This document shows, piece after piece, positions 1 through 64,000 of a DNA stretch of 64,000 nucleotides. The stretch spans positions 266 to 64,265 of the forward strand of contig DASWJN010000144.1 in the NCBI GenBank assembly GCA_036397135.1. The letters run 5' to 3'. Position 1 is the first letter of the stretch. Each line of letters opens with the position of its first letter. The position numbers were made by a program, and so were the translations under genes. This DNA comes from Candidatus Methylomirabilota bacterium (GTDB taxonomy: Bacteria; Methylomirabilota; Methylomirabilia; Rokubacteriales; CSP1-6). A model generated the notes under the pieces. The model did no database searches and was not told where the DNA came from. It saw only the letters and a list, made by a program, of their open reading frames with translations.

Positions 1-662
1 GCGGCGTTCATGTTGCGCTTCATGTAGCGCAGGGCGACCCGCGGGCCGCGGGCCATGCGCGCGGCCAGCGTCTGCGTCTCCTCCTCGAGCCGGGCGTCCG
101 GCACCACGCGGTTGGCCAGCCCCAGGGCCAGCGCCTGCGCGGCGTCGACGATCTCGGCGGTGTAGTACAGCTCGCGGGCCTTGGCGGTGCCGACGAGCTG
201 CGTGAGGAACCAGCTGCCTCCGAAGTCGCCCGAGTAGCCCACGCGGGCGAAGGCGGTGGCGAAGCGGGCGCTGTCGGCGGCGATTCGCACATCGCAGGCC
301 AGGGCCAGCGACAGCCCGGCCCCGGCGGCGGCGCCCCGCACCATCGCGATGGTCGGCTTGGGCATCTCGTGCAGCCAGCGGGAGACCTCCATGCGCGAGC
401 GGAGGGCCTGGGCTTTCTCCTCCAGCGTCGTGCCGCCGAACTCGCGCCCCTCGGCCATCGCCTTGACGTCGCCGCCCGCGCAGAACCCGCGACCGCTGCC
501 GGTCAGGATCACGGCGCCGACCTCGGCGTCGTCGGCGAGCCGGGGCAGCGCCTCCAGCAGTGCGTCGAGCATCGGCACCGACAGGGCGTTGAGCCGGTCG
601 GGCCGGTTCAGGGTCAGCGTGGCGACCCCGTCCTTGACGGACTCCAGCAAGTCATGCGTCAT
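1..662 (-). CDS. enoyl-CoA hydratase/isomerase (crotonase) family protein; C-terminus runs off the left edge
   Basis: Own translation of the minus strand from ATG 662-660: MTHDLLESVKDGVATLTLNRPDRLNAL...ILTGSGRGFCAGGDVKAM...PTIAMVRGAAAGAGLSLALACD, a typical crotonase signature. Absent from the ORF track because there is no stop inside the window. Confidence 0.8.
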   Translation of the reverse strand, partial: MTHDLLESVKDGVATLTLNRPDRLNALSVPMLDALLEALPRLADDAEVGAVILTGSGRGFCAGGDVKAMAEGREFGGTTLEEKAQALRSRMEVSRWLHEMPKPTIAMVRGAAAGAGLSLALACDVRIAADSARFATAFARVGYSGDFGGSWFLTQLVGTAKARELYYTAEIVDAAQALALGLANRVVPDARLEEETQTLAARMARGPRVALRYMKRNMNA

Positions 663-739
663 ACGCGCGCCTCCGAGGTGAAGCGGGATGGGCGCTCATG
701 ATACTCCTGAAGCCACGCGGCCGAGGAGGCGCGCGCCCG

Positions 740-1402
740 ATGAGCTTCACCCGCGAGCTGTGGACCGCGATGGCGCCCATCTACGAGGCGATCCTGCGCC
801 ATCCGTTCCTGACCGGCCTGACCGACGGCTCGCTGCCCCGTGAGACCTTCCGCTTCTACGCCGTCCAGGACGCGCTCTACCTGCGCGAGTTCGCCCGCGC
901 GCTGTCGCTGGCCGCCGCCCGCGCGCCCGAGGACGACTGGATCGTGATGTTCAACGAGCACGCCGCGGGCGCGCTCAAGGTCGAGCGCGCGCTGCACGAG
1001 GGCTTCTTCAAGGAGTTCGGGCTGGCCCCCGCCGAGGTCGCGGCCACGCCACTGGCGCCCACGAACACGGCCTACACCACCTACCTGCTCGCGGTGGCCT
1101 ACGGCGCCCCTTACCACGAGGCGCTCGCGGCGCTGCTGCCGTGCTACTGGATCTACTGGGAGGTCGGCAAGACGCTCGAGCGCGCGGGCTCCTCCGATGC
1201 GCTGTACGCCCGCTGGATCGCCACCTACGCCGCCGACGAGTTCGGCGACGTCGTCCGCGCCGTGCTCGCCGCCACCGACGCGGTCGCCGAGCGCCTGCGC
1301 CCGGCCGAGCGTGACGCGATGCGCCGGCACGTGCTCACCACGAGCCGTTACGAGTGGATGTTCTGGGACATGGGCTGGCGACGGGAGGCCTGGCCGGTCT
1401 GA
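740..1402 (+). CDS. tenA: TenA/thiaminase-II family protein
   Basis: ORF 698..1402. The internal ATG at 740 is preceded by GAGGAGG. MSFTRELWTAMAPIYEAILRHPFLTGLTDGSLPRETFRFYAVQDALYL and the C-terminal YEWMFWD fit the TenA/PqqC-like family. Confidence 0.7.
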   Translation: MSFTRELWTAMAPIYEAILRHPFLTGLTDGSLPRETFRFYAVQDALYLREFARALSLAAARAPEDDWIVMFNEHAAGALKVERALHEGFFKEFGLAPAEVAATPLAPTNTAYTTYLLAVAYGAPYHEALAALLPCYWIYWEVGKTLERAGSSDALYARWIATYAADEFGDVVRAVLAATDAVAERLRPAERDAMRRHVLTTSRYEWMFWDMGWRREAWPV

Positions 1403-1513
1403 GGGCGAGCCCGTCTGGCACGTGGTTGCCAGGCTGCCGGCACACGTGACGTCTTCAGGACGGCCAGTCGCTCCAAACACCCGATTTCTCTGGACCAACC
1501 GGCGAATCTGGTG

Positions 1514-1528
1514 TGGCACCTCGGTTGC
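1514..1528 (+). promoter_or_regulatory. sigma-54 (-24/-12) promoter candidate
   Basis: TGGCACctcggTTGC is an exact TGGCAC-N5-TTGC match, 45 nt upstream of ATG 1573. Confidence 0.5.
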
Positions 1529-1572
1529 TCTCCATCGGGCATCCAAGTCGGTTCGCGGGAGGGAGCGCCAGG

Positions 1573-2019
1573 ATGCGCGAAGCTCTGGGCCTTTCGAGTC
1601 TCCGGATGCCCCAGTGGGTGATTCTGTTCGGCGCGCTGCTGTACGCGTCGATCTACCTGGGCGTGCTCGACCTGCGCAACCTCGTCTCCTCGCTCGCGAG
1701 CCGCCCCGAGGTCGCGCGCGCGTTCAGCGACCCGAACTTCGGCCGGGCTGACGCCCTGATCCTCTTGTTCTCCACCCTGTTCCTGGGGCCGCTGGCGCTG
1801 TTCCTCGGACTGCTGGGCCTGGTCTTCGTGCTGGCCGTCTTCGGCGGCTTCCTGCTGCCGATCGTGCGCTGGTTCCGGATGCCCGACTGGATCGCCACCG
1901 CCATGGTGCTGAGCGCCCTCGTGGGGCTGGCGTGGGCGCACAGCGACGCGTGGGTGCCGCGCTCACTGTGGTTCCTGGGCCTGCTGGCGCGGGCCTGTCG
2001 CATCGTCGTCAGCGTCTGA
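1573..2019 (+). CDS. hypothetical integral membrane protein
   Basis: ORF 1513..2019 trimmed to ATG 1573 (GGGAGGGAG upstream; the sigma-54 motif lies inside the longer ORF). Several hydrophobic helices (WVILFGALLYASIYLGVL, LILLFSTLFLGPLALFLGLLGLVFVLAVFGGFLL). No family recognised. Confidence 0.5.
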   Translation: MREALGLSSLRMPQWVILFGALLYASIYLGVLDLRNLVSSLASRPEVARAFSDPNFGRADALILLFSTLFLGPLALFLGLLGLVFVLAVFGGFLLPIVRWFRMPDWIATAMVLSALVGLAWAHSDAWVPRSLWFLGLLARACRIVVSV

Positions 2020-3577
2020 GCGCGCGCGCTTCGCGCTCGAACCCCGGCAAGATCGCCTTGAACAAGGCGTTCTGCACCAGGCCGACCAGCGTCTCCCACG
2101 TGCTCGCGTCGGGATCCGAGATCTCTCCCGTGATCGGCACCACCGTGGCCACCTCGTCGCGCGGCCGGTTGCGGAGCACCTTGCCGATCAAGTCGACCGC
2201 CTTCTCCTTCAGCTTTCGGCCCACCGACTTGTCCGCGTCCTGCGCGGCGTCGTAGACGTCGAGGTCGCGAAAGAGCGGCTTGACGTAGCCCTCGATCCGC
2301 CGGTTCTTCACCCGCACTTCGGCGAAGACCGAAAACACCCCGGACACGACGTCGACCCTGGCGTGAGCTCGGAGCAGGTCGTTCATCGACTTCAGATCGA
2401 CGCTCTCGATCCGCGCATTCAGGTCGAAGTCGGGGCCCTTGATCTCCGGCCGGAACGTCGCGCTCACCGTCGTGTCGCCGCTACCCATGAAGCGGCCGTT
2501 CAGGCGCGCGGTCGCCGTGCCCTCCGTCCGCTGGTTGGTGAAGTTCTCGACGACAAGGTCGGTGTCGGCCAGGAAGACGCGATAGCGGGGTATGGCCTCC
2601 TCGTTCACGAAGCCGACGGTGGCGCCGCTGGCGGTGATCCGCCGGGCCTTGAGGAGCACGTCCGGCTTGTTGGCGACCTCCGCGGCGGCCTCGGCGGTCT
2701 TGGCCGCGGCCTTCTTCACGGGCTGGGCCGTGCGCTTGCGGTAGGCGTAATCCGCCTCGAGGCCGTCCACGCGCACCTCGTCCAGATCCACGATCTTCAC
2801 CTCGGGCGCGTACTCGACGTGGCCCCGGCCTCCGACGGTGCCGGCCGCCACCGTGAAGCCGTAGCGGGCGCCGATCGGCCGCAGGTAATCGAGCGCGATC
2901 CGCTCGAGGGCGATCCGGCCCTTGATGCCGAGGTGCGGCACTCTCAGGAAGTCGGCGTGGCCCTCGACCTCGAGCCGGCCGTCGTCGAAGACGGTCGCGT
3001 GGGCGCGCACGGGCGAGGGATACACGTCGGGCGCCGACCGCACGTTGCGAATGTCCTCGAACACCGCCTCGATGGCGGTCAGGGTGAGCGGCCGCGCCTG
3101 CCCGCTGTCGACGTACGTGAAGGCGCCGCGCCGCACCCGGAACTCGTTGATTTTCAGTGGGTACATCGCCTGCAGCGCCTCCTGCCAGCCGCGGTCCTTC
3201 ACGGGCGTGGGATCCTCGAGCTCGCGCAGGAAGTGGGTGCGGTCGACGTGGATCTCGGAGCCGTCCAGCTCGAAGTCGGCCACGACGCGGCCGCGGACGA
3301 CGGCGCTCCACTGCACGCTGGCCGACAGTCGCGGCACCCGCATGACCGGCGGGTCGGGATGCGCGTCCTGGGCGAGCACGACGTCGTAGAAGTCGATCGC
3401 GAAGCCGATCGGGTGGAAATCCAACTTGCCGATGCGCGCGGTATACCCCTTGAGCCGCGCGTTCATCTCCCGCTCGGTCGCGCGCCGCAGAGGCTCGTCG
3501 ATGAGGAACGCGATCGCATAGGCGAGCGCGAGCACCACCACCACGGCGCCCGCGATCCATTTCCAGCGCGTGCGCAC
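2009..3577 (-). CDS. DUF748 (AsmA-like) domain protein with N-terminal membrane anchor
   Basis: 522-aa ORF with an N-terminal TM segment (WIAGAVVVVLALAYAIAFLI). The overall pattern (YDVVLAQD, INEFRVRRGAFTYVD, VDLKSMNDLLRAHARVDVVSGVFSVFAEV) resembles DUF748 proteins, from memory. Confidence 0.6.
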   Translation of the reverse strand: MRTRWKWIAGAVVVVLALAYAIAFLIDEPLRRATEREMNARLKGYTARIGKLDFHPIGFAIDFYDVVLAQDAHPDPPVMRVPRLSASVQWSAVVRGRVVADFELDGSEIHVDRTHFLRELEDPTPVKDRGWQEALQAMYPLKINEFRVRRGAFTYVDSGQARPLTLTAIEAVFEDIRNVRSAPDVYPSPVRAHATVFDDGRLEVEGHADFLRVPHLGIKGRIALERIALDYLRPIGARYGFTVAAGTVGGRGHVEYAPEVKIVDLDEVRVDGLEADYAYRKRTAQPVKKAAAKTAEAAAEVANKPDVLLKARRITASGATVGFVNEEAIPRYRVFLADTDLVVENFTNQRTEGTATARLNGRFMGSGDTTVSATFRPEIKGPDFDLNARIESVDLKSMNDLLRAHARVDVVSGVFSVFAEVRVKNRRIEGYVKPLFRDLDVYDAAQDADKSVGRKLKEKAVDLIGKVLRNRPRDEVATVVPITGEISDPDASTWETLVGLVQNALFKAILPGFEREARALRR

Positions 3578-3601
3578 TCCACCCTCCCACGTCCGATTCG
3601 A

Positions 3602-3616
3602 GCAAGGCGGGTGCCA
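3602..3616 (-). promoter_or_regulatory. sigma-54 (-24/-12) promoter candidate
   Basis: The minus strand reads TGGCACccgccTTGC (exact consensus spacing), 25 nt upstream of the GTG start at 3577. GGGAGGGTGGA lies in between as a likely RBS. Confidence 0.5.
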
Positions 3617-3634
3617 CCGAGGCGACGGCCGTCC

Positions 3635-4822
3635 TCACCGCGACCGTCCCGCACGGCGGCCGAGGCCGAGCAACGCCAGGCCCACCGCGGCCAGCACCAC
3701 CGTCATGACGCCCGGCAGCACGCCGGCGTGCCTCGCGGTCAGCAGCCCGGCCACGAACGGTCCGAGGAACATCCCGCCGTCGACGGCGACACGATAGAGC
3801 GCGGTCCGCCACGCCACCTGATCCGGGGGCGTCGCCGACCTCAGGATGCCGAGCGGCAGCATCCAGCCCGCCATGCTGAGGCCGAAGAGCGCGCAGCCGG
3901 CCACCATGAGCGGCAGGCTGCCGAAGCCGATCAGCGCGAGCGCCAGGGAGAAGAGCAGCAGCACCCCGCCGAGCACCGGCGGCGTGCCCCGGCGATCGGC
4001 GAGCGCCCCCACCGGCAGGAGCGCGACGATGTCCACGGCCTGCGAGAGCATGAGCAGCCGCGCGATCCCCGCCCGGTCGAGCCCGAACTCGCGGCTGCCG
4101 CGCAGCGGGATGACGAACTGCTCGACGGTGGCGTAGCTGACCGCAACCGCGCCGCCGGTGACGACGGCGAGCAGCGCCAGCGAGCGGCTGGGCCCGGCGG
4201 CCACGAGGGCCGTTCCCGGGCTTCCCACGTCCTCGGTCCGCGCGAAGAACGAGCGGGATCCGTTCACGGAGGGCGCCGGCAGGGCGCGGCGGAGCGCCGG
4301 CAGCAGGAGCAGGCTCGCGGCGAGGGGCGCGCACGCCGCGAGCCAGGCGGTGGGCCAGGGCACCGACCGCGGCAGGATCGACAGCAGCGTGGCGCCGCTG
4401 AGTACTCCCAGCATCGCCGCGAACTCCATGGCGCCGAGCGAGGAGGCCAGGCGAGCGCCGGCGCGATAACGCAAGATGGCCGTGAGACCGCCGAGCGTGG
4501 TCAGGGTGTGGCCCACGCCCATGACCACACGACCGCTGACGAGGCTGACGAACGTGCCGCCGCCGGCCATCAGCAGCGCGCCCGCCAGGAGGAACGCCGG
4601 CGCGACGACCAGCGCGCGCGCCAGGTGATGCGTCATGAAGAGCCCGGCCGGCACGTTGGACACCATCCGTGCGAACCCGAACGCTCCGGCCACGGCGCCG
4701 AGCTGCCAGTCGGTCAGCCCCTCCGCGCCCAGCTCCGGCAGCAGCGCCGGGAACGCGCCGATGGACACGGTGTTGGCCGCGCCCATGAGGCACAACAGCA
4801 CGATCAGGCGGCGTGCTGGCAC
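3635..4822 (-). CDS. MFS transporter
   Basis: 395-aa ORF, about 12 hydrophobic segments. Loop motif GALADRRGTPPVLGG resembles the MFS D-R-x-G-R-R signature. Confidence 0.8.
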   Translation of the reverse strand: MPARRLIVLLCLMGAANTVSIGAFPALLPELGAEGLTDWQLGAVAGAFGFARMVSNVPAGLFMTHHLARALVVAPAFLLAGALLMAGGGTFVSLVSGRVVMGVGHTLTTLGGLTAILRYRAGARLASSLGAMEFAAMLGVLSGATLLSILPRSVPWPTAWLAACAPLAASLLLLPALRRALPAPSVNGSRSFFARTEDVGSPGTALVAAGPSRSLALLAVVTGGAVAVSYATVEQFVIPLRGSREFGLDRAGIARLLMLSQAVDIVALLPVGALADRRGTPPVLGGVLLLFSLALALIGFGSLPLMVAGCALFGLSMAGWMLPLGILRSATPPDQVAWRTALYRVAVDGGMFLGPFVAGLLTARHAGVLPGVMTVVLAAVGLALLGLGRRAGRSR

Positions 4823-4861
4823 GGCGCTTGAAGCGTCCAGTGGCGATCCCAGCGCAAGGAG

Positions 4862-5074
4862 ATGCCGATGCCGCCGAGAGGTGTGAAGAGTCGCACGCGC
4901 AAGCGTCAGTACGGGAAGGTGCTGAAGTCGATCAAGCGCGAGGGCCGCTACAAGGGGCGTCAGAAGGAAGTGGCCGCCCGGATCGTGAACAAGACGCGGC
5001 GGCGCCAGGGCGAGACCAGGACTCGCGGGCGCCGGCGGGCCGGCGGTCGGGGCCAGCAGCGCAAGGCCGCCTGA
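4862..5074 (+). CDS. small highly basic hypothetical protein
   Basis: 70-aa ORF MPMPPRGVKSRTRKRQYGKVLKSIKREGRYKGRQKEVAARIVNKTRRRQGE. It resembles small conserved basic proteins seen in high-GC bacteria; function unknown. Confidence 0.35.
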   Translation: MPMPPRGVKSRTRKRQYGKVLKSIKREGRYKGRQKEVAARIVNKTRRRQGETRTRGRRRAGGRGQQRKAA

Positions 5075-5083
5075 GCCACGCGC

Positions 5084-6145
5084 TCACGGTGCGGCGGCGG
5101 CGCGGGCGCGGCCGTGACCGGCCTGCTCGGCGCGCATCGTGTCGGGGTTGGCGCCGGCCTTCACGGCCAGATGGTACGCGAGGAGCTGCAACGGGACCAC
5201 CGCCACGATGGGCGAGAGCAGCTCCGGCACCGGGGGCAGCGCGATCGTCTCCGCCGCGAGCGCCGCGATCTCGCGGTCGTCCTCGGCGACGAGGGCGACG
5301 ACGGGCGCCCCGATCGCCGCCGCGACCCGCGCCACGTCGGCGCCGCGGGCGTGCGACGGCCCGGGCGGCGCGATCAGGAAGACGACGTCGTCAGGCTCCA
5401 GCGCGGCCCATGCGCCGTGGAGAAACTGCTCGCACGTGAGCCCGGCGGCGGGGATCCACGCCGCCTCGCTCAGCTTCAACGCCGCCTCGTAGGCGGTGGC
5501 GGTGTTGGGGCCGCCGCCGACACACCAGTAGCGCCGGCGGCCGCCGAAGCGGGCCGCCAGCTCATCCCACGCCTCCTGGCCGAGCAGCGTGGCCACCAGG
5601 TCCGGAAGGGCATCCACCTGGTGAGCCGCGTCGCCGTCGCGGCCGACCGTGGCCGCCAGCACGGCGAGCATCGCCAGCGCCGCGGTGTAGCTCACGGTGT
5701 GGCACGCCGAGGCCTCCAGCTCGACCGTGCGGAGCACGTGCGCAGCGCCGGCGGGAGCCCTCGCGCCCTTGCCGGTGATCGCGACCGTGACGCCGCCGGC
5801 GGCCCGGGTCAGCGCCGCATCGGCATGGCGGTGGCCCCGATGCGTGACGGCCACCACGGCGGCGCCGTCGGGATCCGGCCAGTACTCGACGAGATCGAAC
5901 GACTGCACCGCCCGCGCCCGCCGGCCGAGACGCCCGATCCGCGCCAGCAGCAGCTCGCCCACGAGCGCCGCGTGCCACGACGAGCCGAGCCCCGCCAGCC
6001 ACACGTGCGGCGCCGCGGCCAACCCCGCCGCCGCGGCCTCCAACACCTCTGCCTGCCCCCGCGTCACCAGCCGCAACACCCCCGGCTGCGCATAGATCGC
6101 CTCGTGCATGTGATACGGATGCCCCGCCCGCGCCTCTGCCGACAT
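5084..6145 (-). CDS. SIS-domain sugar isomerase/aminotransferase-like protein (GlmS isomerase-domain type)
   Basis: 353-aa ORF starting HPYHMHEAIYAQP. Two SIS-like halves (LAGLGSSWHAA, VVAVTHRG / YWCVGGGPNTATAYEAALKLSE). No glutaminase domain. Confidence 0.7.
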   Translation of the reverse strand: MSAEARAGHPYHMHEAIYAQPGVLRLVTRGQAEVLEAAAAGLAAAPHVWLAGLGSSWHAALVGELLLARIGRLGRRARAVQSFDLVEYWPDPDGAAVVAVTHRGHRHADAALTRAAGGVTVAITGKGARAPAGAAHVLRTVELEASACHTVSYTAALAMLAVLAATVGRDGDAAHQVDALPDLVATLLGQEAWDELAARFGGRRRYWCVGGGPNTATAYEAALKLSEAAWIPAAGLTCEQFLHGAWAALEPDDVVFLIAPPGPSHARGADVARVAAAIGAPVVALVAEDDREIAALAAETIALPPVPELLSPIVAVVPLQLLAYHLAVKAGANPDTMRAEQAGHGRARAAAAP

Positions 6146-6373
6146 TCGCCCGCCCCCGGGGGTTCCACCGACGATAACACCTCACAGCGTGAGGGTGGAC
6201 GCGTTCGAACCGCCGGCTCTGCCGGCACATCCGAACCCACGGGGGAACCCGGGCGCCGAGAAGGGGTCAGATCCTAGGCGGCGAGGAGTTCCCGACTGAG
6301 GCGTAGGCCGCCTACGCCGCAGGGAGGGAACGACGAGCCAACGACGGAGATGGCCCCTTCTCGGCGCCCGCCG

Positions 6374-7110
6374 CTACGCGGATTCGCGCAGGCCCCGGGC
6401 ATGACCGATCTCCTCCTGATACCGTCGACCGCGCTCCCAGCCACGGCGAAACGCCGGCGCCTCGGCATCACCACCAGGGCGCGCGCGCAGGGTCGCGAGC
6501 GACTCGACCCAGGTACGCCCGCGCAGGGCGCCGCTCAATGCGGCCTCGAAGCCGCGCCGGAACAGCACCTCGTCCCGCTCGAACGCGTGGGGGCCGTCTT
6601 CATAGCCCTCCTGCTCGGCGCTGCGCAGCCCGAGCCACCACCGCTCGCGGGCGGCGTCGATGCTCTCGGCGCCGGCGCCGGCCAGCACCCGGCGGGCGGC
6701 CTCGACGCGCTCGTCGTCGTCGATGAGCGCCACGACCACCGAGTGCCCGCGCCGGAGCGCGTCCTCGTAGACGAACAGCTCGTCGCGCGGCAGGCCGTTC
6801 ATCAACGACTCCTCGAGCGCGGCGCCCACCGCGGCGCCGCCGGCCCCGAGGAGCGCGGCGCCGATCAGGCCCGAGGCGATCACGGGCCCCACGCCGGGAA
6901 CGAGCAGCGTCACCATCGCCCCGAGGGGAACGCCGACCGTGACGCCGGCGGCGCCGCCCACGAGCGCGCCGAGGGCCTTGCCGATGCCGGGCGGCTCGCC
7001 CTCGTCGGTGGGCACGCGATGCGGTCCCGCGGGATCTCGAGCGCTTCCAGAGTGGAAACGGCGCGCTCGGCATCGGCGCGCTGGACGAAGACTCCGGCAA
7101 CGGCTTGCAT
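6374..7110 (-). pseudogene. general-stress / glycine-zipper membrane protein, apparently frameshifted near 7015-7030
   Basis: ATG 7110 with a GGAGGA RBS gives MQAVAGVFVQRADAERAVSTLEALEIPRDRI. The reading then continues in another frame as VPTDEGEPPGIGKALGALVGGAAGVTVGVPLG...ELFVYEDALRRGHSVVVALIDDDERVEAARRVL down to the stop at 6374. Confidence 0.55.
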
Positions 7111-7138
7111 GCAGACGTCCTCCGATGGCCGGATACGA

Positions 7139-7153
7139 GCAAGCACGGTGCCA
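7139..7153 (-). promoter_or_regulatory. sigma-54 (-24/-12) promoter candidate
   Basis: The minus strand reads TGGCACcgtgcTTGC (exact), 29 nt upstream of ATG 7110. Confidence 0.5.
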
Positions 7154-7243
7154 GGCACCGTCACGAGGACCCCCGCTTGCGTTGCCGCCGGTCAGCGTGC
7201 CACCATCGCAACCGCTTCGCCGGACTTCACAGGAGGACCAGCC

Positions 7244-8827
7244 ATGAGCCTCATCAGTCGTCGCGTTTTCCTCGCCGGGACCGCCGCGGTCGCCGCCACC
7301 GGCATCGCCGCCCCGTACGTGCACGCGCAGAAGCGGGGCGGCACGCTGAGATTCGTGCCGCACGCCGATCTCAAGATCCTCGACCCGATCTGGACGACCG
7401 CGTACATCACGCGCAACCACGGCTACATGATCTTCGACACGCTCTTCGCGCTCGACGCGAATCTGAGATTGCAGCCGCAGATGGTGGACAAGTACACGGT
7501 CAGCAAGGACGCCATGAAGTACTCGTTCACCCTGCGCGACGGGCTGAAGTTCCACGACGGCGCCCCGGTGACCGCCGAGGACTGCGTGGCCTCCATCAAG
7601 CGCTGGGGCGCCAAGGACGCGGTGGGCCGGCTCATGATGGCCTCGGTCTCGAAGATGGCGCCGGCCGACCGGAGGACGTTCGTGATCGAGCTCGAGACGC
7701 CGTTCGGCCTCGTCCTCGACGCGCTCGGCAAGCCCTCGGCCAGCCCCTCGTTCATCATGCCGGCCCGGCTGGCCGCCACCGACCCCAACGACCAGGTCAA
7801 GGAGGTGGTGGGCTCGGGGCCGTTCAAGTTCTCCAAGGACGAGTGGCAGCCGGGCAACCGCGTCGTCTACCTCCGCAACCGCGACTACGTGCCGCGCAAG
7901 GAGAAGCCGAGCGGCGCGGCCGGCGCCAAGCTGCCGCTGGTGGATCGGGTCGAGTGGCGCTACATCCCCGACGCCGCCACCGCCGGCGCCGCCCTGGAGG
8001 CCGGCGAGGTCGATTACTGGGAGAACGTGCCGCTCGACTTCGCGCCGCGCCTGGAGAAGAACGCCAACGTCACGGTGTTCGTGACCGATCCCAAGGGCAG
8101 CCAGGGCATCCTGCGGCCCAACCACCTGCATCCGCCGTTCAACAACAAGAAGGCCCGGCAGGCGCTGCTGCTGGCCGTCGACCAGAAGAACTACCTGCAG
8201 GCGGTCATCGGCCACGAGAAGTACTACAAGGTCTGCCCCTCGGTCTTCATGTGCGGCGGCCTGCCCTACGAGTCGGCGGCCGGCGCCCCCAAGCCCGACC
8301 TGGAGCGGGCCCGGCAACTGCTCAAGGAGTCGGGGTACGACGGGCGGCCCCTCGTGGTCCTCGACCCCACCGACTCGCCGTACGCCCACGCGCCGGCGCT
8401 CGTCACCACCGAGGTGCTGCGCTCGCTCGGCGCCAACGTCGACCTGCAGGCGATGGACTGGTCCACCATGGTGGCGCGCCGCGCGAAGAAGGAGCCGCCG
8501 CCGCAGGGCGGCTGGAACATCTTCCACACGTGGTCGACCTCGTTCGACACGATGACCCCGGCGGTGTCGTCCGTGCTCGGCGGTGCCGGCGACAAGGCGT
8601 GGTTCGGCTGGCCCACCAGCGAGGCGATGGAGAAGCTGCGCGCCGAGTTCTCGCGGGAGCCCAGCGAGGCCAAGCGCAAGGCGATCGCCGAGCAGGTCCA
8701 GCGGCTCGCCTACGACGAGGTGCCCTACGTGCCGTGGGGCCAGTTCGTGGTGCCGGGCGCCTTCCGCAAGAACGTGAAGGGCGTGCTGCAGTTCGGGGCG
8801 ACGCTGCTCTGGAACATCCAGGTGTGA
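7244..8827 (+). CDS. ABC transporter substrate-binding protein, family 5 (peptide/nickel type), Tat-type signal
   Basis: ATG 7244 follows AGGAGGA. MSLISRRVFLAGTAAVAATG signal, then GGTLRFVPHADLKILDP..YSFTLRDGLKFHDGAPVTAED, typical of SBP_bac_5. Confidence 0.85.
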   Translation: MSLISRRVFLAGTAAVAATGIAAPYVHAQKRGGTLRFVPHADLKILDPIWTTAYITRNHGYMIFDTLFALDANLRLQPQMVDKYTVSKDAMKYSFTLRDGLKFHDGAPVTAEDCVASIKRWGAKDAVGRLMMASVSKMAPADRRTFVIELETPFGLVLDALGKPSASPSFIMPARLAATDPNDQVKEVVGSGPFKFSKDEWQPGNRVVYLRNRDYVPRKEKPSGAAGAKLPLVDRVEWRYIPDAATAGAALEAGEVDYWENVPLDFAPRLEKNANVTVFVTDPKGSQGILRPNHLHPPFNNKKARQALLLAVDQKNYLQAVIGHEKYYKVCPSVFMCGGLPYESAAGAPKPDLERARQLLKESGYDGRPLVVLDPTDSPYAHAPALVTTEVLRSLGANVDLQAMDWSTMVARRAKKEPPPQGGWNIFHTWSTSFDTMTPAVSSVLGGAGDKAWFGWPTSEAMEKLRAEFSREPSEAKRKAIAEQVQRLAYDEVPYVPWGQFVVPGAFRKNVKGVLQFGATLLWNIQV

Positions 8828-9756
8828 GCGTCGTCACGGTCGGGGCGGCGCAGCTGGGGCCGATCGCGCGGGGCGAGGGGCGCGGCGAGGTCGTCAAGCG
8901 GCTCGTCTCGCTCCTGCACGAGGCGAAGGGGCGCGGCTGCGACCTGGTCGTCTTCCCCGAGCTGGCGCTGACGACCTTCTTCCCGCGCTGGGCGATGACG
9001 GACCAGGTCCAGATCGACGCGTTCTTCGAGCGGGAGATGCCGGGGCCGGAGACCCGGCCGCTGTTCGAGGAGGCCCGCCGGCTCGGTCTGGCCTTCTGTC
9101 TCGGGTACGCCGAGCTGGCCCAGGAGGCGGGCGTCACCCGTCGCTACAACACGGCGATCCTCGTCGACCGCGACGGCCATCTGGTGGGCAAGTACCGCAA
9201 GATCCACCTGCCCGGCCACGCCGAGTTCGAGCCGTGGCGGCCGTTCCAGCACCTCGAGAAACGGTACTTCGACGTGGGCAACCTCGGCTTCGGGGTCTGG
9301 CGCATGCTGGGCGGGCTGATCGGGATGTGCATCTGCAACGACCGCCGCTGGCCCGAGACCTATCGTGTCATGGGCCTGCAGGGTGTGGAAATGGTGCTGC
9401 TCGGCTACAACACGCCCGTGCACAACCCGCCGGCGCCCGAGCACGACCCGCTGGCCAACTTCCACAACCAGCTCGTCATGCAGGCCGGCGCCTACCAGAA
9501 CGCCACCTGGGTGATCGGCGTGGCCAAGTGCGGGCGCGAGGAGGGCGTGGACCAGATCGGCCAGAGCCAGATCATCGCGCCCTCCGGCGAGACGGTGGCC
9601 ATGGCCGCGACGCTCGGCGATGAGCTGATCGTCGCGCGCTGCGACCTGGGCCTGTGCCGCTCGTACAAGACCACGGTCTTCGACTTCGCCCGGCATCGCC
9701 GGCCCGAGCACTACCAGCTCATCACCGAGCGAACGGGCGCCATCCCGCCCGCGTAG
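8824..9756 (+). CDS. N-carbamoyl-D-amino-acid hydrolase (carbon-nitrogen hydrolase family)
   Basis: GTG 8824 overlaps the upstream stop (GTGA). Near-colinear with the Agrobacterium D-carbamoylase as I remember it: FPELALTTFFPRW, YRKIHLPGH.E.E..RPFQHLEKRYF, CNDRRWPE..RVMGL.G.E, YNTP.HNPP.P.HD. Confidence 0.85.
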   Translation: MSVVTVGAAQLGPIARGEGRGEVVKRLVSLLHEAKGRGCDLVVFPELALTTFFPRWAMTDQVQIDAFFEREMPGPETRPLFEEARRLGLAFCLGYAELAQEAGVTRRYNTAILVDRDGHLVGKYRKIHLPGHAEFEPWRPFQHLEKRYFDVGNLGFGVWRMLGGLIGMCICNDRRWPETYRVMGLQGVEMVLLGYNTPVHNPPAPEHDPLANFHNQLVMQAGAYQNATWVIGVAKCGREEGVDQIGQSQIIAPSGETVAMAATLGDELIVARCDLGLCRSYKTTVFDFARHRRPEHYQLITERTGAIPPA

Positions 9757-9777
9757 CGCGGGCGGCGCCCCGGCCCG

Positions 9778-10541
9778 GTGGGCCCGTCGATCGACGCGAG
9801 CGAGCTGCCGGATCCGGTCGCCCGGCTGTGCGTGACGCTGGGCACGATCGCGGGCGTAAGAGGCCATCACCCTCGGCGGCTCGCGCGCCGCGGAGACGGC
9901 CGACGCGCGCAGCGACTGGGACGTCGGCGTCTACTACCGGGGCACGCTCGACCTCTCGGCGCTGGCCCGCCACGGCGAGGTGCACCCACCCGGCTCGTGG
10001 GGTCGGATCATGAACGGTGGCGCCTGGCTCAGACTCGAGGGCACGAAGGTCGACGTGCTGCTGCGCGATCTCGACGTGGTGTCGCACTGGTCGAGCCAGG
10101 CCCGGCGCGGCGTCTGGGAGCTCGACGCGCTGCTCGGCTACCTGGCCGGCCTGCCGGCGTACAGCCTGATGGCCGAGCTCGCGCTGAGCCGGATCGTCAG
10201 CGGCCGGCTGCCGGAGGCCGGCGACTATCCCGAGGCGCTCTCGCAGTCCGGCGCCCGCCGCTGGCCGCTGCACGCCGGCTTCAGCCTGGCCCACGCGCGC
10301 ATGCGGGCGGAGAGCGGGGCGACGTCATCGGCACCCTCGGGCAGGCGGCCAGGGCGGTCGTCGAGCACGCTCACGGACTGGTGTGCCAGCGCCGGCAGTG
10401 GGTCCTGAACGAGAAGAAGCTCGTGGAGCAGGCCGGGCTGCAGGACCTGCACGCCCGGTTCGCCGCCGTGCCCGTCTCGCCCCCGACCTCGTCGCCTGGG
10501 TCGAGGGGCTCTGTGCGGCTATCGGCCAGGGCCGATCGTGA
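9778..10541 (+). pseudogene. nucleotidyltransferase-domain protein, disrupted by about three frameshifts
   Basis: Three plus-strand frames must be spliced to read ELPDPVARLCVTLGTIAGV / EAITLGGSRAAETADARSDWDVGVYYRG...ARMRAE / RGDVIGTLGQAARAVVEHAHGLVCQRRQWVLNEKKLVEQAG...FAAVP / DLVAWVEGLCAAIGQGRS*. An in-frame TAA sits at about 9857. G-S...D-x-D NTase motif present. Confidence 0.55.
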
Positions 10542-10571
10542 GCCCCAGCGGGCGGCCGAGGGCCTGCGCCG

Positions 10572-11555
10572 TCATGACGCACTGTGCACGGTGTCGACTA
10601 CCGCAGCCAGGTGGGCAGCGGGCACGTCGAGCGGCACGACACAGCCGGGGCCGACGATGACGCCGACACCGGCGGTCTGGCGGAGCGCGTCGCGGACCTC
10701 CGCCACGATCGCCGTGACCGGACCTCGCCGCAGCGTCGTGCTCTCCCCCAGCCCGCCCACGACGGCGCCACCGAACCGCCGCTGGCCCTCGCCGAGCGCC
10801 GGCGCCGTCAGGCGGTCGTGCCAGTTGACGGCCTCCACGGGCAGCGCCGCCAGCTGGTCGAAATAGATGTCCCGGCCGTGGATGTGCAGGAGCGTCAGCG
10901 CCGCGACGCCCCGCACGGCCTCCAGCACGCGCCGCGCGTAGGGCGCTCCCCAGCGCGCGTTCTCCTCGGCGGTCACGAACTCCGGCGTCCCGGTCTGGGT
11001 CGCGAAGAACAGGCCGTCGGCGCCGGCCTCGAGCGCCGTGCGCGCGTAACGGATCATGGTCTCGGTGATCGCCTCCAGGGCCGGGCGCACCACCGCCTCG
11101 TCGGCGCGCAAGTCGTCCCGCACCCGGTCGCCGGCCAGCTTGCGTGCGATGGTCAGGGGCGAGAACAACGTGTGGAGGATCGGCGCATCGTCGACCCGGC
11201 CCCTGCGGATCAGGCGCACCGCCTCCAGCTCGCGCCCGAGCGCGCCGGCGCCGGGGTCGAGCGGTCCGATGCGCGCCCAGTCGTCCCGGGTCCTGACGGC
11301 GTGCTCGGTGCACTGCTTGGCCCCGAACGGTGAGCCGGCATAGGCCACCCGGCAGCCCCAGTCCTCGACGCAGTAGACGCCGCTGGACATCACCTTGACG
11401 AGGTCGAGGTCCCAGCGGCGGTGGAAGTCGAGCATCGCGGCGGCCAGACCGTCGGCGGTGTGGTCCACGTCGGGCACGTGGCGCCAGAACGCCACGGGCG
11501 GCCGGTCGACGGGGCGGCGGGCGACGGCGGCGAGCACGCGTTCACGCTTGGTCAT
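10572..11555 (-). CDS. uroporphyrinogen decarboxylase (URO-D) family protein
   Basis: 327-aa ORF MTKRERVLAAVARRPVDRPPVAFWRH...DLVKVMS...GADGLFFATQ, typical of URO-D/MtaA-like family members. Confidence 0.7.
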   Translation of the reverse strand: MTKRERVLAAVARRPVDRPPVAFWRHVPDVDHTADGLAAAMLDFHRRWDLDLVKVMSSGVYCVEDWGCRVAYAGSPFGAKQCTEHAVRTRDDWARIGPLDPGAGALGRELEAVRLIRRGRVDDAPILHTLFSPLTIARKLAGDRVRDDLRADEAVVRPALEAITETMIRYARTALEAGADGLFFATQTGTPEFVTAEENARWGAPYARRVLEAVRGVAALTLLHIHGRDIYFDQLAALPVEAVNWHDRLTAPALGEGQRRFGGAVVGGLGESTTLRRGPVTAIVAEVRDALRQTAGVGVIVGPGCVVPLDVPAAHLAAVVDTVHSAS

Positions 11556-11567
11556 GGCTCGATCCTC

Positions 11568-12473
11568 CTAGCTGCTCGCCGTGCGGGGGTCGAGGACGTC
11601 GCGCAGGGCGTCGCCGACCAGGTTGAGGGCCAGGACGATCGCGAAGATCGCCAGACCGGGCAGCAGGGCCACGTGCGGGCTGAGGATGACGAACTGCCGG
11701 CCGGTCGCCAGCATGCTGCCCCAGTCGGCGGTGGGCGGCTGGGTGCCGAGGCCCAGGAACGACAGGCCGGCGGTGATCAGGATCTTGCCGCCCACGTCGA
11801 GGCTGAAGGCCACGACCACCGGCGAGACGAGGTGCGGCAGGACGTGGCGGCCGAGCAGGACGGCGTCGCCGGCCCCCAGCGCGCGCGCCGCCTCGACGAA
11901 CTCGCGCTCCCGCAGGGAGAGCACGATCCCGCGCACGAGGCGCGTGTAGATCGGGAAGCCGACGATCGCGATGGCGATCATCGCGTTGCGCAGGCCGGGG
12001 CCGAGGCCGGCCACCAGCGCGATGGCGAGCAGGACGTAGGGGAAGGCCATGAGGATGTCGGTCAGCCGCATGACGACGTTCTCGACCCAGCCGGAGTAAA
12101 AGCCGCCGAGGACCCCGAGCAGCACGCCGATCACCATCGCCGCCCCGGCCGTCACCACGCCGGCCAGCAGCGAGACGCGGGCGCCCCATACCAGCCGGGC
12201 GAGCAGGTCGCGGCCGAACTCGTCGGTGCCGAGGAGATGCCCCGGGGTCAAGGGCGGCTGCAGCCGCTTGGTCGTGTCGACCACGTCGGGGTCGAGCAGC
12301 GGCAGCCAGGGGGCCAGCCCGGCCGCGAGCAGCGCCGCCAGCAGCCCGAGCGCCGCCGCCACCGCGAGCCGGTTGCGCCGAGCCGTCCGCGCGAGGGCGC
12401 GCGCCAGCGTGGCGCCCTCGGGCGCCCGGGCCAGGGCGGGGGCGCTGCCCACGTCCTCGACCCGGACGCTCAT
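11568..12473 (-). CDS. ABC transporter permease (DppC/OppC type)
   Basis: 301-aa ORF with multiple TM segments and the BPD_transp_1 EAA-like loop (EFVEAARALGAGDAVLLGRHVLPH). Confidence 0.85.
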   Translation of the reverse strand: MSVRVEDVGSAPALARAPEGATLARALARTARRNRLAVAAALGLLAALLAAGLAPWLPLLDPDVVDTTKRLQPPLTPGHLLGTDEFGRDLLARLVWGARVSLLAGVVTAGAAMVIGVLLGVLGGFYSGWVENVVMRLTDILMAFPYVLLAIALVAGLGPGLRNAMIAIAIVGFPIYTRLVRGIVLSLREREFVEAARALGAGDAVLLGRHVLPHLVSPVVVAFSLDVGGKILITAGLSFLGLGTQPPTADWGSMLATGRQFVILSPHVALLPGLAIFAIVLALNLVGDALRDVLDPRTASS

Positions 12474-12477
12474 GCGC

Positions 12478-13428
12478 TCACTCGTAGCGGATGCGCGGGT
12501 CGACCCACGCGTAGAGGAGGTCGACCGCGAGGTTGACGAGGACGAAGCTGAGCGCCACCACGAGCACGCAGCCCTGCACCAGCGGGAAGTCGCGGGCCAG
12601 GATGCCCTGGACCATCAGCGTGCCGACGCCCGGCCACGCGAACACCGTCTCGGTCAGGACGGCGCCGCCCAGCAGGTAACCGGCCTGCACGCCGATCACC
12701 GTGATGATCGGGATCATGGCGTTCTTGAGGCCGTGGCGCAGCACGACCCGGCGCTCGACCACGCCCTTGGCGCGCGCCGTGCGGATGTAGTCCTGCCCGA
12801 GCGTCTCCAGCATGGTGGCCCGCGTGAGCCGCGCGATGATCGTGACCGAGGCCGCCGCCAGCGTCACCGCCGGCAGCGCCAGGTGCGCCAGCAGGTCGCG
12901 GAGATCGCCGCCGCCGTAGGGCGCGTACATCCCCGAGGCCGGCAGCCAGCCGAGCCACAGGGCGAAGACGACCATCAGCACGATCCCCAGCCAGAAGGAC
13001 GGCATGCTGGCCCCGAACAGCGAGGCCATCGCGCTGACCCGGTCGAGGAGCGAGTTGGGCCGGGTGGCCGAGGCCACGCCGAGGGCGATCCCGAGCGTGG
13101 TCGACAGCAGCAGCGCAGTGCCGGTGAGGATCAGTGTGGCCTGCAGGCGGCCCAGCACCTCGCCGAGCACCGGCCGTCGCATGAACAGCGAGCGGCCGAG
13201 GTCGCCGCGGACCACGTGACCGAGCCAGCGCACGTACTGCACGTGCAGCGGCTGGTCCAGCCCGAGATCGGCGCGCAGGCGCGTCCGGTCCTCCTCGGTG
13301 GCCTGGGTACCGAGCATGATCTCCACCGGGTCCCCCGGCGAGAGGTGGAGGACCATGAAGACGATGACCGACACCCCCGCCAGCACCGGCACCAGCAGCA
13401 GGAGCCGGCGGGCGACGTACCGCTTCAC
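12478..13428 (-). CDS. ABC transporter permease (DppB/OppB type)
   Basis: 316-aa ORF MKRYVARRLLLLVPVLAGVSVIVFMVLHLSPGDPV...YIRTARAKGVVERRVVLRHGLKNAMIP, the classic DppB pattern. Confidence 0.85.
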   Translation of the reverse strand: MKRYVARRLLLLVPVLAGVSVIVFMVLHLSPGDPVEIMLGTQATEEDRTRLRADLGLDQPLHVQYVRWLGHVVRGDLGRSLFMRRPVLGEVLGRLQATLILTGTALLLSTTLGIALGVASATRPNSLLDRVSAMASLFGASMPSFWLGIVLMVVFALWLGWLPASGMYAPYGGGDLRDLLAHLALPAVTLAAASVTIIARLTRATMLETLGQDYIRTARAKGVVERRVVLRHGLKNAMIPIITVIGVQAGYLLGGAVLTETVFAWPGVGTLMVQGILARDFPLVQGCVLVVALSFVLVNLAVDLLYAWVDPRIRYE

Positions 13429-13429
13429 C

Positions 13430-14995
13430 TCAGCGCGTCAGCGAGATGGTCTCGACGCGGAGATCGAAGCTCGGGTGCAGCTTGAACCCCTGCACGCGCT
13501 TGGCATGGGCGGCCGTCTGGATCTCGTGGTCGATGAAGATCCACGGCGGGTCGTCGTGCATGATGCGCTGGGCCTGGCGATAGAGCTCGGCCCGCTTCTT
13601 CTCGTCGGTCGTCAGCCGCGCCTGGTGCAACAGCTCGTCGAACCTGTCGTTCTTGTACATCGCGCGATTGGGACCGCCCGGCGTCCACTGGCTGGAGTGC
13701 AGCAGCGGGTACATCACCATGTCGGGGTCCTCGTTGCCCGCCATCCAGGAGAGCGCGAACAGCTCCTGCTCCTTGGAGCGCAGCCTGGCGATAAAGGCCC
13801 CCCACTCGAAGGTCTGCAGCGCCACGTTGATGCCCACCGCCTTGAGGTTCGACTGGATGACCGTGGACATCGCCACCGGCGACTGCATCCCCGAGCCCGA
13901 CTCCGGCACCCACAGTGTCGTGGAGAAGCCGTTCGGGAAGCCGGCCTCGGCCAGCAACGCCTTCGCCCGGGCGGGATCGTAGGGATAGGGCTTGAGCCCG
14001 GCGTCGGCGCCCCAGGTGCCGGGCAGCACGGGCCCGGCCGACATCGAGCCGGTGCCCTTGAGCACGTCGCGGACGATCGCCTCCTTGTTGACGGCATAGT
14101 TCATCGCCTGGCGCACGCGCTTGTCGCCGAGCGGCTTCTTCTGGTTGTTGATGCCCAGGTACCAGACGTGGGCGCCCACCTGCTTGAGCATGGTGACGTT
14201 GGGATTCTTCTCGAGCTGGGCCACGAAGTCCGGCGGCGTACCCACCATGAGGTCGAGGTTGCCGGTCATGAGCTCGGTGAGCCGGGCCTGATCCTCGACG
14301 ATCGGCCGGTAGATCACCCGGTCGATCTTCACCGGGAACTTCCAGTAGCCGGGGTTCTTCTCCAGCACGACGCGCTGGCCGCGATCCCACGACACGTACT
14401 TGAAGGGGCCGGTGCCGACCGGGGTGAGCGCGTAGTCGGCGCCGAACTTCTTCACCGCGGTCGGGCTCACGATGGACGCCGCGCCGGCCGTGAGGATCGT
14501 GACGAACGAGGCGCGCGGCTCCTTGAGGACGAACTCGACCGTCAGCGGGTCGACCACCTCGACGGCCTTGACGTTGCCGAAGAAGTAGTTCGCGAAGGGG
14601 TACTTGCCGAGCTTGTTGAACGGGTGCTCGGGCATGATCTGCCGCTCGATCGAGAACTTCACCGCCTCGGCGTCGAGCGGGGTGCCGTCGTGGAAGCTCA
14701 CGCCCTTGCGCAGCTTGAACGTGTAGCGCAGGCCGTCCCTGGACACCGTCCACGACTCGGCCAGCCCCGGCACGACCTGGGTGCTCTCGTCGGGGAAGGT
14801 GACCAGCGTCTCGGCGATGCGCCGGCCGACGCGGTTGGAGTTGAGGTCGGTCACCTGGGCGGGATCGAGGTTCACCGGCTCGGCGACGAGACCGACGACG
14901 AGCGTGCCCGCCGGCTGGGCGGCGGCCCGCATCGGGGTTGCGCCGATCCCGAGGATCACGGTCAGGAGTACGAGCCACGCGGTGGTGACGATCAT
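13430..14995 (-). CDS. ABC transporter substrate-binding protein, family 5
   Basis: 521-aa ORF with signal peptide. GTLVVGLVAEPVNLDPAQ, YTFKLRKGVSFHDGTPLDAEAVKFS. Confidence 0.85.
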   Translation of the reverse strand: MIVTTAWLVLLTVILGIGATPMRAAAQPAGTLVVGLVAEPVNLDPAQVTDLNSNRVGRRIAETLVTFPDESTQVVPGLAESWTVSRDGLRYTFKLRKGVSFHDGTPLDAEAVKFSIERQIMPEHPFNKLGKYPFANYFFGNVKAVEVVDPLTVEFVLKEPRASFVTILTAGAASIVSPTAVKKFGADYALTPVGTGPFKYVSWDRGQRVVLEKNPGYWKFPVKIDRVIYRPIVEDQARLTELMTGNLDLMVGTPPDFVAQLEKNPNVTMLKQVGAHVWYLGINNQKKPLGDKRVRQAMNYAVNKEAIVRDVLKGTGSMSAGPVLPGTWGADAGLKPYPYDPARAKALLAEAGFPNGFSTTLWVPESGSGMQSPVAMSTVIQSNLKAVGINVALQTFEWGAFIARLRSKEQELFALSWMAGNEDPDMVMYPLLHSSQWTPGGPNRAMYKNDRFDELLHQARLTTDEKKRAELYRQAQRIMHDDPPWIFIDHEIQTAAHAKRVQGFKLHPSFDLRVETISLTR

Positions 14996-15041
14996 CGGGG
15001 GCCTCCGTCGGTCAGGGTCTCGGGTTCACGACGCCAGGAGT

Positions 15042-16202
15042 TTAGCCCCAGAGCCGCCCGCTCGCCAGCGCGGCGCCCTCGGCGAGGGCGCGCAGCTTCG
15101 CCCACACGACGCTGGGGGCCACCATCTCGGAGCCGGCAAACGTCCCGAAGCCGCAGTCGGTCGAGGCGATGACGCGCTCCCGCGCCCCGACGGCAGCAAC
15201 CACCCGGGTGATCCGGTCGGCCACGACCTCGGGGTGCTCGACGTAGTTGGTGGTGGTGTCGATCACCCCCGGCAGCACCAGCATGGGCGCCGGCGGGGGC
15301 AGCCGTCTGAGCACCTCGACCTCGTGTTGGTGGCGGGGATTGGCCAGCGGCAGCGAGAGGGCGCCGACGCGCGCCCGGTAGATGATCGGCAGGATCGCGT
15401 CGGCCGGGACGTCGTGGGTATGGGGGCCGTCGTAATTCCCCCAGCAGACGTGCAGCCGGACGCGTTCGGGCGGGATCCCGGCGATGGCCTGGTTGATGGC
15501 ATCGACGTGCAGCTCGACCGCCGCCAGGAAGCGGTCCAGCGGCTGGTCGGCGAAGAACCGGGCCCGCTCCATGGCGAGGTCCGGGCAGTCGAGCTGGAGC
15601 ACGAACCCGCGCTGGTGGATCAGCGCGTACTCCTTCTTCAGCTCGCGCGCCAGGGCGCCGATGTAGCGCTCGTGCGACTCGTAGTGCGCATTGAGCAGGA
15701 TCGTGGCGGCCGTGCCCGGCGACACCGCGGTCATGAAGGGCTCGGCGAACCGCTTCGGCAGCGCCGCCGCAGTCCGGAGGAAGAGATCGCACTCGCGCTC
15801 GGCCTCGCCCAGGTCGGCGTACTCGATCTCGCCCACCGCCTGGGGCGCGTTGGCGATCCGGGCGGCGGATCGGCGTCGCCGCGCGAGCATCTCCCCGTAG
15901 TCAGGGTGCTCTTCGAGGTCGCGGGCCAGCGGCCGCCGGCTCTCGCCGCCGAACCCCCGCATCCGCCGCGCCACGTAGGTGGAGAAGCCGGCGCGCGGCT
16001 GCTCGCCGTCGTTGCCGACGTCCACGCCGGCCGCGAGCTGTTCCTCGACGACGTGGCGGACGGCCGCCTCCGCCTGGCGCGCCAGCTCCCGCTCGTCGAC
16101 GGCCTCGCCGGCGTCGTGGCGGACGAGCAGGTCGCGCAGCGCCGGCGGACGGGGGATGCTGCCGACGTGGGTCACGAGAATGCGGTCGTCGCTGCGCTCC
16201 AT
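15042..16202 (-). CDS. cobalamin-independent methionine synthase-like (MetE C-terminal domain family) protein
   Basis: 386-aa ORF RILVTHVGSIPRPPAL...GVDVGNDGEQPR...LHVCWGNY, resembling the methionine synthase II family. Confidence 0.7.
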   Translation of the reverse strand: MERSDDRILVTHVGSIPRPPALRDLLVRHDAGEAVDERELARQAEAAVRHVVEEQLAAGVDVGNDGEQPRAGFSTYVARRMRGFGGESRRPLARDLEEHPDYGEMLARRRRSAARIANAPQAVGEIEYADLGEAERECDLFLRTAAALPKRFAEPFMTAVSPGTAATILLNAHYESHERYIGALARELKKEYALIHQRGFVLQLDCPDLAMERARFFADQPLDRFLAAVELHVDAINQAIAGIPPERVRLHVCWGNYDGPHTHDVPADAILPIIYRARVGALSLPLANPRHQHEVEVLRRLPPPAPMLVLPGVIDTTTNYVEHPEVVADRITRVVAAVGARERVIASTDCGFGTFAGSEMVAPSVVWAKLRALAEGAALASGRLWG

Positions 16203-16300
16203 AGGCCCCGCACCATAGGGCTCTGATCGAGTATGGTCAAGGCCATGAGCGACACCGGCACCGGATACGGCCGTCCCCGAGCCGACCAGGTGGTCGGGTG

Positions 16301-17281
16301 ATGGACCGGCGAACGTTCGTCGCCGGCGCCGTCGCCACGCTCGCCGCCCCGGTGACTGCCGGCGCGCAGCGGCAGGGAAAGGTTGCCCGTATAGGATTCC
16401 TCGTCATGGCGCGGAATCCCGGGGTCGAAAGCGCCTTTCCACGCGGGCTGGCTGAGCGGGGCTACCTGGAAGGGCGTGACGTCACGATCGAGTGGCGGTC
16501 CGCCGATGGTCGCGGCGACCGGATGGAGACGCTGGCGCGAGAGCTCGTGCGCTTCGGTGTCGACGTCATCGTCGCCGGAGGTCCCGAAGCCCGCATCGCC
16601 GCGATGAAGGCGACCACGACGATCCCGATCGTCGTGGTCGGCGGGAGCGATGCGGTCGCCGAGGGGTGGGCTGCAAGCCTGGCCCGTCCCGGCGGGAACG
16701 TCACGGGCTTGACCGTGACGTACCCGGAAATCCTCGCCAAGAAGCTGGAACTGCTCACCGAGCTGATCTCGGAGCTCTCTCGGGTCGCGGTGATCTGGGA
16801 CCCGGACGCGATCGTACCCCGGGCCCTGGCGGCGCAGACGACAGCCATCCAGACCGCCGCACGCTCGCTGCGTGTCGACATCGACCTCATCGAGGTACGG
16901 CGTCCGGCCGACTTGCACGCCGCCTTCCGCCGAGCGGTCCAGGGCCGGCGGCAGGCAGTCATCGTCAACGAGACGGCGATGGTCTTCGCGCATCGCGCCG
17001 ACATCGCCGAACTGGCGCAGAGGAGCCGGCGTCCCGCTATCGGTCAGTGGCGACCCTCGGCCAGCGCCGGATTCCTGGCCACCTACGGAGCCGATCTCGG
17101 CGATCTCCTCCGGCGGGCCGCCGGCCATGTCGACAAGATCCTCGAGGGCGCGAAGCCGGGTGCTCTACCGGTCGAGCGGCCGACGAAGCTCGAGCTGATC
17201 ATCAACCTTAAGACGGCGAAGCTGCTCGGCCTCACGATTCCCGCCCCGCTGCTGCTGCGGGCGGATCAGGTCATTCAATGA
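16301..17281 (+). CDS. ABC transporter substrate-binding protein (ABC_sub_bind type)
   Basis: ORF 16298..17281. MDRRTFVAGAVATLAAPVTAGAQ signal, then IGFL...GLAERGYLEGRDVTIEWRSADG..DR...LA.ELVR..VDVIV and C-terminal PVERPTKLELIINLKTAKLLGLTIP, the hallmark of this family. Confidence 0.75.
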   Translation: MDRRTFVAGAVATLAAPVTAGAQRQGKVARIGFLVMARNPGVESAFPRGLAERGYLEGRDVTIEWRSADGRGDRMETLARELVRFGVDVIVAGGPEARIAAMKATTTIPIVVVGGSDAVAEGWAASLARPGGNVTGLTVTYPEILAKKLELLTELISELSRVAVIWDPDAIVPRALAAQTTAIQTAARSLRVDIDLIEVRRPADLHAAFRRAVQGRRQAVIVNETAMVFAHRADIAELAQRSRRPAIGQWRPSASAGFLATYGADLGDLLRRAAGHVDKILEGAKPGALPVERPTKLELIINLKTAKLLGLTIPAPLLLRADQVIQ

Positions 17282-17309
17282 GGTGACGCGCGCTAGAATC
17301 GCGGCCACC

Positions 17310-18041
17310 ATGCGGATCGTGTTCTGGAACATCTGCGCGGGCGGCGGGGTGCGCGCCCGGCGGATCGCCGCGCGACTGGCGGCGTGGGCGCCCGACGTCG
17401 CCGCGCTCTGCGAGTTCCGCGGCACGCCGCCCAGCCTCGCCGTCTCCACCGCCCTGGCCCGGCGCGGCCTCCCGCATCAGTGCACGACCGCGACCGGAGC
17501 GGCCAACGGACTGCTGCTCGCCTCCCGCTGGCCGCTGCGCCGGATGCGCGGGCGGGCCGAGCCGGCCGAGCCGGGCCGCTGGCTGCTGGCCGAGGTCGCC
17601 GCGCCGAGCCCGTTCACGGCCGGCGTCATGCACGTGCCCAACCGGGTGACCGGCCGCAAGGACGCGTTCTACGCGGAGGTGCTGGCGATCATCCGCCGCT
17701 GGCGGCGTGGCCCGGCGGTCCTGCTCGGCGACACGAACACGGGCCGGCCGGGCCTCGACGAGGCGGTACCGGTGTTCGGCCCCCGCGAGGTCGCCTGGCT
17801 GGACGCGATCGACCGGCTCGGCTGGGCCGACGCCTTCCGGCTGCTGCGTGGACCCGAGCGCGCCTACACCTGGTACTCGCCGAACGGGCGCAACGGCTTC
17901 CGGCTCGACCAGGCCTTCGTCAACCGCGAGCTGCAGTCACGGCTGAGGGGCATCGTCTACGACTGGGGCGTGCGGCGCCGGGCCGGCCGGGGTCTCGCCC
18001 TGAGCGACCACGCCGCGCTCGTCCTCGACCTCTCCGACTAA
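17310..18041 (+). CDS. endonuclease/exonuclease/phosphatase (EEP) family protein
   Basis: ORF 17283..18041 trimmed to MRIVFWNICAGGG. C-terminal SDHAALVLDL is typical of the EEP fold. Confidence 0.7.
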   Translation: MRIVFWNICAGGGVRARRIAARLAAWAPDVAALCEFRGTPPSLAVSTALARRGLPHQCTTATGAANGLLLASRWPLRRMRGRAEPAEPGRWLLAEVAAPSPFTAGVMHVPNRVTGRKDAFYAEVLAIIRRWRRGPAVLLGDTNTGRPGLDEAVPVFGPREVAWLDAIDRLGWADAFRLLRGPERAYTWYSPNGRNGFRLDQAFVNRELQSRLRGIVYDWGVRRRAGRGLALSDHAALVLDLSD

Positions 18042-18072
18042 TCCGACCTCCTTGAGGGGGGGGAACTTCGGA

Positions 18073-18351
18073 CTAATGAATCTCGTGAAACGTGGTGACG
18101 CCGGGGGCGGGGCACGGGGGCCCTGCGCGCGCCACGTCGATGGCGAGCCGTCGTCGCCGTGGCGAGCGCAGGGCTCGGCGAGCGCGCGATCGGCGATTCG
18201 ACTCACTCCGGGCCAGCCCCCGTCAGGGGGATGGGGGGCTCGCGCTCGCCGAGCCCGGAGCGAGCGTACGGCGACCGGCGAGCCATCCGTGGCGCGCGCG
18301 GGGCTCCCGTGCCCCGCCCCCGGCGTCACCGGATTCCACGAGAGTCATTAG
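18073..18351. repeat. 279-bp imperfect palindromic MITE-like element, copy A
   Basis: The left end ctaatgaatctcgtgaaacgtggtgacgccgggggcggggcacggg matches the reverse complement of the right end (ctaatgactctcgtggaatccggtgacgccgggggcggggcacggg) at 41 of 46 positions. The interior is also largely self-complementary. Non-coding, sits directly after a stop codon. Confidence 0.75.
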
Positions 18352-18391
18352 CGGTATACTCGGGACCCCGACCAGGGAGAAGGAGCCTTCG

Positions 18392-19597
18392 ATGCGCTAC
18401 GAGCTCATCTCCGCCGACTGCCACGTCGATCTCTGCTGGCTGCCGCCCGACCTCTTCACCACCAACGCCGGGCCGGGCATGCGCGACCGTATGCCGTACG
18501 TCACCGACGGTCCCCAGGGGAAGGTCTGGACGACGAAGAAGGGCGCCAACCTGGGCGTGATGAACGGGATGGGCTCGGCCGGTCGCCAGTACGTCCCCGG
18601 CAAGATCCATCGCGCCGACCGCATGGCCGAAACGGGGCTCTACGACGACGGCAAGCGCGGCATCCGCCGCCTGACCGACCCCGAGCTTCGCATCAAGGAC
18701 CAGGACCGCGACGGCGTGCAGGCCGAGGTGCTCTACGGCGTGCTCGGCGCCAGCAGCCGGCTGAACGATCCCGAGGCCGCGGTCGAGGTCATGCGGATCT
18801 ACAACGAGTGGCTGGCCGACGACTTCTGCGCGCGGCGGCCGGAGCGCTTCGCCGGGCTCGCCTCCATCCCCAACAACCCGATCGACGCCGCCATCACCGA
18901 GGTCGAGCGGGTGGCCAAGCGCGGCGTGCTGCGCGGCCTCGACATCGCCAACTCGCCCGACCTCAAGCCGCTGTGGGACCCGTACTGGAACCCGCTGTGG
19001 GAGGTCATCAACGGCACCGGGCTGCCGCTGCACTTCCACACGGTGGGCGGCTACGTGCCCGACCACATCCGCAAGATCATGCTGGTCGGCTCCGACCCCA
19101 CCCGGGCCACGCTGCCCGACGCGCCGGACGTTCCCCTGCCGGTCGCGCGCGCGGCGTTCGCCACCAACATCACCGCGTTCCAGCTCAACATGTCGAACGT
19201 GCTCACCTCGATGATCTTCAGCGGCGTGCTCGAGCACTACCCGCGCATGCGGCTGGTCCTCGGCGAGTCGGGCATCGGCTGGATCCCCTACGTCCTGTGG
19301 CGCATGGACGCCGAGTGGGAGGACCAGTTCAAGGACCTGTCGCTGACGATGCCGCCCAGCGAGTACTGGAAGCGCCAGTGCTGGGCGACCTACCAGACCG
19401 ACCCGATCGGCGTGAAGCTCCTCGACGAGCTGGGCGCCGACAAGGTCATGTGGGGCTCGGACTTCCCGCACCCGGACGGCGTCTGGCCGGATTCGAAGGA
19501 GTACATCGAGCGCGAGCTGGGACACCTGCCGGCGGCCGTGCGCCGCCAGATCGTCTGCGAGAACGCCGCCCGGCTCTACGGCTTCCCGCTCTCGTAG
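18392..19597 (+). CDS. amidohydrolase-2 family metal-dependent hydrolase
   Basis: ORF 18092..19597 trimmed to ATG 18392 (GGAGAAGGAG upstream; the longer ORF would read through repeat A). MRYELISADCHVDL...WGSDFPHPDG are typical Amidohydro_2 motifs. Confidence 0.75.
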   Translation: MRYELISADCHVDLCWLPPDLFTTNAGPGMRDRMPYVTDGPQGKVWTTKKGANLGVMNGMGSAGRQYVPGKIHRADRMAETGLYDDGKRGIRRLTDPELRIKDQDRDGVQAEVLYGVLGASSRLNDPEAAVEVMRIYNEWLADDFCARRPERFAGLASIPNNPIDAAITEVERVAKRGVLRGLDIANSPDLKPLWDPYWNPLWEVINGTGLPLHFHTVGGYVPDHIRKIMLVGSDPTRATLPDAPDVPLPVARAAFATNITAFQLNMSNVLTSMIFSGVLEHYPRMRLVLGESGIGWIPYVLWRMDAEWEDQFKDLSLTMPPSEYWKRQCWATYQTDPIGVKLLDELGADKVMWGSDFPHPDGVWPDSKEYIERELGHLPAAVRRQIVCENAARLYGFPLS

Positions 19598-19600
19598 CCG

Positions 19601-20827
19601 ATGACCGTCCTGCGCGGCGCGACGCTGATCGACGGCACCGGCGCGCCGCCGGTGCGCGACGCCACGCTCGTGATCCACGATGGCCGGGTGGAGAGCATCG
19701 CCACCGGCGCCGGCGGGCCGGGGCCGGCCGCGCAGGAGATGATCGACGTCTCCGGCCTGACCGTGCTGCCCGGGCTCATCGACTGCCACGACCACCTGGG
19801 CTTCCACGGCTACGAGCTGGCCGCGCGCTGGGGGCTGAGCGAACCGGCCAGCACGCGCAGCCTCCGGACCAGCCGCGTGATCGAGCGAACGCTGGCGGCG
19901 GGCTACACCACCGTGCGCGATGCCGGCGGCCTCGACGCCGGCTTCCGCGCGGCCGTCGACGAGGGGCTGATCCGCGGCCCGCGCCTGCTCACCGCCATCG
20001 CGATCATCTCGCCCATCGGCGGCATCGGCGACCGCGTGAGCCCCTCCGGCCACGAGTGCCTGGTTCCTCACGATCCCGCGCTGCCCGCCGGCGTGGCCAG
20101 CGGCGTGGAGGACGTCCGGCGCGTGGTGCGCACGATGATCCGGGCCGGCGCCGACGTCATCAAGTGCGCGACCACCGGCGGCGCCTCCTCGCGTGCCGGC
20201 CACGGCCCCCGGGATCCGGCGTTCGACCTCGACGAGATGCGGGCGCTGGTGGACGAGGCCCACGCGCAGGGCCGCAAGGTGATGTGCCACGCGCTCGGCG
20301 GCCCCGGGCTTCGGCTGGCGCTGGAGGCCGGCGTCGATTCGATCGAGCACGGCTGCTACCTCGACGAGGACCCCGAGCTGATCCTCATGATGGCCGAGCG
20401 CGGCGTCGTCTTCACGCCCACGCTGCTGGTCTACGAGTATCACCGCGAGTCGAAGGCGCCGCACGTGCGCGAACGGGCGCGGGCGCTGCAGGAGCATCAC
20501 CGCGAGAGCATCCGCCGCGCCCTGGCCGCGGGCGTGCGGGTGGTGGCGGGCACCGACGCCGGCGGCCACGGCCACCCGCCCAACGCGGGAGAGCTGCCGC
20601 TGCTCGTCGCGGCCGGCCTCACGCCGATGCAGGCCATCCAGGCCGCCACCGGCTGGGCGGCGGAATGCGTGGGACTCGAACGCGAGCTTGGCACGCTCGA
20701 GAAGGGCAAGCGCGCTGACCTGATCGCCGTGGCCGGCGATCCCCTCGCCGACGTCGGCGTGCTGGCCGACGCCGCCCGCATCCGGCTCGTCCTCAAGGAC
20801 GGCGCGGTTGCCGTCCGCCGCCAGTGA
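19601..20827 (+). CDS. amidohydrolase family protein (imidazolonepropionase/prolidase-like)
   Basis: 408-aa ORF LPGLIDCHDHL...VMCHA...IEHG...AGTDAG...ADLIAV.GDPL, the canonical amidohydrolase metal-ligand pattern. Confidence 0.8.
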   Translation: MTVLRGATLIDGTGAPPVRDATLVIHDGRVESIATGAGGPGPAAQEMIDVSGLTVLPGLIDCHDHLGFHGYELAARWGLSEPASTRSLRTSRVIERTLAAGYTTVRDAGGLDAGFRAAVDEGLIRGPRLLTAIAIISPIGGIGDRVSPSGHECLVPHDPALPAGVASGVEDVRRVVRTMIRAGADVIKCATTGGASSRAGHGPRDPAFDLDEMRALVDEAHAQGRKVMCHALGGPGLRLALEAGVDSIEHGCYLDEDPELILMMAERGVVFTPTLLVYEYHRESKAPHVRERARALQEHHRESIRRALAAGVRVVAGTDAGGHGHPPNAGELPLLVAAGLTPMQAIQAATGWAAECVGLERELGTLEKGKRADLIAVAGDPLADVGVLADAARIRLVLKDGAVAVRRQ

Positions 20828-20941
20828 CTCACGTGGAACCCGGTGACGCCGGGGGCGGCGAGGCCGGGGGTGGGGCGCGGGGGCCGCGCCCCACCGTCGG
20901 CCGCCCCATCCCCGGCGTCACCACGTCCCACGAGGGCCATT
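20823..20941. repeat. 119-bp palindromic MITE-like element, copy B (shorter member of the copy A family)
   Basis: Ends gtgactcacgtggaacccggtgacgccgggggcgg and ccccggcgtcaccacgtcccacgagggccatt share the ctcgtgg..ggtgacgccggggg termini with copy A. Central palindrome gtggggcgcgggggccgcgccccac. Confidence 0.7.
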
Positions 20942-20945
20942 GACG

Positions 20946-22136
20946 ATGGAGTTCGGGTTCACCGCCGAGGAGCAGGCCTTCCGCGAGGAGGTGCGCCGCT
21001 TCGTCGCCGACCACCCGGCCGAGCGCTTCCTGCTCGACGGCATGGACGCCGGCTACGGCTCCGGCGCCCACTCGCGCGCGTTCCTGAAGGAGCTGGGCGC
21101 CCGCGGCTGGCTCGCCATGACGTGGCCGCGCGCGTACGGTGGGCTCGAGCGCCCGATGTTCTTCAAGCTCGTGCTGTTCGAGGAGCTGGCGCGGGCGGGC
21201 GCGCCGTTCGGCCCGCTGGCCGGGTCCTGGCAGACCGCCGACGCGATCATCGAGTACGGCACCGAGCGATTGCGCCGCGAGCTGCTGCCGGCCGTCGCCC
21301 GCGGCGAGGCGACGTTCTGGCAGGGCTACAGCGAGCCGGGCGCCGGGTCCGATCTGCTGTCGCTCACCACCGAGGCCAAGCGCGACGGCGATCACTGGAT
21401 CATCCGCGGCCACAAGATCTGGTCGAGCCACGCCGGCATCGCCACCCATGGCCTCGTGTTCACGCGCACCAGCCGCGAGGCCCGCCGCAGCCGCGGCTTC
21501 AGCATGTTCGTGGTCCCCAACGGCACGCCCGGCATGGACGTCCGCCCCATCCGCAGCCTCACCGGCGAGGTCTACCACTACGAGGTCTTCCTCGACGAGG
21601 TGCGGGTGCGGGCCGACCTGATGCTCGGCCCCGAGGGCGAGGGCTTTCAGGCGCTGCTCAACGGCCTCGACTCCGACCGCTTCTGGGGCCGCTACTACAA
21701 GGCCCCCGCGCTGGAGCGCGTGCTGCGCCAGCTCGTCGAGTACGCCAACACGACGACCGTCAACGGCGCGCCGCTGGGGCGCGATCCCGTCGTCCGGCGC
21801 CGGCTCGCGGGCATGGCCACCGACATCGCGGCGCTGCGCGCGCTGTTCTACCGCGCCGCCTGTCTGCTGCGCGACGGCGCGCCGATCACCTACGAGACGG
21901 CGGTCGCCAAGGTCATGGCCGACGAGCTGGGCCAGAAGCTGGCGCGGCTCGGGATGGATCTGCTGGGGCCGTGGGGGCCGCTGCGCGAGGGCGCGCGGGG
22001 CGCCCGGCTCGGCGGCCGCGTCTCGCACGACTACCTGACGAGCCTCGGCCACACGATCGCCGGCGGCACGGCCGAGGTCCTCCGCACGACGATCGCCGTC
22101 CGCGGCCTCGGCCTGCCCGCCGACAAGCGTGCCTGA
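20946..22136 (+). CDS. acyl-CoA dehydrogenase
   Basis: ORF 20940..22136. ATG 20946 is preferred because TTG 20940 lies inside repeat B. MEFGFTAEEQAFREEVRRF...WQGYSEPGAGSDL...IAGGTAEVLR are typical ACAD motifs. Confidence 0.85.
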   Translation: MEFGFTAEEQAFREEVRRFVADHPAERFLLDGMDAGYGSGAHSRAFLKELGARGWLAMTWPRAYGGLERPMFFKLVLFEELARAGAPFGPLAGSWQTADAIIEYGTERLRRELLPAVARGEATFWQGYSEPGAGSDLLSLTTEAKRDGDHWIIRGHKIWSSHAGIATHGLVFTRTSREARRSRGFSMFVVPNGTPGMDVRPIRSLTGEVYHYEVFLDEVRVRADLMLGPEGEGFQALLNGLDSDRFWGRYYKAPALERVLRQLVEYANTTTVNGAPLGRDPVVRRRLAGMATDIAALRALFYRAACLLRDGAPITYETAVAKVMADELGQKLARLGMDLLGPWGPLREGARGARLGGRVSHDYLTSLGHTIAGGTAEVLRTTIAVRGLGLPADKRA

Positions 22137-22137
22137 G

Positions 22138-23238
22138 ATGGACTTCAACCCCTCGCCCTCGCAGCAACTGCTGATGGCGACCGCGCGCGATTTCCTGCGC
22201 CGGCACTGCCCGCCCGAGATGGCGCAACGCCTGGCGCTCGACGCGCGCGGTCTCGACGCCGCGCTCTGGCGGCGAATGGCCGAGCTGGGCTGGCCGGGGC
22301 TGCTCGTCCCCGGCGACTTCGGCGGCAGCGACGGCTCCCTGCTCGACGTGATCCTGCTCGTGGAGGAGATGGGCCGGGCCGGGTTGCCGGGGCCATTCGT
22401 GACGAGCGCGGTGGTGGCGACCTCGCTGCTCGTCGCGGCCGGCAGCCCCGAGCAGCACGAGCGCCTGCTGCCCGCGCTGGCGGCGGGCGAGCGGATCGCG
22501 ACGCTGGCGCTGGTGGAGGACGGCGGGTCGTTCGATCCGCTGGCGCTCACGCTCCAGTGCGAGGTGCCGGGCCGGTTGACCGGCACGAAGCTCTTCGTCG
22601 ACAACGCCCATCTGGCTGGCGACCTCATCGTGGCCCTGCGCGGCGGCGATCTGCTGCTGCTGCCGGTCGACCGCCCCGGGATCGCCCGACTGCCCCTCGA
22701 CACGCTCAGCGGCGAGAAGACGTTCGAGGTGACGTTCGACGCGGTCGAGGTGCGGGCCGAGGACCGTCTCGGTCCCGCCGGGCGCGGCGCGGAGGCGCTG
22801 GCGGCGGCGCTCACCGCCGGCGCGCTGGCCCGGACGGCGGAGATGGTCGGCGCCGCCCAGCGCGTGCTCGACCTCGCCGTGGAGCATGCCAGGACCCGCG
22901 TGCAGGGCGGCCGGCCCATCGGCGGTTACCAGGCCATCCAGCACGCCTGCGCCGACCTGGTGCGCGACGTGGACACCTCCCGCGGCCTGCTCTACGTCGC
23001 CGCCTGGACGGCGAGCGAGGGACTACCGGCCGGCGCCGACGTGGCGACGGCCAAGGCCTACGCAGGCGAGGCGTGCCTGACGGTCGCCCGGCGCGGCCAC
23101 CAGATCTTCGGCGCCATCGGCTACTGCGAGGAGCACCCGCTGCACCTGCTCCACAAGCGCATCCAGGCCGCGAGCGTCGACTTCGGCGACACCGGGCTGC
23201 ACCTGGAGACCGTCGCGCGGGAGATCGGCCTGCGGTGA
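22138..23238 (+). CDS. acyl-CoA dehydrogenase family protein (second subunit/paralogue)
   Basis: ORF 22129..23238. The ATG at 22138 follows the upstream stop directly. MDFNPSPSQQLL..ARDFL, IGGYQAIQH, QIFGAIGYCEEHPLH. Confidence 0.8.
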   Translation: MDFNPSPSQQLLMATARDFLRRHCPPEMAQRLALDARGLDAALWRRMAELGWPGLLVPGDFGGSDGSLLDVILLVEEMGRAGLPGPFVTSAVVATSLLVAAGSPEQHERLLPALAAGERIATLALVEDGGSFDPLALTLQCEVPGRLTGTKLFVDNAHLAGDLIVALRGGDLLLLPVDRPGIARLPLDTLSGEKTFEVTFDAVEVRAEDRLGPAGRGAEALAAALTAGALARTAEMVGAAQRVLDLAVEHARTRVQGGRPIGGYQAIQHACADLVRDVDTSRGLLYVAAWTASEGLPAGADVATAKAYAGEACLTVARRGHQIFGAIGYCEEHPLHLLHKRIQAASVDFGDTGLHLETVAREIGLR

Positions 23239-23970
23239 AGCGCACGCAGGCCCCGGCCGTCCGGCTCAAGCACCTGGGCGCGGCCGGCTGGGAGATCACC
23301 GCCGGCGACCTGACGATCCTGCTCGATCCGTACCTGTCGCGCCTGCGCTATCGCGGTCGGTTCGGCGGGGTCGACGCGCCGGCGTTCCCGGGCGACAGCC
23401 GCCCGGTGTTCGGCCCCGACGACGACTTGGTGCCCGACACGGCGACGATCGACGCCCACGTCGCGCGGCGAGGACTACGACTTCGGCGCGTTCTCGGTGA
23501 AGGTGGTCCCCAGCCTGCACTCGGCGCTGAACGGCAAGCACTACGTCGACTCCCGCGTCGTTCCCCGCGACTTCCGCGGACCCCGGCGGATGGACAGTGA
23601 CATCGAGGGCGGCACGCTCGCCTACTTCCTCCGCGTAGCCGGGCATCGCATCCTGTGGTTCGGCTCGATGAACTACGTCGAGCGTGAGGTGCAGGGGCTG
23701 CAGCCGGACGTCGCGATGATCGCGGCCGCCCGCCAGCGGCTGGAGATCCACGACGACACGGGCCGGCTGCTGCGGGCGCTCGGCCTCCCGCGGCTGGTGA
23801 TCGCAACCCACTGGAACGAGCAGTCGCTGCCGTTCGGGGCATCGCAGGACGCGCGGCTGCGCGAAGCCCAGATCTTCGTGAGGGAGGTCAAAGAGGTGTC
23901 GTCCCGGACGCGCGTGATCGTCCCACGGCACTTCGAGACACACGTGCTGCCCGGCAAGCGCCTCAGATGA
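23235..23970 (+). pseudogene. MBL-fold metallo-hydrolase with an internal deletion and frameshift (HxHxDH region missing)
   Basis: GTG 23235 (GTGA overlap) gives VRLKHLGAAGWEITAGDLTILLDPYLSRL...DTATIDAHVAR. At about 23464-23470 the sequence jumps frame to GEDYDFGAFSVKVVPSLHSAL...LVIATHWNE. No HxHxDH motif in any frame. Confidence 0.55.
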
Positions 23971-24301
23971 GATCTCGCTCGCCGTATCCGAGTGCATTCA
24001 TCTGGATGCGCCTGGATGCGCCTTGCGGCTCCGCCGATGCTCGTTTATGTTCGACCATGCGCGAACACAAGGGGTTCGAACGCGTGGGATCGACCGGCCC
24101 GCCGTCCAGCCCGATCCGGTAGGGGAGGCCGGTCTAACAGGTCGCTTGAGCGGGCCGGCACGAATCCGTGTGCGGACATCACACTGTCCAGCGCCGGCCG
24201 CTCAGCGCCGAGCCGTTCGCCGCACCAGTGGCCTGTCCACGGCGATCGCGTTCGGATTGGGTTATCCTGATGGTACTGCTGAGCGTGGCAAGGAGGCGCC
24301 G

Positions 24302-24484
24302 ATGGCGGCGGGCAGCGCCAAACAGAAGGTACTTGAGGTGATCGAGAAGCTTCCCGCGGATGCCACACTGGAGGACGCGATCGAGCGCCTGGTGCTCTTG
24401 GCGAAGACCGAGCGCGGGTTGGCGGAGCTGGATGCCGGGCAGGGCGTCGATCACGCCGAGGCGAAGCGTCGACTTCTCCGGTGA
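24302..24484 (+). CDS. antitoxin of a type II toxin-antitoxin pair (family not recognised)
   Basis: 60-aa reading MAAGSAKQKVLEVIEKLPADATLEDAIERLVLLAKTERGLAELDAGQGVDHAEAKRRL after AGGAGG. Its stop overlaps the toxin start (GTGA). Confidence 0.55.
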   Translation: MAAGSAKQKVLEVIEKLPADATLEDAIERLVLLAKTERGLAELDAGQGVDHAEAKRRLLR

Positions 24485-24768
24485 CCCGGGTCGTCTGGGC
24501 GCCTCAAGCAATCCAAGACGTCGAAACGATACGGGCCCATGTCGCCCGTGACTCCGCTCACTATGCCGAACTTGTGGTCGAACGGATCGTCGCGGCCGTG
24601 GAGCGGCTCAGGGACCATCCTCGTTCTGGACGTGTGGTGCCTGAGCTTGGCGACGAGTCGGTCCGCGAGGTCATTCACGGCAACTTCCGAATCGTCTACC
24701 GTCTGCGACATGACGTCGTCGAGATCGCGACCGTATTTCATGGCGCCCGCCTGTTTCGCCTCGACTGA
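24481..24768 (+). CDS. RelE/ParE family toxin
   Basis: 95-aa ORF VVWAPQAIQDVETIRAHVARDSAHYAELVVERIVAAVERLRDHPRSGRVVPELGDESVREVIHGNFRIVYRL, a typical ParE/RelE pattern. Confidence 0.8.
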   Translation: MTRVVWAPQAIQDVETIRAHVARDSAHYAELVVERIVAAVERLRDHPRSGRVVPELGDESVREVIHGNFRIVYRLRHDVVEIATVFHGARLFRLD

Positions 24769-24912
24769 CGACGATGCCCTCCGAGCGTCGAACTTCCCGA
24801 TGAACCCGACAGGCTCTAGAGAGAATGGGTGGCGGCTGAGCGACCGGGAACACAGGTAACAGAATAAACCGGCACCATGGTGACAGTTCACGGCGAAGCC
24901 CGGATGATGTAG

Positions 24913-24993
24913 TGCGTTCGTCGACGCGTCCGAGCAGCACGTGGCAGAAGTGAATGGACCAGATCCCGTCGTCGACTTCCTCGAGGCTGACCG
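24913..24993 (-). mobile_element. remnant of the C-terminus of a DDE (rve-type, IS481-like) transposase
   Basis: The minus strand reads VSLEEVDDGIWSIHFCHVLLGRVDER, which resembles the conserved C-terminal ...GLEEVDDGIW.V.FGP..LGR.DER tail of IS481-like transposases. No catalytic domain is present. Confidence 0.4.
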
Positions 24994-25013
24994 ATGAGGC
25001 GTCGGACAATCGA

Positions 25014-25090
25014 AGCGTCGAGGCGATACGAGCGCATGTTGCCCGCGACTCCGCCCACTCGTGCCTGAGCCTGGCGACGAGTCGATCCAG
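25014..25090 (+). pseudogene. fragment of a second ParE/RelE toxin copy with an internal deletion
   Basis: SVEAIRAHVARDSAH then VPEPGDES aligns at DNA level with 24520-24565 and 24631-24660 of the intact toxin. The roughly 70 bp in between is missing. Confidence 0.5.
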
Positions 25091-25366
25091 AACCCGCCGG
25101 CGGCTCCGCGGTTGCACGCGGCGATCCATGTCATCGTCGAGAATCAGGTGGCCATGGGCGATGAGCTTCCGGTCCGCCGGGTGCTGGAACGCTTGCGACG
25201 GGAAGGCCTCGACCGTCACGAGGCGATTCACGCCATCGGCTCGGTGTTGGCGAACCACCTGTCCGACCTGCTGGCCACCGGCCCGCGGACCGTCGACGCC
25301 CATGCACCCTACTGGACCGAACTGGAGCGCCTGACGGCGGAACGCTGGCAATCGGTCGGGAGGTGA
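25061..25366 (+). CDS. N-terminally truncated DUF1841-like protein fused to the toxin fragment
   Basis: NPPAAPRLHAAIHVIVENQVAMGDELPVRRVLERLRREGLDRHEAIHAIGSVL resembles the NPFLHL..H..I.EQ...HEA.H core of DUF1841. The usual N-terminal part is absent. The stop overlaps the GNAT start (GTGA). Confidence 0.35.
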   Translation: MPEPGDESIQNPPAAPRLHAAIHVIVENQVAMGDELPVRRVLERLRREGLDRHEAIHAIGSVLANHLSDLLATGPRTVDAHAPYWTELERLTAERWQSVGR

Positions 25367-25842
25367 TCGCGTCCATCGAGCGGCTGAACGGCCCCCCGGC
25401 CGACTGCCTTGGCCCGTTGATCGCGGAGAGCGAGGCGCACGGCCTGCGCTTCGTCCGGCGGCTCGCCGACGAGTGGACCAGCGGCATCAATCGCTTCGAG
25501 CGTCCCGGCGAGACGCGGCTCGTCGCCGCGATTGGCGAGCGCATCGTCGGCGTCTGCGGGCTCAACGTCGACCCGTACGCCGCCCGGCCGGACGTCGGCC
25601 GAGTGCGGCACCTGTACGTCCTGGGGGCGTGCCGGCGGCTCGGAGTTGGTGAGCAGCTGGTCACCGCGGTCATCGAGGCGGCCCGAGGCAAGTTCGAGCG
25701 CCTCCGCCTGCGCACGGAGAATCCCGCGGCGGCGCGGCTCTACGAGCGGCTCGGGTTTCAAAGGCAGCTCGATGTCCCCGACTGCACGCACATCATGGAT
25801 CTGCGCCCCGGTAGTCTCGGTTCGGCTTGTACTTCCCGGTGA
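25363..25842 (+). CDS. GNAT family N-acetyltransferase
   Basis: 159-aa ORF. RVRHLYVLGACRRLGVGEQLVTAVIEAAR...LYERLGF is the acetyl-CoA binding motif A region. Confidence 0.8.
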   Translation: MIASIERLNGPPADCLGPLIAESEAHGLRFVRRLADEWTSGINRFERPGETRLVAAIGERIVGVCGLNVDPYAARPDVGRVRHLYVLGACRRLGVGEQLVTAVIEAARGKFERLRLRTENPAAARLYERLGFQRQLDVPDCTHIMDLRPGSLGSACTSR

Positions 25843-26020
25843 GCCGGCCTCGCCGGTCCACCTTCCAGGCGCCGATGATCCGGTCGGGCGGCACCACGTC
25901 GTTGGGCCCGAACGTCCCGTCGACCACGTAGACCCAGCCGCCCGGGTTCCGCCGGGCCTCCTCGTGCATCGCCGGCGTCGGCTCCGGCGGGACCTTCTTC
26001 CGGCGCCGGAACGGCCACAT
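25793..26020 (-). CDS. small conserved hypothetical protein downstream of hyuB
   Basis: 75-aa ORF MWPFRRRKKVPPEPTPAMHEEARRNPGGWVYVVDGTFGPNDVVPPDRIIGAWKVDRRGRLTG, 5 nt after the hyuB stop. Its 3-prime end overlaps the convergent GNAT gene. Confidence 0.4.
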   Translation of the reverse strand: MWPFRRRKKVPPEPTPAMHEEARRNPGGWVYVVDGTFGPNDVVPPDRIIGAWKVDRRGRLTGKYKPNRDYRGADP

Positions 26021-26025
26021 CGCGC

Positions 26026-28074
26026 TCAGCCGCCCACGAGGCCGCCGGGAATCGGGGGCATGGCCAGGCGCCGGGTCTGCACGGCGTCGCCGGGAACGAC
26101 GCCCAGGATGCGCCGGCCGAGGGCGTCGAGCGGCGCGACGCCCGCCGGCGCAGCGTCGTCCAGCCGCACCCAGGCCCGCAGCGGGGCCGGGTGGCGGCCC
26201 AGCAGCTCGACGAGGTCGGACGTCGCCAGGCCGAGCGTGCGGCCGAGCGCGGGCGACAGGCGCAGCACGCGATGCCGGCCGCGCCCGCCCTCGTAGGGAT
26301 CGCGCTCGTCGGCGACGACGCCGACACGGGGGCGAGCGGCCGCCCGTCGCGCGCGCTCGGCCGTGGTCGCCGCGGCATCCACGTCGCCGGCCTGCGTGAG
26401 CACGACGCCGTAGCCCTCGCGCGCCCGCTCGGCCGAGACGTAGCCGCCCACCACATCGCGCCGCACGCGCTCGGGGTCGCGCGCGAGCGGATCGCCGAAG
26501 CCGCCGCCGCCGGCCGACTCCATGACCACGACGTCGCCCGCCCGGATCGGGTGCCCGGTCACCTTGCCCGGCGTCGGAAAGTCGATCGCCTCGCCGTCTC
26601 GGAGCATCGAGACCTTCACCGGGGCCGCGGCCCCCGCCCCGCCGACGCCGAACGGCGGCACCACCGCGCGGTCGCTCAGCACGGAATAGCGCGCCTCGCC
26701 GGCGAGCAGCCGCAGCTCGCGGCGGAGGCCCAGCCCGCCGCGGGTGGTTCCCTCACCGCCGGAGTCGCAGCGCAGCTCGCTGCACTCCACCCGCAGCGGC
26801 ATCCCGCTCTCCAGCGCCTCGGCGGACTGGATCGTGCGCACATTGCCGAAGTCGATGTTGCCCCAGGCGCTGGGGCCGTCGTCCTCGCGGTAGGCGCCGT
26901 TGCCGCCGGTCGGGGCCTCGTAGTACACGTAGTCGCGGCACCGGCGTTCGTCGCGGCCGCCCATGGCGTTGGGAAACGAGGTGCCGCACAGGTCCCCGCT
27001 CACGAGGTCGGGGATCACCTGGGCGAGCGCGCCCAGCATCACCGACACCGCCCGCTTGCGGACCTCCCCGTGGGCGCCGGCGGGCGCGTCGAGCTTCACG
27101 TCCACGATCGATGCCGCCGGCGCCAGCAGCCGGATCGGCCGGAAGGTGCCGTGGTTGATCGGCCCCTCGGGGTCGAGCGCCGCCTTCACCGCCACCACGA
27201 CGCCGGCACCGGTCGTGGCCAGCGTGGAGTTCACGACGCCGGGCACCTGTGGGTTGGACCCGGCGAAGTCGGCGACGATCTCGTCGCCGCGCACGGTGAG
27301 GGTCAGCCGCATCAGCACTGGATCGAAGCGGCCCTCCGGGTAGAACTCGAGATAGTCCTCGTAGACGTACTCGCCGTCCGGCAGCGCGGCGATCTTCGCG
27401 CGCAGCCGGCGCTCGGAGCGGTCGAGGTTCACCGCGATGCAGTCGAGGACCGTCGTGCGGCCGTACTTGCCCAGCAGCCGGCGGATGCGCCCCTCGGCGA
27501 TCCGGCACGCGCCGAGCGAGGCGTCGAAGTCGCCCCGACGGTCCTCGGGCAACCGCATGTTGTTCAGCAGCAGCGCCATCGCCGCGCGGTTCAGCCGGCC
27601 CTCCTCCACGATCTTGATGGGCGGGATGCGCACGCCCTCCTGATAGATGTTCGTGTTGAGGCCCGAGTAGCTGCCGGGGGCGCCGCCGCCCACGTCGGCC
27701 CAGTGGGCGCGGACCGCGGGGAAGATGATCAGCTCGCCGCCGTCGAACAGCGGGTAGAGCATCGTCACGTCGTTGAGGTGGGTGCCGCCGCGGTAGGCGT
27801 CGTTGAGGAGGATGACGTCGCCCGGCCGCAGATCGGCCTCGAAGTCCTCCAGCGCGCAGCGCACCGACCACGGCATCGGCAGCACGTGGCCGGGGTGATC
27901 CTCGGACTGGGCGACCATCTGCCCGTGGGCGTCGAAGAGCGCACAGGAGAAGTCGTCCATGTCCCAGATGACCGGTGAGTAGGAGGCCCGGATGACCGTG
28001 GCCCGCATCTCGCGCACGATCCCGATGAGCCCCTCGCAGACCACCTCCAGCGTGATGGGATCGACGGTCGTCAC
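26026..28074 (-). CDS. hyuB: hydantoinase B/oxoprolinase family protein
   Basis: ORF 26026..28107 trimmed to GTG 28074, which overlaps the hyuA stop (GTGA). VDPITLEVV...SPVIWDMDDFSCALFD..G.MVAQ is typical of HyuB. Confidence 0.85.
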   Translation of the reverse strand: MTTVDPITLEVVCEGLIGIVREMRATVIRASYSPVIWDMDDFSCALFDAHGQMVAQSEDHPGHVLPMPWSVRCALEDFEADLRPGDVILLNDAYRGGTHLNDVTMLYPLFDGGELIIFPAVRAHWADVGGGAPGSYSGLNTNIYQEGVRIPPIKIVEEGRLNRAAMALLLNNMRLPEDRRGDFDASLGACRIAEGRIRRLLGKYGRTTVLDCIAVNLDRSERRLRAKIAALPDGEYVYEDYLEFYPEGRFDPVLMRLTLTVRGDEIVADFAGSNPQVPGVVNSTLATTGAGVVVAVKAALDPEGPINHGTFRPIRLLAPAASIVDVKLDAPAGAHGEVRKRAVSVMLGALAQVIPDLVSGDLCGTSFPNAMGGRDERRCRDYVYYEAPTGGNGAYREDDGPSAWGNIDFGNVRTIQSAEALESGMPLRVECSELRCDSGGEGTTRGGLGLRRELRLLAGEARYSVLSDRAVVPPFGVGGAGAAAPVKVSMLRDGEAIDFPTPGKVTGHPIRAGDVVVMESAGGGGFGDPLARDPERVRRDVVGGYVSAERAREGYGVVLTQAGDVDAAATTAERARRAAARPRVGVVADERDPYEGGRGRHRVLRLSPALGRTLGLATSDLVELLGRHPAPLRAWVRLDDAAPAGVAPLDALGRRILGVVPGDAVQTRRLAMPPIPGGLVGG

Positions 28075-30140
28075 ACGCTCCTCCGTTGCAGCACCAGCTC
28101 CCCCCACTCGCCGACGGTCGCCGTCCAGCCGGGCGGGATCACCGTCGTCGCGCCCATCTCCTCGACAATCGTGGGCCCCGTCACCACCCTGCCGGCCGGC
28201 AGGCGAGTCCGCTCGTACACCGGCACGGGCAGCGGCGCACCGCCGAAGTGAACCTGGCGAGGGCTCGGGCCGGCCGGCGGCGGGGACGATTCACTCGCGG
28301 ACGCCGGGGCGCCCGGCGGCTCGCACTCCCAGCGCCGCGGCGGCGGCTTCGGCACGGCGCCGATGGCGGTGAGCCGGAAGTTCACGATCTCGGACGCGCC
28401 GGCGGTGGCGTGCCCGTAGCGGCGCTCGTGCGCGTCGTGGAAGGCGCGCTCGAGCGTGGCCATGGAGTCGGCCCCGGCCGGTACGCGCACCAGCAGCTCC
28501 CACGATTGCCCGACGTACCGCATGCCGAGCGCGCGGACCATCGAGACGCGTTGCGGCGCGATCCCCTCGGCGGCGAGCTGGCCACGCGCCTCGTGCTCCA
28601 GGTCCGCGAACGTCCGCTCGACGTCCGCGAGGTCGGCGTCGCGGGTCGGCGTCAGCCGCGTGCGGACGTAGTCACGCCGCACGTCCGAGATCAGCGAGCC
28701 GAAGGCGGAGAAGTTGCCGGGGGCCGGGGGCACCATCACGCGGGCCATCTCCAGCTCCTCGGCGATGAAGGCCGCGTGCATGGGCCCGGCGCCACCGTAG
28801 GCGACCAGCACGAACTCTCGCGGATCGTGGCCCCTGGCGATCGAGATCTCCTTGATGGCGCCGACCATCCGTGTCACCGCGATGCGCACGATGCCGTCGG
28901 CCAGCGCAGCCTCGCCGGCGAGGCCGGGCATGCGGCCGAGAAGCGTCGAGAGCGCCCGCCGCGCGCGCACCGGGTCGAGCGCGACCTCCCCGGCCAGCGG
29001 TGAGTCGGTGGGCACGCGGCCCAGCACCAGGTTGGCATCGGTGATCGTCGGCTCGGTGCCGCCGCGCCCGTAGCAGGCGGGGCCCGGGTCGGCGCCCGCG
29101 CTGCGGGGCCCGATGCGCAGCGCCCCGCCGGCGTCGAGCCAGGCCACGCTGCCGCCGCCGGCGCCGATCGAGTTGATCTCGATCTGCGGCGTCCGGTTCG
29201 GCAGCCCGGCGATGTGCTGCTCGGTCGTCAGCGCCGGCTCGAGGCCTTCCACCAGGCACACGTCGGTGCTGGTGCCGCCCATGTCGCAGGTGATGAGGTT
29301 CGCGCACCCGGTGAGCCGTCCCAGGTTGACGGCCGCCGCCACGCCGCCGGCGGGGCCGGACAGGACGGTGTGCACCGGAAGACGCGCGGCGGCGTCGGAG
29401 GTCATGATTCCCCCGCTGGACGTCGTGATGAACACGCGACCGGCGTAGCCGCGCGCGGCGAGCGTCGCGCCGAGGCGCGCGAGGTAGCCGCCCACTTTCG
29501 GGCCGATGTAGGCGTTGAGCGCCGTCGTGCCGAACCGCTCGTACTCCCGGATCTCCGGCAGCACGGCTTCCGACGTGCAGACGAACCAGCCCGGCAGCAG
29601 CGCTTCGGCCAGGCGCGCCGCCGCCCGCTCGTGGGCCGGATTGGCGTAGGCGTGGAGGAAGCCGAGGACGAGGGCGCCGGCACCGGCACCGGTGGCCGCC
29701 GCGCCGATGTGCGCGAGCGCGTCCCGCACGTCGTCTTCGGCCAGCGGCCGGATCACCGCCCCGTCGAAGGCGACGCGCTCGTCGACCTCGAGGACGCGGT
29801 GGCGCTCCACCAGCGGGGCCGGCTTGCGGGCCCGGATGTCGTAGAGGACGGTGCGGTTGGTGCGGGCGATCTCGAGCGTGTCGCGGAAGCCGCGGGTCGT
29901 GAGCATCCACACGGTGGCGCCCGTGCGCTCCAGGATCGCGTTGGTCCCGATGGTGGTGCCGTGGACCACGCGGCCGGTGGCGGGCAGCGCCACCTTCAGC
30001 TTGGCGAGCGCATTCAGCAACCCGCGAACGGGATCGGCCGCCGTGGTCGGTGACTTGCCGACCATCAGCGCGCCGGTGGCGTCATCGTAGACGACCACGT
30101 CGGTGAACGTCCCGCCGACATCGACCCCGACCCAGTGCAC
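28071..30140 (-). CDS. hyuA: hydantoinase/oxoprolinase family protein (A subunit)
   Basis: ORF 28071..30194 trimmed to GTG 30140 (GGAGG 6 nt upstream). VHWVGVDVGGTFTDVVVYD...CDMGGTSTDV is typical of HyuA. Confidence 0.85.
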   Translation of the reverse strand: MHWVGVDVGGTFTDVVVYDDATGALMVGKSPTTAADPVRGLLNALAKLKVALPATGRVVHGTTIGTNAILERTGATVWMLTTRGFRDTLEIARTNRTVLYDIRARKPAPLVERHRVLEVDERVAFDGAVIRPLAEDDVRDALAHIGAAATGAGAGALVLGFLHAYANPAHERAAARLAEALLPGWFVCTSEAVLPEIREYERFGTTALNAYIGPKVGGYLARLGATLAARGYAGRVFITTSSGGIMTSDAAARLPVHTVLSGPAGGVAAAVNLGRLTGCANLITCDMGGTSTDVCLVEGLEPALTTEQHIAGLPNRTPQIEINSIGAGGGSVAWLDAGGALRIGPRSAGADPGPACYGRGGTEPTITDANLVLGRVPTDSPLAGEVALDPVRARRALSTLLGRMPGLAGEAALADGIVRIAVTRMVGAIKEISIARGHDPREFVLVAYGGAGPMHAAFIAEELEMARVMVPPAPGNFSAFGSLISDVRRDYVRTRLTPTRDADLADVERTFADLEHEARGQLAAEGIAPQRVSMVRALGMRYVGQSWELLVRVPAGADSMATLERAFHDAHERRYGHATAGASEIVNFRLTAIGAVPKPPPRRWECEPPGAPASASESSPPPAGPSPRQVHFGGAPLPVPVYERTRLPAGRVVTGPTIVEEMGATTVIPPGWTATVGEWGELVLQRRSV

Positions 30141-30183
30141 GCGTGGCCTCCGTGGTGGGCGACACTCTATCATCGCCGCCGCC

Positions 30184-30212
30184 TTGACTCCCACCCCGCT
30201 CCGCCCTAGCGT
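30184..30212 (+). promoter_or_regulatory. sigma-70-like promoter candidate, leaderless geometry
   Basis: TTGACT (30184-30189), a 17-nt spacer, then TAGCGT (30207-30212). The ATG at 30221 is 9 nt after the -10 and has no Shine-Dalgarno. Confidence 0.3.
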
Positions 30213-30220
30213 TCGGGCGC

Positions 30221-30799
30221 ATGAGCCACTTCTTCGCCTACCTCTCGCGCATGCGGTTCATCCGGCGCTGGGGGCTGATGCACAGCACCCACGCCGAGAA
30301 CATCCAGGAACACAGCCTGCGGGTGGCGATGATCGCCCACGCGCTGGCCCTCGTCCGCAACCGCCTGTACGGGGGCGGGCTGAGCGCCGAGCGCGTGGCC
30401 GTCCGCGCCATGTATCACGACGCCAGCGAGGTCCTCACCGGCGACCTCCCCCGTCCGGTGAAGTACTTCAATCCCGAGATCGAGACGTCGTACCGCCGCA
30501 TCGAGGCCGTCGCCCGACAGAAACTGCTCGAGATGGTGCCGGCGGCGCTCCGGGCCGACTACGCGGCGCTGCTGGGGCCGGAGGGCGCCGCCGACGGTGA
30601 CGAGGCGCTCATCAAGGCGGCGGACAAGCTGTGCGCATATCTGAAGTGCCTGGAGGAGATCACCGCCGGCAACCGCGAGTTCGCCGAGGCCGAGAAGGCG
30701 CTGCGGGGCACCATCGAGGCGATCGACCTGCCGGAGGTCCGCTACTTCGTCGAGACCTTCGTGCCGAGCTTTCGGCTCACCCTCGACGACCTCAGGTAG
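30221..30799 (+). CDS. yfbR: HD-domain 5-prime-deoxynucleotidase (YfbR family)
   Basis: MSHFFAYLSRMRFIRRWGLMHSTHAENIQEHSLRVAMIAHAL...YHDASEVLTGDLP closely matches the YfbR N-terminus and HD motif. Confidence 0.8.
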   Translation: MSHFFAYLSRMRFIRRWGLMHSTHAENIQEHSLRVAMIAHALALVRNRLYGGGLSAERVAVRAMYHDASEVLTGDLPRPVKYFNPEIETSYRRIEAVARQKLLEMVPAALRADYAALLGPEGAADGDEALIKAADKLCAYLKCLEEITAGNREFAEAEKALRGTIEAIDLPEVRYFVETFVPSFRLTLDDLR

Positions 30800-31217
30800 A
30801 CGCGGCGGCCGGCGCCGGCGGCGCCCACGCCGACTCGATCAGCGCGACCGCCTCGTCCACCGCGGCGCGGATCGCGGGGGTGTTGGCTTCGCGCTCGGCC
30901 AGCGCCACCACGAAGCCGATGCAGCTGGTGGCCAGCAGCAGGGTGCCGTCGTCGGCCGAGAACATCGCGGTCTGGAAGCTTCCGCGGTTCAGGCGGCTGG
31001 CCCCCACCTCGAGATCGCGCCCGAGGGTGGCGGCCAGCGCGGCCAGCGGCTCCAGGGCCACGGTGGGCGCGACCTCGGAGGCGATGACGAAGCCGTCCGG
31101 CGCGACCAGCAGCGCGCCCCGCACCGCGGGGCGGCGCGCCAGCCCCACCACGATGTCACGCACCTGGCGTCCGCGCGAGGTCCCGTCCAGCTCCAGTCCC
31201 AGCTTCAGTCGGCTCAT
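30792..31217 (-). CDS. Roadblock/LC7 domain protein (operon gene 13)
   Basis: ORF 30792..31295 trimmed to ATG 31217 (ATGA overlap with the upstream stop). VRGALLVAPDGFVIASE...GSFQTAMFSADDGTLLLA is a typical Robl_LC7 pattern. Confidence 0.65.
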   Translation of the reverse strand: MSRLKLGLELDGTSRGRQVRDIVVGLARRPAVRGALLVAPDGFVIASEVAPTVALEPLAALAATLGRDLEVGASRLNRGSFQTAMFSADDGTLLLATSCIGFVVALAEREANTPAIRAAVDEAVALIESAWAPPAPAAAST

Positions 31218-32017
31218 GACACTCTCCTGGGGCTCGCCGTCCCGGCGGCGGCCTCGTCCTTCGCCACGGCCAGCTCGTGCTGGGCGGCCGCCCACAGCCG
31301 GTTGACCTCCAGCAGTCCCTGGGTGAGATGCGTCGTCCGCGGCAGCGTCAGCGCCAGCGTGAGCGTGGCGTCGGCGCGCACGAAGTGTCGCTCGCCGGCG
31401 TCCTCGACGACCGCCCGTCGGAGCGGCCCCAGACCGGCGCGGCCGAGCGCGGCGGCGGCGAGCCCGACCGCCCGGGCGAGCCGGTGGCCCAGCTCGGCGG
31501 CGCTGGCGGGCCGGGCCAAGATCAGCCCACCGTCGTGGCCCACCAGGAACAGCGCGCCGGCCGGGCCGGGCATCCGGAGCCGGTCCAGGCGCAACCCGGC
31601 GGGCGGCGAGGCCGGCGCCCGCGCGGCGAGCCCATCGAGCACCGCCCGGGCCTCCGGGAAGTCGGGGTAGGCGCGCAGGGCCCGCACGAGGGCGTCACGG
31701 CAGGCGTCGAGATCGCCCTCTTCCAGCTGGAGGCGGGCCAGTCCGAGGAGGGCGCGCGGGTGCGCCGGATCGCGGGCGAGCACCCACTGGAACTCCTGCT
31801 TGGCCGGCGCGCCGGTGCGTTGCGCCACGTGCAGGTACGCCGCGAGCAGATGGCCGGTGATGCTGGCGGGATCGATCGCCAGGCCCTCGGCCACCGACCT
31901 GGCCGCTTCCGCGTAACGGCCCTCCCGCCGGAGACGATTGGCCTGGCTGAACAGTTCGGCCGGCGTTCGCGCCCGGCGCGCCCCCGCCGGGCGCCACAAG
32001 CCGCGCAAGGCGCTCAC
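31214..32017 (-). CDS. TPR repeat protein with C-terminal Roadblock-like domain (operon gene 12)
   Basis: GTG 32017 overlaps the ATPase stop (GTGA). TPR-like helices (GRYAEAARSVAEGLAIDP, ARLQLEEGDLDACRDALVRALRAYPDFPEA), then AGALFLVGHDGGLILARP...RRAVVEDAGERHFV. Confidence 0.55.
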   Translation of the reverse strand: MSALRGLWRPAGARRARTPAELFSQANRLRREGRYAEAARSVAEGLAIDPASITGHLLAAYLHVAQRTGAPAKQEFQWVLARDPAHPRALLGLARLQLEEGDLDACRDALVRALRAYPDFPEARAVLDGLAARAPASPPAGLRLDRLRMPGPAGALFLVGHDGGLILARPASAAELGHRLARAVGLAAAALGRAGLGPLRRAVVEDAGERHFVRADATLTLALTLPRTTHLTQGLLEVNRLWAAAQHELAVAKDEAAAGTASPRRVS

Positions 32018-34128
32018 GACAGCGTCACTCTCAGGATCTCCTGCGGCGTCGTGGTGCCCTCCAGCACCTTGGCGAGCCCGGCCTGGCGCAGGGTCTTCAT
32101 GCCCTGGCGCTGCGCCAGCTCGCGGATCTCCGACGTCGCGGCGTTGTGGAGAATCAGATGACGCAACTCGTCGGTGACCGGCATCACCTCGTAGATCGCC
32201 ACCCGACCCTTCAAGCCCGTGAAGTTGCAGGCCGGGCACCCGCGCCCCCGGTACAGGGTCACCGTGCCGCGGCCGTCCGGCGCGTGGCCGAGGGCCACCA
32301 GCTCGTTCTCGTGGGCCTCCCTCGGCTCCTTGCACTCGGTGCAGATCCGCCGGCCCAGCCGCTGGGCCACGATCACGAGCAGCGCGGAGGACAGCAGGAA
32401 CGGCGGCACGCCCATGTCGACCAGCCGCGCCACCGTCGAAGGCCCGTCGTTGGTGTGCAGCGTCGTGAACACGAGGTGGCCGGTGAGGGCGGCCCGGATG
32501 CTGATCTGGGCGGTCTCGAGGTCGCGTGTCTCGCCGACCAGGATCACGTCGGGGTCCTGGCGGAGGAACGAGCGGAGCGCCGCGGCGAACGTGCGGCCGA
32601 TGCCCTCGTTGACCTGGACCTGGTTCACCCCGTGCAGGTTGTACTCGACCGGGTCCTCGGCGGTCATGATGTTGTGCCCGGGCGCGTTGATCGTGGAGAT
32701 CGCCGAGTACAGCGTCGTCGTCTTGCCGGAGCCGGTGGGCCCCGTGATGAGCACCATGCCGTACGGCTGGTGGATCGCGTGGGTGAACCGCTCGTAGCCC
32801 CAGCTGTCGAAGCCGAGCTTGGTCAGATCGAGCTGCAGCGACTCCCGGTCGAGGATCCGGAGGACGGCCTTCTCGCCGAAGATCGTGGGCAGGATCGAGA
32901 GCCGGAAGTCGACCTCGCGCCGGCCGTGGCGAATCTTGATCCGCCCGTCCTGGGGCAGCCGCCGTTCGGCGATGTCGAGGCTGGCCATGATCTTGAGCCG
33001 CGAGATGATGGCGGGCTCGTGGCGCTTGGGCGGCGACGCCACCTCGTGCAGCACGCCGTCGATGCGGAACCGGACACGGAAGTCCTTCTCGTACGGCTCC
33101 CAGTGCAGGTCGGAGGCGCCCTGGCGGATGGCGTCGACCAGGACCGTGTTGACGAGCTTGATGACCGGGGCCTCGTCGGCCGATTCCTTCAGGTCGATGA
33201 CGGTGCCGGCGGCCGGCTCCTCCTCGGCCACCACCTCCAGGCCGGAGACGTCGCTGACGAGCTCGGCCAGGCGTTCGGCCATCGGCGCCGGCGCCGTCGT
33301 GTAGTACCGGTCGATCGCCGCCCTGATCGCCTGGCCGGAGGCGACCACCGGCAACACCCTCAGCCGGGTCCTCGCGGCGATCTCGTCCATGGCGACGACG
33401 TTGGTCGGATCCGCCATGGCCAATGTCAGGCCGCTGTCCACCCGGGCCAGCGGGATGACCTCGTACTTGCGCGCGATGTACGAGGGCACCAGCGCCAGCA
33501 CGTCGGCGCTCACCGTGTACTGCTCGATCGCCACCGAGGGCAGGCCATGCTCCTTGGACAGGATCTCGACCAGCTTCTCCTCGCTGACGAACCCGCGGCG
33601 GGTCAGCACCTTGCCGAGCCGCTCCTTCGAGCGCCGGTGCTCGCGGAGCGCGTCGTACAGCTGGTCCGACGAGATCAGCCCCTCGGCCACCAGCACGTCG
33701 CCCAGGCGGCTCCGGCGCCGGCCGGACCGGCTGCGGGGAGCGGCGGACGTTTGCCCGCGCATCATGAACGGCGGTGGCGAGGCCACGGGGGGCGGGACGC
33801 CGCGCATCCGGGCGTTGGGCGGGGCGGACGACGGCGCCGGCAGCGGGACGGCGCCCGGGGGAGCCAGGTACACCGCCGGCTCGGCCCAGTCCGGTTGGGG
33901 CGGCGGCGGTGCGGCCGCCAGGGGCGGCGCGGTCAGCGTGGCCAGGCGTGCGAGCGTCTCGGCCAGCCGGGGCTGGTCGCCCAGCCGCTCGTAGATCTCG
34001 CGCAGCGACTCGAGCGTCGGTGCGTCGGGGCCGCCGGCTTCCAGCACGCTCTCGAACACCCCCGCGGTGTCGCGGAGCTCACGCTGCTCCTCCGGCGACA
34101 GCCGCCGGTCAGGCGGGACGATGGTCAC
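32014..34128 (-). CDS. PilB/GspE-family secretion ATPase with a 140-aa Pro-rich N-terminal extension and an MshEN-like N-domain (operon gene 11)
   Basis: 704-aa ORF. Walker A GPTGSGKTTT, VILVGETRD, TGHLVFTTLHTN, tetracysteine CTEC...CPAC. N-domain RLGDVLVAEGLISSDQLYDAL then RLGKVLTRRGFVSEEKLVEIL. Confidence 0.9.
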   Translation of the reverse strand: MTIVPPDRRLSPEEQRELRDTAGVFESVLEAGGPDAPTLESLREIYERLGDQPRLAETLARLATLTAPPLAAAPPPPQPDWAEPAVYLAPPGAVPLPAPSSAPPNARMRGVPPPVASPPPFMMRGQTSAAPRSRSGRRRSRLGDVLVAEGLISSDQLYDALREHRRSKERLGKVLTRRGFVSEEKLVEILSKEHGLPSVAIEQYTVSADVLALVPSYIARKYEVIPLARVDSGLTLAMADPTNVVAMDEIAARTRLRVLPVVASGQAIRAAIDRYYTTAPAPMAERLAELVSDVSGLEVVAEEEPAAGTVIDLKESADEAPVIKLVNTVLVDAIRQGASDLHWEPYEKDFRVRFRIDGVLHEVASPPKRHEPAIISRLKIMASLDIAERRLPQDGRIKIRHGRREVDFRLSILPTIFGEKAVLRILDRESLQLDLTKLGFDSWGYERFTHAIHQPYGMVLITGPTGSGKTTTLYSAISTINAPGHNIMTAEDPVEYNLHGVNQVQVNEGIGRTFAAALRSFLRQDPDVILVGETRDLETAQISIRAALTGHLVFTTLHTNDGPSTVARLVDMGVPPFLLSSALLVIVAQRLGRRICTECKEPREAHENELVALGHAPDGRGTVTLYRGRGCPACNFTGLKGRVAIYEVMPVTDELRHLILHNAATSEIRELAQRQGMKTLRQAGLAKVLEGTTTPQEILRVTLS

Positions 34129-34594
34129 TCGCGCGCCGGGTCTCCTCGGCGGTCAGGGGCGCGGCCAGCACCCCGACCAGCCTCGGCCGCGCGCGCGTCT
34201 CCGCGAGGATGGCGCCGACGGAGGAGCAGGTTTCCCGGGCGAACAGGCGCACCATGCCGATCGTGGTGCGCTCGTCGAAGATGGCGAGCAGGATCGTGTT
34301 GTCGTCGACCGTCGAGACGTGCAGGCTCTCCTTGACGCCCTCGTGGAACAAGACCGAGAACTCGCTCTCGCCGAGCAGGCGGGCCAACGCCGCCGTCGAG
34401 CTGAAGGCCGCGGCGGCCAGGGCGCCGATGGAGCCGACGTCGAGCGTGCGGGCGGTGCCCGCCTCGGCCAGCGGCTGGCCGCTGCGGTCGATGAGCAGGG
34501 CGGCCAAACAGCTGGAGTCGCTCAGGAACCGGAGCAGGACGGCGTCGATGCGCGCCGCGTCGCTCTCGTGGATCACGAGGTCGTGGATTCTCAC
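34109..34594 (-). CDS. mglB: MglB-like Roadblock/LC7 protein (operon gene 10)
   Basis: GTG 34594 follows AGGAGG and overlaps the mglA stop (GTGA). CLAALLIDRSGQPLAEAG...SVLFHEGVKESLHVSTVDDNTILLAIF. Sits directly downstream of mglA as in known mglAB pairs. Confidence 0.7.
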   Translation of the reverse strand: MRIHDLVIHESDAARIDAVLLRFLSDSSCLAALLIDRSGQPLAEAGTARTLDVGSIGALAAAAFSSTAALARLLGESEFSVLFHEGVKESLHVSTVDDNTILLAIFDERTTIGMVRLFARETCSSVGAILAETRARPRLVGVLAAPLTAEETRRASDHRPA

Positions 34595-35199
34595 GCGCGG
34601 GCCTCCTGGGTCTGGCCGAACTCCTTGACGAGCACCATGCGCGACACCGTGTTGAGGGTGTCGAAGACGCCGGTCCCGTCGACGGCGACGGCCTCGAACG
34701 CGGGGACGCGGCGGGCGCCGCGGTTGAGCAGATACTCCAGGTAGTCGAGCGGGGCGACCGCGCCGAGGTCGCGCTTGTTGTACTGGATGACGTGGGGCGT
34801 CGTGGCCAGCGCGAGGCCGTACTCCTTCAGGTTGTCGTCCAGGTTGCGGAAGCTCTCGACGGCGTCGCGCAAGCGGTCCCACTGCGAGTCGGCCACGAAC
34901 ACCACCCCGTCCACGCCACGGAGCACCAGCTTGCGCGTCATGTTGTAGTGCGTCTGGCCCGGCACGGTGTAGAGCTGGAAGCGCGTCGTGAACCCGCGCA
35001 CGCCGGTCGCCGACACCGGCAGGAAGTCGAAGAAGAGGGTGCGGTCGTCGCCGGTGGCCAGCGAGATCATCTTGCCCTTGTTGTCCTCGGGCAGGCAGCG
35101 GTGGATGTACTGGAGATTCGCCGTCTTGCCGGCCAGCCCGGGGCCGTAGTAGACGACCTTGAAGTTGATGACGCGCGCCGCGTAGTTGATGATCGACAC
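34591..35199 (-). CDS. mglA: MglA-family Ras-like small GTPase (operon gene 9)
   Basis: GTG 35199. VSIINYAARVINFKVVYYGPGLAGKTANLQYI...DRTLFFDFLP...LYTVPGQ...IQYNKRDL is nearly colinear with Myxococcus MglA as I remember it. Confidence 0.9.
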   Translation of the reverse strand: MSIINYAARVINFKVVYYGPGLAGKTANLQYIHRCLPEDNKGKMISLATGDDRTLFFDFLPVSATGVRGFTTRFQLYTVPGQTHYNMTRKLVLRGVDGVVFVADSQWDRLRDAVESFRNLDDNLKEYGLALATTPHVIQYNKRDLGAVAPLDYLEYLLNRGARRVPAFEAVAVDGTGVFDTLNTVSRMVLVKEFGQTQEARA

Positions 35200-35201
35200 C
35201 G

Positions 35202-37313
35202 TCAGCGCGCCTCCAGCAATGCCGCCGCCCGCGCCACCGCGCGATGGGCGCGCCCCGCCAGCGCCACCTGGCCTGCGGCCGCCAGCATGGCCGGTGCGCC
35301 GGGCTGCCCGCGCAGCGGCCGCACGACGGCGCGCTCGCGTCCCCGTCGCAGCTCGATCGACTCCAGCCGGCCCAGCGCCGCCTCGTCGTGGCCGGTGACC
35401 AGCGCCTCGTGCACCGCGCGCGCCATGCCGGCGAGCACGCCGCTGTCCCGCTCCGCGAACACGTAGACGCCCGGCGCCGCGCCCGCGGCGCCGGCGACCG
35501 AGGACGTGACCGCCCCGAACACCGCCAGCGCCCGCGCGGCCTCGCCGAGCCGGCGGTGGCCGCTGCCCCCCTGGGCGGGCGCCGTCGTGACCGCGCTCAG
35601 CGCGACGCCCGGCGCCGCGATCGCCATCACGGCGCCGGTGGCCCGCCCGGCCCGCGCGGAGAGCAGCTCGAGCATCGCCACCGGTCCGTTGCGGCGGACC
35701 GCGGCGACGAGGCACCCCCGACTGCCGAGCGGCGTCAGCACGCAGGCCACGCGCGAGGTCCGGATCGTCATCTGCTCGACGACCCACGGCGCCAGGCGCT
35801 CGATGAGCGCCGCCGCCCGCGCGGCCAGCGCGTCGATGGGCTCGCGCACGAGCGTCGGAGGGACGAAGCACACGAGCGGGCGCCCGCCCGGGCGACGCGT
35901 CCGCCAGTCGAAGGCGCCCAGCGGCGTCAGGCCGAGCGCGAGGGCGCGGGCCAGGGCTTCGCTCTCTTCGGTCTCGAGCGTGGCGGCGACCGGCGCCGCG
36001 ACGGCTGGCGCCGGCGTGCGATCGGCCACCGGGGGCGCGGGCACGGCCACGACGGGCGGCTCGTCAGGCGCGACGGCGACGGGGGCCGGCGGCGAAGGCT
36101 CCGCGATCGTCATCGCCGGCGGCGGCGAGGGCTCGGCCGCGACCGGGGCCTCGGGCATCGGCGGCCCCGGGTTGAACGGCGCGGGGAACTGGCCGATCTC
36201 CGAGAGGTCGGCGGCGGGCGCCTCGCGGCGCCACAGCTCGGTGGGGACCTGGCGCACGACCTCGTCCATCGGCAACGAGAGCCCCCATCCCGCGAGGCGC
36301 TGGCGCATCTCGGCGGGCGGCGCTGCGAACGCCAGCTCGGGAAACTGGTCTTCGATCAGCGTCCAGGCAATCTCGACGGCGCCCTCGCCGAGCTGAGGCA
36401 GGATGAGCCGCTGCGGCACCAGCAGCACGTGCGGCTCACGCAGGCTCTCGGCCAGCCGCTCGGGCGGGAGCAGAAAGGCGGTGGGCGGCAGCTGCGCGGC
36501 GACCCGCGCGAACGTGATGCGCACGACCGGCTCGTCGGCCACGGGCGGCTGGTGCGTGGCCACGGACGGCGGCCTGGGCGCGGGGGCCGGCAGCTCGACC
36601 GCGGGCGGCGGAGGCGGCGCCGGGGGGGGCACGCTCGGAGGCTGCGGCGTGAAAGCGATCGGCTCCGGAACGTCGTTCGGCAGCTCCAGCACGGCCACCG
36701 CCGGCTGCGCAGGCTCGGAGAGCTCGACCGGCCGCGGATGCCCGGCGCGCTCGAACGACGTGGGTCCAGGTCGCGCCGTCCGCGCAGAGAGCGGCGACAG
36801 TCGCAGCACCGCGTCCCAGTTGGGTGCCGCCGCCGAGAGTGCCGGGTCGGGCGGCCGCGCGGCGGGCGGCGCGCTCCCCATCCACTCGACCCGCAAGGCA
36901 GTGCGCACCGGGACGAGGCGGCTGCGCCAGGCCAGCATCACCACCGGCGCGGCGACGAGATGGACGATCGGGGCGGGCAGGTAGGTCCAGAGCGCGCGCA
37001 GCAGCGCGCCCTCCAGCGACATCGGATGCGCCAGCGAGAGCGTGAACGCGCTGGCCAGCGCCAGCGCGACGTTGACGCCGCAGGCAGCCAGCGCCCAGCC
37101 GATCCGGCGGTCCAGCGGCAGGCGGCGCAGCCCGACCAGCGCGAGCGCGAGGTAGAGCACGGGGGGCGCCGTCGCGACTTTCCACGACGGCATGGCCAGC
37201 CCCCGTCCGAGCTCGGCCTCGAAGAGCACGGTGGTGGCCGCGGCCGCGGCCCCCGCCACGGCGACGACCCGGAGCGCGCGCGACAGACGGACCCGGGTGC
37301 GATGTCTGGCCAT
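35202..37313 (-). CDS. membrane-anchored Pro/Ala-rich protein with two Roadblock-like C-terminal repeats, function unknown (operon gene 8)
   Basis: 703-aa ORF. About four N-terminal TM helices, long PxP linkers, a conserved-looking block VVRITFARVAAQLPPTAFLL...LILPQLGEGAVEIAW, then RPLVCFVPP...GCLVAAVRRNGPVAMLE and GVYVFAERDSGVLAGM segments. Confidence 0.6.
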   Translation of the reverse strand: MARHRTRVRLSRALRVVAVAGAAAAATTVLFEAELGRGLAMPSWKVATAPPVLYLALALVGLRRLPLDRRIGWALAACGVNVALALASAFTLSLAHPMSLEGALLRALWTYLPAPIVHLVAAPVVMLAWRSRLVPVRTALRVEWMGSAPPAARPPDPALSAAAPNWDAVLRLSPLSARTARPGPTSFERAGHPRPVELSEPAQPAVAVLELPNDVPEPIAFTPQPPSVPPPAPPPPPAVELPAPAPRPPSVATHQPPVADEPVVRITFARVAAQLPPTAFLLPPERLAESLREPHVLLVPQRLILPQLGEGAVEIAWTLIEDQFPELAFAAPPAEMRQRLAGWGLSLPMDEVVRQVPTELWRREAPAADLSEIGQFPAPFNPGPPMPEAPVAAEPSPPPAMTIAEPSPPAPVAVAPDEPPVVAVPAPPVADRTPAPAVAAPVAATLETEESEALARALALGLTPLGAFDWRTRRPGGRPLVCFVPPTLVREPIDALAARAAALIERLAPWVVEQMTIRTSRVACVLTPLGSRGCLVAAVRRNGPVAMLELLSARAGRATGAVMAIAAPGVALSAVTTAPAQGGSGHRRLGEAARALAVFGAVTSSVAGAAGAAPGVYVFAERDSGVLAGMARAVHEALVTGHDEAALGRLESIELRRGRERAVVRPLRGQPGAPAMLAAAGQVALAGRAHRAVARAAALLEAR

Positions 37314-37316
37314 GGC

Positions 37317-38231
37317 TCAGACCGCCTGCAGCAGCTCCGGCACGGCCTTTTTGGCGAAGTAGCGCACCTTGCCGAGCACGGCCGGCTCGCCGAGCGCGAC
37401 CGCCAGGAGGGCGGAGGCGCCGACCCCGTACAGCACGATCAAGCCCTGCTCGTACTCGAGGATCATCCCCTGGAGCGGGCCGCGCCCGAGCTCGCGCCCG
37501 AGCCCCTCGGACGACTCGGCCAGGCAGGCGCTCAGCGCGCCGGCCACCTCGGCGCCGACGGCGTCCTCGGCCGACGCGTCGAGCAGAAAGCCCTCGCGAT
37601 CGGCCAGGACCGCCCACTGTACGCCGTCGATCGCGGCGAACTGCCGGAGCACGGCCGTGGTGCCCGTGGCCGCGGGTAGTGCCGGGGGCGCCGGCGGCAT
37701 CACCGCGTCCGCCGCCGCGACCGTGGGCGGCGGCGCCGCCAGGGGCGGCTCGACGTGCCCGTTGCTCCCGTTGAGCGCGGGCGCGGCGACGGACAGCGGG
37801 GCGGGCGTGACCGGCTCCGGTCGCGCCACCGGCGGATCGGCCGGCGCGGCGGGCGCCTCCCGCCGCGGGGGCGTCAGCAGCGTGTCGAGCCGGCGCAGCA
37901 GGTCGTCGGCGGCGAACGGCTTGCTGAGGACGTCGGCCGACTGCACGCGGGCGGCCCGCTCGCGCACGGCGTCGTTCACGATGCCGGACATCAGGAGCAC
38001 CGGCGTGCGCCCCAGCCGGGGGTGGCGCTTCACGAAGTCGCAGATCTCGTAACCGTCCTTGTCGGGCATCACGACGTCGCAGACCACCACGTCGGGCTCG
38101 TCGCGCTCGATCCGTTCCAGGGCCTCACTGCCGGTCGCCGCGCACACCACCTCGATCTGCCGTCCCACCAGCGCCCGCTCCACCACCTTGCGTACGCTGA
38201 GGCTGTCGTCGACCACCAGCACCTTGGCCAT
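37317..38231 (-). CDS. response regulator receiver fused to a Roadblock/LC7 domain (operon gene 7)
   Basis: MAKVLVVDDSLSVRK...DVVVCDVVMPDKDGYE...SKPF (intact REC), a Pro-rich linker, then VQWAVLADREGFLLDASA...GMILEYEQGLIVLYGVG. Confidence 0.75.
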   Translation of the reverse strand: MAKVLVVDDSLSVRKVVERALVGRQIEVVCAATGSEALERIERDEPDVVVCDVVMPDKDGYEICDFVKRHPRLGRTPVLLMSGIVNDAVRERAARVQSADVLSKPFAADDLLRRLDTLLTPPRREAPAAPADPPVARPEPVTPAPLSVAAPALNGSNGHVEPPLAAPPPTVAAADAVMPPAPPALPAATGTTAVLRQFAAIDGVQWAVLADREGFLLDASAEDAVGAEVAGALSACLAESSEGLGRELGRGPLQGMILEYEQGLIVLYGVGASALLAVALGEPAVLGKVRYFAKKAVPELLQAV

Positions 38232-38235
38232 GTCC

Positions 38236-39333
38236 CTATCCCTTCTCGTCGATCGCGGTCGCGCTGCTCAGCAGCAGCCGGTCCACCGTCTTGTCGATCG
38301 TGCGCGGCAGACCCGGTGATTGGCCGCCCTTGGTCGGCAGGAAGCAGAAGCGACCGGCCTCGTCGTCGTGGCACGCCGCCAGGAGTGCCCCGAACGCCGC
38401 CTCCCCCACGGCGTTGCGGTACTCGGCGTGGACCACGCGGCCCTTCTCGAAGACCAGCAGCCCCCCACCCTGCGGCAGCGCCAAAATCAAGCGTCCGCTC
38501 TTGCCGCCCGCCGCGATCGCCTGGGTCAGATCGGCCAGCTCCATCACCTCGAGCGAGCCCTGGAAGGTGCCGCTCGGCATCGACAGCAGCTCGGCCGCCG
38601 GCGAGACGGCGGCGGGGGAACCGGGGGCCGCCGGCACGCTCGGATCGGGCGAAGGCGGCGGGAGCGGCGCGATCCGTGGCGGCCGCGGCAGCGCGGCGCT
38701 CTCCGCCGCTGAAGCCGCGGTGGGCAGTGTGGACTTCGACCACGGCGCGGCCGCGGCGGCGGTGGCGGCCGTCGCATAGGGACGGGGCGGATCGGCGTGC
38801 GGCGGCGCGGCGGGCTCGGGGCGCAGCCGCGGCACCGCCGGAGCCGGTTCGGCCCGGGGCCCGGGCTCGGCCGTGACCGCCGCCGGAGCCGGCGCTCCCG
38901 CCATCGGCGACGGCGCGGGCCCGGAGGCGCCGGCCGCCCGCGGGGAGGCGGCGGACTCGGCGGCATGTGTGCGATCGCCTCGCATGAGGCGCAGGATCAG
39001 CGGGACGATGGCGCTGCCCGTCATCGCGGACGGCAGCACCAGATCGACGCCGGCCGCGGCGGTCTCGGCGGCGGTGACCTCATCGGGCCCGGCCACCAGC
39101 ACGAAGCGGACGTCCCGCGTGCCGGGATCGGCCTTGAGGATCGCGCACAGCTCGTGGCCATCCAGGTCCTCGGTACGGGCCCGGCTCACCACGATGTCGT
39201 GGCGGTTGTGCTCCAGCATGGTGAGGGCGAAGGCGCCGCTCGGCGTCACCGTGACCTCGGCGCCGCCGGTGCGCAGCGTCTGCGTCAGCGCGGGCGCCCG
39301 CGTGGCGTCGGCGTCGACCACCAGCACCTTCAC
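38236..39333 (-). CDS. receiver-like (pseudo-receiver) domain fused to a DUF4388/PATAN-like domain (operon gene 6)
   Basis: MKVLVVDADATR...DIVVSRARTEDLDGHEL has Arg at the phospho-Asp position. The C-terminus GSLEVMELADLTQAIAAGGKSGRLILA...LLVFEKGRVVHAEYRNAVGEAAFGALL...GRFCF fits DUF4388. Confidence 0.7.
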   Translation of the reverse strand: MKVLVVDADATRAPALTQTLRTGGAEVTVTPSGAFALTMLEHNRHDIVVSRARTEDLDGHELCAILKADPGTRDVRFVLVAGPDEVTAAETAAAGVDLVLPSAMTGSAIVPLILRLMRGDRTHAAESAASPRAAGASGPAPSPMAGAPAPAAVTAEPGPRAEPAPAVPRLRPEPAAPPHADPPRPYATAATAAAAAPWSKSTLPTAASAAESAALPRPPRIAPLPPPSPDPSVPAAPGSPAAVSPAAELLSMPSGTFQGSLEVMELADLTQAIAAGGKSGRLILALPQGGGLLVFEKGRVVHAEYRNAVGEAAFGALLAACHDDEAGRFCFLPTKGGQSPGLPRTIDKTVDRLLLSSATAIDEKG

Positions 39334-42107
39334 GACGAGGCCTCCGGGCCGGTGCCCGGCGCCAGCGACGCGACGAGCCGCACGAAGGCGCCCTCGGCCA
39401 CCGGCTTCGTCACGTAGTGGTCGACGCCGAGCCGGCCGGCGAGCGAGCGGTGCTTGACGCCGGCGCGGGTCGTGAGCACGACGACGGGAAGCTCGCGGGT
39501 GGCCGGCCGGCGCCGGACGTCCTCGAGCAGCTCGTAGCCGTTGAGCCCCGGCATCTCGAGATCCGTGACCATCACGTCGAACCGCGACTCGCCGAGCCTG
39601 GTCAGCGCCTCGGCGCCGTCGGGCGCCGTCGTCACGTCGAACCCCGCCTTGTCCAGCATCTGCCCCACGAATTTCCGCACGCTGATCGAGTCGTCCACCA
39701 GCAACACCCTCCGTCGTGGATCACCGGCGACGCCGGCGCCCGGGGTTGGACCGAAGTTCGTGTGAGCGTTCCGCGCGCTCCGCCTCGTGTCCGACTCGGC
39801 GCCGAGTGGACGGGAGCGACGGCCGGGCGACGTCGCCAGCTCGCCCAGCCGCGCCGGGTCGAGCAGCAGCGTCACGCGCCCATCGGCGGAGACGGTGGCG
39901 CCGGCGTAAGGCCCGATGCCGTCGAGGAACGCGCCGAGCGGCTTGACGACGATCTCCGCTCTGTGCAGCACCTGCTCCACCGCGCACGCGAACAGCCCGC
40001 CGCCGCCCCGCAGCGCCAGGACGGGCAGGGACGCCGAGGGCGGCGCCGGCGGCCGGCCCAGCGCATCGTCGAGGTGAATGAGCGGCACCCACCGCCCCTC
40101 GACGAGCGCCGCGTCGCCGTCCGGCCCCGCCCGCCGCGCCGCGGTGCCGAGCGTGGCGATCACGTGCACGGCGTTGAGGGGCACCGCCAGCACTTCGCCG
40201 GCCGCCCGCACCAGCAGGGCCTCGGTGACGAGCACCGTGAGCGGCAGGCGAAGCGTGAATCGGGTGCCGGCGCCCGGCTCGGTGGCGACCTCGATCTCGC
40301 CGTTCAGCCGGCCGACGTTGGTGCGCACCACGTCCATGCCCACGCCGCGGCCGGCCGTGGTCGTCACCTCGGCCGCGGTGCTGAAGCCCGGCCGGAAGAT
40401 CAGGTCGAGCGCCTCACGCTCCGTCATCGCCGCCGCCGTGTCCGGCCGCACGAAGCCCTGGCTGACCGCCCGCCGGCGCAGGTCGTCGGCGTCGATGCCG
40501 CGCCCGTCGTCGGCGACCTCCACCACGACGAAGGCGCCGCGATGGCTGGCTCCCAGCGTCACGGTGCCGGCCGGAGGCTTGCCGCGCGCCCGGCGCTCGT
40601 CGGGCGTCTCGATGCCGTGCCCGACGGCGTTCTGCACCAGGTGCAGCAGCGGGTCCACGATGTGTTCGATGACGCCGGCATCCAGCTCCACCGACTCGCC
40701 GCTGGTCTCGAAGCGCACGCTCTTGCCGGCCGTGCGGGCCGCCTCCTGGCCCTGGCGGACGAAGCGCGTGTAGAGCGTGCCGATCGGCACCAGCCGCGCG
40801 CGCCCGAGCCCGGCCCGCACCTCGCCGGTCAGCCGGTGCACGAGGGCGAGGTCCTCGCGGGCGGCGCGGCCCAGCGCCGTCAGCTCCGTCTGGACCTCGG
40901 CGATGTCCGAGGCGATCTCGGCCACGCTGCGGGCCAGCAGCGTGAAGTCGTCGTACCGGTCGAACTCCAGCTCGGCAAACAGCTCGGCGACCGAGCGGGG
41001 GCGCGGGTGGCGCGTCTCGCCCCCGTCGTCCGCGCCGGCGCGCGCGGGCAGCCGCGCGTCGAGGTGACGGCGCTCGAAATCGGCGACGGCCTCGCCCAGC
41101 CTCGCGCGCGTCGTGAACAGCAGCTCGCCGAGCCGGTCCACCTCGGCCAGCCGGCGCTCGAGGGTGCTGCGGGCGACGATCAGCTCCCCGACCAGATCCA
41201 TCAGGGCGTCGAGGCGCTCCAGGGGGACCCGGATCGTCTGCCGGCCGGCGGGCGCCCGGGCCGGGGAGCGGGGCGGCGGCGGCGAAATCGGCCGCGGCCT
41301 CGCCGGCACCGGAACGATCGCCGCCGCCTCCACCGGTGCCGCCCGCGGCATGGGCTCGGCCGCGCCGAGGAGCGAGGTGAGCCGCTCCCGCAGCCGGACA
41401 ACGACGGCCGTGAGATCGACCGCGGCGGCACCGGCCGGGTCGAGCATGAGCTTGAGGGCGTCGACGGTGGCGAGCGAGGCGTCGAGCGCGGGCGGCGTCA
41501 TCGGTGTCCGGCCCTCGCGGACGGCGACGAGCAGATCCTCCAGGCCGTGGGCCAGCTCGCCGATCGGGGTGCAGCCGACCACGAACGCCGCCCCCTTGAG
41601 GGTGTGCACCGCCCGGAACAGCTCGGCGAGACCCGCCTCGCTCCGGCCCTCGCGCTCGAGGGCGACAATGGCGCCGGTCATCGCCTCGAGATGCTCGGCC
41701 GCTTCCGGGAGAAAATACGCGAGGACCTCGTCGCCGTCGGCGAAGAAGCGGGCCAGCTCCCGGCGGACCGGATCGGGCGGGGTCTCGGGCGCCGGTGTGT
41801 CGAGCGCCGACTTGAGCGCCTCCAGCAGCGCGGCGAGCTCGCCCACCGCAATCTCGCCCGCGGCCCGGGAGGCGCCTGGCAACGGCGCGAACGCCAGCTC
41901 CACCGCGCCGGCGAGTGCGGCGACGCCGGGGAAGCCGTGCAGCGAGGCGGCGCCCTTCAACCGGTGCGTGACGACGAAGAGCTCGTCCCAGGCCGGTTCG
42001 GCGCCGGCGGCGAGCCGGCCGATCCCCTCCTCGATGACCGCGAGCGTGTCCCACGCTTCCACGAGGAAGATCGACCGGAGGACATCCTGGTCGGACGGCT
42101 CGTCCAT
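39330..42107 (-). CDS. cheA: CheA-type histidine kinase with two Hpt domains, a CheW-like domain and a C-terminal receiver (operon gene 5)
   Basis: 925-aa ORF. Hpt motifs VVTHRLKGAA and RAVHTLKGAA, IRVPLERLDALMDLVGELIV, HATPase (HLVQNAVGHGIE, DDGRGID, GRGVGMDVV), CheW-like VLAVPLNAVHVI, REC RRVLLVDDSISVRK...DVMVTDLEMPGLNGYE...TKP. Confidence 0.9.
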   Translation of the reverse strand: MDEPSDQDVLRSIFLVEAWDTLAVIEEGIGRLAAGAEPAWDELFVVTHRLKGAASLHGFPGVAALAGAVELAFAPLPGASRAAGEIAVGELAALLEALKSALDTPAPETPPDPVRRELARFFADGDEVLAYFLPEAAEHLEAMTGAIVALEREGRSEAGLAELFRAVHTLKGAAFVVGCTPIGELAHGLEDLLVAVREGRTPMTPPALDASLATVDALKLMLDPAGAAAVDLTAVVVRLRERLTSLLGAAEPMPRAAPVEAAAIVPVPARPRPISPPPPRSPARAPAGRQTIRVPLERLDALMDLVGELIVARSTLERRLAEVDRLGELLFTTRARLGEAVADFERRHLDARLPARAGADDGGETRHPRPRSVAELFAELEFDRYDDFTLLARSVAEIASDIAEVQTELTALGRAAREDLALVHRLTGEVRAGLGRARLVPIGTLYTRFVRQGQEAARTAGKSVRFETSGESVELDAGVIEHIVDPLLHLVQNAVGHGIETPDERRARGKPPAGTVTLGASHRGAFVVVEVADDGRGIDADDLRRRAVSQGFVRPDTAAAMTEREALDLIFRPGFSTAAEVTTTAGRGVGMDVVRTNVGRLNGEIEVATEPGAGTRFTLRLPLTVLVTEALLVRAAGEVLAVPLNAVHVIATLGTAARRAGPDGDAALVEGRWVPLIHLDDALGRPPAPPSASLPVLALRGGGGLFACAVEQVLHRAEIVVKPLGAFLDGIGPYAGATVSADGRVTLLLDPARLGELATSPGRRSRPLGAESDTRRSARNAHTNFGPTPGAGVAGDPRRRVLLVDDSISVRKFVGQMLDKAGFDVTTAPDGAEALTRLGESRFDVMVTDLEMPGLNGYELLEDVRRRPATRELPVVVLTTRAGVKHRSLAGRLGVDHYVTKPVAEGAFVRLVASLAPGTGPEASS

Positions 42108-42115
42108 GCTCGGGC

Positions 42116-43891
42116 TCAGGCCGCGGCCAGCTTGAACCGTGCGAGGCTTCGGGTCAGTTCGTCGGCCAGCTTCACGAGGTCCTCGACGGTCCGGCGGGTC
42201 TGGAGCACCGCCTGCTCGGTGTCGACGGCGACCTGGGCGATGGACTGCATGGCCCGCGCGACCCCCTCCACGCCGTCGACCTGCTCGGCGCTCGTCCGCG
42301 AGATGCCCTCGGCCAGCTCGGCCGAGGCCGTGGACGTCCCGGCGATCTCCCGGAGGTGCTCCTCGGCGCGGATCGTCATCTGGTAGCCGGCCTCGACCTC
42401 GCGCGTCCCCTCCTCCATGGCCGCGACCGCCTCCTGCGTCTCGGTCTGCACGGCACGGATGAGGCCGGCGACGTCCTTGGTGGCCGTGGCCGCCCGCTCG
42501 GCCAGCTTGCGGATCTCGTCGGCGACGACGCCGAACCGGAGGCCCGCCTCGCCGGCGCCGGCCGCCTCGATGGCGGCGTTGAGCGCCAGCAGATTCGTGT
42601 GCGAGGCCAGCTCCTCGATCAGGTGGACGATCTCGGAAATCTCCAGCGAGCGGTCGCCGAGGCCCTTGATCTTCTTGGCGATGATCTGGACCTCGCCGCG
42701 AATGCGCTGCATGCCGTCCAGGCTGTCGCGCACCGCCTGGTCGCCCTGGCGGGCGGCTTCGAGCGTGTGGCGGGCGGCGCCGGCGGCCGCCCCGGCAGTC
42801 GTGGCGACCTCGCGGACGGAACGGCTCATGGCCTCCATGGCGCGGCTGATCGTCGTGACCTCCCGGGCCTGGGCCTGGGCGCCGCTGGCCATCTGGTCGG
42901 TGGCGCCGGTCATGTCGCTGGCGCCGGCCGCCACCCGCAGGGCGGCGTGCCGCACCTCGGCCAGGATCGCGGCGATCTCCTCCACCATGACGTTGATGGA
43001 GTCCACGACGTTGCCGAGCACGTCGGGCGTCACCTGGCCGCGGCGGGAGAGGTCGCCCTGGGCGATCTCCATCGCGGTATCCAGGAAGGTCTGGATGTTC
43101 TTCTGCAGCGCCTCGCGCTTGCGCTTCTCCTCATCGCGCTCGGCCTCGGTCATGACCTGCGCGCGCAGCCGGACGACCGTGTCGTTGAAGGTGTGGGCCA
43201 GCCGGCCGATCTCGTCGCGGGCGCCGACCGTGACCGTCTCGGTGAGGTCGCCGCGGCCGACCCGCTCGGCCACGCGCACGAGCTCGGCGATCGGGCGGGT
43301 GAGCCGCCGGGCGAACACCACGCCGGCCGCCACGGCCACGATCGCGACGCCGCCGAAGACGGCGAACAGGAACCAGCCGGACCGGGCGGCGGCCGCGTCG
43401 ATGCTCGCGCGGTCCATGCCGACCCGGACCGTGCCGAGCGTGCCGCCCAGCATCGGCACGCCGATATCGATGATGCGCCGGGACGCGCCCGTCACGGGGT
43501 GGGCGTACTCGATCTCGTGCACCTGCTTGGCGAGATCGCCCGCCACCAGGTTCTTTTCGACCAGGTCGGGCGGCACGAACGGCACGAACGTGTGGGCGAT
43601 CGGCGTCGTGTTCGCGTCGTAGACCATGACGTACGCCACGCCGCTGATCCCCGCGAACTGGTCGATCAACGCCTGCACCGTGGAGGCGTCGCGCGTGAGG
43701 ATGAGGTCGACGCCGGAGGAGGCCAGGCTGTTGGCGATGGCCGTGCCCTTGGAGGTGAACTCCTCGGTCATCCGCTCCCGCAACGTCTGCACCGAGACGT
43801 ACCAGGTCACGGCGGCCAGCGGAATGAGGACGGCCGCCAGGAACCCGTTGATCCTCGCCAGGAGACCGAACCGCGGCGGGCTGCTCTTCAT
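42116..43891 (-). CDS. methyl-accepting chemotaxis protein with periplasmic sensor domain and HAMP (operon gene 4)
   Basis: 591-aa ORF. Two TM segments flank a roughly 150-aa domain. [25 protein letters not shown]. Signalling hairpin [42 protein letters not shown]. Confidence 0.9.
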
Positions 43892-43903
43892 GACGCGCTC
43901 TCC

Positions 43904-45229
43904 TCAGGCCTGTACGGCCGCCGACCAGTCGGTGATCGGCACCCACCGTTCCCCGTCGACGCGGGTGAAGTACACGCCGTCCAGACCCTGGTGGCGCTCG
44001 GGGCCGAAGGTGAGGGGGGCGCCGATGCCGAGGTCGAAGCTCCTGAGCGACTCCAGTGCCAGCCGGAAGCCGGTCCGGGTCGGGTGCGGCCCCGCCCGCC
44101 GCAGCGCCTCCACCATCACGCGGGCGTTCACGTAGCCCTCCAGGCTGATGAAGCTGTAGCGCTGCGGCACGTACTTCTCGTCGCGGAGGGCCGGCGGCAG
44201 CACGGGGTTGTGGCGCTCCATCAGGCCGCGGTACTCCACCACGCCGGGCAGCGCGACGTCGTCGTGGCTCGGCACCACCTGCGAGTTCACCAGCGCCCGC
44301 GTGTAGTCGCGGCCGGCCTCCTTGCCGTGCTGGACGAGCAGGCGGAGCATCGCGTCGGAACCGACGAAGGAGACGTTGGAGATCGGCACGGTCCAGCCGA
44401 GGTCCCGCGCCGTGCGCACGAAGGCGCCGCAACCCTGGTAGGCGCCCGTGCACAGCACGGCGTCGATGCCGGCCTGGCGCAGGGCGTTCACGGCCGGGGC
44501 CATGTCGTCCTCGAACCTCGCCCCCCGCTGGTAGGTCGTCTCGGCGGCGATCCGGGCGCCGCGCGCGGCCAGCGCGCGGCTGACGCCGTCGGTGCCGCTA
44601 CGGCCGTAGGCGTCGGCCTGCGAGTAGACGCCGATGCTGCGGGCGCCCAGCTGCCAGAAGCGGTCGACCAGCGCCGCCATTTCCTGCCGGTACGACGCGC
44701 GGATGTTGAAGACCTGCTCGACGTAGGGCGCCTCGCGCTGGGGCTGGGCGCCGGTGAAGTTGCCGACGAGCACGACGTGCTGATCGGCGTAACGGCGGAT
44801 CACGGGCAGCGCGCGGGTCAGGGTGGGCGTCCCGACGTAATTGGACAGGCAGAACACCGACTCCGTCTCCAGCAGCTGGATGGTGTTCTTGATGCACGGC
44901 AGCGGCTCGTAGTGGTCGTCGAGACCGACCACCGTCAGCATCCGGCCGTACACGCCGCCCCGGGCGTTCACCTCGTCGTAGTACGCCTGGGCACCGCGGT
45001 AGAACTCGGTGCCGAGGCCTGCCGCCGTGCCCTTGAACGCGGCGCTCATCCCGATGCGGATCTCCCGGGCCGTCACCCCGGGCGTGCCCGGGGTGGACGC
45101 CTCGGCCGGAATCCATTTGGTGGGGGCCGGCCGGGCCGGCGCCTGGGCGGCGGCGACGGCGGCGCGCTCCAGGGCGCCGGGCAGCAGCGCGGCGGTGAGC
45201 AGGCGAAGGAGGGCGCGGCGTTCCATCAT
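43904..45229 (-). CDS. periplasmic binding protein, LivK/Peripla_BP_6 type, no cognate permease (operon gene 3)
   Basis: 441-aa ORF with signal peptide. IRIGMSAAFKGTAAGLG.EFYRGAQAYYDEVNARGGVYGR is typical of branched-chain amino acid type binding proteins. The start overlaps the cheW stop (ATGA). Confidence 0.8.
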   Translation of the reverse strand: MMERRALLRLLTAALLPGALERAAVAAAQAPARPAPTKWIPAEASTPGTPGVTAREIRIGMSAAFKGTAAGLGTEFYRGAQAYYDEVNARGGVYGRMLTVVGLDDHYEPLPCIKNTIQLLETESVFCLSNYVGTPTLTRALPVIRRYADQHVVLVGNFTGAQPQREAPYVEQVFNIRASYRQEMAALVDRFWQLGARSIGVYSQADAYGRSGTDGVSRALAARGARIAAETTYQRGARFEDDMAPAVNALRQAGIDAVLCTGAYQGCGAFVRTARDLGWTVPISNVSFVGSDAMLRLLVQHGKEAGRDYTRALVNSQVVPSHDDVALPGVVEYRGLMERHNPVLPPALRDEKYVPQRYSFISLEGYVNARVMVEALRRAGPHPTRTGFRLALESLRSFDLGIGAPLTFGPERHQGLDGVYFTRVDGERWVPITDWSAAVQA

Positions 45230-45726
45230 GATCCTCCCGATGCGGCATTCCAGGGTCGGCGGAGCGCGGCCAGCACCGCGCGGGCGTCGAGGAGCGTGGC
45301 CGGGCCGCCGGACCCCGCGGTCAGCTCGCCGGCGGCCAGCCCCTCGTGGTCGCCGCGCTCGGTCAGCGGTCGCACGGTCTCGAAGGCGGTGAGTCCGAGC
45401 ACGCGCTCGATGAGGATGGCGGCCCGCCGCTCGCCGTCGGCGAGCACGAGCGCGTGCCCGCGCCCGGGCGCGGCCGGCACGGGCAACCCCAGCAGCAGGC
45501 GCGCCTCGACCACGGGCAGGACGTTGCCGCGCAGGTTCATGACACCCAGCACCGACGCCGGAGCGCCGGGCACCGGAGTCGTCGCGTCGAGGACGACGAC
45601 CTCGCGCGCATCCGCCACGTCGACCGCGAACGCCCGACCGCCGAGCTGGACCACGCAGGCCCGGCGGACGGGTGTCGGCTCCGGGTCCGGCGCCTCGAGA
45701 TCGGGGACGGGCGTCTCAGCGGACAA
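45226..45726 (-). CDS. cheW: CheW-like coupling protein (operon gene 2)
   Basis: 166-aa ORF (TTG start at 45726; a later start is possible). VVQLGGRAFAVDVADAREVV...VLGVMNLRGNVLPVV is the CheW core. Confidence 0.8.
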   Translation of the reverse strand: MSAETPVPDLEAPDPEPTPVRRACVVQLGGRAFAVDVADAREVVVLDATTPVPGAPASVLGVMNLRGNVLPVVEARLLLGLPVPAAPGRGHALVLADGERRAAILIERVLGLTAFETVRPLTERGDHEGLAAGELTAGSGGPATLLDARAVLAALRRPWNAASGGS

Positions 45727-46078
45727 GGCGTCCCACCGCGGTGAGCAGCTGGTCGGAGGTGAAGGGCTTGCCCAGATAGTCGTCGGCGCCCTGCCGCTTG
45801 CCCCAGGCGCGATCGCTCTCCTGGTTCTTGGAGGACACCAGCACGACCGGCGTGGCCCGGGTGTCCGCGTTCCGCTTGAGCGCGCGCAGCAGATCGTAGC
45901 CGTTGCGCCTGGGCATGACGATGTCGAGCAGGAGCACGTCGGGGCGCTCGGCGGTCACCTTGTCCTCCAGCGCGTCGCCGTCGAGGAGCGTCACGACCTC
46001 GTGCCCGACGCCGCGAAGGATCGATTCCATCAGCTTCAGCTCGGAGTAGGCGTCGTCGACCACCATCACCTTCGCCAT
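45716..46078 (-). CDS. cheY: CheY-like single-domain response regulator (operon gene 1)
   Basis: ATG 46078 after GGAGGAG. MAKVMVVDDAYSELK...DVLLLDIVMPRRNGYD...LGKPF. Confidence 0.85.
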   Translation of the reverse strand: MAKVMVVDDAYSELKLMESILRGVGHEVVTLLDGDALEDKVTAERPDVLLLDIVMPRRNGYDLLRALKRNADTRATPVVLVSSKNQESDRAWGKRQGADDYLGKPFTSDQLLTAVGRLVR

Positions 46079-46119
46079 CGGCTCCTCCGGGTTCGGGTTG
46101 GCGGTGCGCGGACGACGGG

Positions 46120-46135
46120 TGCAACGCCACTGCCA
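46120..46135 (-). promoter_or_regulatory. sigma-54 (-24/-12) promoter candidate for the 13-gene operon
   Basis: The minus strand reads TTGGCAGtggcgTTGCA. GG and GC are correctly spaced, with one deviation (TGGCAG for TGGCAC). 43 nt upstream of the cheY ATG. Confidence 0.45.
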
Positions 46136-46304
46136 AGCGGCACGATGCCGGTGTGTTCGGAAGGCGGACATGACGCCCCCTGACACTGTCGGGTGGGCAT
46201 CATCCGCGCCGTCGGGACACGGCGTCGTGCCGCCCCGTGACACGCCCGCGTCAAGCCGTCAGCGCCGGCCGCGAGGGAGGGACGGACTGACATATGATGA
46301 GGCC

Positions 46305-46892
46305 ATGACGGCACGGACCTCGCCCACCGAACGCGAGACGCTCGAGCGCTACGAGAAGCGGGGCGGACTCCTGCGCGGGCACTTCCGGCTCACGTCGGGG
46401 CTGCACTCCGACGTCTATCTGCAGTCAGCGCTCGTGCTCCAGCATCCCGAGGACGCCGCCGCCCTCGGCGAGGCGCTGGCGGCGCCGTTCCGCGGCGACC
46501 ACGTGCAGACGGTGCTGGCGCCGGCGATCGGCGGGATCCTCGTCGCCCACGAGGTCGCGCGGGCTCTCGGCGTCCGCGCGCTCTTCACCGAGCGCGAGGG
46601 CGGGACGATGCGGCTGCGGCGCGGCTTCACGCTGACGGCCGGCGAGCGCTGCCTCGTGGTGGAGGACGTCATCACCACCGGCGGCTCGACACGCGAGGTC
46701 GTGCAGTGCGTGGAGGCGCACGGGGGCGTCGTGGTGGGCATCGGGTCGCTGATCGACCGCAGCGGCGGCGCCGCCGCGTTCCCGGTGAAGCGCGTGGCGC
46801 TGGCCACGCTGACGGCGACGACCTACCCGCCGGAATCCTGCCCGCTGTGCCGGAGCGGCAGCCCGGCCGTCAAGCCCGGCAGCCGAAGCTGA
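46305..46892 (+). CDS. pyrE: orotate phosphoribosyltransferase
   Basis: ORF 46098..46892 trimmed to ATG 46305. GHFRLTSGLHSDVYLQ...CLVVEDVITTGGST (PRPP-binding motif). Confidence 0.85.
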   Translation: MTARTSPTERETLERYEKRGGLLRGHFRLTSGLHSDVYLQSALVLQHPEDAAALGEALAAPFRGDHVQTVLAPAIGGILVAHEVARALGVRALFTEREGGTMRLRRGFTLTAGERCLVVEDVITTGGSTREVVQCVEAHGGVVVGIGSLIDRSGGAAAFPVKRVALATLTATTYPPESCPLCRSGSPAVKPGSRS

Positions 46893-46922
46893 CGACCGGC
46901 CGCGCGGGCCTCCGCCGAACCC

Positions 46923-47795
46923 GTGACGCGGGGCGACCGGCTCGAGTACGAGAAGCGGGTCAACCGCGTCATCGGCCACATCCGTGCGCACCTCGCCGAC
47001 GAGCTGTCGCTGGCGGCGTTGGCGCGGGTGGCGGCGTTTTCGCCGTTTCACTTCCATCGCGTCTTCAAGGCCATCACCGGGGAAACGCTCTTCGGCTTCA
47101 TCCAGCGGCTCCGGATCGAGAGGGCGGCCGGCGCACTCCACGGTCACCGCGATCAGCCGGTGCTCGACGTCGCGCTGGACCACGGATTCGCCTCCGCCGC
47201 CACGTTCGCCCGGGCGTTCCGCGCCCACGTCGGCATGAGCGCGACCCAGTGGCGCGCCGGCGGGGCCGAGCGCTGGCGGGCGCGGCGCAAGCCGGGCAAA
47301 CAGGATCGCAAGCCGGGCAAAGCCGCCGGAGCCCGCCGCCGCCATACTCCTGGCAGGCGTCGCGAGGAGGAAGCCATGAGCGTCGAGGTGCGAGACCTGC
47401 CCGCCCACCACGTCGCCGCGATGCGCTACGTCGGGCCCTACGGGGCTCGTGGCATCCCCGAGCTCTGGGCGCGGTTCCGGACGTGGATGGCGGCGCCCGG
47501 CCTCACCTCCCCACTCTCGGTGACACTCGGCGTGGCCCACGACGATCCCAGCATCACGGCGCCGGACAAGTGCCGGTACGAGGCCGGCGTGGTCGTGCCG
47601 CCGGACCATGCCCCTCATCCTGCGCCACGTGCTCGAGACGTGCCGCCGGGTCGACGAGGCCGTCGCCAGGCTCACGCACGTTCCGGTGTCGATGGCCCTT
47701 CTCCCACGTCCGCTCCTGGCGACCGGGCGCCGCCGGCTGCTGCGCGCGCTGCGGGCACGCTACCGCGAGCAGCACCGGGGCTGATCTCATGGTGA
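46923..47795 (+). CDS. AraC-family regulator with a GyrI-like effector domain, C-terminal half of that domain replaced by unrelated sequence
   Basis: HTH part LSLAALARVAAFSPFHFHRVFKAITGETLFGFIQRLRIERAA. The GyrI-like part VEVRDLPAHHVAAMRYVGPY...CRYEAGVVVP stops being recognisable near 47600. Confidence 0.6.
   Translation: MTRGDRLEYEKRVNRVIGHIRAHLADELSLAALARVAAFSPFHFHRVFKAITGETLFGFIQRLRIERAAGALHGHRDQPVLDVALDHGFASAATFARAFRAHVGMSATQWRAGGAERWRARRKPGKQDRKPGKAAGARRRHTPGRRREEEAMSVEVRDLPAHHVAAMRYVGPYGARGIPELWARFRTWMAAPGLTSPLSVTLGVAHDDPSITAPDKCRYEAGVVVPPDHAPHPAPRARDVPPGRRGRRQAHARSGVDGPSPTSAPGDRAPPAAARAAGTLPRAAPGLISW
47608..47784 (+). pseudogene. short fragment resembling a peptidase C45/acyltransferase-family protein
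   Basis: Own translation MPLILRHVLETCRRVDEAVARLTHVPVSMA resembles the G.P..LL.R.VLE.C.SVDEAV.LL segment of that family. Only about 30 residues match. Confidence 0.25.
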
Positions 47796-48250
47796 CATGG
47801 AGCCAGTTCGCGTCCGCCGAGCCGGAGCTCGCCGCCGCCGGGCGGTCGCTGCTCCAGCAGTTCAGCGTTGGCCTGGCGTTCCTGGCCACGGTGCGCCGGG
47901 ATGGCGCCCCGCGTCTGCATCCCGTGTGCCCGGTGCTCTCGAACGACCGTCTCTTCGTGCTGATCACCGCGGCCTCCCCGAAACGCCGCGACCTGGAACG
48001 GGACGGCCGGTACGCGCTCCAGACCTTCCCCCAGCCCAAGCCGGGCAGCGACGAGTTCTACGTCGCCGGCAAGGCCGTGCTCGTCGACGCGGCCGCGACC
48101 CGCGCGGCCGTCGTGCGGGACGCCAGGCACATGACCGATCCGACGGAGGTCCTCTTCGAGCTGTTGATCGACCGGGTCATGCACACGCACTGGGAAAACG
48201 TGCTGACGCCGCAGCTGCGGCCCGTGCAGCGGAAGTGGCTCGCCCCGTGA
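47789..48250 (+). CDS. pyridoxamine 5-prime-phosphate oxidase family protein
   Basis: MVTWSQFASAEPELAAAGRSLL...GLAFLATVRRDGAPRLHPV has the typical PNPOx-like split-barrel N-terminus. Confidence 0.65.
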   Translation: MVTWSQFASAEPELAAAGRSLLQQFSVGLAFLATVRRDGAPRLHPVCPVLSNDRLFVLITAASPKRRDLERDGRYALQTFPQPKPGSDEFYVAGKAVLVDAAATRAAVVRDARHMTDPTEVLFELLIDRVMHTHWENVLTPQLRPVQRKWLAP

Positions 48251-48255
48251 GCCTC

Positions 48256-48555
48256 CTAGTATTCGGGGGGCGCGTAGACCGTCAGGAAGAAGAGGGGCAC
48301 CGGCCCGAGGTTGCCGACGTGGTGGCGGACGCCGGCCGGGATCGTGATGAGGGTGCCAGCCTCCGCGCGGTGCTCGCCGCCCTCGATCCGCACCACCGCC
48401 TCGCCCTCGAGCACGTGGACGATCTGGTCGCCGCCGTGCGTCTCTTCGGGGCCGCCGTCGGCGCCGGGCCCGATGGTCATCACCGCGCTCTGCGTGCGCG
48501 AGGTCTGCTGCAGCACGCGGAAGAACTCGCCCCGATGGCTGGGGACGGAGGTCAC
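48256..48555 (-). CDS. cupin domain protein
   Basis: ORF 48256..48924 trimmed to GTG 48555. ETHGGDQIVHVLEGEAVVRIEGGEHRAEAGTLITIPAGVRHHVGN is the two-motif cupin signature. Confidence 0.7.
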   Translation of the reverse strand: MTSVPSHRGEFFRVLQQTSRTQSAVMTIGPGADGGPEETHGGDQIVHVLEGEAVVRIEGGEHRAEAGTLITIPAGVRHHVGNLGPVPLFFLTVYAPPEY

Positions 48556-48575
48556 CTGCGCGCCCTCGGGGGTCC

Positions 48576-48932
48576 TCAGCGGAGCAGCACGCCGTTCTGC
48601 CACAGCACCACCCCTAGCCACAGGAGCTGACCGGCCACGAAGACCGCCAGCCCTTGCTGGCGACCCTGCCGTATCTGCGTGCGATACTGCCAGACGCCGC
48701 CGGCCACGGCGAGCGCCGTGAAGAGCGTGGTGTCGTACGTCGCCAGCACACCGTAACGGGCGGCCAGCCCGCCGGCGAAGCCCCACAGCACCCAGGCGCC
48801 GAGCCAGGCGATCACCACCGACACCAGCGTGGCCGGCCGCGAGCCCCGCCGCCCCGCCGCCCGGGCCGCCCCCACCGCGACGAGACCGCCGAGCACCACG
48901 ATCCCCGCCGCCAGCCACCCCCACCGGTTCAC
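48576..48932 (-). CDS. hypothetical membrane protein
   Basis: 118-aa ORF with four hydrophobic segments. No family recognised. Confidence 0.45.
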   Translation of the reverse strand: MNRWGWLAAGIVVLGGLVAVGAARAAGRRGSRPATLVSVVIAWLGAWVLWGFAGGLAARYGVLATYDTTLFTALAVAGGVWQYRTQIRQGRQQGLAVFVAGQLLWLGVVLWQNGVLLR

Positions 48933-49124
48933 GCGCGCCCGCGGTACTCCGGCCGCCTGCGGACCAGCCGGAACTCGACCCGCTCGACGCCGGGCGCCAT
49001 CACAATGCCGAGCGCGCCGAGCGGGATTCGACCCCGCGGGCGCCCCGGAACGCTTTGAAGAACACGATCGTCCATTCCTCGAGTCGATGACGAACGAGCT
49101 GAGTCTATGGCGCCCGTACGCGTC

Positions 49125-49148
49125 GTGTCAATCGCAACATATTGACAC
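49125..49148. promoter_or_regulatory. perfect 8-bp inverted repeat with 8-nt spacer overlapping a TTGACA box upstream of yicC
   Basis: GTGTCAATcgcaacatATTGACAC in an AT-enriched patch. TTGACA (49142-49147), 17 nt, then CATCCT places a start site next to ATG 49181. Confidence 0.3.
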
Positions 49149-49180
49149 TACAGAGAATTTCAGCCATCCTGGGACACTCG

Positions 49181-50074
49181 ATGGTCCGGAGCATGACCGG
49201 ATTCGGGCGCGCGGAGGTGCGCGGCGACACCATCGTCGTCGCCGTGGAGGCGCGCTCGGTCAACCACCGCCACCTCGACGTGGCCCTGCGGCTGCCGCGC
49301 GCGCTGGCCTCGCTCGAGCTCGAGGCGCGGCGTACGATCGCCGCACGCCTGGAGCGCGGCCGGGTGGACGTCGCCGTCCAGGTCACCGCCGTGGCGGGCC
49401 CGCCGACCCAGCGAATCGTCACCGACGCGGCGCTGGCGCGCGAGTACGTCGCGCGCGCCCGTGCACTGGGCGCCGACCTCGGCGACCTCGGCGTCGGCGG
49501 TGGCATCACACTGCAGTGGGTGCTCGAGCGACCGGGGGTCGTTCGCATGGAGGAGCCCGAGGCGGCCGACGCCGTCGTGCCGTGGGCCGTGCTCGAGCAG
49601 GCGCTCGGCCGGGCGCTCGACGAGCTGGTCGATCGGCGCGCCGCCGAGGGCGAGCACCTGGCCCGCGAGCTGCGCAGCCTGCACGCCGAGCTGATCGGGA
49701 TCGTTGCGACGATGGCGACGCGGGCGCCGGCCGCCATGCAGCGCCGCGAGGAGCGGCTGCGTGAGCGGCTGCGCGCGCTGCTGGGGTCGGCCGGCGTGGA
49801 CGAAGGGCGGATCCTGACCGAGGCGGCGGTGTGGGCCGACAAGGCCGACATCGCCGAGGAACTGGCCCGCCTGCGGGCGCACCTGGCCGAGCTGGCGCTG
49901 GTGCTCGACAAGGGCGGCCCGATGGGACGGCCGCTCGATTTCCTGCTGCAGGAGCTGGGGCGCGAGGTGAACACGGTGGCCAGCAAGTCCGACGACCTGG
50001 AGCTGAGCCAGGCGGCGCTGGCCGGCAAGGGCGTGCTGGAGAAGATGCGCGAGCAGGTCCAGAATCTTGAGTAA
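49181..50074 (+). CDS. yicC: YicC family stress-induced protein
   Basis: MVRSMTGFGRAE...SVNHRHLD...DIAEELARLRAHL...GRPLDFLLQELGREVNT..SK...REQVQNLE is the classic YicC pattern. Confidence 0.85.
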   Translation: MVRSMTGFGRAEVRGDTIVVAVEARSVNHRHLDVALRLPRALASLELEARRTIAARLERGRVDVAVQVTAVAGPPTQRIVTDAALAREYVARARALGADLGDLGVGGGITLQWVLERPGVVRMEEPEAADAVVPWAVLEQALGRALDELVDRRAAEGEHLARELRSLHAELIGIVATMATRAPAAMQRREERLRERLRALLGSAGVDEGRILTEAAVWADKADIAEELARLRAHLAELALVLDKGGPMGRPLDFLLQELGREVNTVASKSDDLELSQAALAGKGVLEKMREQVQNLE

Positions 50075-50090
50075 CCGGAACGGCGCCGCC

Positions 50091-50342
50091 GTGCACCTGA
50101 TGAACGTCGGGCACGGCAACGTGATGGTGGCCGAGCAGATCGTGGCGATCGTGGCGCTCGACTCGCTGCCGGTCAAGCGGCTGATCGAGAGCGCCAAGGG
50201 CAGCACCAAGCTGATCGACGCGACGAACGGCCGCCGCACCCGCGCCGTCATCGTGACGGAGAGCGACCACCTGATCCTCTCCTCGCTGGAGCCGGCCACC
50301 CTGGCCCAGCGGCTGGCCACGGATCGGAGCCCGGCCGAGTGA
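50091..50342 (+). CDS. remA: DUF370/RemA family protein
   Basis: ORF 50067..50342. GTG 50091 or ATG 50100 is the likely start. MNVGHGNVMVAEQIVAIVALDSLPVKRLIESAKGSTKLIDATNGRRTRAVIVTESDHLILSSLEPATLAQR. Confidence 0.8.
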   Translation: MHLMNVGHGNVMVAEQIVAIVALDSLPVKRLIESAKGSTKLIDATNGRRTRAVIVTESDHLILSSLEPATLAQRLATDRSPAE

Positions 50343-50953
50343 TCAGGCGCCGCGGCACGCTCTTCGTCGTCTCGGCGCCGTCGGGCGCCGGCAAGACGAC
50401 GCTGTGTCGCGAGATGCGCCTGCGCCTGCACGACCTCGCGTACTCGGTGTCGGTGACCACGCGCCCGCCCCGGCCCGGCGAGATCGACGGCACCGACTTC
50501 CGCTTCGTGAGCGAGGGCGAGTTCCAGGCGAGGCTGGACCGGGGCGAGATGGCGGAGTGGGCCATCGTGCACGGCAACCTGTACGGCACGCCGGCCGCGC
50601 CGCTGGAGGCGGCGCTGCACGACGGCCGCGACGTCCTGCTCGACATCGACACCCAGGGCGCCGCCCAGTTGCGCGCCCGCTACCGGGAGGCGGTGCTGGT
50701 CTTCATCGTGGCGCCGTCGATGGTCGAGCTGGAGCAGCGCCTGCGCGAGCGGCGCTCGGACCGCGAGAGCGAGATCGCCCGGCGACTGCAGCGGGCCCGC
50801 GACGAGGTGGCCCTGTGGCGGCGCTACGACTACCTGATCGTGAACCGCGACGTGAAGGAGGCGATGGAGCAGCTGGAGTCGATCATCCAGGCCGAGCGCT
50901 GCCGGGTGGCGCGCCTGGCCCTCACCTTCCCTGACCTGGAGGTACCGAACTGA
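50339..50953 (+). CDS. gmk: guanylate kinase
   Basis: GTLFVVSAPSGAGKTTL...YSVSVTTRPPRPGE.DG.DF.FV, the canonical Gmk pattern. GTGA overlap with remA. Confidence 0.9.
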   Translation: MIRRRGTLFVVSAPSGAGKTTLCREMRLRLHDLAYSVSVTTRPPRPGEIDGTDFRFVSEGEFQARLDRGEMAEWAIVHGNLYGTPAAPLEAALHDGRDVLLDIDTQGAAQLRARYREAVLVFIVAPSMVELEQRLRERRSDRESEIARRLQRARDEVALWRRYDYLIVNRDVKEAMEQLESIIQAERCRVARLALTFPDLEVPN

Positions 50954-51165
50954 TGGCGTTCCCTTCGCTGGAAGACGCGCTCAACAAGGTCTCGAACCGC
51001 TACCTGCTCGTCGTGCTCTCGGCCAAGCGGGCTCGACAGCTCAACCGCGGCGCCCAGACCCGGGTGGACTCCAAGCACAAGAAGCCGACCAGCTCGGCGC
51101 TGGAAGAGATCGCCGCCGCCAAGGTCGAGTACCGGGTGAAGGAGGAGGGCGAGACGAAAGGATGA
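50953..51165 (+). CDS. rpoZ: DNA-directed RNA polymerase subunit omega
   Basis: 70-aa ORF with NRYLLVVLSAKRARQL, in the conserved position after gmk. Confidence 0.85.
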   Translation: MAFPSLEDALNKVSNRYLLVVLSAKRARQLNRGAQTRVDSKHKKPTSSALEEIAAAKVEYRVKEEGETKG

Positions 51166-52388
51166 CCGCGACCCTCGACGGCCGGGAGCTCATTCTGGGC
51201 GTCACCGGCTCCATCGCCGCCTACAAGGCGGTCTACCTGCTGCGCGATCTGACCCGGCGGGGGGCGCGCGTGAGCGTGTGCCTGAGCGAGCACGCTCGGG
51301 AGTTCGTGGGGCCGCTCACGTTCCGCACGCTCTCGGGGCGGCCGGTCCTCACCGATCTGTTCGACCCGCAGAGCGACGCGGCCGTCGAGCACGTCGCCCT
51401 GGCCGAGCGGGCCGCCGCCGTGGTGGTGGCGCCGGCCACCGCCAATCTGCTCGCCAAGGCCGCCCACGGCATCGCCGACGACTTCCTCACGACGGTGCTG
51501 CTGGCCGCGCGCTGCCCGGTCGTGGTGGCGCCGGCCATGGACGGCGGGATGTGGCTGCACCCGGCCGTCGCCGCCAACGTCGCCGCGCTTCGCGCCCGCG
51601 GCGTGACGGTGCTGGAGCCCGACACCGGCGCGCTGGCCTCGGGGCTGAGCGCCCGCGGGCGGCTGCCGGAAGTGGACGTGATCGTCGAGGCCGTGCTCGG
51701 CGCGCTCACCCCCGCCCGCGATCTGGCCGGCGAGCGGGTGCTCGTCACGGCGGGGCCCACCCGCGAGCCGATCGATCCTGTCCGCTACATCTCCAACCGC
51801 TCGTCGGGCCGCATGGGGTACGCGCTGGCCGCCGCCGCCAGCCGCCGCGGGGCCGAGGTCACGCTGGTCTCGGGGCCGACGGCGCTGACGCCGCCGCCCG
51901 CGGCGACGTTCGTCCCGGTGCAGACGGCCGAGGAAATGCGCGAGGCGGTGCTCCAGCACGCCGGGCGCGCGAGCGTCGTGATCAAGGCGGCAGCCGTCGC
52001 CGACTACCGGGTACGGCACGCCGCCGACCAGAAGATCAAGGGCAAGCAGGATCTCACGCTCGAGCTCACGCCCAACCCCGACATCCTGGCCGAGGTGGCC
52101 GCCCGCGCCGGAGACGTGTTCATCGTCGGCTTCGCCGCCGAGACGACCGACGTGGTCGCCAACGCGCGGGCCAAGCTCACCGCCAAGGGCATCGACCTGC
52201 TCGTCGCCAACGACGTGAGCCGACGCGACATCGGGTTCGACGCCGAGGACAACGAGGTGCTGCTGATCGACCGCTGGGGCGGCAGCCGCGCGCTGCCGCG
52301 GATGCCCAAGGCGGCGGTGGCCGACGCCATCCTCGATGAGCTCGTGGCGCTGCGCAGGGCCCACCCGGCGCGCAAGGCCGTGCGCTGA
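51162..52388 (+). CDS. coaBC: bifunctional phosphopantothenoylcysteine decarboxylase / phosphopantothenate-cysteine ligase
   Basis: 408-aa [16 protein letters not shown]...[10 protein letters not shown]...[25 protein letters not shown]...FAAET. Confidence 0.9.
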
Positions 52389-53074
52389 GCGAGGATCCCC
52401 GCGCCGTCCTGGCCGACGCTCTCGGCGCGCTGGCCGCCACCCTCCGGTTCCATCGCGATCTCGGAGTCGAGACGCTCGCGCTTGCCGGCGACATCCTGCC
52501 GTCCCCGGCCGAGGCGCTGCGCGCGCAGGAGCAGGCGCTGCAGGGCTGCCGCCGCTGCAAGCTCGGCGAAGGCCGCCACACGATCGTGTTCGGCGCGGGC
52601 AACCCCGCGGCCGACCTCGTGGTCATCGGCGAGGGGCCGGGCGCCGACGAGGACGCGCAGGGCCTGCCGTTCGTCGGCCGCGCCGGTCAGCTGCTCACGA
52701 AGATGCTGGAGGCGGTGAAGCTCTCGCGCGACGACGTCTATATCCTGAACGCGGTCAAGTGTCGACCGCCCGGCAACCGGAATCCCGAGGCGGACGAGCT
52801 GGCGGCCTGCGCGCCGTTCCTCGCGGAGCAATTCGGCGTCGTCCAGCCGAAGGTGATCCTTTCGCTCGGCAGCGTGGCGACGCAGGCGCTGCTCCGCACC
52901 AGGGAGCCGATCGGCAAGCTGCGCGGGCGCATCCACCCGTACGGCAACGCGGTCCTGATCCCCACCTTCCATCCCGCCTTCCTGCTGCGCAACCCCGGCC
53001 AGGACTACAAGCGAATGGCCTGGGAGGACCTCAAGCTCGCCCGACGGGAGTACGACGCGCGCCGCACGCGATGA
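52385..53074 (+). CDS. uracil-DNA glycosylase family 4; start codon uncertain
   Basis: The listed ORF 52586..53074 ([26 protein letters not shown]) lacks the Fe-S CxxC. In frame upstream, [19 protein letters not shown] is open back to 52340 with no ATG/GTG/TTG. CTG 52385 overlaps the coaBC stop. Confidence 0.7.
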
Positions 53075-53081
53075 GGCGGGT

Positions 53082-54884
53082 GTGATCGCCGAGGTGGCGT
53101 TCGACGCGCCGGTCGACCACCCGTTCTCGTACCGGGTCCCTTCGGGGCTCCCGGTCGCGGCCGGGCAGCGCGTGCTGGCCCCGCTGCGGGGTGCCCGGCG
53201 GGTGGGCATGGTCATCCGGCTGCGCGAGGGCGACGAGGGCGGGCTCAAGGCGCTCCTCGGTGCGGCCGATCGGGCGCCCGTCCTCACGCCCGCCCGGCTC
53301 GCGCTGGTGGAGTGGATCGCCCGCGAGTCGCTGTCCTCCGTCGGCTCGACGTGCGCCGCCCTCCTGCCGCCGCCCGGTCCGGGTGCGCCGCCCCGGGCGG
53401 CGACCGGACCGGAGCCGACGACGGCGTCGTCCGTGGAGGTGCTCGTCGGCGCCGGGCGCGAGCGCCGGCTGCTCGATCGGGCGGCCGAGGCCCGCCGGGC
53501 GCTGGTGATCGTCCCCGACGTGGAGGCGGCCGCGCGGTGGGCCCAGCGTCTGGCCCGGCTGGGGCCCGTGCTGCGGCTGGATTCCGGCATCGACGGCGCC
53601 GAGCGCACCGAAGGGTGGACGCGGTTCGGCGAGGGTGCCGCCCGCCTGGCCGTCGGCACGCGCTCGGCGCTGCTGGCGCCGCTGCCGGCGCCGGGGCTGC
53701 TGGCGCTGGTCGACGAGCACGAGGCCGCGCACAGGCCGCCGGGGTCCCCACGCATCCATTCGCGCGAGGTCGTGCTGGAGCGCGCCCGCCGTGAGCGGCT
53801 GGCCGCGGTCATGACGTCGGCCACGCCGAGCGTCGAGACCTGGTGGCGGGCCACGGACCGCGGCGGCATGGCGATGGCGCCGCCGGTGCCGGGCCCGTGG
53901 CCGGCGGCGACGGTCGCCGACACGCGCGGCATCCTGCGCCGCGAGCCGCTCACGCCGCCGCTGGCCCGGGCCGTGCGTGAGACGCTGGCGGCGGGCCGGC
54001 GCGTGCTGCTGGTGGTCAGCCGCCTGGCCTCGGCGCTGGCCTGCGACGAGTGCGGCGAGATCGTCCGCTGCCCGGAGTGTGCGCTGGCCCTGGCCTACTC
54101 GCGCACGGGCGCGACGCTGGCATGCCGTCTGTGCGGGATCGCGGTGCCGCTGATGGAGGCCTGCGGCACCTGCCGGGGGCGGCGGCTCTCGCCCTTCGGC
54201 TGGGGACTGGAACGCGTCGAGCACGCCGTTCGCCGGCGCTTCGCCAGGGCGCGGGTGGCGCGCTGGGACCCCGAGGCGTCGCGCGGGGCCCGCGGCGAGG
54301 CGCAGCGGGCGGCGGCGGCCGCTGCCGAGATCGTCATCGGCACCCGCGGGGCGCTGCGGCTCTTCGGCCCCGCCTCCCTCGGGCTGGCCGGCTTCGTCGC
54401 GCTCGACCAGCTGCTCCGCCTGCCCGACTTCCGGGCCGGCGAGCGGATGTTCGCGCTGCTGTGGGCGGCGGCCGAGCGCGTGGGCGGGCACGGCGCGCTG
54501 GTGATCCAGTCGCAGAACCCCACCCACTACGCGCTGGACGCGGTCGTGCGCCAGGACCTGGCCGCCTTCTACCGCCCCGAGGTGAAGTTCCGCGCCGAGC
54601 TGGGCTACCCGCCCTTCCGGCGGCTCGCGGTGGTCACCGTGACCGGCGGCGCCGACCCCCGCGCGCTCGCCGACGAGGTGGCGGCCGCGCTGCGCGCCTC
54701 GCCGCGGCTCACCGTGTATCCGCCCGTCGCCGAGCGCCGCGCGCGAGCGCGGCGGATCGTCGTGAAGGGCGATGCCGATCTGCCGGTCGTCCTGGCCGGA
54801 GCGCTGGAGGACTTCCGCGGACCGCGCCCGAAGGGCCGCGGTATCATGAGCGTGGAGGTGGATCCGGTCGAATGGCCGTCCTGA
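53082..54884 (+). CDS. priA: primosomal protein N-prime (PriA) homologue with degenerate Walker A
   Basis: MIAEVAFDAPVDHPFSYRVP, MTSATPS, Cys-rich CDECGEIVRCPECALALAYS...CRLCG...CGTCRG, and LGYPPF all fit PriA. VLVGAGRERRLL stands where GxGKT is expected. Confidence 0.75.
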   Translation: MIAEVAFDAPVDHPFSYRVPSGLPVAAGQRVLAPLRGARRVGMVIRLREGDEGGLKALLGAADRAPVLTPARLALVEWIARESLSSVGSTCAALLPPPGPGAPPRAATGPEPTTASSVEVLVGAGRERRLLDRAAEARRALVIVPDVEAAARWAQRLARLGPVLRLDSGIDGAERTEGWTRFGEGAARLAVGTRSALLAPLPAPGLLALVDEHEAAHRPPGSPRIHSREVVLERARRERLAAVMTSATPSVETWWRATDRGGMAMAPPVPGPWPAATVADTRGILRREPLTPPLARAVRETLAAGRRVLLVVSRLASALACDECGEIVRCPECALALAYSRTGATLACRLCGIAVPLMEACGTCRGRRLSPFGWGLERVEHAVRRRFARARVARWDPEASRGARGEAQRAAAAAAEIVIGTRGALRLFGPASLGLAGFVALDQLLRLPDFRAGERMFALLWAAAERVGGHGALVIQSQNPTHYALDAVVRQDLAAFYRPEVKFRAELGYPPFRRLAVVTVTGGADPRALADEVAAALRASPRLTVYPPVAERRARARRIVVKGDADLPVVLAGALEDFRGPRPKGRGIMSVEVDPVEWPS

Positions 54885-55396
54885 GCGTCCGTCGCTACGG
54901 TGATCCCGTGCTGCGGCGTCGCGCCCGTGACGTCGAGGCGGTGACCCCCGAGATCCGTCGTCTCGTCGACGACATGGTCGACACGATGTACGACGAGGTC
55001 GGCATCGGCCTGGCGGCGCCGCAGGTCGGCGTGTCGCTGCGGCTGATGGTGGTCGGCGACGAGGAGGGCCGCGGGGTCCAGGCCCTTGTCAACCCCGCGA
55101 TCACCGAACAGGGTGGCGAGGTGAAGGCCGAGGAGGGCTGCCTGTCGCTGCCCGGGATCTTCGCCTCCGTCACGCGAGCCGAGTGGGTGACGCTGGAGGC
55201 GCAGGACCTCGAGGGCCGGCCGGTGTCGATCACGGCCCGGGGGCTGCGCGCTCGCGTGTTTCAGCACGAGATCGACCACCTCGACGGCGTGCTGTTCATC
55301 GACCGGCTGGAGCCCGTCGTGCGCGACCGCGTCAAGCGGCGGATCAAGAAGGAAGGCTTCTCGGAGGACGCCGGCCACCGCGCCTTCGTGCTGTAG
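54872..55396 (+). CDS. def: peptide deformylase
   Basis: ATG 54872. GIGLAAPQVG, EGCLSLPG, QHEIDHLDG are the three Def motifs. Confidence 0.9.
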   Translation: MAVLSVRRYGDPVLRRRARDVEAVTPEIRRLVDDMVDTMYDEVGIGLAAPQVGVSLRLMVVGDEEGRGVQALVNPAITEQGGEVKAEEGCLSLPGIFASVTRAEWVTLEAQDLEGRPVSITARGLRARVFQHEIDHLDGVLFIDRLEPVVRDRVKRRIKKEGFSEDAGHRAFVL

Positions 55397-55400
55397 TCCG

Positions 55401-56318
55401 CTGAACGTCCTCTTTTACGGCACGCCGGCCTTTGCGCTCCCCGCGTTCGAGGCGCTTCGCCGTCACCACACGATCGTCACCGTCGTCACCCAGCCCGACC
55501 GGCCGGCCCACCGCGGCCAGCGGCTGACGCCGCCCCCGGTCAAGGTGGCGGCCCTCGAGGCCGGCCTGCCGGTCGTACAGCCTGCGCGGCTGCGCGACCC
55601 CGAGTGGCCGGAGCGGCTGCAGGTGCTGGGGGCCGACGTGGCGGTGGTGGTCGCGTTCGGGCAGATCCTGCCGCAGGCCGTGCTGGACGCGCCCGCCCGC
55701 GGGTCCATCAACATCCACGGCTCGCTGCTGCCGAAGTACCGGGGGGCGGCGCCGATCCAGTGGGCGATCATCCGCGGCGAGACGGTGACCGGGATCACCA
55801 CGTTCCAGATGGACGCCGGCATGGACACCGGTCCAGTGCTGCTCACCGCCGACACACCGATCGGGGCCGACGAGACCGCCGGCGAGCTGGCCGAGCGGCT
55901 GGCCCACCTGGGCGCCCAGGTGATCCTCGACACGCTCGCCCGGCTCGACACGCTCACCCCGGTGCCCCAGCGGCACCAGGACGCCACCCTGGCCCCGCGC
56001 TTGAAGAAGACCGACGGCGTGCTCGACTGCCGGCGCCCGGCGCGCGAGCTCGTGAACCTGGTGCGCGGCTGCAATCCGTGGCCGGGCGCCACCATCGCGG
56101 TTCCCGGCGGCACGCTGACGCTCTGGCGGGCGCGGGCCGTCGCCGGCGAGGCGCCGCCCGGGACCCTCGTCCCCCACGGGCGGACGCTCGCCGTGGCCGC
56201 CGGGACGGGCGCGGTGCTGCCGCTGGAAGTCCAGCCCGAGAGCCGGCGCGCCGTCGGCTGGGACGAGTACCTGCGCGGCGCCCGTCTGGCCGCGGGCCAG
56301 CGGCTCGCGACGCCATGA
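55401..56318 (+). CDS. fmt: methionyl-tRNA formyltransferase; apparent CTG start
   Basis: The listed ORF starts at 55545, but the conserved N-terminus LNVLFYGTPAFALPAFEAL...VVTQPDRP is in frame from CTG 55401, 5 nt after the def stop. HGSLLPKYRGAAPIQ is present. Confidence 0.8.
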   Translation: MNVLFYGTPAFALPAFEALRRHHTIVTVVTQPDRPAHRGQRLTPPPVKVAALEAGLPVVQPARLRDPEWPERLQVLGADVAVVVAFGQILPQAVLDAPARGSINIHGSLLPKYRGAAPIQWAIIRGETVTGITTFQMDAGMDTGPVLLTADTPIGADETAGELAERLAHLGAQVILDTLARLDTLTPVPQRHQDATLAPRLKKTDGVLDCRRPARELVNLVRGCNPWPGATIAVPGGTLTLWRARAVAGEAPPGTLVPHGRTLAVAAGTGAVLPLEVQPESRRAVGWDEYLRGARLAAGQRLATP

Positions 56319-57691
56319 GCGGAGCGGCCGGCCGGCGGCCGGACGCACGCGACGCTCGGGCGCCGCGGCCGTCGCCGGCCCGGGCGGTCGCGGCGCGCGT
56401 GCTGGAGCGCGTGGAGACCGACGCGGCGTTCGCCGACCTGGCGCTCGACGCCGAGCTGTCGCGGCGTGGACTGCCACCGCGCGACGTCGCGCTGGCCACC
56501 GAGGTGATCTACGGCACGCTCCGCTGGCAGCGCTATCTCGACTGGATCCTGGCGCCCCATTCCCGGCGGCGGCTGCCCGCGCTGGACCCGCGCGTGCGCG
56601 TGCTGCTCCGGATGACCGCCTACCAGATCGCCTTCCTCGAACGCGTTCCGGCCTTCGCGGCCGTGAACGACGCCGTCACGCTGGTCCGCGGCGCGCCGGG
56701 GATCGCCGCCTACGTCAACGCCGTCCTTCGCGCCTTCACCCGCCGTGGCGTCGCCGAGCGCGAGCCGCCGCTGCCGCGCGACCCGCTGGAAGCGCTGGCC
56801 ACGCGCTGCTCGTTCCCGACGTGGCTGGCCGGGCGGTGGGTCGCGCGCTACGGCGCCACGGAGGCGGAGGCGCTGATGCGCGCCCTCAACGAGCGCCCGC
56901 CACTGACTGTCCGCGCCAACACGCTGCGCACCAGCCGGGAGGCGTTGGCCGCGCGGCTGCGCGCGGACCACCTCGAAGCCCGCGCCACCGCCCTGGCGCC
57001 GGAGGGCGTTGTGGTCGAGGGCGGCGGCGACCCCGGCGGCTGGCGGGCGTTCGCCGAGGGCCTGTGCGCCATCCAGGACGAGGGCTCGATGCTCGTGGCG
57101 CGACTGCTCGAGCCCGAGGCAGGGGCCACGGTCGCCGACGTGTGCGCGGCGCCGGGCACGAAGACGACCCACCTCGCCCAGCTGATGGACAACCGCGGCC
57201 GCGTGCTGGCGTTCGATCCCCAGCCGGCGCGCCTGGGTCGGATCGGCGAGGCCGCCGAGCGGCTGGGCGTGACGATCGTGCAAGCGGTTCAGGGGGAGGT
57301 GGAAACGCTGGCGCCGGCGTGGGCCGGCGCGTGCGACGGCGTGCTCGTCGACGCGCCCTGCACGAACCTCGGCGTGCTGCGGCGCAACCCCGAGGTGAAG
57401 TGGCGCCGGCGGCCGGCCGACCTGGCGGCCGCCGCCGACCGCCAGCGCGGCATCCTGGCGGCGGCGAGCGCGCTCGTGCGGCCGGGCGGCCGCCTCGTCT
57501 ATGCGACCTGCTCCCTGGAGCCGGAGGAAAACGACGACGTCGCGCGCGACTTCCTGGTCTCCCGTCCCGACTTCGTGGTGGATTCGCCGGCGCAGTTCCC
57601 CGTCGCGCCCGACGCCGCCGGCTTCGTGCGCTGCCTGCCGCACCGGCACGGCACCGACGGGTTCACCGCCGTCCGCTGGCGCCGGCGCTGA
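56315..57691 (+). CDS. rsmB: 16S rRNA (cytosine-C5)-methyltransferase RsmB/Sun
   Basis: ATG 56315 (ATGA overlap with fmt). NusB-like N-domain, then DVCAAPGTKT...LVDAPCTNLGVLRRNPE...LVYATCSLEPEEN. Confidence 0.85.
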   Translation: MSGAAGRRPDARDARAPRPSPARAVAARVLERVETDAAFADLALDAELSRRGLPPRDVALATEVIYGTLRWQRYLDWILAPHSRRRLPALDPRVRVLLRMTAYQIAFLERVPAFAAVNDAVTLVRGAPGIAAYVNAVLRAFTRRGVAEREPPLPRDPLEALATRCSFPTWLAGRWVARYGATEAEALMRALNERPPLTVRANTLRTSREALAARLRADHLEARATALAPEGVVVEGGGDPGGWRAFAEGLCAIQDEGSMLVARLLEPEAGATVADVCAAPGTKTTHLAQLMDNRGRVLAFDPQPARLGRIGEAAERLGVTIVQAVQGEVETLAPAWAGACDGVLVDAPCTNLGVLRRNPEVKWRRRPADLAAAADRQRGILAAASALVRPGGRLVYATCSLEPEENDDVARDFLVSRPDFVVDSPAQFPVAPDAAGFVRCLPHRHGTDGFTAVRWRRR

Positions 57692-57714
57692 GCCGTTTGG
57701 GGTATAACAGGGGC

Positions 57715-58380
57715 GTGATCAAGATCGCGCCATCGATCCTCTCCGCCGACTTCGGGATCCTCGCCGAGGAGATCGCGAAGGTGGAGGCGGCCGGCGCCGA
57801 CCAGCTGCACATCGACGTGATGGACGGCCGCTTCGTGCCGAACATCTCGATGGGCTTCCCGATCCTCGACGCCATCCGCAAGCGCACCCGGCTGCCGCTC
57901 GACCTGCACCTGATGATCGTCGAGCCCGAGAAATACCTGGCCGAGTTCGCCGCGCGCGGCGCCGACCTGCTGACCGTCCACGTGGAGACCTGCCCGCACC
58001 TGCAGCGCACGCTCGTCAGCATCCGTGAGCTGGCCGGCAAGCGCGGCGCGCCGGTGAAGGCCGGCGCCGCGCTCAACCCCTCCACGCACCCCTCGGCGCT
58101 CGACTACGTGGTCGACGACCTCGACCTGGTGCTGGTGATGTCGGTGAACCCCGGCTTCGGCGGCCAGACGCTCATCCCCGCGGTCTATCCGAAGATCCGC
58201 CAGGTCCGCTCGCTGCTGGCCACGCGTCCCGTCGACGTCTCCATCGACGGCGGCGTCAAGGTCGAGCACGCCCGTCCCCTCGCCGAGCACGGTGCCTCGA
58301 TCCTGGTGGCCGGCTCGGCCGTCTTCGAGGCCGCCGACCCGGTCGCGGTCATCAAGCAGATGCGCGGCGCCGCGGGCTGA
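57715..58380 (+). CDS. rpe: ribulose-phosphate 3-epimerase
   Basis: GTG 57715. IAPSILSADF...HIDVMDGRFVPN...LVMSVNPGFGGQ...DGG. Confidence 0.9.
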   Translation: MIKIAPSILSADFGILAEEIAKVEAAGADQLHIDVMDGRFVPNISMGFPILDAIRKRTRLPLDLHLMIVEPEKYLAEFAARGADLLTVHVETCPHLQRTLVSIRELAGKRGAPVKAGAALNPSTHPSALDYVVDDLDLVLVMSVNPGFGGQTLIPAVYPKIRQVRSLLATRPVDVSIDGGVKVEHARPLAEHGASILVAGSAVFEAADPVAVIKQMRGAAG

Positions 58381-58496
58381 GCCCACGCCTCGGACCGCGC
58401 AAGATCCGCGCGCCCCACGCGAACAATCGGCCAGGCCCGACGCCGGCGTGTGCCTGGCGGTTGCTCGAAGTCCTCGATTCTGCGGGGCTCGGCCCC

Positions 58497-58511
58497 TGGC
58501 ACTCGCCTTGC
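58497..58511 (+). promoter_or_regulatory. sigma-54 (-24/-12) promoter candidate
   Basis: TGGCACtcgccTTGC (exact), 27 nt upstream of GTG 58538, with GGCGGAGG in between. Confidence 0.5.
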
Positions 58512-58537
58512 CCTGACTCCCCCGGCGGAGGCCAAAC

Positions 58538-58702
58538 GTGAGACTGCTCAGAGCGCTCGGAATCCGACGGTGGGACTGGCGGACGTGCTGGCGTACCTAC
58601 GACTTCTGGCGTTTCGTGGCGGTGTGGTTCGTGCCGTTCGGGTTCCTGCTCCTCGTGCTCGAGTGGCAGCCGGTCCGAGCACGCGTTCGTCCCCGTCGCT
58701 GA
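58538..58702 (+). CDS. candidate 54-aa Trp/Arg-rich single-pass membrane peptide
   Basis: Own translation VRLLRALGIRRWDWRTCWRTYDFWRFVAVWFVPFGFLLLVLEWQPVRARVRPRR*. Too short for the ORF track. Supported by the promoter and RBS geometry only. Confidence 0.4.
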   Translation: MRLLRALGIRRWDWRTCWRTYDFWRFVAVWFVPFGFLLLVLEWQPVRARVRPRR

Positions 58703-58734
58703 CACCGGCCCTTCTTGCCCTCTGACTCGCGGAG

Positions 58735-58763
58735 TTGAAATCTTCCGCGTAGTTGCGTAGACT
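58735..58763 (+). promoter_or_regulatory. sigma-70-like promoter candidate for ffh, near-leaderless geometry
   Basis: TTGAAA (58735-58740), a 17-nt spacer, then TAGACT (58758-58763). The ATG at 58776 is 13 nt after the -10 with no Shine-Dalgarno. Confidence 0.4.
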
Positions 58764-58775
58764 CACACTCTTTCC

Positions 58776-60128
58776 ATGCTTGAATCCCTCGGCACGCGAC
58801 TCCAATCCATCTTCGACCGCCTGGGCAGCCGGGGCCGGCTGACCGAGGACAACATCCAGGAGGCCCTGCGCGAGGTGCGGGTGGCCCTGCTGGAGGCGGA
58901 CGTCAACTTCAAGGTCGTGCGCGGTTTCCTGGAGCGCGTGCGCGAGAAGGCCGTCGGCCAGGACGTGCTCAGGTCGTTGACGCCGGCCCAGCAGGTCGTC
59001 AAGGTCGTGCACGACGAGCTGGTCGACCTGCTCGGGGGCAGCGATCACCGGCTGGCGGCCGCGCCCCATCCCCCGACGGTGATCATGCTGATCGGCCTGC
59101 AGGGCTCGGGCAAGACCACGACGGCCGCCAAGCTGGCGCGCCTCTACGGCCAGCAGGGCCAGCACCCGATCCTGGCCGCCGCCGACATCTACCGGCCCGC
59201 CGCCCAGGACCAGCTGCGCACGCTGGGCGGCCAGCTCGGCGTGCCCGTCGTGGGCGGCGCCGGGCAGACGCCGCTCGACATCTGCCGCGCCGCCCGCGAG
59301 GAGGCGGCAGCCCGGGGGCTGACCCCGCTCATCCTGGACACCGCCGGCCGCCTGCACATCGACGAGCCGATGCTCGACGAGCTGAAGGCGATCAAGCGCG
59401 AGGTGGCGCCCCATCACATCCTCCTCGTCGTGGACGCCATGACCGGGCAGGACGCCGTCACCGTCGCCGAGCGCTTCAACCAGGCCGTCGGCATCGACGC
59501 GGTGATCCTCACGAAGATGGACGGCGACTCACGCGGCGGCGCCGCGCTGTCGGTGCGGCACGTCACCGGGCGGCCCATCGCCTTCGTGGGGATGGGCGAG
59601 AAGGTTGACGCGCTGGAGCCCTTCCATCCCGACCGCCTGGCCTCGCGCATCCTGGGCATGGGCGACGTGCTCTCGCTGGTGGAGAAGGCCCAGCAGACGG
59701 TCGACCAGGAGAAGGCCCAGGCGCTGGTGCGCAAGCTGCGCGAGGACAGCTTCTCGCTGGAGGACTTCCGCGAGCAGCTCCAGCAGCTGCGCAAGATGGG
59801 GCCGCTCGACCAGATCATGGGGATGCTGCCGCTCGGCAAGATGTTCAAGGGCGCGGCGCCGGCCGAGCTGGACGGTGAGCAGGCCGACCTCGGCCGGTTC
59901 GACGCGATCATCTCGTCGATGACGCCGGGCGAGCGGCGCCATCCCGAGGTCATCAACGGCAGCCGGCGCCAGCGCATCGCGCGCGGCAGCGGCACCACCG
60001 TGCAGGACGTGAACCGGCTGCTCAAGCAGTACGCGCAGCTGCGCAAGATGATGAAGCAGTTCAAAGGCATGGAGGGCAAGCTCGGCCGGCTGAAGAACCT
60101 GCCCGGCTTCCCGATGCCGAGGGGGTGA
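58776..60128 (+). CDS. ffh: signal recognition particle protein Ffh
   Basis: 450-aa [19 protein letters not shown]...[10 protein letters not shown]...DTAGR...[14 protein letters not shown] and an M-domain rich in Met. Confidence 0.95.
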
Positions 60129-60132
60129 CGAC

Positions 60133-60381
60133 GTGTCGGTCACGATTCGACTCCGACGTGAAGGCTCGAGCAAGCGGCCGCGCTACCGGGTGGTGGTGGC
60201 GGACTCCCGCGCTCCGCGCGACGGCCGTTTCATCGAGATCATCGGGCATTACAACCCGGTGACGCAGCCGCCGACGGTCTCCATCGACCGGGAGAAGGCC
60301 ACGGCGTGGATCAGCAAGGGCGCCCAGCCCTCCAACACCGTGAAGAAGCTGATCGCGGTGGCCGCCAAGGCAGGAGCGTAG
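60133..60381 (+). CDS. rpsP: 30S ribosomal protein S16
   Basis: [39 protein letters not shown]. Confidence 0.95.
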
Positions 60382-60420
60382 CGAGGCAGCACGGTCGCTG
60401 ACCTGAAGGAAGCAGCAGTC

Positions 60421-60651
60421 ATGCGGGAGCTGGTGGAGTACATCGCGAAGGCGCTGGTCGATGAGCCGGGCGAGGTGAACGTGGCCGAGGTCGAGGGCGA
60501 CCGCGTGACGGTGATCGAGCTGCGGGTCGCCCAGAGCGACCTCGGCAAGGTCATCGGCAAGCAGGGCCGCACCGCGCGGGCCATGCGCACGATCCTCAAC
60601 GCGAACGCGACGAAGCTCAAGAAGCGCGCGGTCCTGGAGATCGTCGAGTAG
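60421..60651 (+). CDS. KH-domain RNA-binding protein (YlqC/UPF0109 family)
   Basis: [19 protein letters not shown]...[20 protein letters not shown], in the conserved rpsP-KH-rimM position. Confidence 0.85.
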
Positions 60652-60728
60652 CCGTGCGAAGCCGAGCGCGCCCGGTGTTGCCGTGCGAGTGCCAGCCTGA
60701 GTAGCGCAGGCCCGCCGGAGGCGAGCCC

Positions 60729-61253
60729 GTGACGATCGAGGGCGACCTCGTCGTCATCGGCGAGGTGACCCGTCCGCACGGGCTGCGCGGGGAGCTGCGG
60801 GTGACGCCGCACACCGACCGGCCGGAACGGTTCGACGCGCTGCAGGAGTGTGTGCTGTGGGACCCGGCCACCGACGGCCGCACGCGGCAGCGCATTTCCG
60901 GCGTGCGACGGCACGCCGGCGCGGTGCTGCTCTCGCTCGCGGGGTGCGACTCCCCCGAGGCGGCGAAGGCGCTGGTCGGCCGGCTGGTGGCGCTGCCGCG
61001 CGCGCAGGCGCTGCCACCGCCGCCCGGCCACCTGTACCCGTGGCAGCTGGTCGGCTGCCGGGTGGTGACCGAGGACGGCGCCGTCGTGGGCGAGATGAGC
61101 GGCATCGAGTCCTCGCCCGCCCAGGACCTGTGGGTCGTGCGCGGCACCGGGCGCGAGCATCTGATCCCGGCTGTGCCGGAGATCGTGCAGGAGGTGGACC
61201 TGGACGCGCGCCGGGTCGTGATCCGGCCGCCGGAGGGATTGCTCGAGCTGTAG
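60729..61253 (+). CDS. rimM: ribosome maturation factor RimM
   Basis: [19 protein letters not shown] and a C-terminal PRC-barrel (DLWVVRG...HLIPAV.EIV.EVDL). Confidence 0.9.
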
Positions 61254-61264
61254 GGCGTGGCCCC

Positions 61265-62014
61265 ATGCGCATCGACATCGTGACGCTGTTCCCGGGCATG
61301 GTGGAGCCGGTGGTCTCGGAGTCGATCCTGGGGCGCGCGCGGGCGCGCGGGCTCGTTGACATCCGGGTGGTCAATCTCCGAGACTACGCGGAGGGCAGGC
61401 ACCGCGTCACCGACGACTACCAGTTCGGCGGCGGCGGCGGGATGGTCCTGAAGCCGGAGCCCCTCTTCGCGGCGGTCGACGCGTTACGGACGGCCGAGGC
61501 CCGGGTGATCCTGATGGACCCGCGGGGCCGGCGGTTCACCCAGGAGGTCGCGGCCGGGCTGGCGCGCGCGCCGCACCTGATCTTGCTCTGCGGGCGCTAC
61601 GAGGGCGTGGACGAGCGCGTGGCCGCCGGCCTCGCCGACGAGATGATCTCGATCGGCGACTACGTGCTGACCGGTGGTGAACTGCCGGCGCTGGTCGTCA
61701 CCGACGCGGTGACCCGGCTGCTGCCGGGGGCGCTGGGCGGCGAGGGGGCGGCCGAGCAGGAGTCCTTCGCGAGCGGCCTGCTGGAGCCGCCGCAGTACAC
61801 GCGGCCGGAGGAGTTTCGCGGCGCCCGGGTGCCGGCGGTCCTGCTGTCCGGCGACCACGCGCGCATCGCGCGCTGGCGGCGGGTGCAGGCGCTGTGGCTG
61901 ACTTGGCGCCGGCGGCCCGATCTGCTCGGGCAGGCGAGGCTGGAGGCGGACGACCGCCGCTGGATCGAGCGATTCGAGCGTGGACAATCGCCGTCGGACG
62001 ACGACGTGCACTGA
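61265..62014 (+). CDS. trmD: tRNA (guanine37-N1)-methyltransferase
   Basis: [12 protein letters not shown]...[17 protein letters not shown]...[13 protein letters not shown]...[14 protein letters not shown]. Confidence 0.95.
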
Positions 62015-62045
62015 CGCCGAGAAAAGGAAGAGGGAGCCTACGGTC

Positions 62046-62426
62046 ATGGATGCGATTCGACTGGTGGAAGCGGCACAGCTGAAGAAGGACCGCCAGGGTT
62101 TTCAGCCCGGCGACCAGGTGCGCGTGCACGTGAGAGTCATCGAGGGCGAGAAGGAGCGAACCCAGGTGTTCGAGGGCACCGTCATCCGCCGCCGGGGCGA
62201 GGGGGCGCGAGCGTCGTTCACCGTGCGCCGGATCTCCTACGGCGTGGGCGTCGAGCGGACCTTCCCGGTGCACTCGCCCCGCATCGAGCGGGTGGACGTC
62301 GTGCGCCGGGGCCTGGTCCGCCGCTCGAAGCTCTACTACCTGCGCGCCCTGGCTGGCAAGGCCGCCCGGCTGAAGGAGAAGCGCGCCGGCGCGGTGCCGG
62401 CCACCGCCCCCACCCCCGAGGAATAG
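62046..62426 (+). CDS. rplS: 50S ribosomal protein L19
   Basis: ORF 61980..62426 trimmed to [37 protein letters not shown]...[21 protein letters not shown]. Confidence 0.95.
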
Positions 62427-62444
62427 CGCGCCACCCCGCCCGGC

Positions 62445-63086
62445 GTGACGCCCCCCGCGGCGCCCTACCGGTTCGAGGCTCAGGCCTGGAGGACAGGTCT
62501 GACGCGCATCGCCGGCGTGGACGAGGCCGGGCGGGGTCCGCTGGCGGGCCCGGTGGTGGCGGCCGCCGTCGTCATCGCCCCCGACCGCCGCATCCGTGGC
62601 ATGGCCGACAGCAAGCTGCTGCCGCCGGAGCGGCGCGAGGAGCTGTTCGGGCTGATCCAGGAGCGCGCGGTCGCGGTGGGCGTGGGCGTGGTCGACCACC
62701 TCACGATCGACCGGATCAACATCCTGGAGGCCACGCGGGTGGCCATGGTCCAGGCGCTGGCCGCCCTCGCCGTGGCCCCCGAGCTGGTCATCACCGACTT
62801 CGTGGCGCTCCGCGCGCTCGCCTGCCCGCAGCGCAACCTGGTGGACGGCGACGCCCGCTGCGCCAGCGTGGCGGCGGCCTCCATCGTGGCCAAGGTCACG
62901 CGGGACCGCCTCATGCGCGAGGCCGACCTGGCGTTCCCCGCCTACGGCTTCGCCCGCCACAAGGGCTACGCGACCCCCGAGCACCTGGCCGCGATCGACC
63001 GGCACGGGCTCTGCTCCCTGCACCGGCGCTCGTTCGTGAGCGCCTGGCGCCAGGGCCAGCTCTTCGTGTTCGACAAGGACGACTAG
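62445..63086 (+). CDS. rnhB: ribonuclease HII
   Basis: IAGVDEAGRGPLAGPVVAAAV...DSK.L...ASIVAKVTRD...GYG are the RNase HII catalytic motifs. Confidence 0.9.
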   Translation: MTPPAAPYRFEAQAWRTGLTRIAGVDEAGRGPLAGPVVAAAVVIAPDRRIRGMADSKLLPPERREELFGLIQERAVAVGVGVVDHLTIDRINILEATRVAMVQALAALAVAPELVITDFVALRALACPQRNLVDGDARCASVAAASIVAKVTRDRLMREADLAFPAYGFARHKGYATPEHLAAIDRHGLCSLHRRSFVSAWRQGQLFVFDKDD

Positions 63087-63087
63087 G

Positions 63088-63307
63088 CCCCGAGTCAGAA
63101 GTTCGCCGACCGCCGGAGCGACGTGGGCGAGGGGCCCATGGGGTGGGTCCGCGGCACCACGAGGCTGGAGTCCGCCTCGCACCCGCCACGGCTGGGCTCC
63201 ATCAGGCTGCGGGGCGCACGGGGACGGGGCGGCGGGAACGGGTCCGCGGACCCAACCCCATGGGCCCCTCGCCCACGTCGGCACAGCGCGCGGATCTCTG
63301 ACTCGGG
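63088..63307. repeat. 220-bp imperfect palindromic intergenic element, copy C (different sequence family from A/B)
   Basis: cccgagtcaga...gacgtgggcgaggggcccatggggtgggtccgcgg pairs with ccgcggacccaaccccatgggcccctcgcccacgtc...tctgactcggg. It starts 2 nt after the rnhB stop. Confidence 0.65.
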
Positions 63308-63399
63308 ACACTGGCCGGGCGATACACGCCCGAGCCGGGCGCTGGCTGCATCGAACATTGGACATTGCCGCCGGCGCCGCGCGGGGGGAGGCTGCGGGC

Positions 63400-63774
63400 A
63401 TGGCGGACCGGCGGCAGACGCTCGGACGGGCGGCGGAGGAGGCCGCCGCCGAGTTCCTGCGGCAGGCGGGCGTCGTCGTGGTCGAGCGCAACGTGCGCTT
63501 CGCCGCGGGCGAGATCGACCTCGTGTGCCGTGACGGCGGCGTGGTCGTGTTCGTCGAGGTGAAGTGCCGCCGCGCCGGCTGGGACGAGGCGCCGGCCGCG
63601 GCCGTGTCCTGGCACAAGCAGCGCCGGCTGACGCGCCTGGCCCAGCTCTATCTCAAGTGGCGCCGGCTCGAAGGCGTGCGCTGCCGCTTCGACGTGGTCG
63701 GCGTCACGCTGAGCGAGCGGGGCGCGCTCGACGTCCGTCACGTCCGCTCCGCCTTCGACGCCGCCGACGGCTGA
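63400..63774 (+). CDS. yraN: YraN family (UPF0102) endonuclease-like protein
   Basis: ORF 63358..63774 trimmed to MADRRQTLG. GRAAEEAAAEFLRQAG..VVERN.R...GEIDLV......VVFVEVK.R, in the conserved position after rnhB. Confidence 0.8.
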   Translation: MADRRQTLGRAAEEAAAEFLRQAGVVVVERNVRFAAGEIDLVCRDGGVVVFVEVKCRRAGWDEAPAAAVSWHKQRRLTRLAQLYLKWRRLEGVRCRFDVVGVTLSERGALDVRHVRSAFDAADG

Positions 63775-63819
63775 CGCCCGCTTGACGGGTTCGGCGGCGG
63801 GGAGGATGCTGGCGGAACC

Positions 63820-64000
63820 ATGGCCGGGCCGCGCGAGTTCGACTTCGTCCAGGTCGACGTGTTCACCGATCGGGTGCTGGCCGGCAACGCCCTGGCCGTG
63901 TTCCTCGACGGGCGGGGTCTCGACGATCGCGAGATGCAGGCGATCGCGCGGGAGATGAACCTGGCCGAGACGACGTTCGTGCTGCCGCCGACCCGCCCGG
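63820..64000 (+). CDS. PhzF-family isomerase-like protein, N-terminal part (runs off the right edge)
   Basis: Own translation MAGPREFDFVQVDVFTDRVLAGNALAVFLDGRGLDDREMQAIAREMNLAETTFVLPP, the typical PhzF N-terminus. Confidence 0.7.
   Translation, partial: MAGPREFDFVQVDVFTDRVLAGNALAVFLDGRGLDDREMQAIAREMNLAETTFVLPPTRP

Follow-up and report, generated by a model that had tools for sequence, protein, structure and literature searches.

A rokubacterial operon that joins a chemosensory pathway, an MglA/MglB switch, Roadblock proteins and a type IVa pilus extension ATPase

Known systems linking sensing to the pilus motor

In model bacteria, the genes for sensing, for the GTPase switch and for the pilus motor are scattered and do not form one operon. 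The CheR/CheB homologues of the Pseudomonas aeruginosa Pil-Chp pathway are PilK and ChpB; to our knowledge, the cyanobacterial Tax1/Pix loci lack CheR and CheB, and Bdellovibrio lacks MglB. In the eukaryotic Ragulator–Rag platform, membrane-tethered Roadblock-fold modules scaffold or regulate a small GTPase.

In Myxococcus xanthus, the TPR protein SgmX is bound by MglA-GTP and in turn determines where PilB is placed, a process blocked by MglB (PMC7519303); RomR, MglC and MglB form one complex (PMC10329633). In cyanobacteria, the PATAN domain binds PilB1 and PilC (bioRxiv 10.1101/2021.06.11.447907), and PixL-REC and PixH are modulators or sinks (PMC11181946). The proximity of genes for PATAN proteins and MglA/MglB has already been noted (PMC4316618), and most Rokubacteria assemblies were reported to carry twitching-motility genes (PMC5712423).

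Here, we analysed a 64-kb stretch of DNA (hereafter, the window) from an uncultured soil Rokubacteria (Methylomirabilota) bacterium, which carries these functions in one operon. The original prediction, made from the sequence of the window, could not match it to a described system. This stands insofar as we found no paper on such a chemosensory–MglA–PilB operon in the literature searched, but its logic does match that of Frz/MglA/SgmX/PilB and of PATAN/PilB1. On our reading, what is new is the collapse of a known logic into one operon, together with novel fusion proteins.

Organization of the operon

The operon comprises 13 tightly packed genes (g1 to g13) on the minus strand, between 30792 and 46078 (~15 kb). 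Its features are the following:

46152–46190, minus strand: conserved upstream block GACAgTGTCAG…TGTCATGTCCGCCTTCCGAACACA, candidate activator (enhancer-binding protein, EBP) site
46120–46135, minus strand: sigma-54-type -24/-12 element TGGCAG-N5-TTGCA, 41 nt before the cheY ATG
45716–46078, minus strand: g1, CheY-like single-domain response regulator, 120 aa (Pfam Response_reg, 3e-24)
45226–45726, minus strand: g2, CheW coupling protein, 166 aa, TTG start (Pfam CheW, 1e-23)
43904–45229, minus strand: g3, periplasmic LivK-type solute-binding protein, 441 aa (Pfam Peripla_BP_6, 1.3e-46)
42116–43891, minus strand: g4, transmembrane chemoreceptor (MCP), 591 aa (Pfam sCache_3_2, HAMP, MCPsignal)
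39330–42107, minus strand: g5, hybrid CheA, 925 aa (Pfam Hpt, Hpt, H-kinase_dim, HATPase_c, CheW, REC)
38236–39333, minus strand: g6, pseudo-receiver, Pro/Ala-rich linker and C-terminal PATAN domain, 365 aa (Pfam DUF4388, 1.9e-12)
37317–38231, minus strand: g7, REC, Pro-rich linker and Roadblock/LC7 domain, 304 aa (Pfam REC, 2.9e-22; Robl_LC7, 5.7e-9)
35202–37313, minus strand: g8, lineage-specific membrane protein, 703 aa (AF2 model, Foldseek)
34591–35199, minus strand: g9, Group-1 MglA small GTPase, 202 aa (Thermus MglA, PDB 3t12, 1.3e-68)
34109–34594, minus strand: g10, MglB Roadblock-fold GAP homologue, 161 aa (Pfam Robl_LC7, 4.5e-10)
32014–34128, minus strand: g11, type IVa pilus extension ATPase PilB, 704 aa (Pfam MshEN and T2SSE)
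31214–32017, minus strand: g12, TPR array (19–131) and Roadblock-like domain (155–260), 267 aa (Pfam TPR_19, 4.8e-11)
30792–31217, minus strand: g13, single-domain Roadblock/LC7 protein, 141 aa (Pfam Robl_LC7, 5.8e-7)

Translation showed that all 13 ORFs are open without internal stops, and their GC content at the third position (0.90–0.98) is coding-type for a window with 73% GC; the lengths of g4 to g10 agree with those of a second, independent gene caller for the same metagenomic contig. Overlaps of 4 nt join g2/g3, g5/g6, g9/g10, g11/g12 and g12/g13, longer ones join g1/g2 (11 nt) and g10/g11 (20 nt), and the remaining junctions are gaps of 2–12 nt, none being larger. One related locus, L087, has its junctions arranged in the same way, down to the overlaps of 11 and 20 nt. 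At the 3' end of the operon, the g13 stop and yfbR overlap convergently by 8 nt.

The -24/-12 element differs from TGGCAC-N5-TTGC by one mismatch. L087, L088 and L089 share such an element, with the GG/GC spacing kept and variable spacer bases, the L083/L084 version reads TGGTAG-N5-TTGCA, and the sigma-54-type promoter is conserved in five lineages. Because such motifs are not enriched across the window as a whole, the argument for sigma-54 rests on position and conservation. The upstream block ends 17 nt upstream of the -24 element and, in an alignment of intergenic regions, is shared by the window with L087 and L088 and, less clearly, with L089; it is a candidate EBP site, and no EBP gene came up in the 64-kb window when nearly all called genes were scanned with Pfam.

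Since gaps do not exceed 12 nt, a single conserved sigma-54-type promoter is visible and the gene order is conserved, g1 to g13 look like one unit, as the original prediction had proposed. Its ORF coordinates, packing and overlap lengths agree with our translation, third-position GC and junction checks; its sigma-54 motif at 46120–46135 is kept in related loci, and the convergent end against yfbR is confirmed. The Pfam check that it suggested, once run on the 13 proteins, matched REC, Hpt, CheW, MCPsignal, Peripla_BP_6, DUF4388, Robl_LC7, T2SSE and TPR, and the analysis supports its claim that a chemosensory pathway is joined here to an MglA/MglB switch, with an expanded set of Roadblock proteins, and to a PilB-type ATPase. 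It had also reported that pilin, platform, secretin, CheR and CheB genes are absent from the 64 kb, and Pfam scans of nearly all called genes indeed found none of them in the window, nor any PilC, PilT, PilMNOPQ or prepilin peptidase gene; the prepilin leader motif does not occur in any of its six frames.

Chemosensory genes and receiver fusions

The CheY-like g1 has an intact DD/D/S/K active site, by residue comparison with E. coli CheY, and a ribosome-binding site, GGAGGAG, at 46082–46088. L087–L089 carry a cheW gene of similar length with an 11-nt overlap identical to that of g1/g2. The chemoreceptor g4 is made of TM1, a periplasmic sCache_3_2 domain, TM2, a HAMP domain and a signalling hairpin, with hydrophobic segments at residues 10–35 and 174–192, the hairpin tip at residue 448 and a C-arm of ~20 heptads. 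The solute-binding protein g3, which starts with a twin-arginine-like signal (MMERRALLRLL…), is found in 25 of the 34 related loci with room for it and is missing from the L083 lineage; it is the probable ligand-presenting partner of g4, an interaction that we infer. In g5 (37/38 loci), the two Hpt motifs (HxxKG) read HRLKG at residue 48 and HTLKG at residue 168, and a residue check found the REC active site intact.

The two receiver fusions differ in their catalytic residues. In g6 (37/39 loci), the REC match reaches 30.2 bits, right at the Pfam cutoff, and the receiver carries the changes D13 to Ala, D57 to Arg, T87 to Ala and K109 to Ser. The phospho-acceptor Asp is missing in all 34 homologues, so that direct control by phosphorylation is not possible; judged by these residues, g6 is a true pseudo-receiver, and the DUF4388 match completes the pseudo-REC/PATAN assignment first proposed for it. 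On the other hand, the REC active site of g7 (38/39 loci) is kept in 26/26 cases, which makes this receiver phosphorylatable as far as its residues tell. The Roadblock profile of g7 matches the MglB (g10) profile with an hhalign probability of 96.8%.

The MglA/MglB switch and the Roadblock proteins

The g9 sequence carries the Group-1 catalytic motifs as defined in PMC4316618, TVPGQ and the intrinsic Arg finger (DRTLFFD) being kept in 79/79 relatives; it matches M. xanthus MglA at 4.6e-65. Next to it, g10 matches M. xanthus MglB (PDB) at 3e-23, overlaps mglA by 4 nt and adjoins MglA in 49/49 loci; it would be expected to have GAP activity. This match, like that of g9 to Thermus MglA (1e-68), bears out the MglA and MglB calls of the original prediction.

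The operon contains six Roadblock(-like) domains, since g8 adds two. This protein, found in 46/46 loci, has zero Pfam or NCBIfam matches, and its family comprises 455 representatives, of which all the named sources are Methylomirabilota. It is composed of an N-terminal helical membrane domain (1–133) with hydrophobic segments, a Pro-rich disordered linker, an alpha/beta domain (262–365), a second Pro-rich linker and tandem Roadblock-like domains (442–558 and 587–702). The AF2 model has a pLDDT of 76.5 overall and above 90 in the folded domains, and its best Foldseek PDB match is Thermus MglB (probability 1.0, target TM-score 0.58), with a weak E-value of 0.04 for the whole model. An hhalign comparison of the two C-terminal domains shows that they are similar (P = 2.8e-4), and no sequence-profile similarity to bona fide Roadblock families was detected. 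According to the model, g8 ends in two Roadblock-like domains, and it is predicted to be tethered to the membrane.

The last two genes encode further Roadblock proteins. The TPR/Roadblock-like call made earlier for g12 is supported, its C-terminal Roadblock-like domain being evident only in the structural model (pLDDT 85.8): by Foldseek, M. xanthus MglB (6hjm_C, E 2.1e-4, TM-score 0.61) is the sole non-TPR match in the top 50. Some g12 homologues are annotated by JGI as 'Roadblock/LC7/MglB family', and at the level of sequence profiles g12 and g13 are weakly linked (P = 0.005). The TPR proteins SgmX and Bd2492 (PMC7519303) suggest, by analogy, that g12 is a candidate MglA-GTP effector or PilB adaptor. 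As for g13 (37/38 loci), its nearest PDB entry is the Robl_LC7 protein 7f8m (3.2e-5), and it matches the g7 Roadblock domain with an hhalign probability of 81.8%.

The PilB ATPase

The ATPase g11 consists of an extra N-terminal module (~21–65), a Pro-rich linker (66–140), MshEN and the ATPase core, with a lineage-specific N-terminal extension of 130 residues. Its score is 712 bits with the PilB equivalog model TIGR02538 (cutoff 675.65) and 65.3 bits with NF053729, the MshE-type c-di-GMP motif (cutoff 38), and it fails the GspE, TfpB and ComGA cutoffs. Residues 131–703 align with Geobacter PilB 6olj (E 2.4e-194), the alignment running end to end with both Geobacter and Myxococcus PilB, and Walker A, Walker B, the His box and the tetracysteine CxxC…CxxC are conserved. 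By sequence criteria, g11 is an orthologue-grade type IVa PilB with a c-di-GMP-binding motif. The equivalog score, the full-length alignment and the kept catalytic motifs rule out an unclassified secretion-type ATPase; the original prediction had spoken of a secretion-type hexameric ATPase.

Conservation in related loci

The operon core and its gene order are kept in ~50 related Rokubacteria-type loci, which is more than chance would give. The linkage persists from 94% down to ~73% MglA identity, through rearrangements. PilB is present at ortholog-level identity in 36 of the 47 loci with room for it; among the other 11, four have weak partial matches near contig ends and seven clearly lack it. 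About half of the lineages carry g12 and g13 in inverted orientation (g12, found in 38/39 loci, is inverted in 21), so that the one-transcript layout predicted at the outset, although it fits the window, is not universal.

In Verrucomicrobiota, a cluster TPR-MshEN / PilB / HhH-Roadblock / MglA / MglB is found in 22/26 loci, and no pilus structural genes lie beside it. Beyond the Rokubacteria-type loci, the MglA group that comes closest is located inside a pilM–secretin cluster, with the order pilM … secretin – REC – MglA – MglB – PATAN-Roadblock in L046, L047, L048 and L050; in L046–L050, the MglAB–PATAN–Roadblock genes are followed downstream by that of a ParA/MinD-like ATPase. T4aP genes are present in all three genomic configurations found for the MglA clade of g9; none of the examined loci has linked genes for gliding (Agl/Glt) or polysaccharide.

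Proposed mechanism and alternatives

We propose, with moderate confidence, that the operon ensures chemosensory control of type IVa pilus (T4aP) activity or polarity through the MglA/MglB switch. Our analysis establishes the domains, the phosphorylatable receivers and the conservation of the gene set as a block; we infer all the protein–protein contacts of the scheme by analogy. The periplasmic g3 would hand a small nutrient ligand to the Cache chemoreceptor g4, which would govern the hybrid kinase g5 through CheW g2. As there is no CheR/CheB, we propose that the signal is terminated by phosphate sinks, namely CheY g1 and the REC of g5 itself, as in cyanobacterial Tax1. The functional output receiver would be g7, a fused counterpart of the Myxococcus RomR(REC)/MglC(Roadblock)/MglB complex: once phosphorylated, its Roadblock pairing with MglB g10 or other Roadblock proteins would shift, and GAP activity on MglA g9 would rise or fall. 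Through its Pro-rich linkers, g8 would anchor two Roadblock-like domains at the membrane and set the location of the switch. MglA-GTP would then bind g12 (with g13), as modelled on MglA-GTP and SgmX, and this engagement would recruit or activate PilB g11, perhaps by way of the additional N-terminal module of this ATPase. Like PATAN and PilB1 in Synechocystis, g6 may bind PilB regardless of phosphorylation, and c-di-GMP at the MshEN domain of g11 would provide a second input. The pilus machine proper would be encoded elsewhere in the genome. If true, one 15-kb operon holds, in compact form, the wiring by which pilus-driven crawling is steered.

Alternatively, g11 could drive a non-motility system (secretion, DNA uptake, an adhesion fibre or a pilus-independent task), in which case the locus would be the self-contained signal→GTPase→ATPase device seen in it by the original prediction. 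The window without other pilus genes, the Verrucomicrobial cluster likewise devoid of flanking pilus genes and the N-terminal extension of g11 would fit such a role, and family matches indicate that T2SS, MSHA and competence pili are also powered by PilB-family ATPases. We nevertheless consider it improbable: g11 passes the T4aP PilB cutoff while failing those of GspE, TfpB and ComGA, it can be aligned with Geobacter and Myxococcus PilB from end to end, and we know of no function for a PilB hexamer without a PilC platform. The absence of operon PilB in seven Rokubacteria lineages, the twitching-motility genes reported in the phylum (PMC5712423) and the pilM–secretin cluster enclosing the next-closest MglA group make the self-contained device doubtful. 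These seven lineages also imply that the Che–MglA part can work without the operon ATPase.

Since they keep Che, MglA/B, g8, g12 and g13, one could see a general polarity controller in the operon, PilB being a facultative passenger or one output and the main target being gliding, polar growth or division, development or polysaccharide export. M. xanthus MglA/MglB also directs gliding (PMC7519303), and the ParA/MinD-like ATPase of L046–L050 points the same way. This reading seems unlikely, although less so than the preceding one, as ortholog-level PilB is present in at least 36/47 loci, with a 20-nt overlap onto mglB in the operon, and PATAN and TPR proteins belong to classes known to touch PilB or act upstream of it; moreover, the linked genes are those of T4aP, in all three configurations, and never Agl/Glt or polysaccharide genes. 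Finally, gene order by itself does not prove interaction, and the inversion of g12/g13 and the dispensability of g3 and PilB in some lineages could suggest that a Che operon, mglAB with accessories and pilB are chance neighbours, uncoupled in function. This is very hard to reconcile with a linkage held down to ~73% MglA identity despite rearrangements, with stop/start overlaps crossing the module borders at g5/g6, g9/g10, g10/g11 and g11/g12, with the single conserved promoter and with bridging fusions (REC–Roadblock, TPR–Roadblock and pseudoREC–PATAN here; PATAN–Roadblock in relatives).

Comparison with described systems

The receptor here spans the membrane, its Cache domain lies in the periplasm and a binding protein accompanies it, whereas the M. 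xanthus receptor FrzCD is cytoplasmic. The locus shares with the Frz→MglA/MglB→SgmX→PilB pathway a CheA–REC hybrid and a Group-1 MglA with its MglB GAP (PMC7519303, PMC10329633), and with the polarity module additional Roadblock proteins, a REC protein that has a Pro-rich linker, an effector of the TPR type and PilB as target. The mglA gene of M. xanthus lies apart from partner genes (PMC4316618), in contrast to the single operon described here. No CheR/CheB, FrzZ-type dual REC, RomX or RomY homologue was detected here, the REC–Roadblock and TPR–Roadblock-like proteins are direct fusions, and the membrane-anchored tandem Roadblock protein g8 is without M. xanthus counterpart.

With cyanobacterial Tax1/Pix (PixGHIJL), the operon has in common CheY, CheW, an MCP, a CheA with a C-terminal REC and a PATAN regulator. 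In Tax1, PATAN binds the extension ATPase PilB1, and the kinase REC and CheY modulate (bioRxiv 10.1101/2021.06.11.447907; PMC11181946). As here, CheR/CheB are not among the components listed in PMC11181946 (PixJ, PixL, PixG, PixH); neither are MglA/MglB and Roadblock proteins, which are present here. The input is a periplasmic chemoreceptor instead of a photoreceptor, g6 has the order REC then PATAN, the reverse of the PatA-type PATAN–REC, and its receiver, unlike the Tax1 regulator, has lost the phospho-acceptor.

P. aeruginosa Pil-Chp (PilG/PilH, ChpA) also polarises T4aP by chemosensory means via response regulators (PMC10519157), and ChpA, like g5, is a multi-Hpt CheA with a REC at the C-terminus. 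In both cases c-di-GMP enters at the PilB level (PMC10519157; PMC7519303), via FimX in P. aeruginosa, whereas here it would bind the MshEN domain of PilB itself. Pil-Chp is not known to include a small GTPase, in contrast to MglA here.

The MglA–Bd2492 (TPR)–RomR hub of Bdellovibrio bacteriovorus combines MglA with a TPR partner, as here (PMC7519303), and MglA of B. bacteriovorus and MglA/MglB of Thermus thermophilus affect T4P formation or polar placement outside myxobacteria (PMC7519303, PMC12024867); linkage of their mgl genes to a Che operon or pilB, as observed here, was not reported. Actinobacterial conservons (CvnA–D) likewise form one signalling unit, in which an MglA-family GTPase is encoded together with a Roadblock protein and a sensor kinase (PMC4316618), but this GTPase is a Group-2 MglA without the Arg finger, not Group-1, and they have a membrane histidine kinase in place of a CheA/MCP array, a DUF742 protein and no ATPase output. 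As for Ragulator–Rag, the likeness to g8 is of architecture alone, with no sequence relationship: a membrane anchor, predicted for g8, and two Roadblock-like domains, as modelled.

The thirteen genes and their packing

Thirteen consecutive minus-strand genes (30792-46078, 15,287 nt), numbered g1 to g13 from the high-coordinate end, carry the parts of a chemosensory pathway, of an MglA/MglB switch and of a PilB-type ATPase. They are listed here with their Pfam matches.

45716-46078(-), g1, CheY: REC
45226-45726(-), g2, CheW: CheW
43904-45229(-), g3, LivK-type binding protein: Peripla_BP_6
42116-43891(-), g4, chemoreceptor (MCP): sCache_3_2, HAMP and MCPsignal
39330-42107(-), g5, CheA-REC: two Hpt (HxxKG at residues 48 and 168), dimerisation, HATPase_c, CheW and REC
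38236-39333(-), g6, pseudo-REC/PATAN protein: weak REC, and DUF4388/PATAN
37317-38231(-), g7, REC-Roadblock protein: REC and Robl_LC7
35202-37313(-), g8, 703-aa membrane protein: no Pfam or NCBIfam match
34591-35199(-), g9, MglA: Arf, sub-threshold match only
34109-34594(-), g10, MglB: Robl_LC7
32014-34128(-), g11, PilB: MshEN and T2SSE
31214-32017(-), g12, TPR protein with a predicted Roadblock-like domain: TPR
30792-31217(-), g13, Roadblock protein: Robl_LC7

The G+C content of the window is 73%, so that open reading frames by themselves carry little weight. All thirteen genes translate cleanly, their third-position G+C (0.90-0.98) is that expected for real genes of this genome, and an independent gene caller gave identical product lengths for g4 to g10 on the same metagenomic contig (ENA ERZ27256989). 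The junctions, i.e., five 4-nt overlaps, overlaps of 11 nt (cheY/cheW) and 20 nt (mglB/pilB), and gaps of 2-12 nt, were recovered as the original prediction described them, and its thirteen reading frames hold. Pfam also confirms the calls that it made for g1 to g7, g10, g11 and g13 and the TPR part of g12, and the MglA, Roadblock and PATAN identities are upheld, the Roadblock-like part of g12 as a structural prediction.

A candidate sigma-54-type promoter

A sigma-54-type element, TGGCAG-N5-TTGCA, lies at 46120-46135(-), 41 nt upstream of the cheY start. Near-matches to such a motif are no commoner here than the G+C-rich composition predicts (42 observed vs 54 expected over the window), and a motif match alone is therefore no proof; we based the promoter call on position and conservation instead. 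The element is kept in three related loci recovered from other genomes (L087, L088 and L089), and it reads TGGTAG-N5-TTGCA in the distant L083/L084 lineage. When the intergenic regions of the four lineages are aligned, the GG and GC dinucleotides are fixed and the spacers vary (GTGGC, GTCGT, ATGAC and GCGCC), which is the predicted footprint of a real -24/-12 promoter.

Further upstream, a block GACAnTGTCA…TGTCATGTCCGCCTT (GACAgTGTCAG…TGTCATGTCCGCCTTCCGAACACA) at 46152-46190(-) ends 17 nt before the -24 element. It includes the palindrome GACAnTGTC and another TGTCA. The block is kept in L087 and L088, less strongly in L089, and may be a binding site for a regulator or enhancer-binding activator. 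No Sigma54_activat gene lies within the 64-kb window, and scans for sigma-70 promoters and terminators gave no signal above background inside the operon. From the gene spacing and the single conserved promoter, we infer that the thirteen genes would be carried on one transcript.

An MglA/MglB switch and its Roadblock partners

The best PDB matches of g9 are Thermus MglA (1.3e-68) and M. xanthus MglA (4.6e-65). Its G3 motif is TVPGQ (residues 78-82) in place of DxxGQ, and an intrinsic arginine finger stands beside the G2 threonine (residue 52, in DRTLFFD, which aligns with the Thermus MglA motif); both are found in 79/79 relatives, those of Verrucomicrobiota included. The TVPGQ motif and the arginine finger are criteria of Group-1 MglA (PMC4316618), as is a coupled mglB gene: mglB and mglA overlap by 4 nt here and are adjacent in 49/49 loci. 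By its hallmark motifs, g9 is thus assigned to Group-1 MglA. The neighboring g10 has the Roadblock/LC7 fold (Robl_LC7, 39.6 bits vs a cutoff of 23) and is similar to the characterized MglB proteins of M. xanthus (3e-23) and Thermus (1.6e-13). Its sole NCBIfam match, the narrow equivalog model NF052242 for Thermus-type MglB, stays below cutoff (71 bits vs 200). We identify g10 as MglB and predict it to be the GAP of g9, so that both identities first proposed for this pair stand.

The g8 family is small (135 clusters at 90% identity, 455 representatives at 50%), and all its named sources are Methylomirabilota. We modeled g8 with AlphaFold2 from an alignment of 50 sequences (pLDDT 76.5 on average, and over 90 where the chain is folded). 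The model starts with an N-terminal helical bundle (1-133) with three to four hydrophobic helices and ends in two C-terminal alpha-beta-beta-alpha-beta-beta-beta-alpha domains (442-558 and 587-702), which are alike one another (P = 2.8e-4). Between bundle and C-terminal domains, two Pro-rich linkers, the first of them disordered, flank an alpha/beta domain (262-365). Among PDB structures, Thermus MglB matches best (target TM-score 0.58 over 121 columns and probability 1.0, with a whole-model E-value of only 0.04). The g12 model (pLDDT 85.8) contains 3.5 TPR repeats and a beta-beta-alpha-beta-beta-beta-alpha domain, and Foldseek returned M. xanthus MglB (E = 2e-4, TM-score 0.61) as the only non-TPR match among the top 50 in the PDB. 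Some g12 homologues are annotated as Roadblock/LC7/MglB family by JGI. A PDB sequence search with the g12 C-terminus found nothing, and hhalign gave no significant match between this region, or the g8 C-terminal domains, and the Roadblock families of the operon. The Roadblock-like calls for g8 and g12 are thus predictions that come entirely from modeled structures and Foldseek. With them, the operon would encode six Roadblock or Roadblock-like domains, in g7, g8 (two), g10, g12 and g13; the PDB entry nearest to the g7 and g13 domains is 7F8M.

Chemosensory genes and receivers

The hybrid kinase g5, in which more than one Hpt domain is combined with a C-terminal REC, is encoded together with CheW (g2), an MCP (g4) and CheY (g1), a component set like that of the Tfp class (Pil-Chp or cyanobacterial Tax type). 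The receptor is transmembrane with a periplasmic Cache domain, and its C-arm of about 20.4 heptads is compatible with 40H, as judged on C-arm length only. The active-site residues are all intact in g1, in the CheA receiver and in g7, for the latter in 26/26 homologues. In g6, the PATAN domain scores 47.7 bits (cutoff 25); in its receiver, Arg takes the place of the phospho-acceptor Asp and the conserved Lys is gone; 34/34 homologues have likewise lost both residues, which bears out the pseudo-REC/PATAN reading first given for this protein.

Five long linkers, rich in Pro (26-32%) and Ala, occur in four of the operon proteins (g6 125-255; g7 120-190; g8 137-259 and 366-440; g11 66-140). They resemble the Pro-rich linker of RomR.

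A PilB equivalog and its links to type IV pili

The original prediction described an orphan PilB/GspE ATPase. Indeed, g11 is PilB-type and pilus genes are missing from the window, but the GspE alternative falls away: g11 scores 712 bits against the type IVa pilus (T4aP) PilB equivalog TIGR02538 (cutoff 675.65), and the GspE, TfpB and ComGA models remain below their own cutoffs. Over residues 131-703, it can be aligned with Geobacter PilB from one end to the other (2.4e-194), and the motifs are conserved, i.e., Walker A GPTGSGKT, Walker B and His box (DPDVILVGETRD, TGHLVFTTLHTN), and the tetracysteine CTEC…CPAC. The N-terminal MshEN domain carries an MshE-type c-di-GMP motif (NF053729, 65.3 bits vs a cutoff of 38). 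An unusual trait is a 130-residue N-terminal addition, in which a segment of moderate conservation (about 21-65) precedes a Pro-rich linker that varies. We classify g11 as an orthologue-grade type IVa PilB, with a predicted role as extension ATPase.

As first claimed, no pilin, platform, secretin, CheR or CheB gene was found in the 64-kb window, nor any PilT or sigma-54 activator gene; pilC, pilT, pilMNOPQ and pilA are all missing around g11 over this length, and none of the frames of the window contains a prepilin leader motif. Twitching-motility genes are reported for the phylum.

The relatives of g9 provide further links to such pili. In Verrucomicrobiota-type loci (L051-L082), a PilB-type ATPase gene immediately precedes the MglA–MglB pair in 22 of 26 cases; L053 (5529-11177) encodes successively a TPR+MshEN protein, PilB, a 539-aa HhH+Roadblock protein, a Group-1-type MglA and MglB, with neither Che genes nor adjoining pilus structural genes. 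The MglA group next closest to the Rokubacteria-type loci (65-67% identity; L046, L047, L048 and L050, the latter at 3043-15404) displays the order pilM, two small genes (x224 and a T2SSM/PilO-like gene), secretin, a 582-aa protein, REC, MglA, MglB, a PATAN+Roadblock fusion and a 176-aa protein, with a 652-aa ParA/MinD-like ATPase further downstream. Such a fusion hints, in the Rosetta-stone sense, at an interaction between PATAN and Roadblock proteins. All three layouts of this MglA clade, Rokubacteria, Verrucomicrobiota and pilM–secretin, thus involve type IV pilus (T4P) genes, and they repeatedly reuse the same parts, namely REC, PATAN, Roadblock, TPR, MshEN and PilB.

Conservation across relatives

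We scanned 185,579 species-representative genomes for MglA. The closest relatives of g9 are in MAGs of uncultured Rokubacteria/Methylomirabilota (94-73% identity), followed by Verrucomicrobiota (67-57%). When g1 to g13 were mapped onto the 50 Rokubacteria-type loci, counting for each gene only the loci long enough to hold it, MglA was accompanied by MglB in 49/49, g8 in 46/46, g7 in 38/39, g6 in 37/39, CheA in 37/38, MCP in 32/36, g3 in 25/34, cheY and cheW in 5/5, g12 in 38/39 and g13 in 37/38. The complete thirteen-gene order recurs in L087, L088 and L089, with the same neighbors and the same odd 11- and 20-nt overlaps. The g12/g13 pair is inverted (convergent) in 21 of 38 loci, and the L083 lineage is devoid of the binding-protein gene g3. 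In seven lineages (L013, L018, L019, L020, L023, L025 and L026), PilB is cleanly missing between mglB and g12/g13. These counts make the Che–MglA–Roadblock core the obligatory part, with an ATPase gene that is frequent in the operon but facultative.

Three side observations concern these loci. Rokubacteria-type operons with MglA at 73-90% identity are found in seven MAGs of the SMAG catalogue (L008, L022, L033, L038, L039, L042 and L043) that are labeled Polyangia, Nitrosocosmicus, Nitrosotalea, Acidoferrum, Verrucomicrobiia, Deferrimicrobiaceae and Binatia; these archaeal or otherwise labeled contigs, with an operon at Rokubacteria-level identity, are probably mis-binned. In one lineage (L085 11244-14219(-) and L086 3753-6728(-)), a 991-aa multi-GAF/PAS signaling protein is convergent to the operon end and could be a link to second-messenger signaling. 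In L021, a cheY (15249-15611, 81% identity to g1) is located downstream of an inverted g12/g13 pair and not at the operon head, so that module order can be permuted with the linkage kept; g3 and g4 have no match in this locus, which is possibly too short upstream to hold them.

Comparison with known systems

In its logic, the operon is alike to the Myxococcus Frz/MglA/MglB/SgmX/PilB network and to the cyanobacterial PATAN–PilB systems. We rejected Frz orthology: the receptor is a transmembrane Cache protein and not a cytoplasmic FrzCD, and neither the dual-REC FrzZ nor FrzF/FrzG (CheR/CheB) is encoded in the window, so that none of these three Frz elements is present. PatA-type regulators carry PATAN first and a phosphorylatable C-terminal REC; the operon is not PatA-type, because the domain order of g6 is reversed and its receiver is dead, with no phospho-acceptor in 34/34 homologues. 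An actinobacterial conservon (the membrane kinase CvnA, CvnB, the DUF742 protein CvnC and a Group-2 MglA) was also discarded, since there is neither DUF742 nor a CvnA-type kinase and the MglA motifs are those of Group 1.

In 2014, a survey of prokaryotic small GTPases reported variable neighborhoods for Group-1 MglA, with only occasional PATAN neighbors; in M. xanthus and Bdellovibrio, mglA lies apart from the genes of its partners (PMC4316618). Neither a Che–MglA–PilB operon nor MglA clusters of the present kind in Rokubacteria or Verrucomicrobiota turned up in our literature searches. The statement that the locus matches no described system holds for the locus itself in the literature searched, but not for its logic, which is already known from Frz and PATAN–PilB. 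The principle is known; the single-operon layout and the phyletic setting are new, as are the REC–Roadblock, TPR–Roadblock and membrane-tethered tandem-Roadblock proteins, the Roadblock parts of the last two being structural predictions.

How the operon may work

By analogy with these systems, we think it probable that the operon ensures chemosensory steering of T4aP through the MglA/MglB polarity switch. Read from sequence, the parts are in place, with predicted catalytic or phospho-acceptor competence and a conserved linkage. The LivK-type periplasmic binding protein and the Cache chemoreceptor would sense a small nutrient, and CheW would couple the receptor to the hybrid CheA. Without CheR and CheB, CheY (g1) and the kinase's own REC would probably be sinks or modulators, as are PixH and the PixL REC in Synechocystis Tax1 (PMC11181946). 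The obvious bridge from phosphorelay to switch would be the REC–Roadblock protein g7. In M. xanthus, a complex of RomR (a response regulator), MglC (a Roadblock protein) and MglB sets GAP activity and is broken by MglA-GTP (PMC10329633); by analogy, g7 looks like a fusion of RomR and MglC functions. On the other side of the switch, g8 would serve as the membrane tether of Roadblock modules, and the partner of MglA-GTP would be the TPR–Roadblock protein g12, just as MglA-GTP binds the TPR protein SgmX to bring PilB to the pole in Myxococcus, an interaction blocked by MglB at the other pole; whether SgmX touches PilB directly is unsettled there (PMC7519303). The PATAN domain of g6 may contact PilB, much like the Synechocystis PATAN domains, which bind PilB1 and PilC (bioRxiv 10.1101/2021.06.11.447907). 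A second input by c-di-GMP could come via the MshEN domain, and the pilus machine is presumably encoded elsewhere in the genome.

Other readings have to be weighed against chemosensory steering of T4aP. The seven PilB-less lineages would fit a core that is a general polarity controller with PilB as one facultative output, a view to which we give a minor but real chance. It is less likely still that PilB powers something other than a motility pilus and that the operon is a self-contained device: neighboring pilus genes are absent in two phyla and g11 bears its N-terminal extension, but g11 identity is at the PilB equivalog level and a sister MglA group occurs in pilM–secretin context. As for a chance juxtaposition of modules, we hold it to be very improbable, because the linkage is conserved, overlaps span the module boundaries and fusion proteins bridge the modules.

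More speculatively, and rather against expectation, the six Roadblock or Roadblock-like domains might build a membrane-tethered scaffold, a bacterial counterpart of Ragulator–Rag. A pseudo-dimer of Roadblock domains would be anchored in the membrane by g8, the phosphorylatable g7 would plug the CheA signal straight into the GAP machinery, and, from its place on this platform, MglA-GTP would gate the PilB hexamer via the TPR–Roadblock and PATAN adaptors. If this were true, the relay from kinase to Roadblock, GTPase and AAA+ motor would be a portable cassette of at least two phyla, and it might drive PilB without a conventional polar landmark.

Up to now, the route from chemosensory pathway to MglA/MglB and pilus motor has been pieced together in Myxococcus from scattered loci. 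The operon, kept throughout an uncultured lineage, groups the receptor, kinase, receivers, GTPase, GAP, Roadblock, TPR and PATAN adaptors, and PilB. Its fusions (REC–Roadblock, TPR–Roadblock and pseudoREC–PATAN) and those of its relatives (PATAN–Roadblock and TPR–MshEN) can be used as Rosetta-stone predictions of contacts between REC and Roadblock, between TPR and Roadblock/MglA, and between PATAN and Roadblock/PilB. The coupling of Group-1 MglA/MglB to T4aP would be extended to Methylomirabilota and Verrucomicrobiota, and nutrient-directed twitching is predicted for Rokubacteria, which are abundant in soil and uncultured.

Surroundings of the operon

Outside the operon, the window is ordinary chromosome. 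The yfbR side carries yfbR, hydantoinase A/B, acyl-CoA dehydrogenases, amidohydrolases and ABC transport genes, and the other side a phosphoribosyltransferase, yicC, remA, gmk, coaBC, uracil-DNA glycosylase and priA, then def, fmt, rsmB, rpe, ffh, rimM, trmD and rnhB. We rejected a mobile-element origin, as the operon is flanked by core genes (among them ffh, trmD, priA and gmk) and the same neighbors recur in L087-L089. Neither the Rfam scan nor the tRNA scan of the window gave a hit. At the operon end, g13 and the convergent yfbR share 8 nt at their 3' ends (30792-30799), as in L087 and L088, which leaves no room for a terminator-like hairpin between the genes.

Amid the metabolic genes lies a low-GC island (23970-26026; 0.60-0.67 vs 0.73). 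Judged from the translations, it comprises an antitoxin-like ORF whose end is at 24484, a ParE/RelE-like toxin (24481-24768(+)), whose N-terminus is partly repeated near 24954-25010, and, at 25363-25842, a GNAT-like acetyltransferase. In L087 and L088, yfbR is directly followed by the acyl-CoA dehydrogenase pair; the island and hydantoinase A/B (26026-30140) are thus extra in the window.
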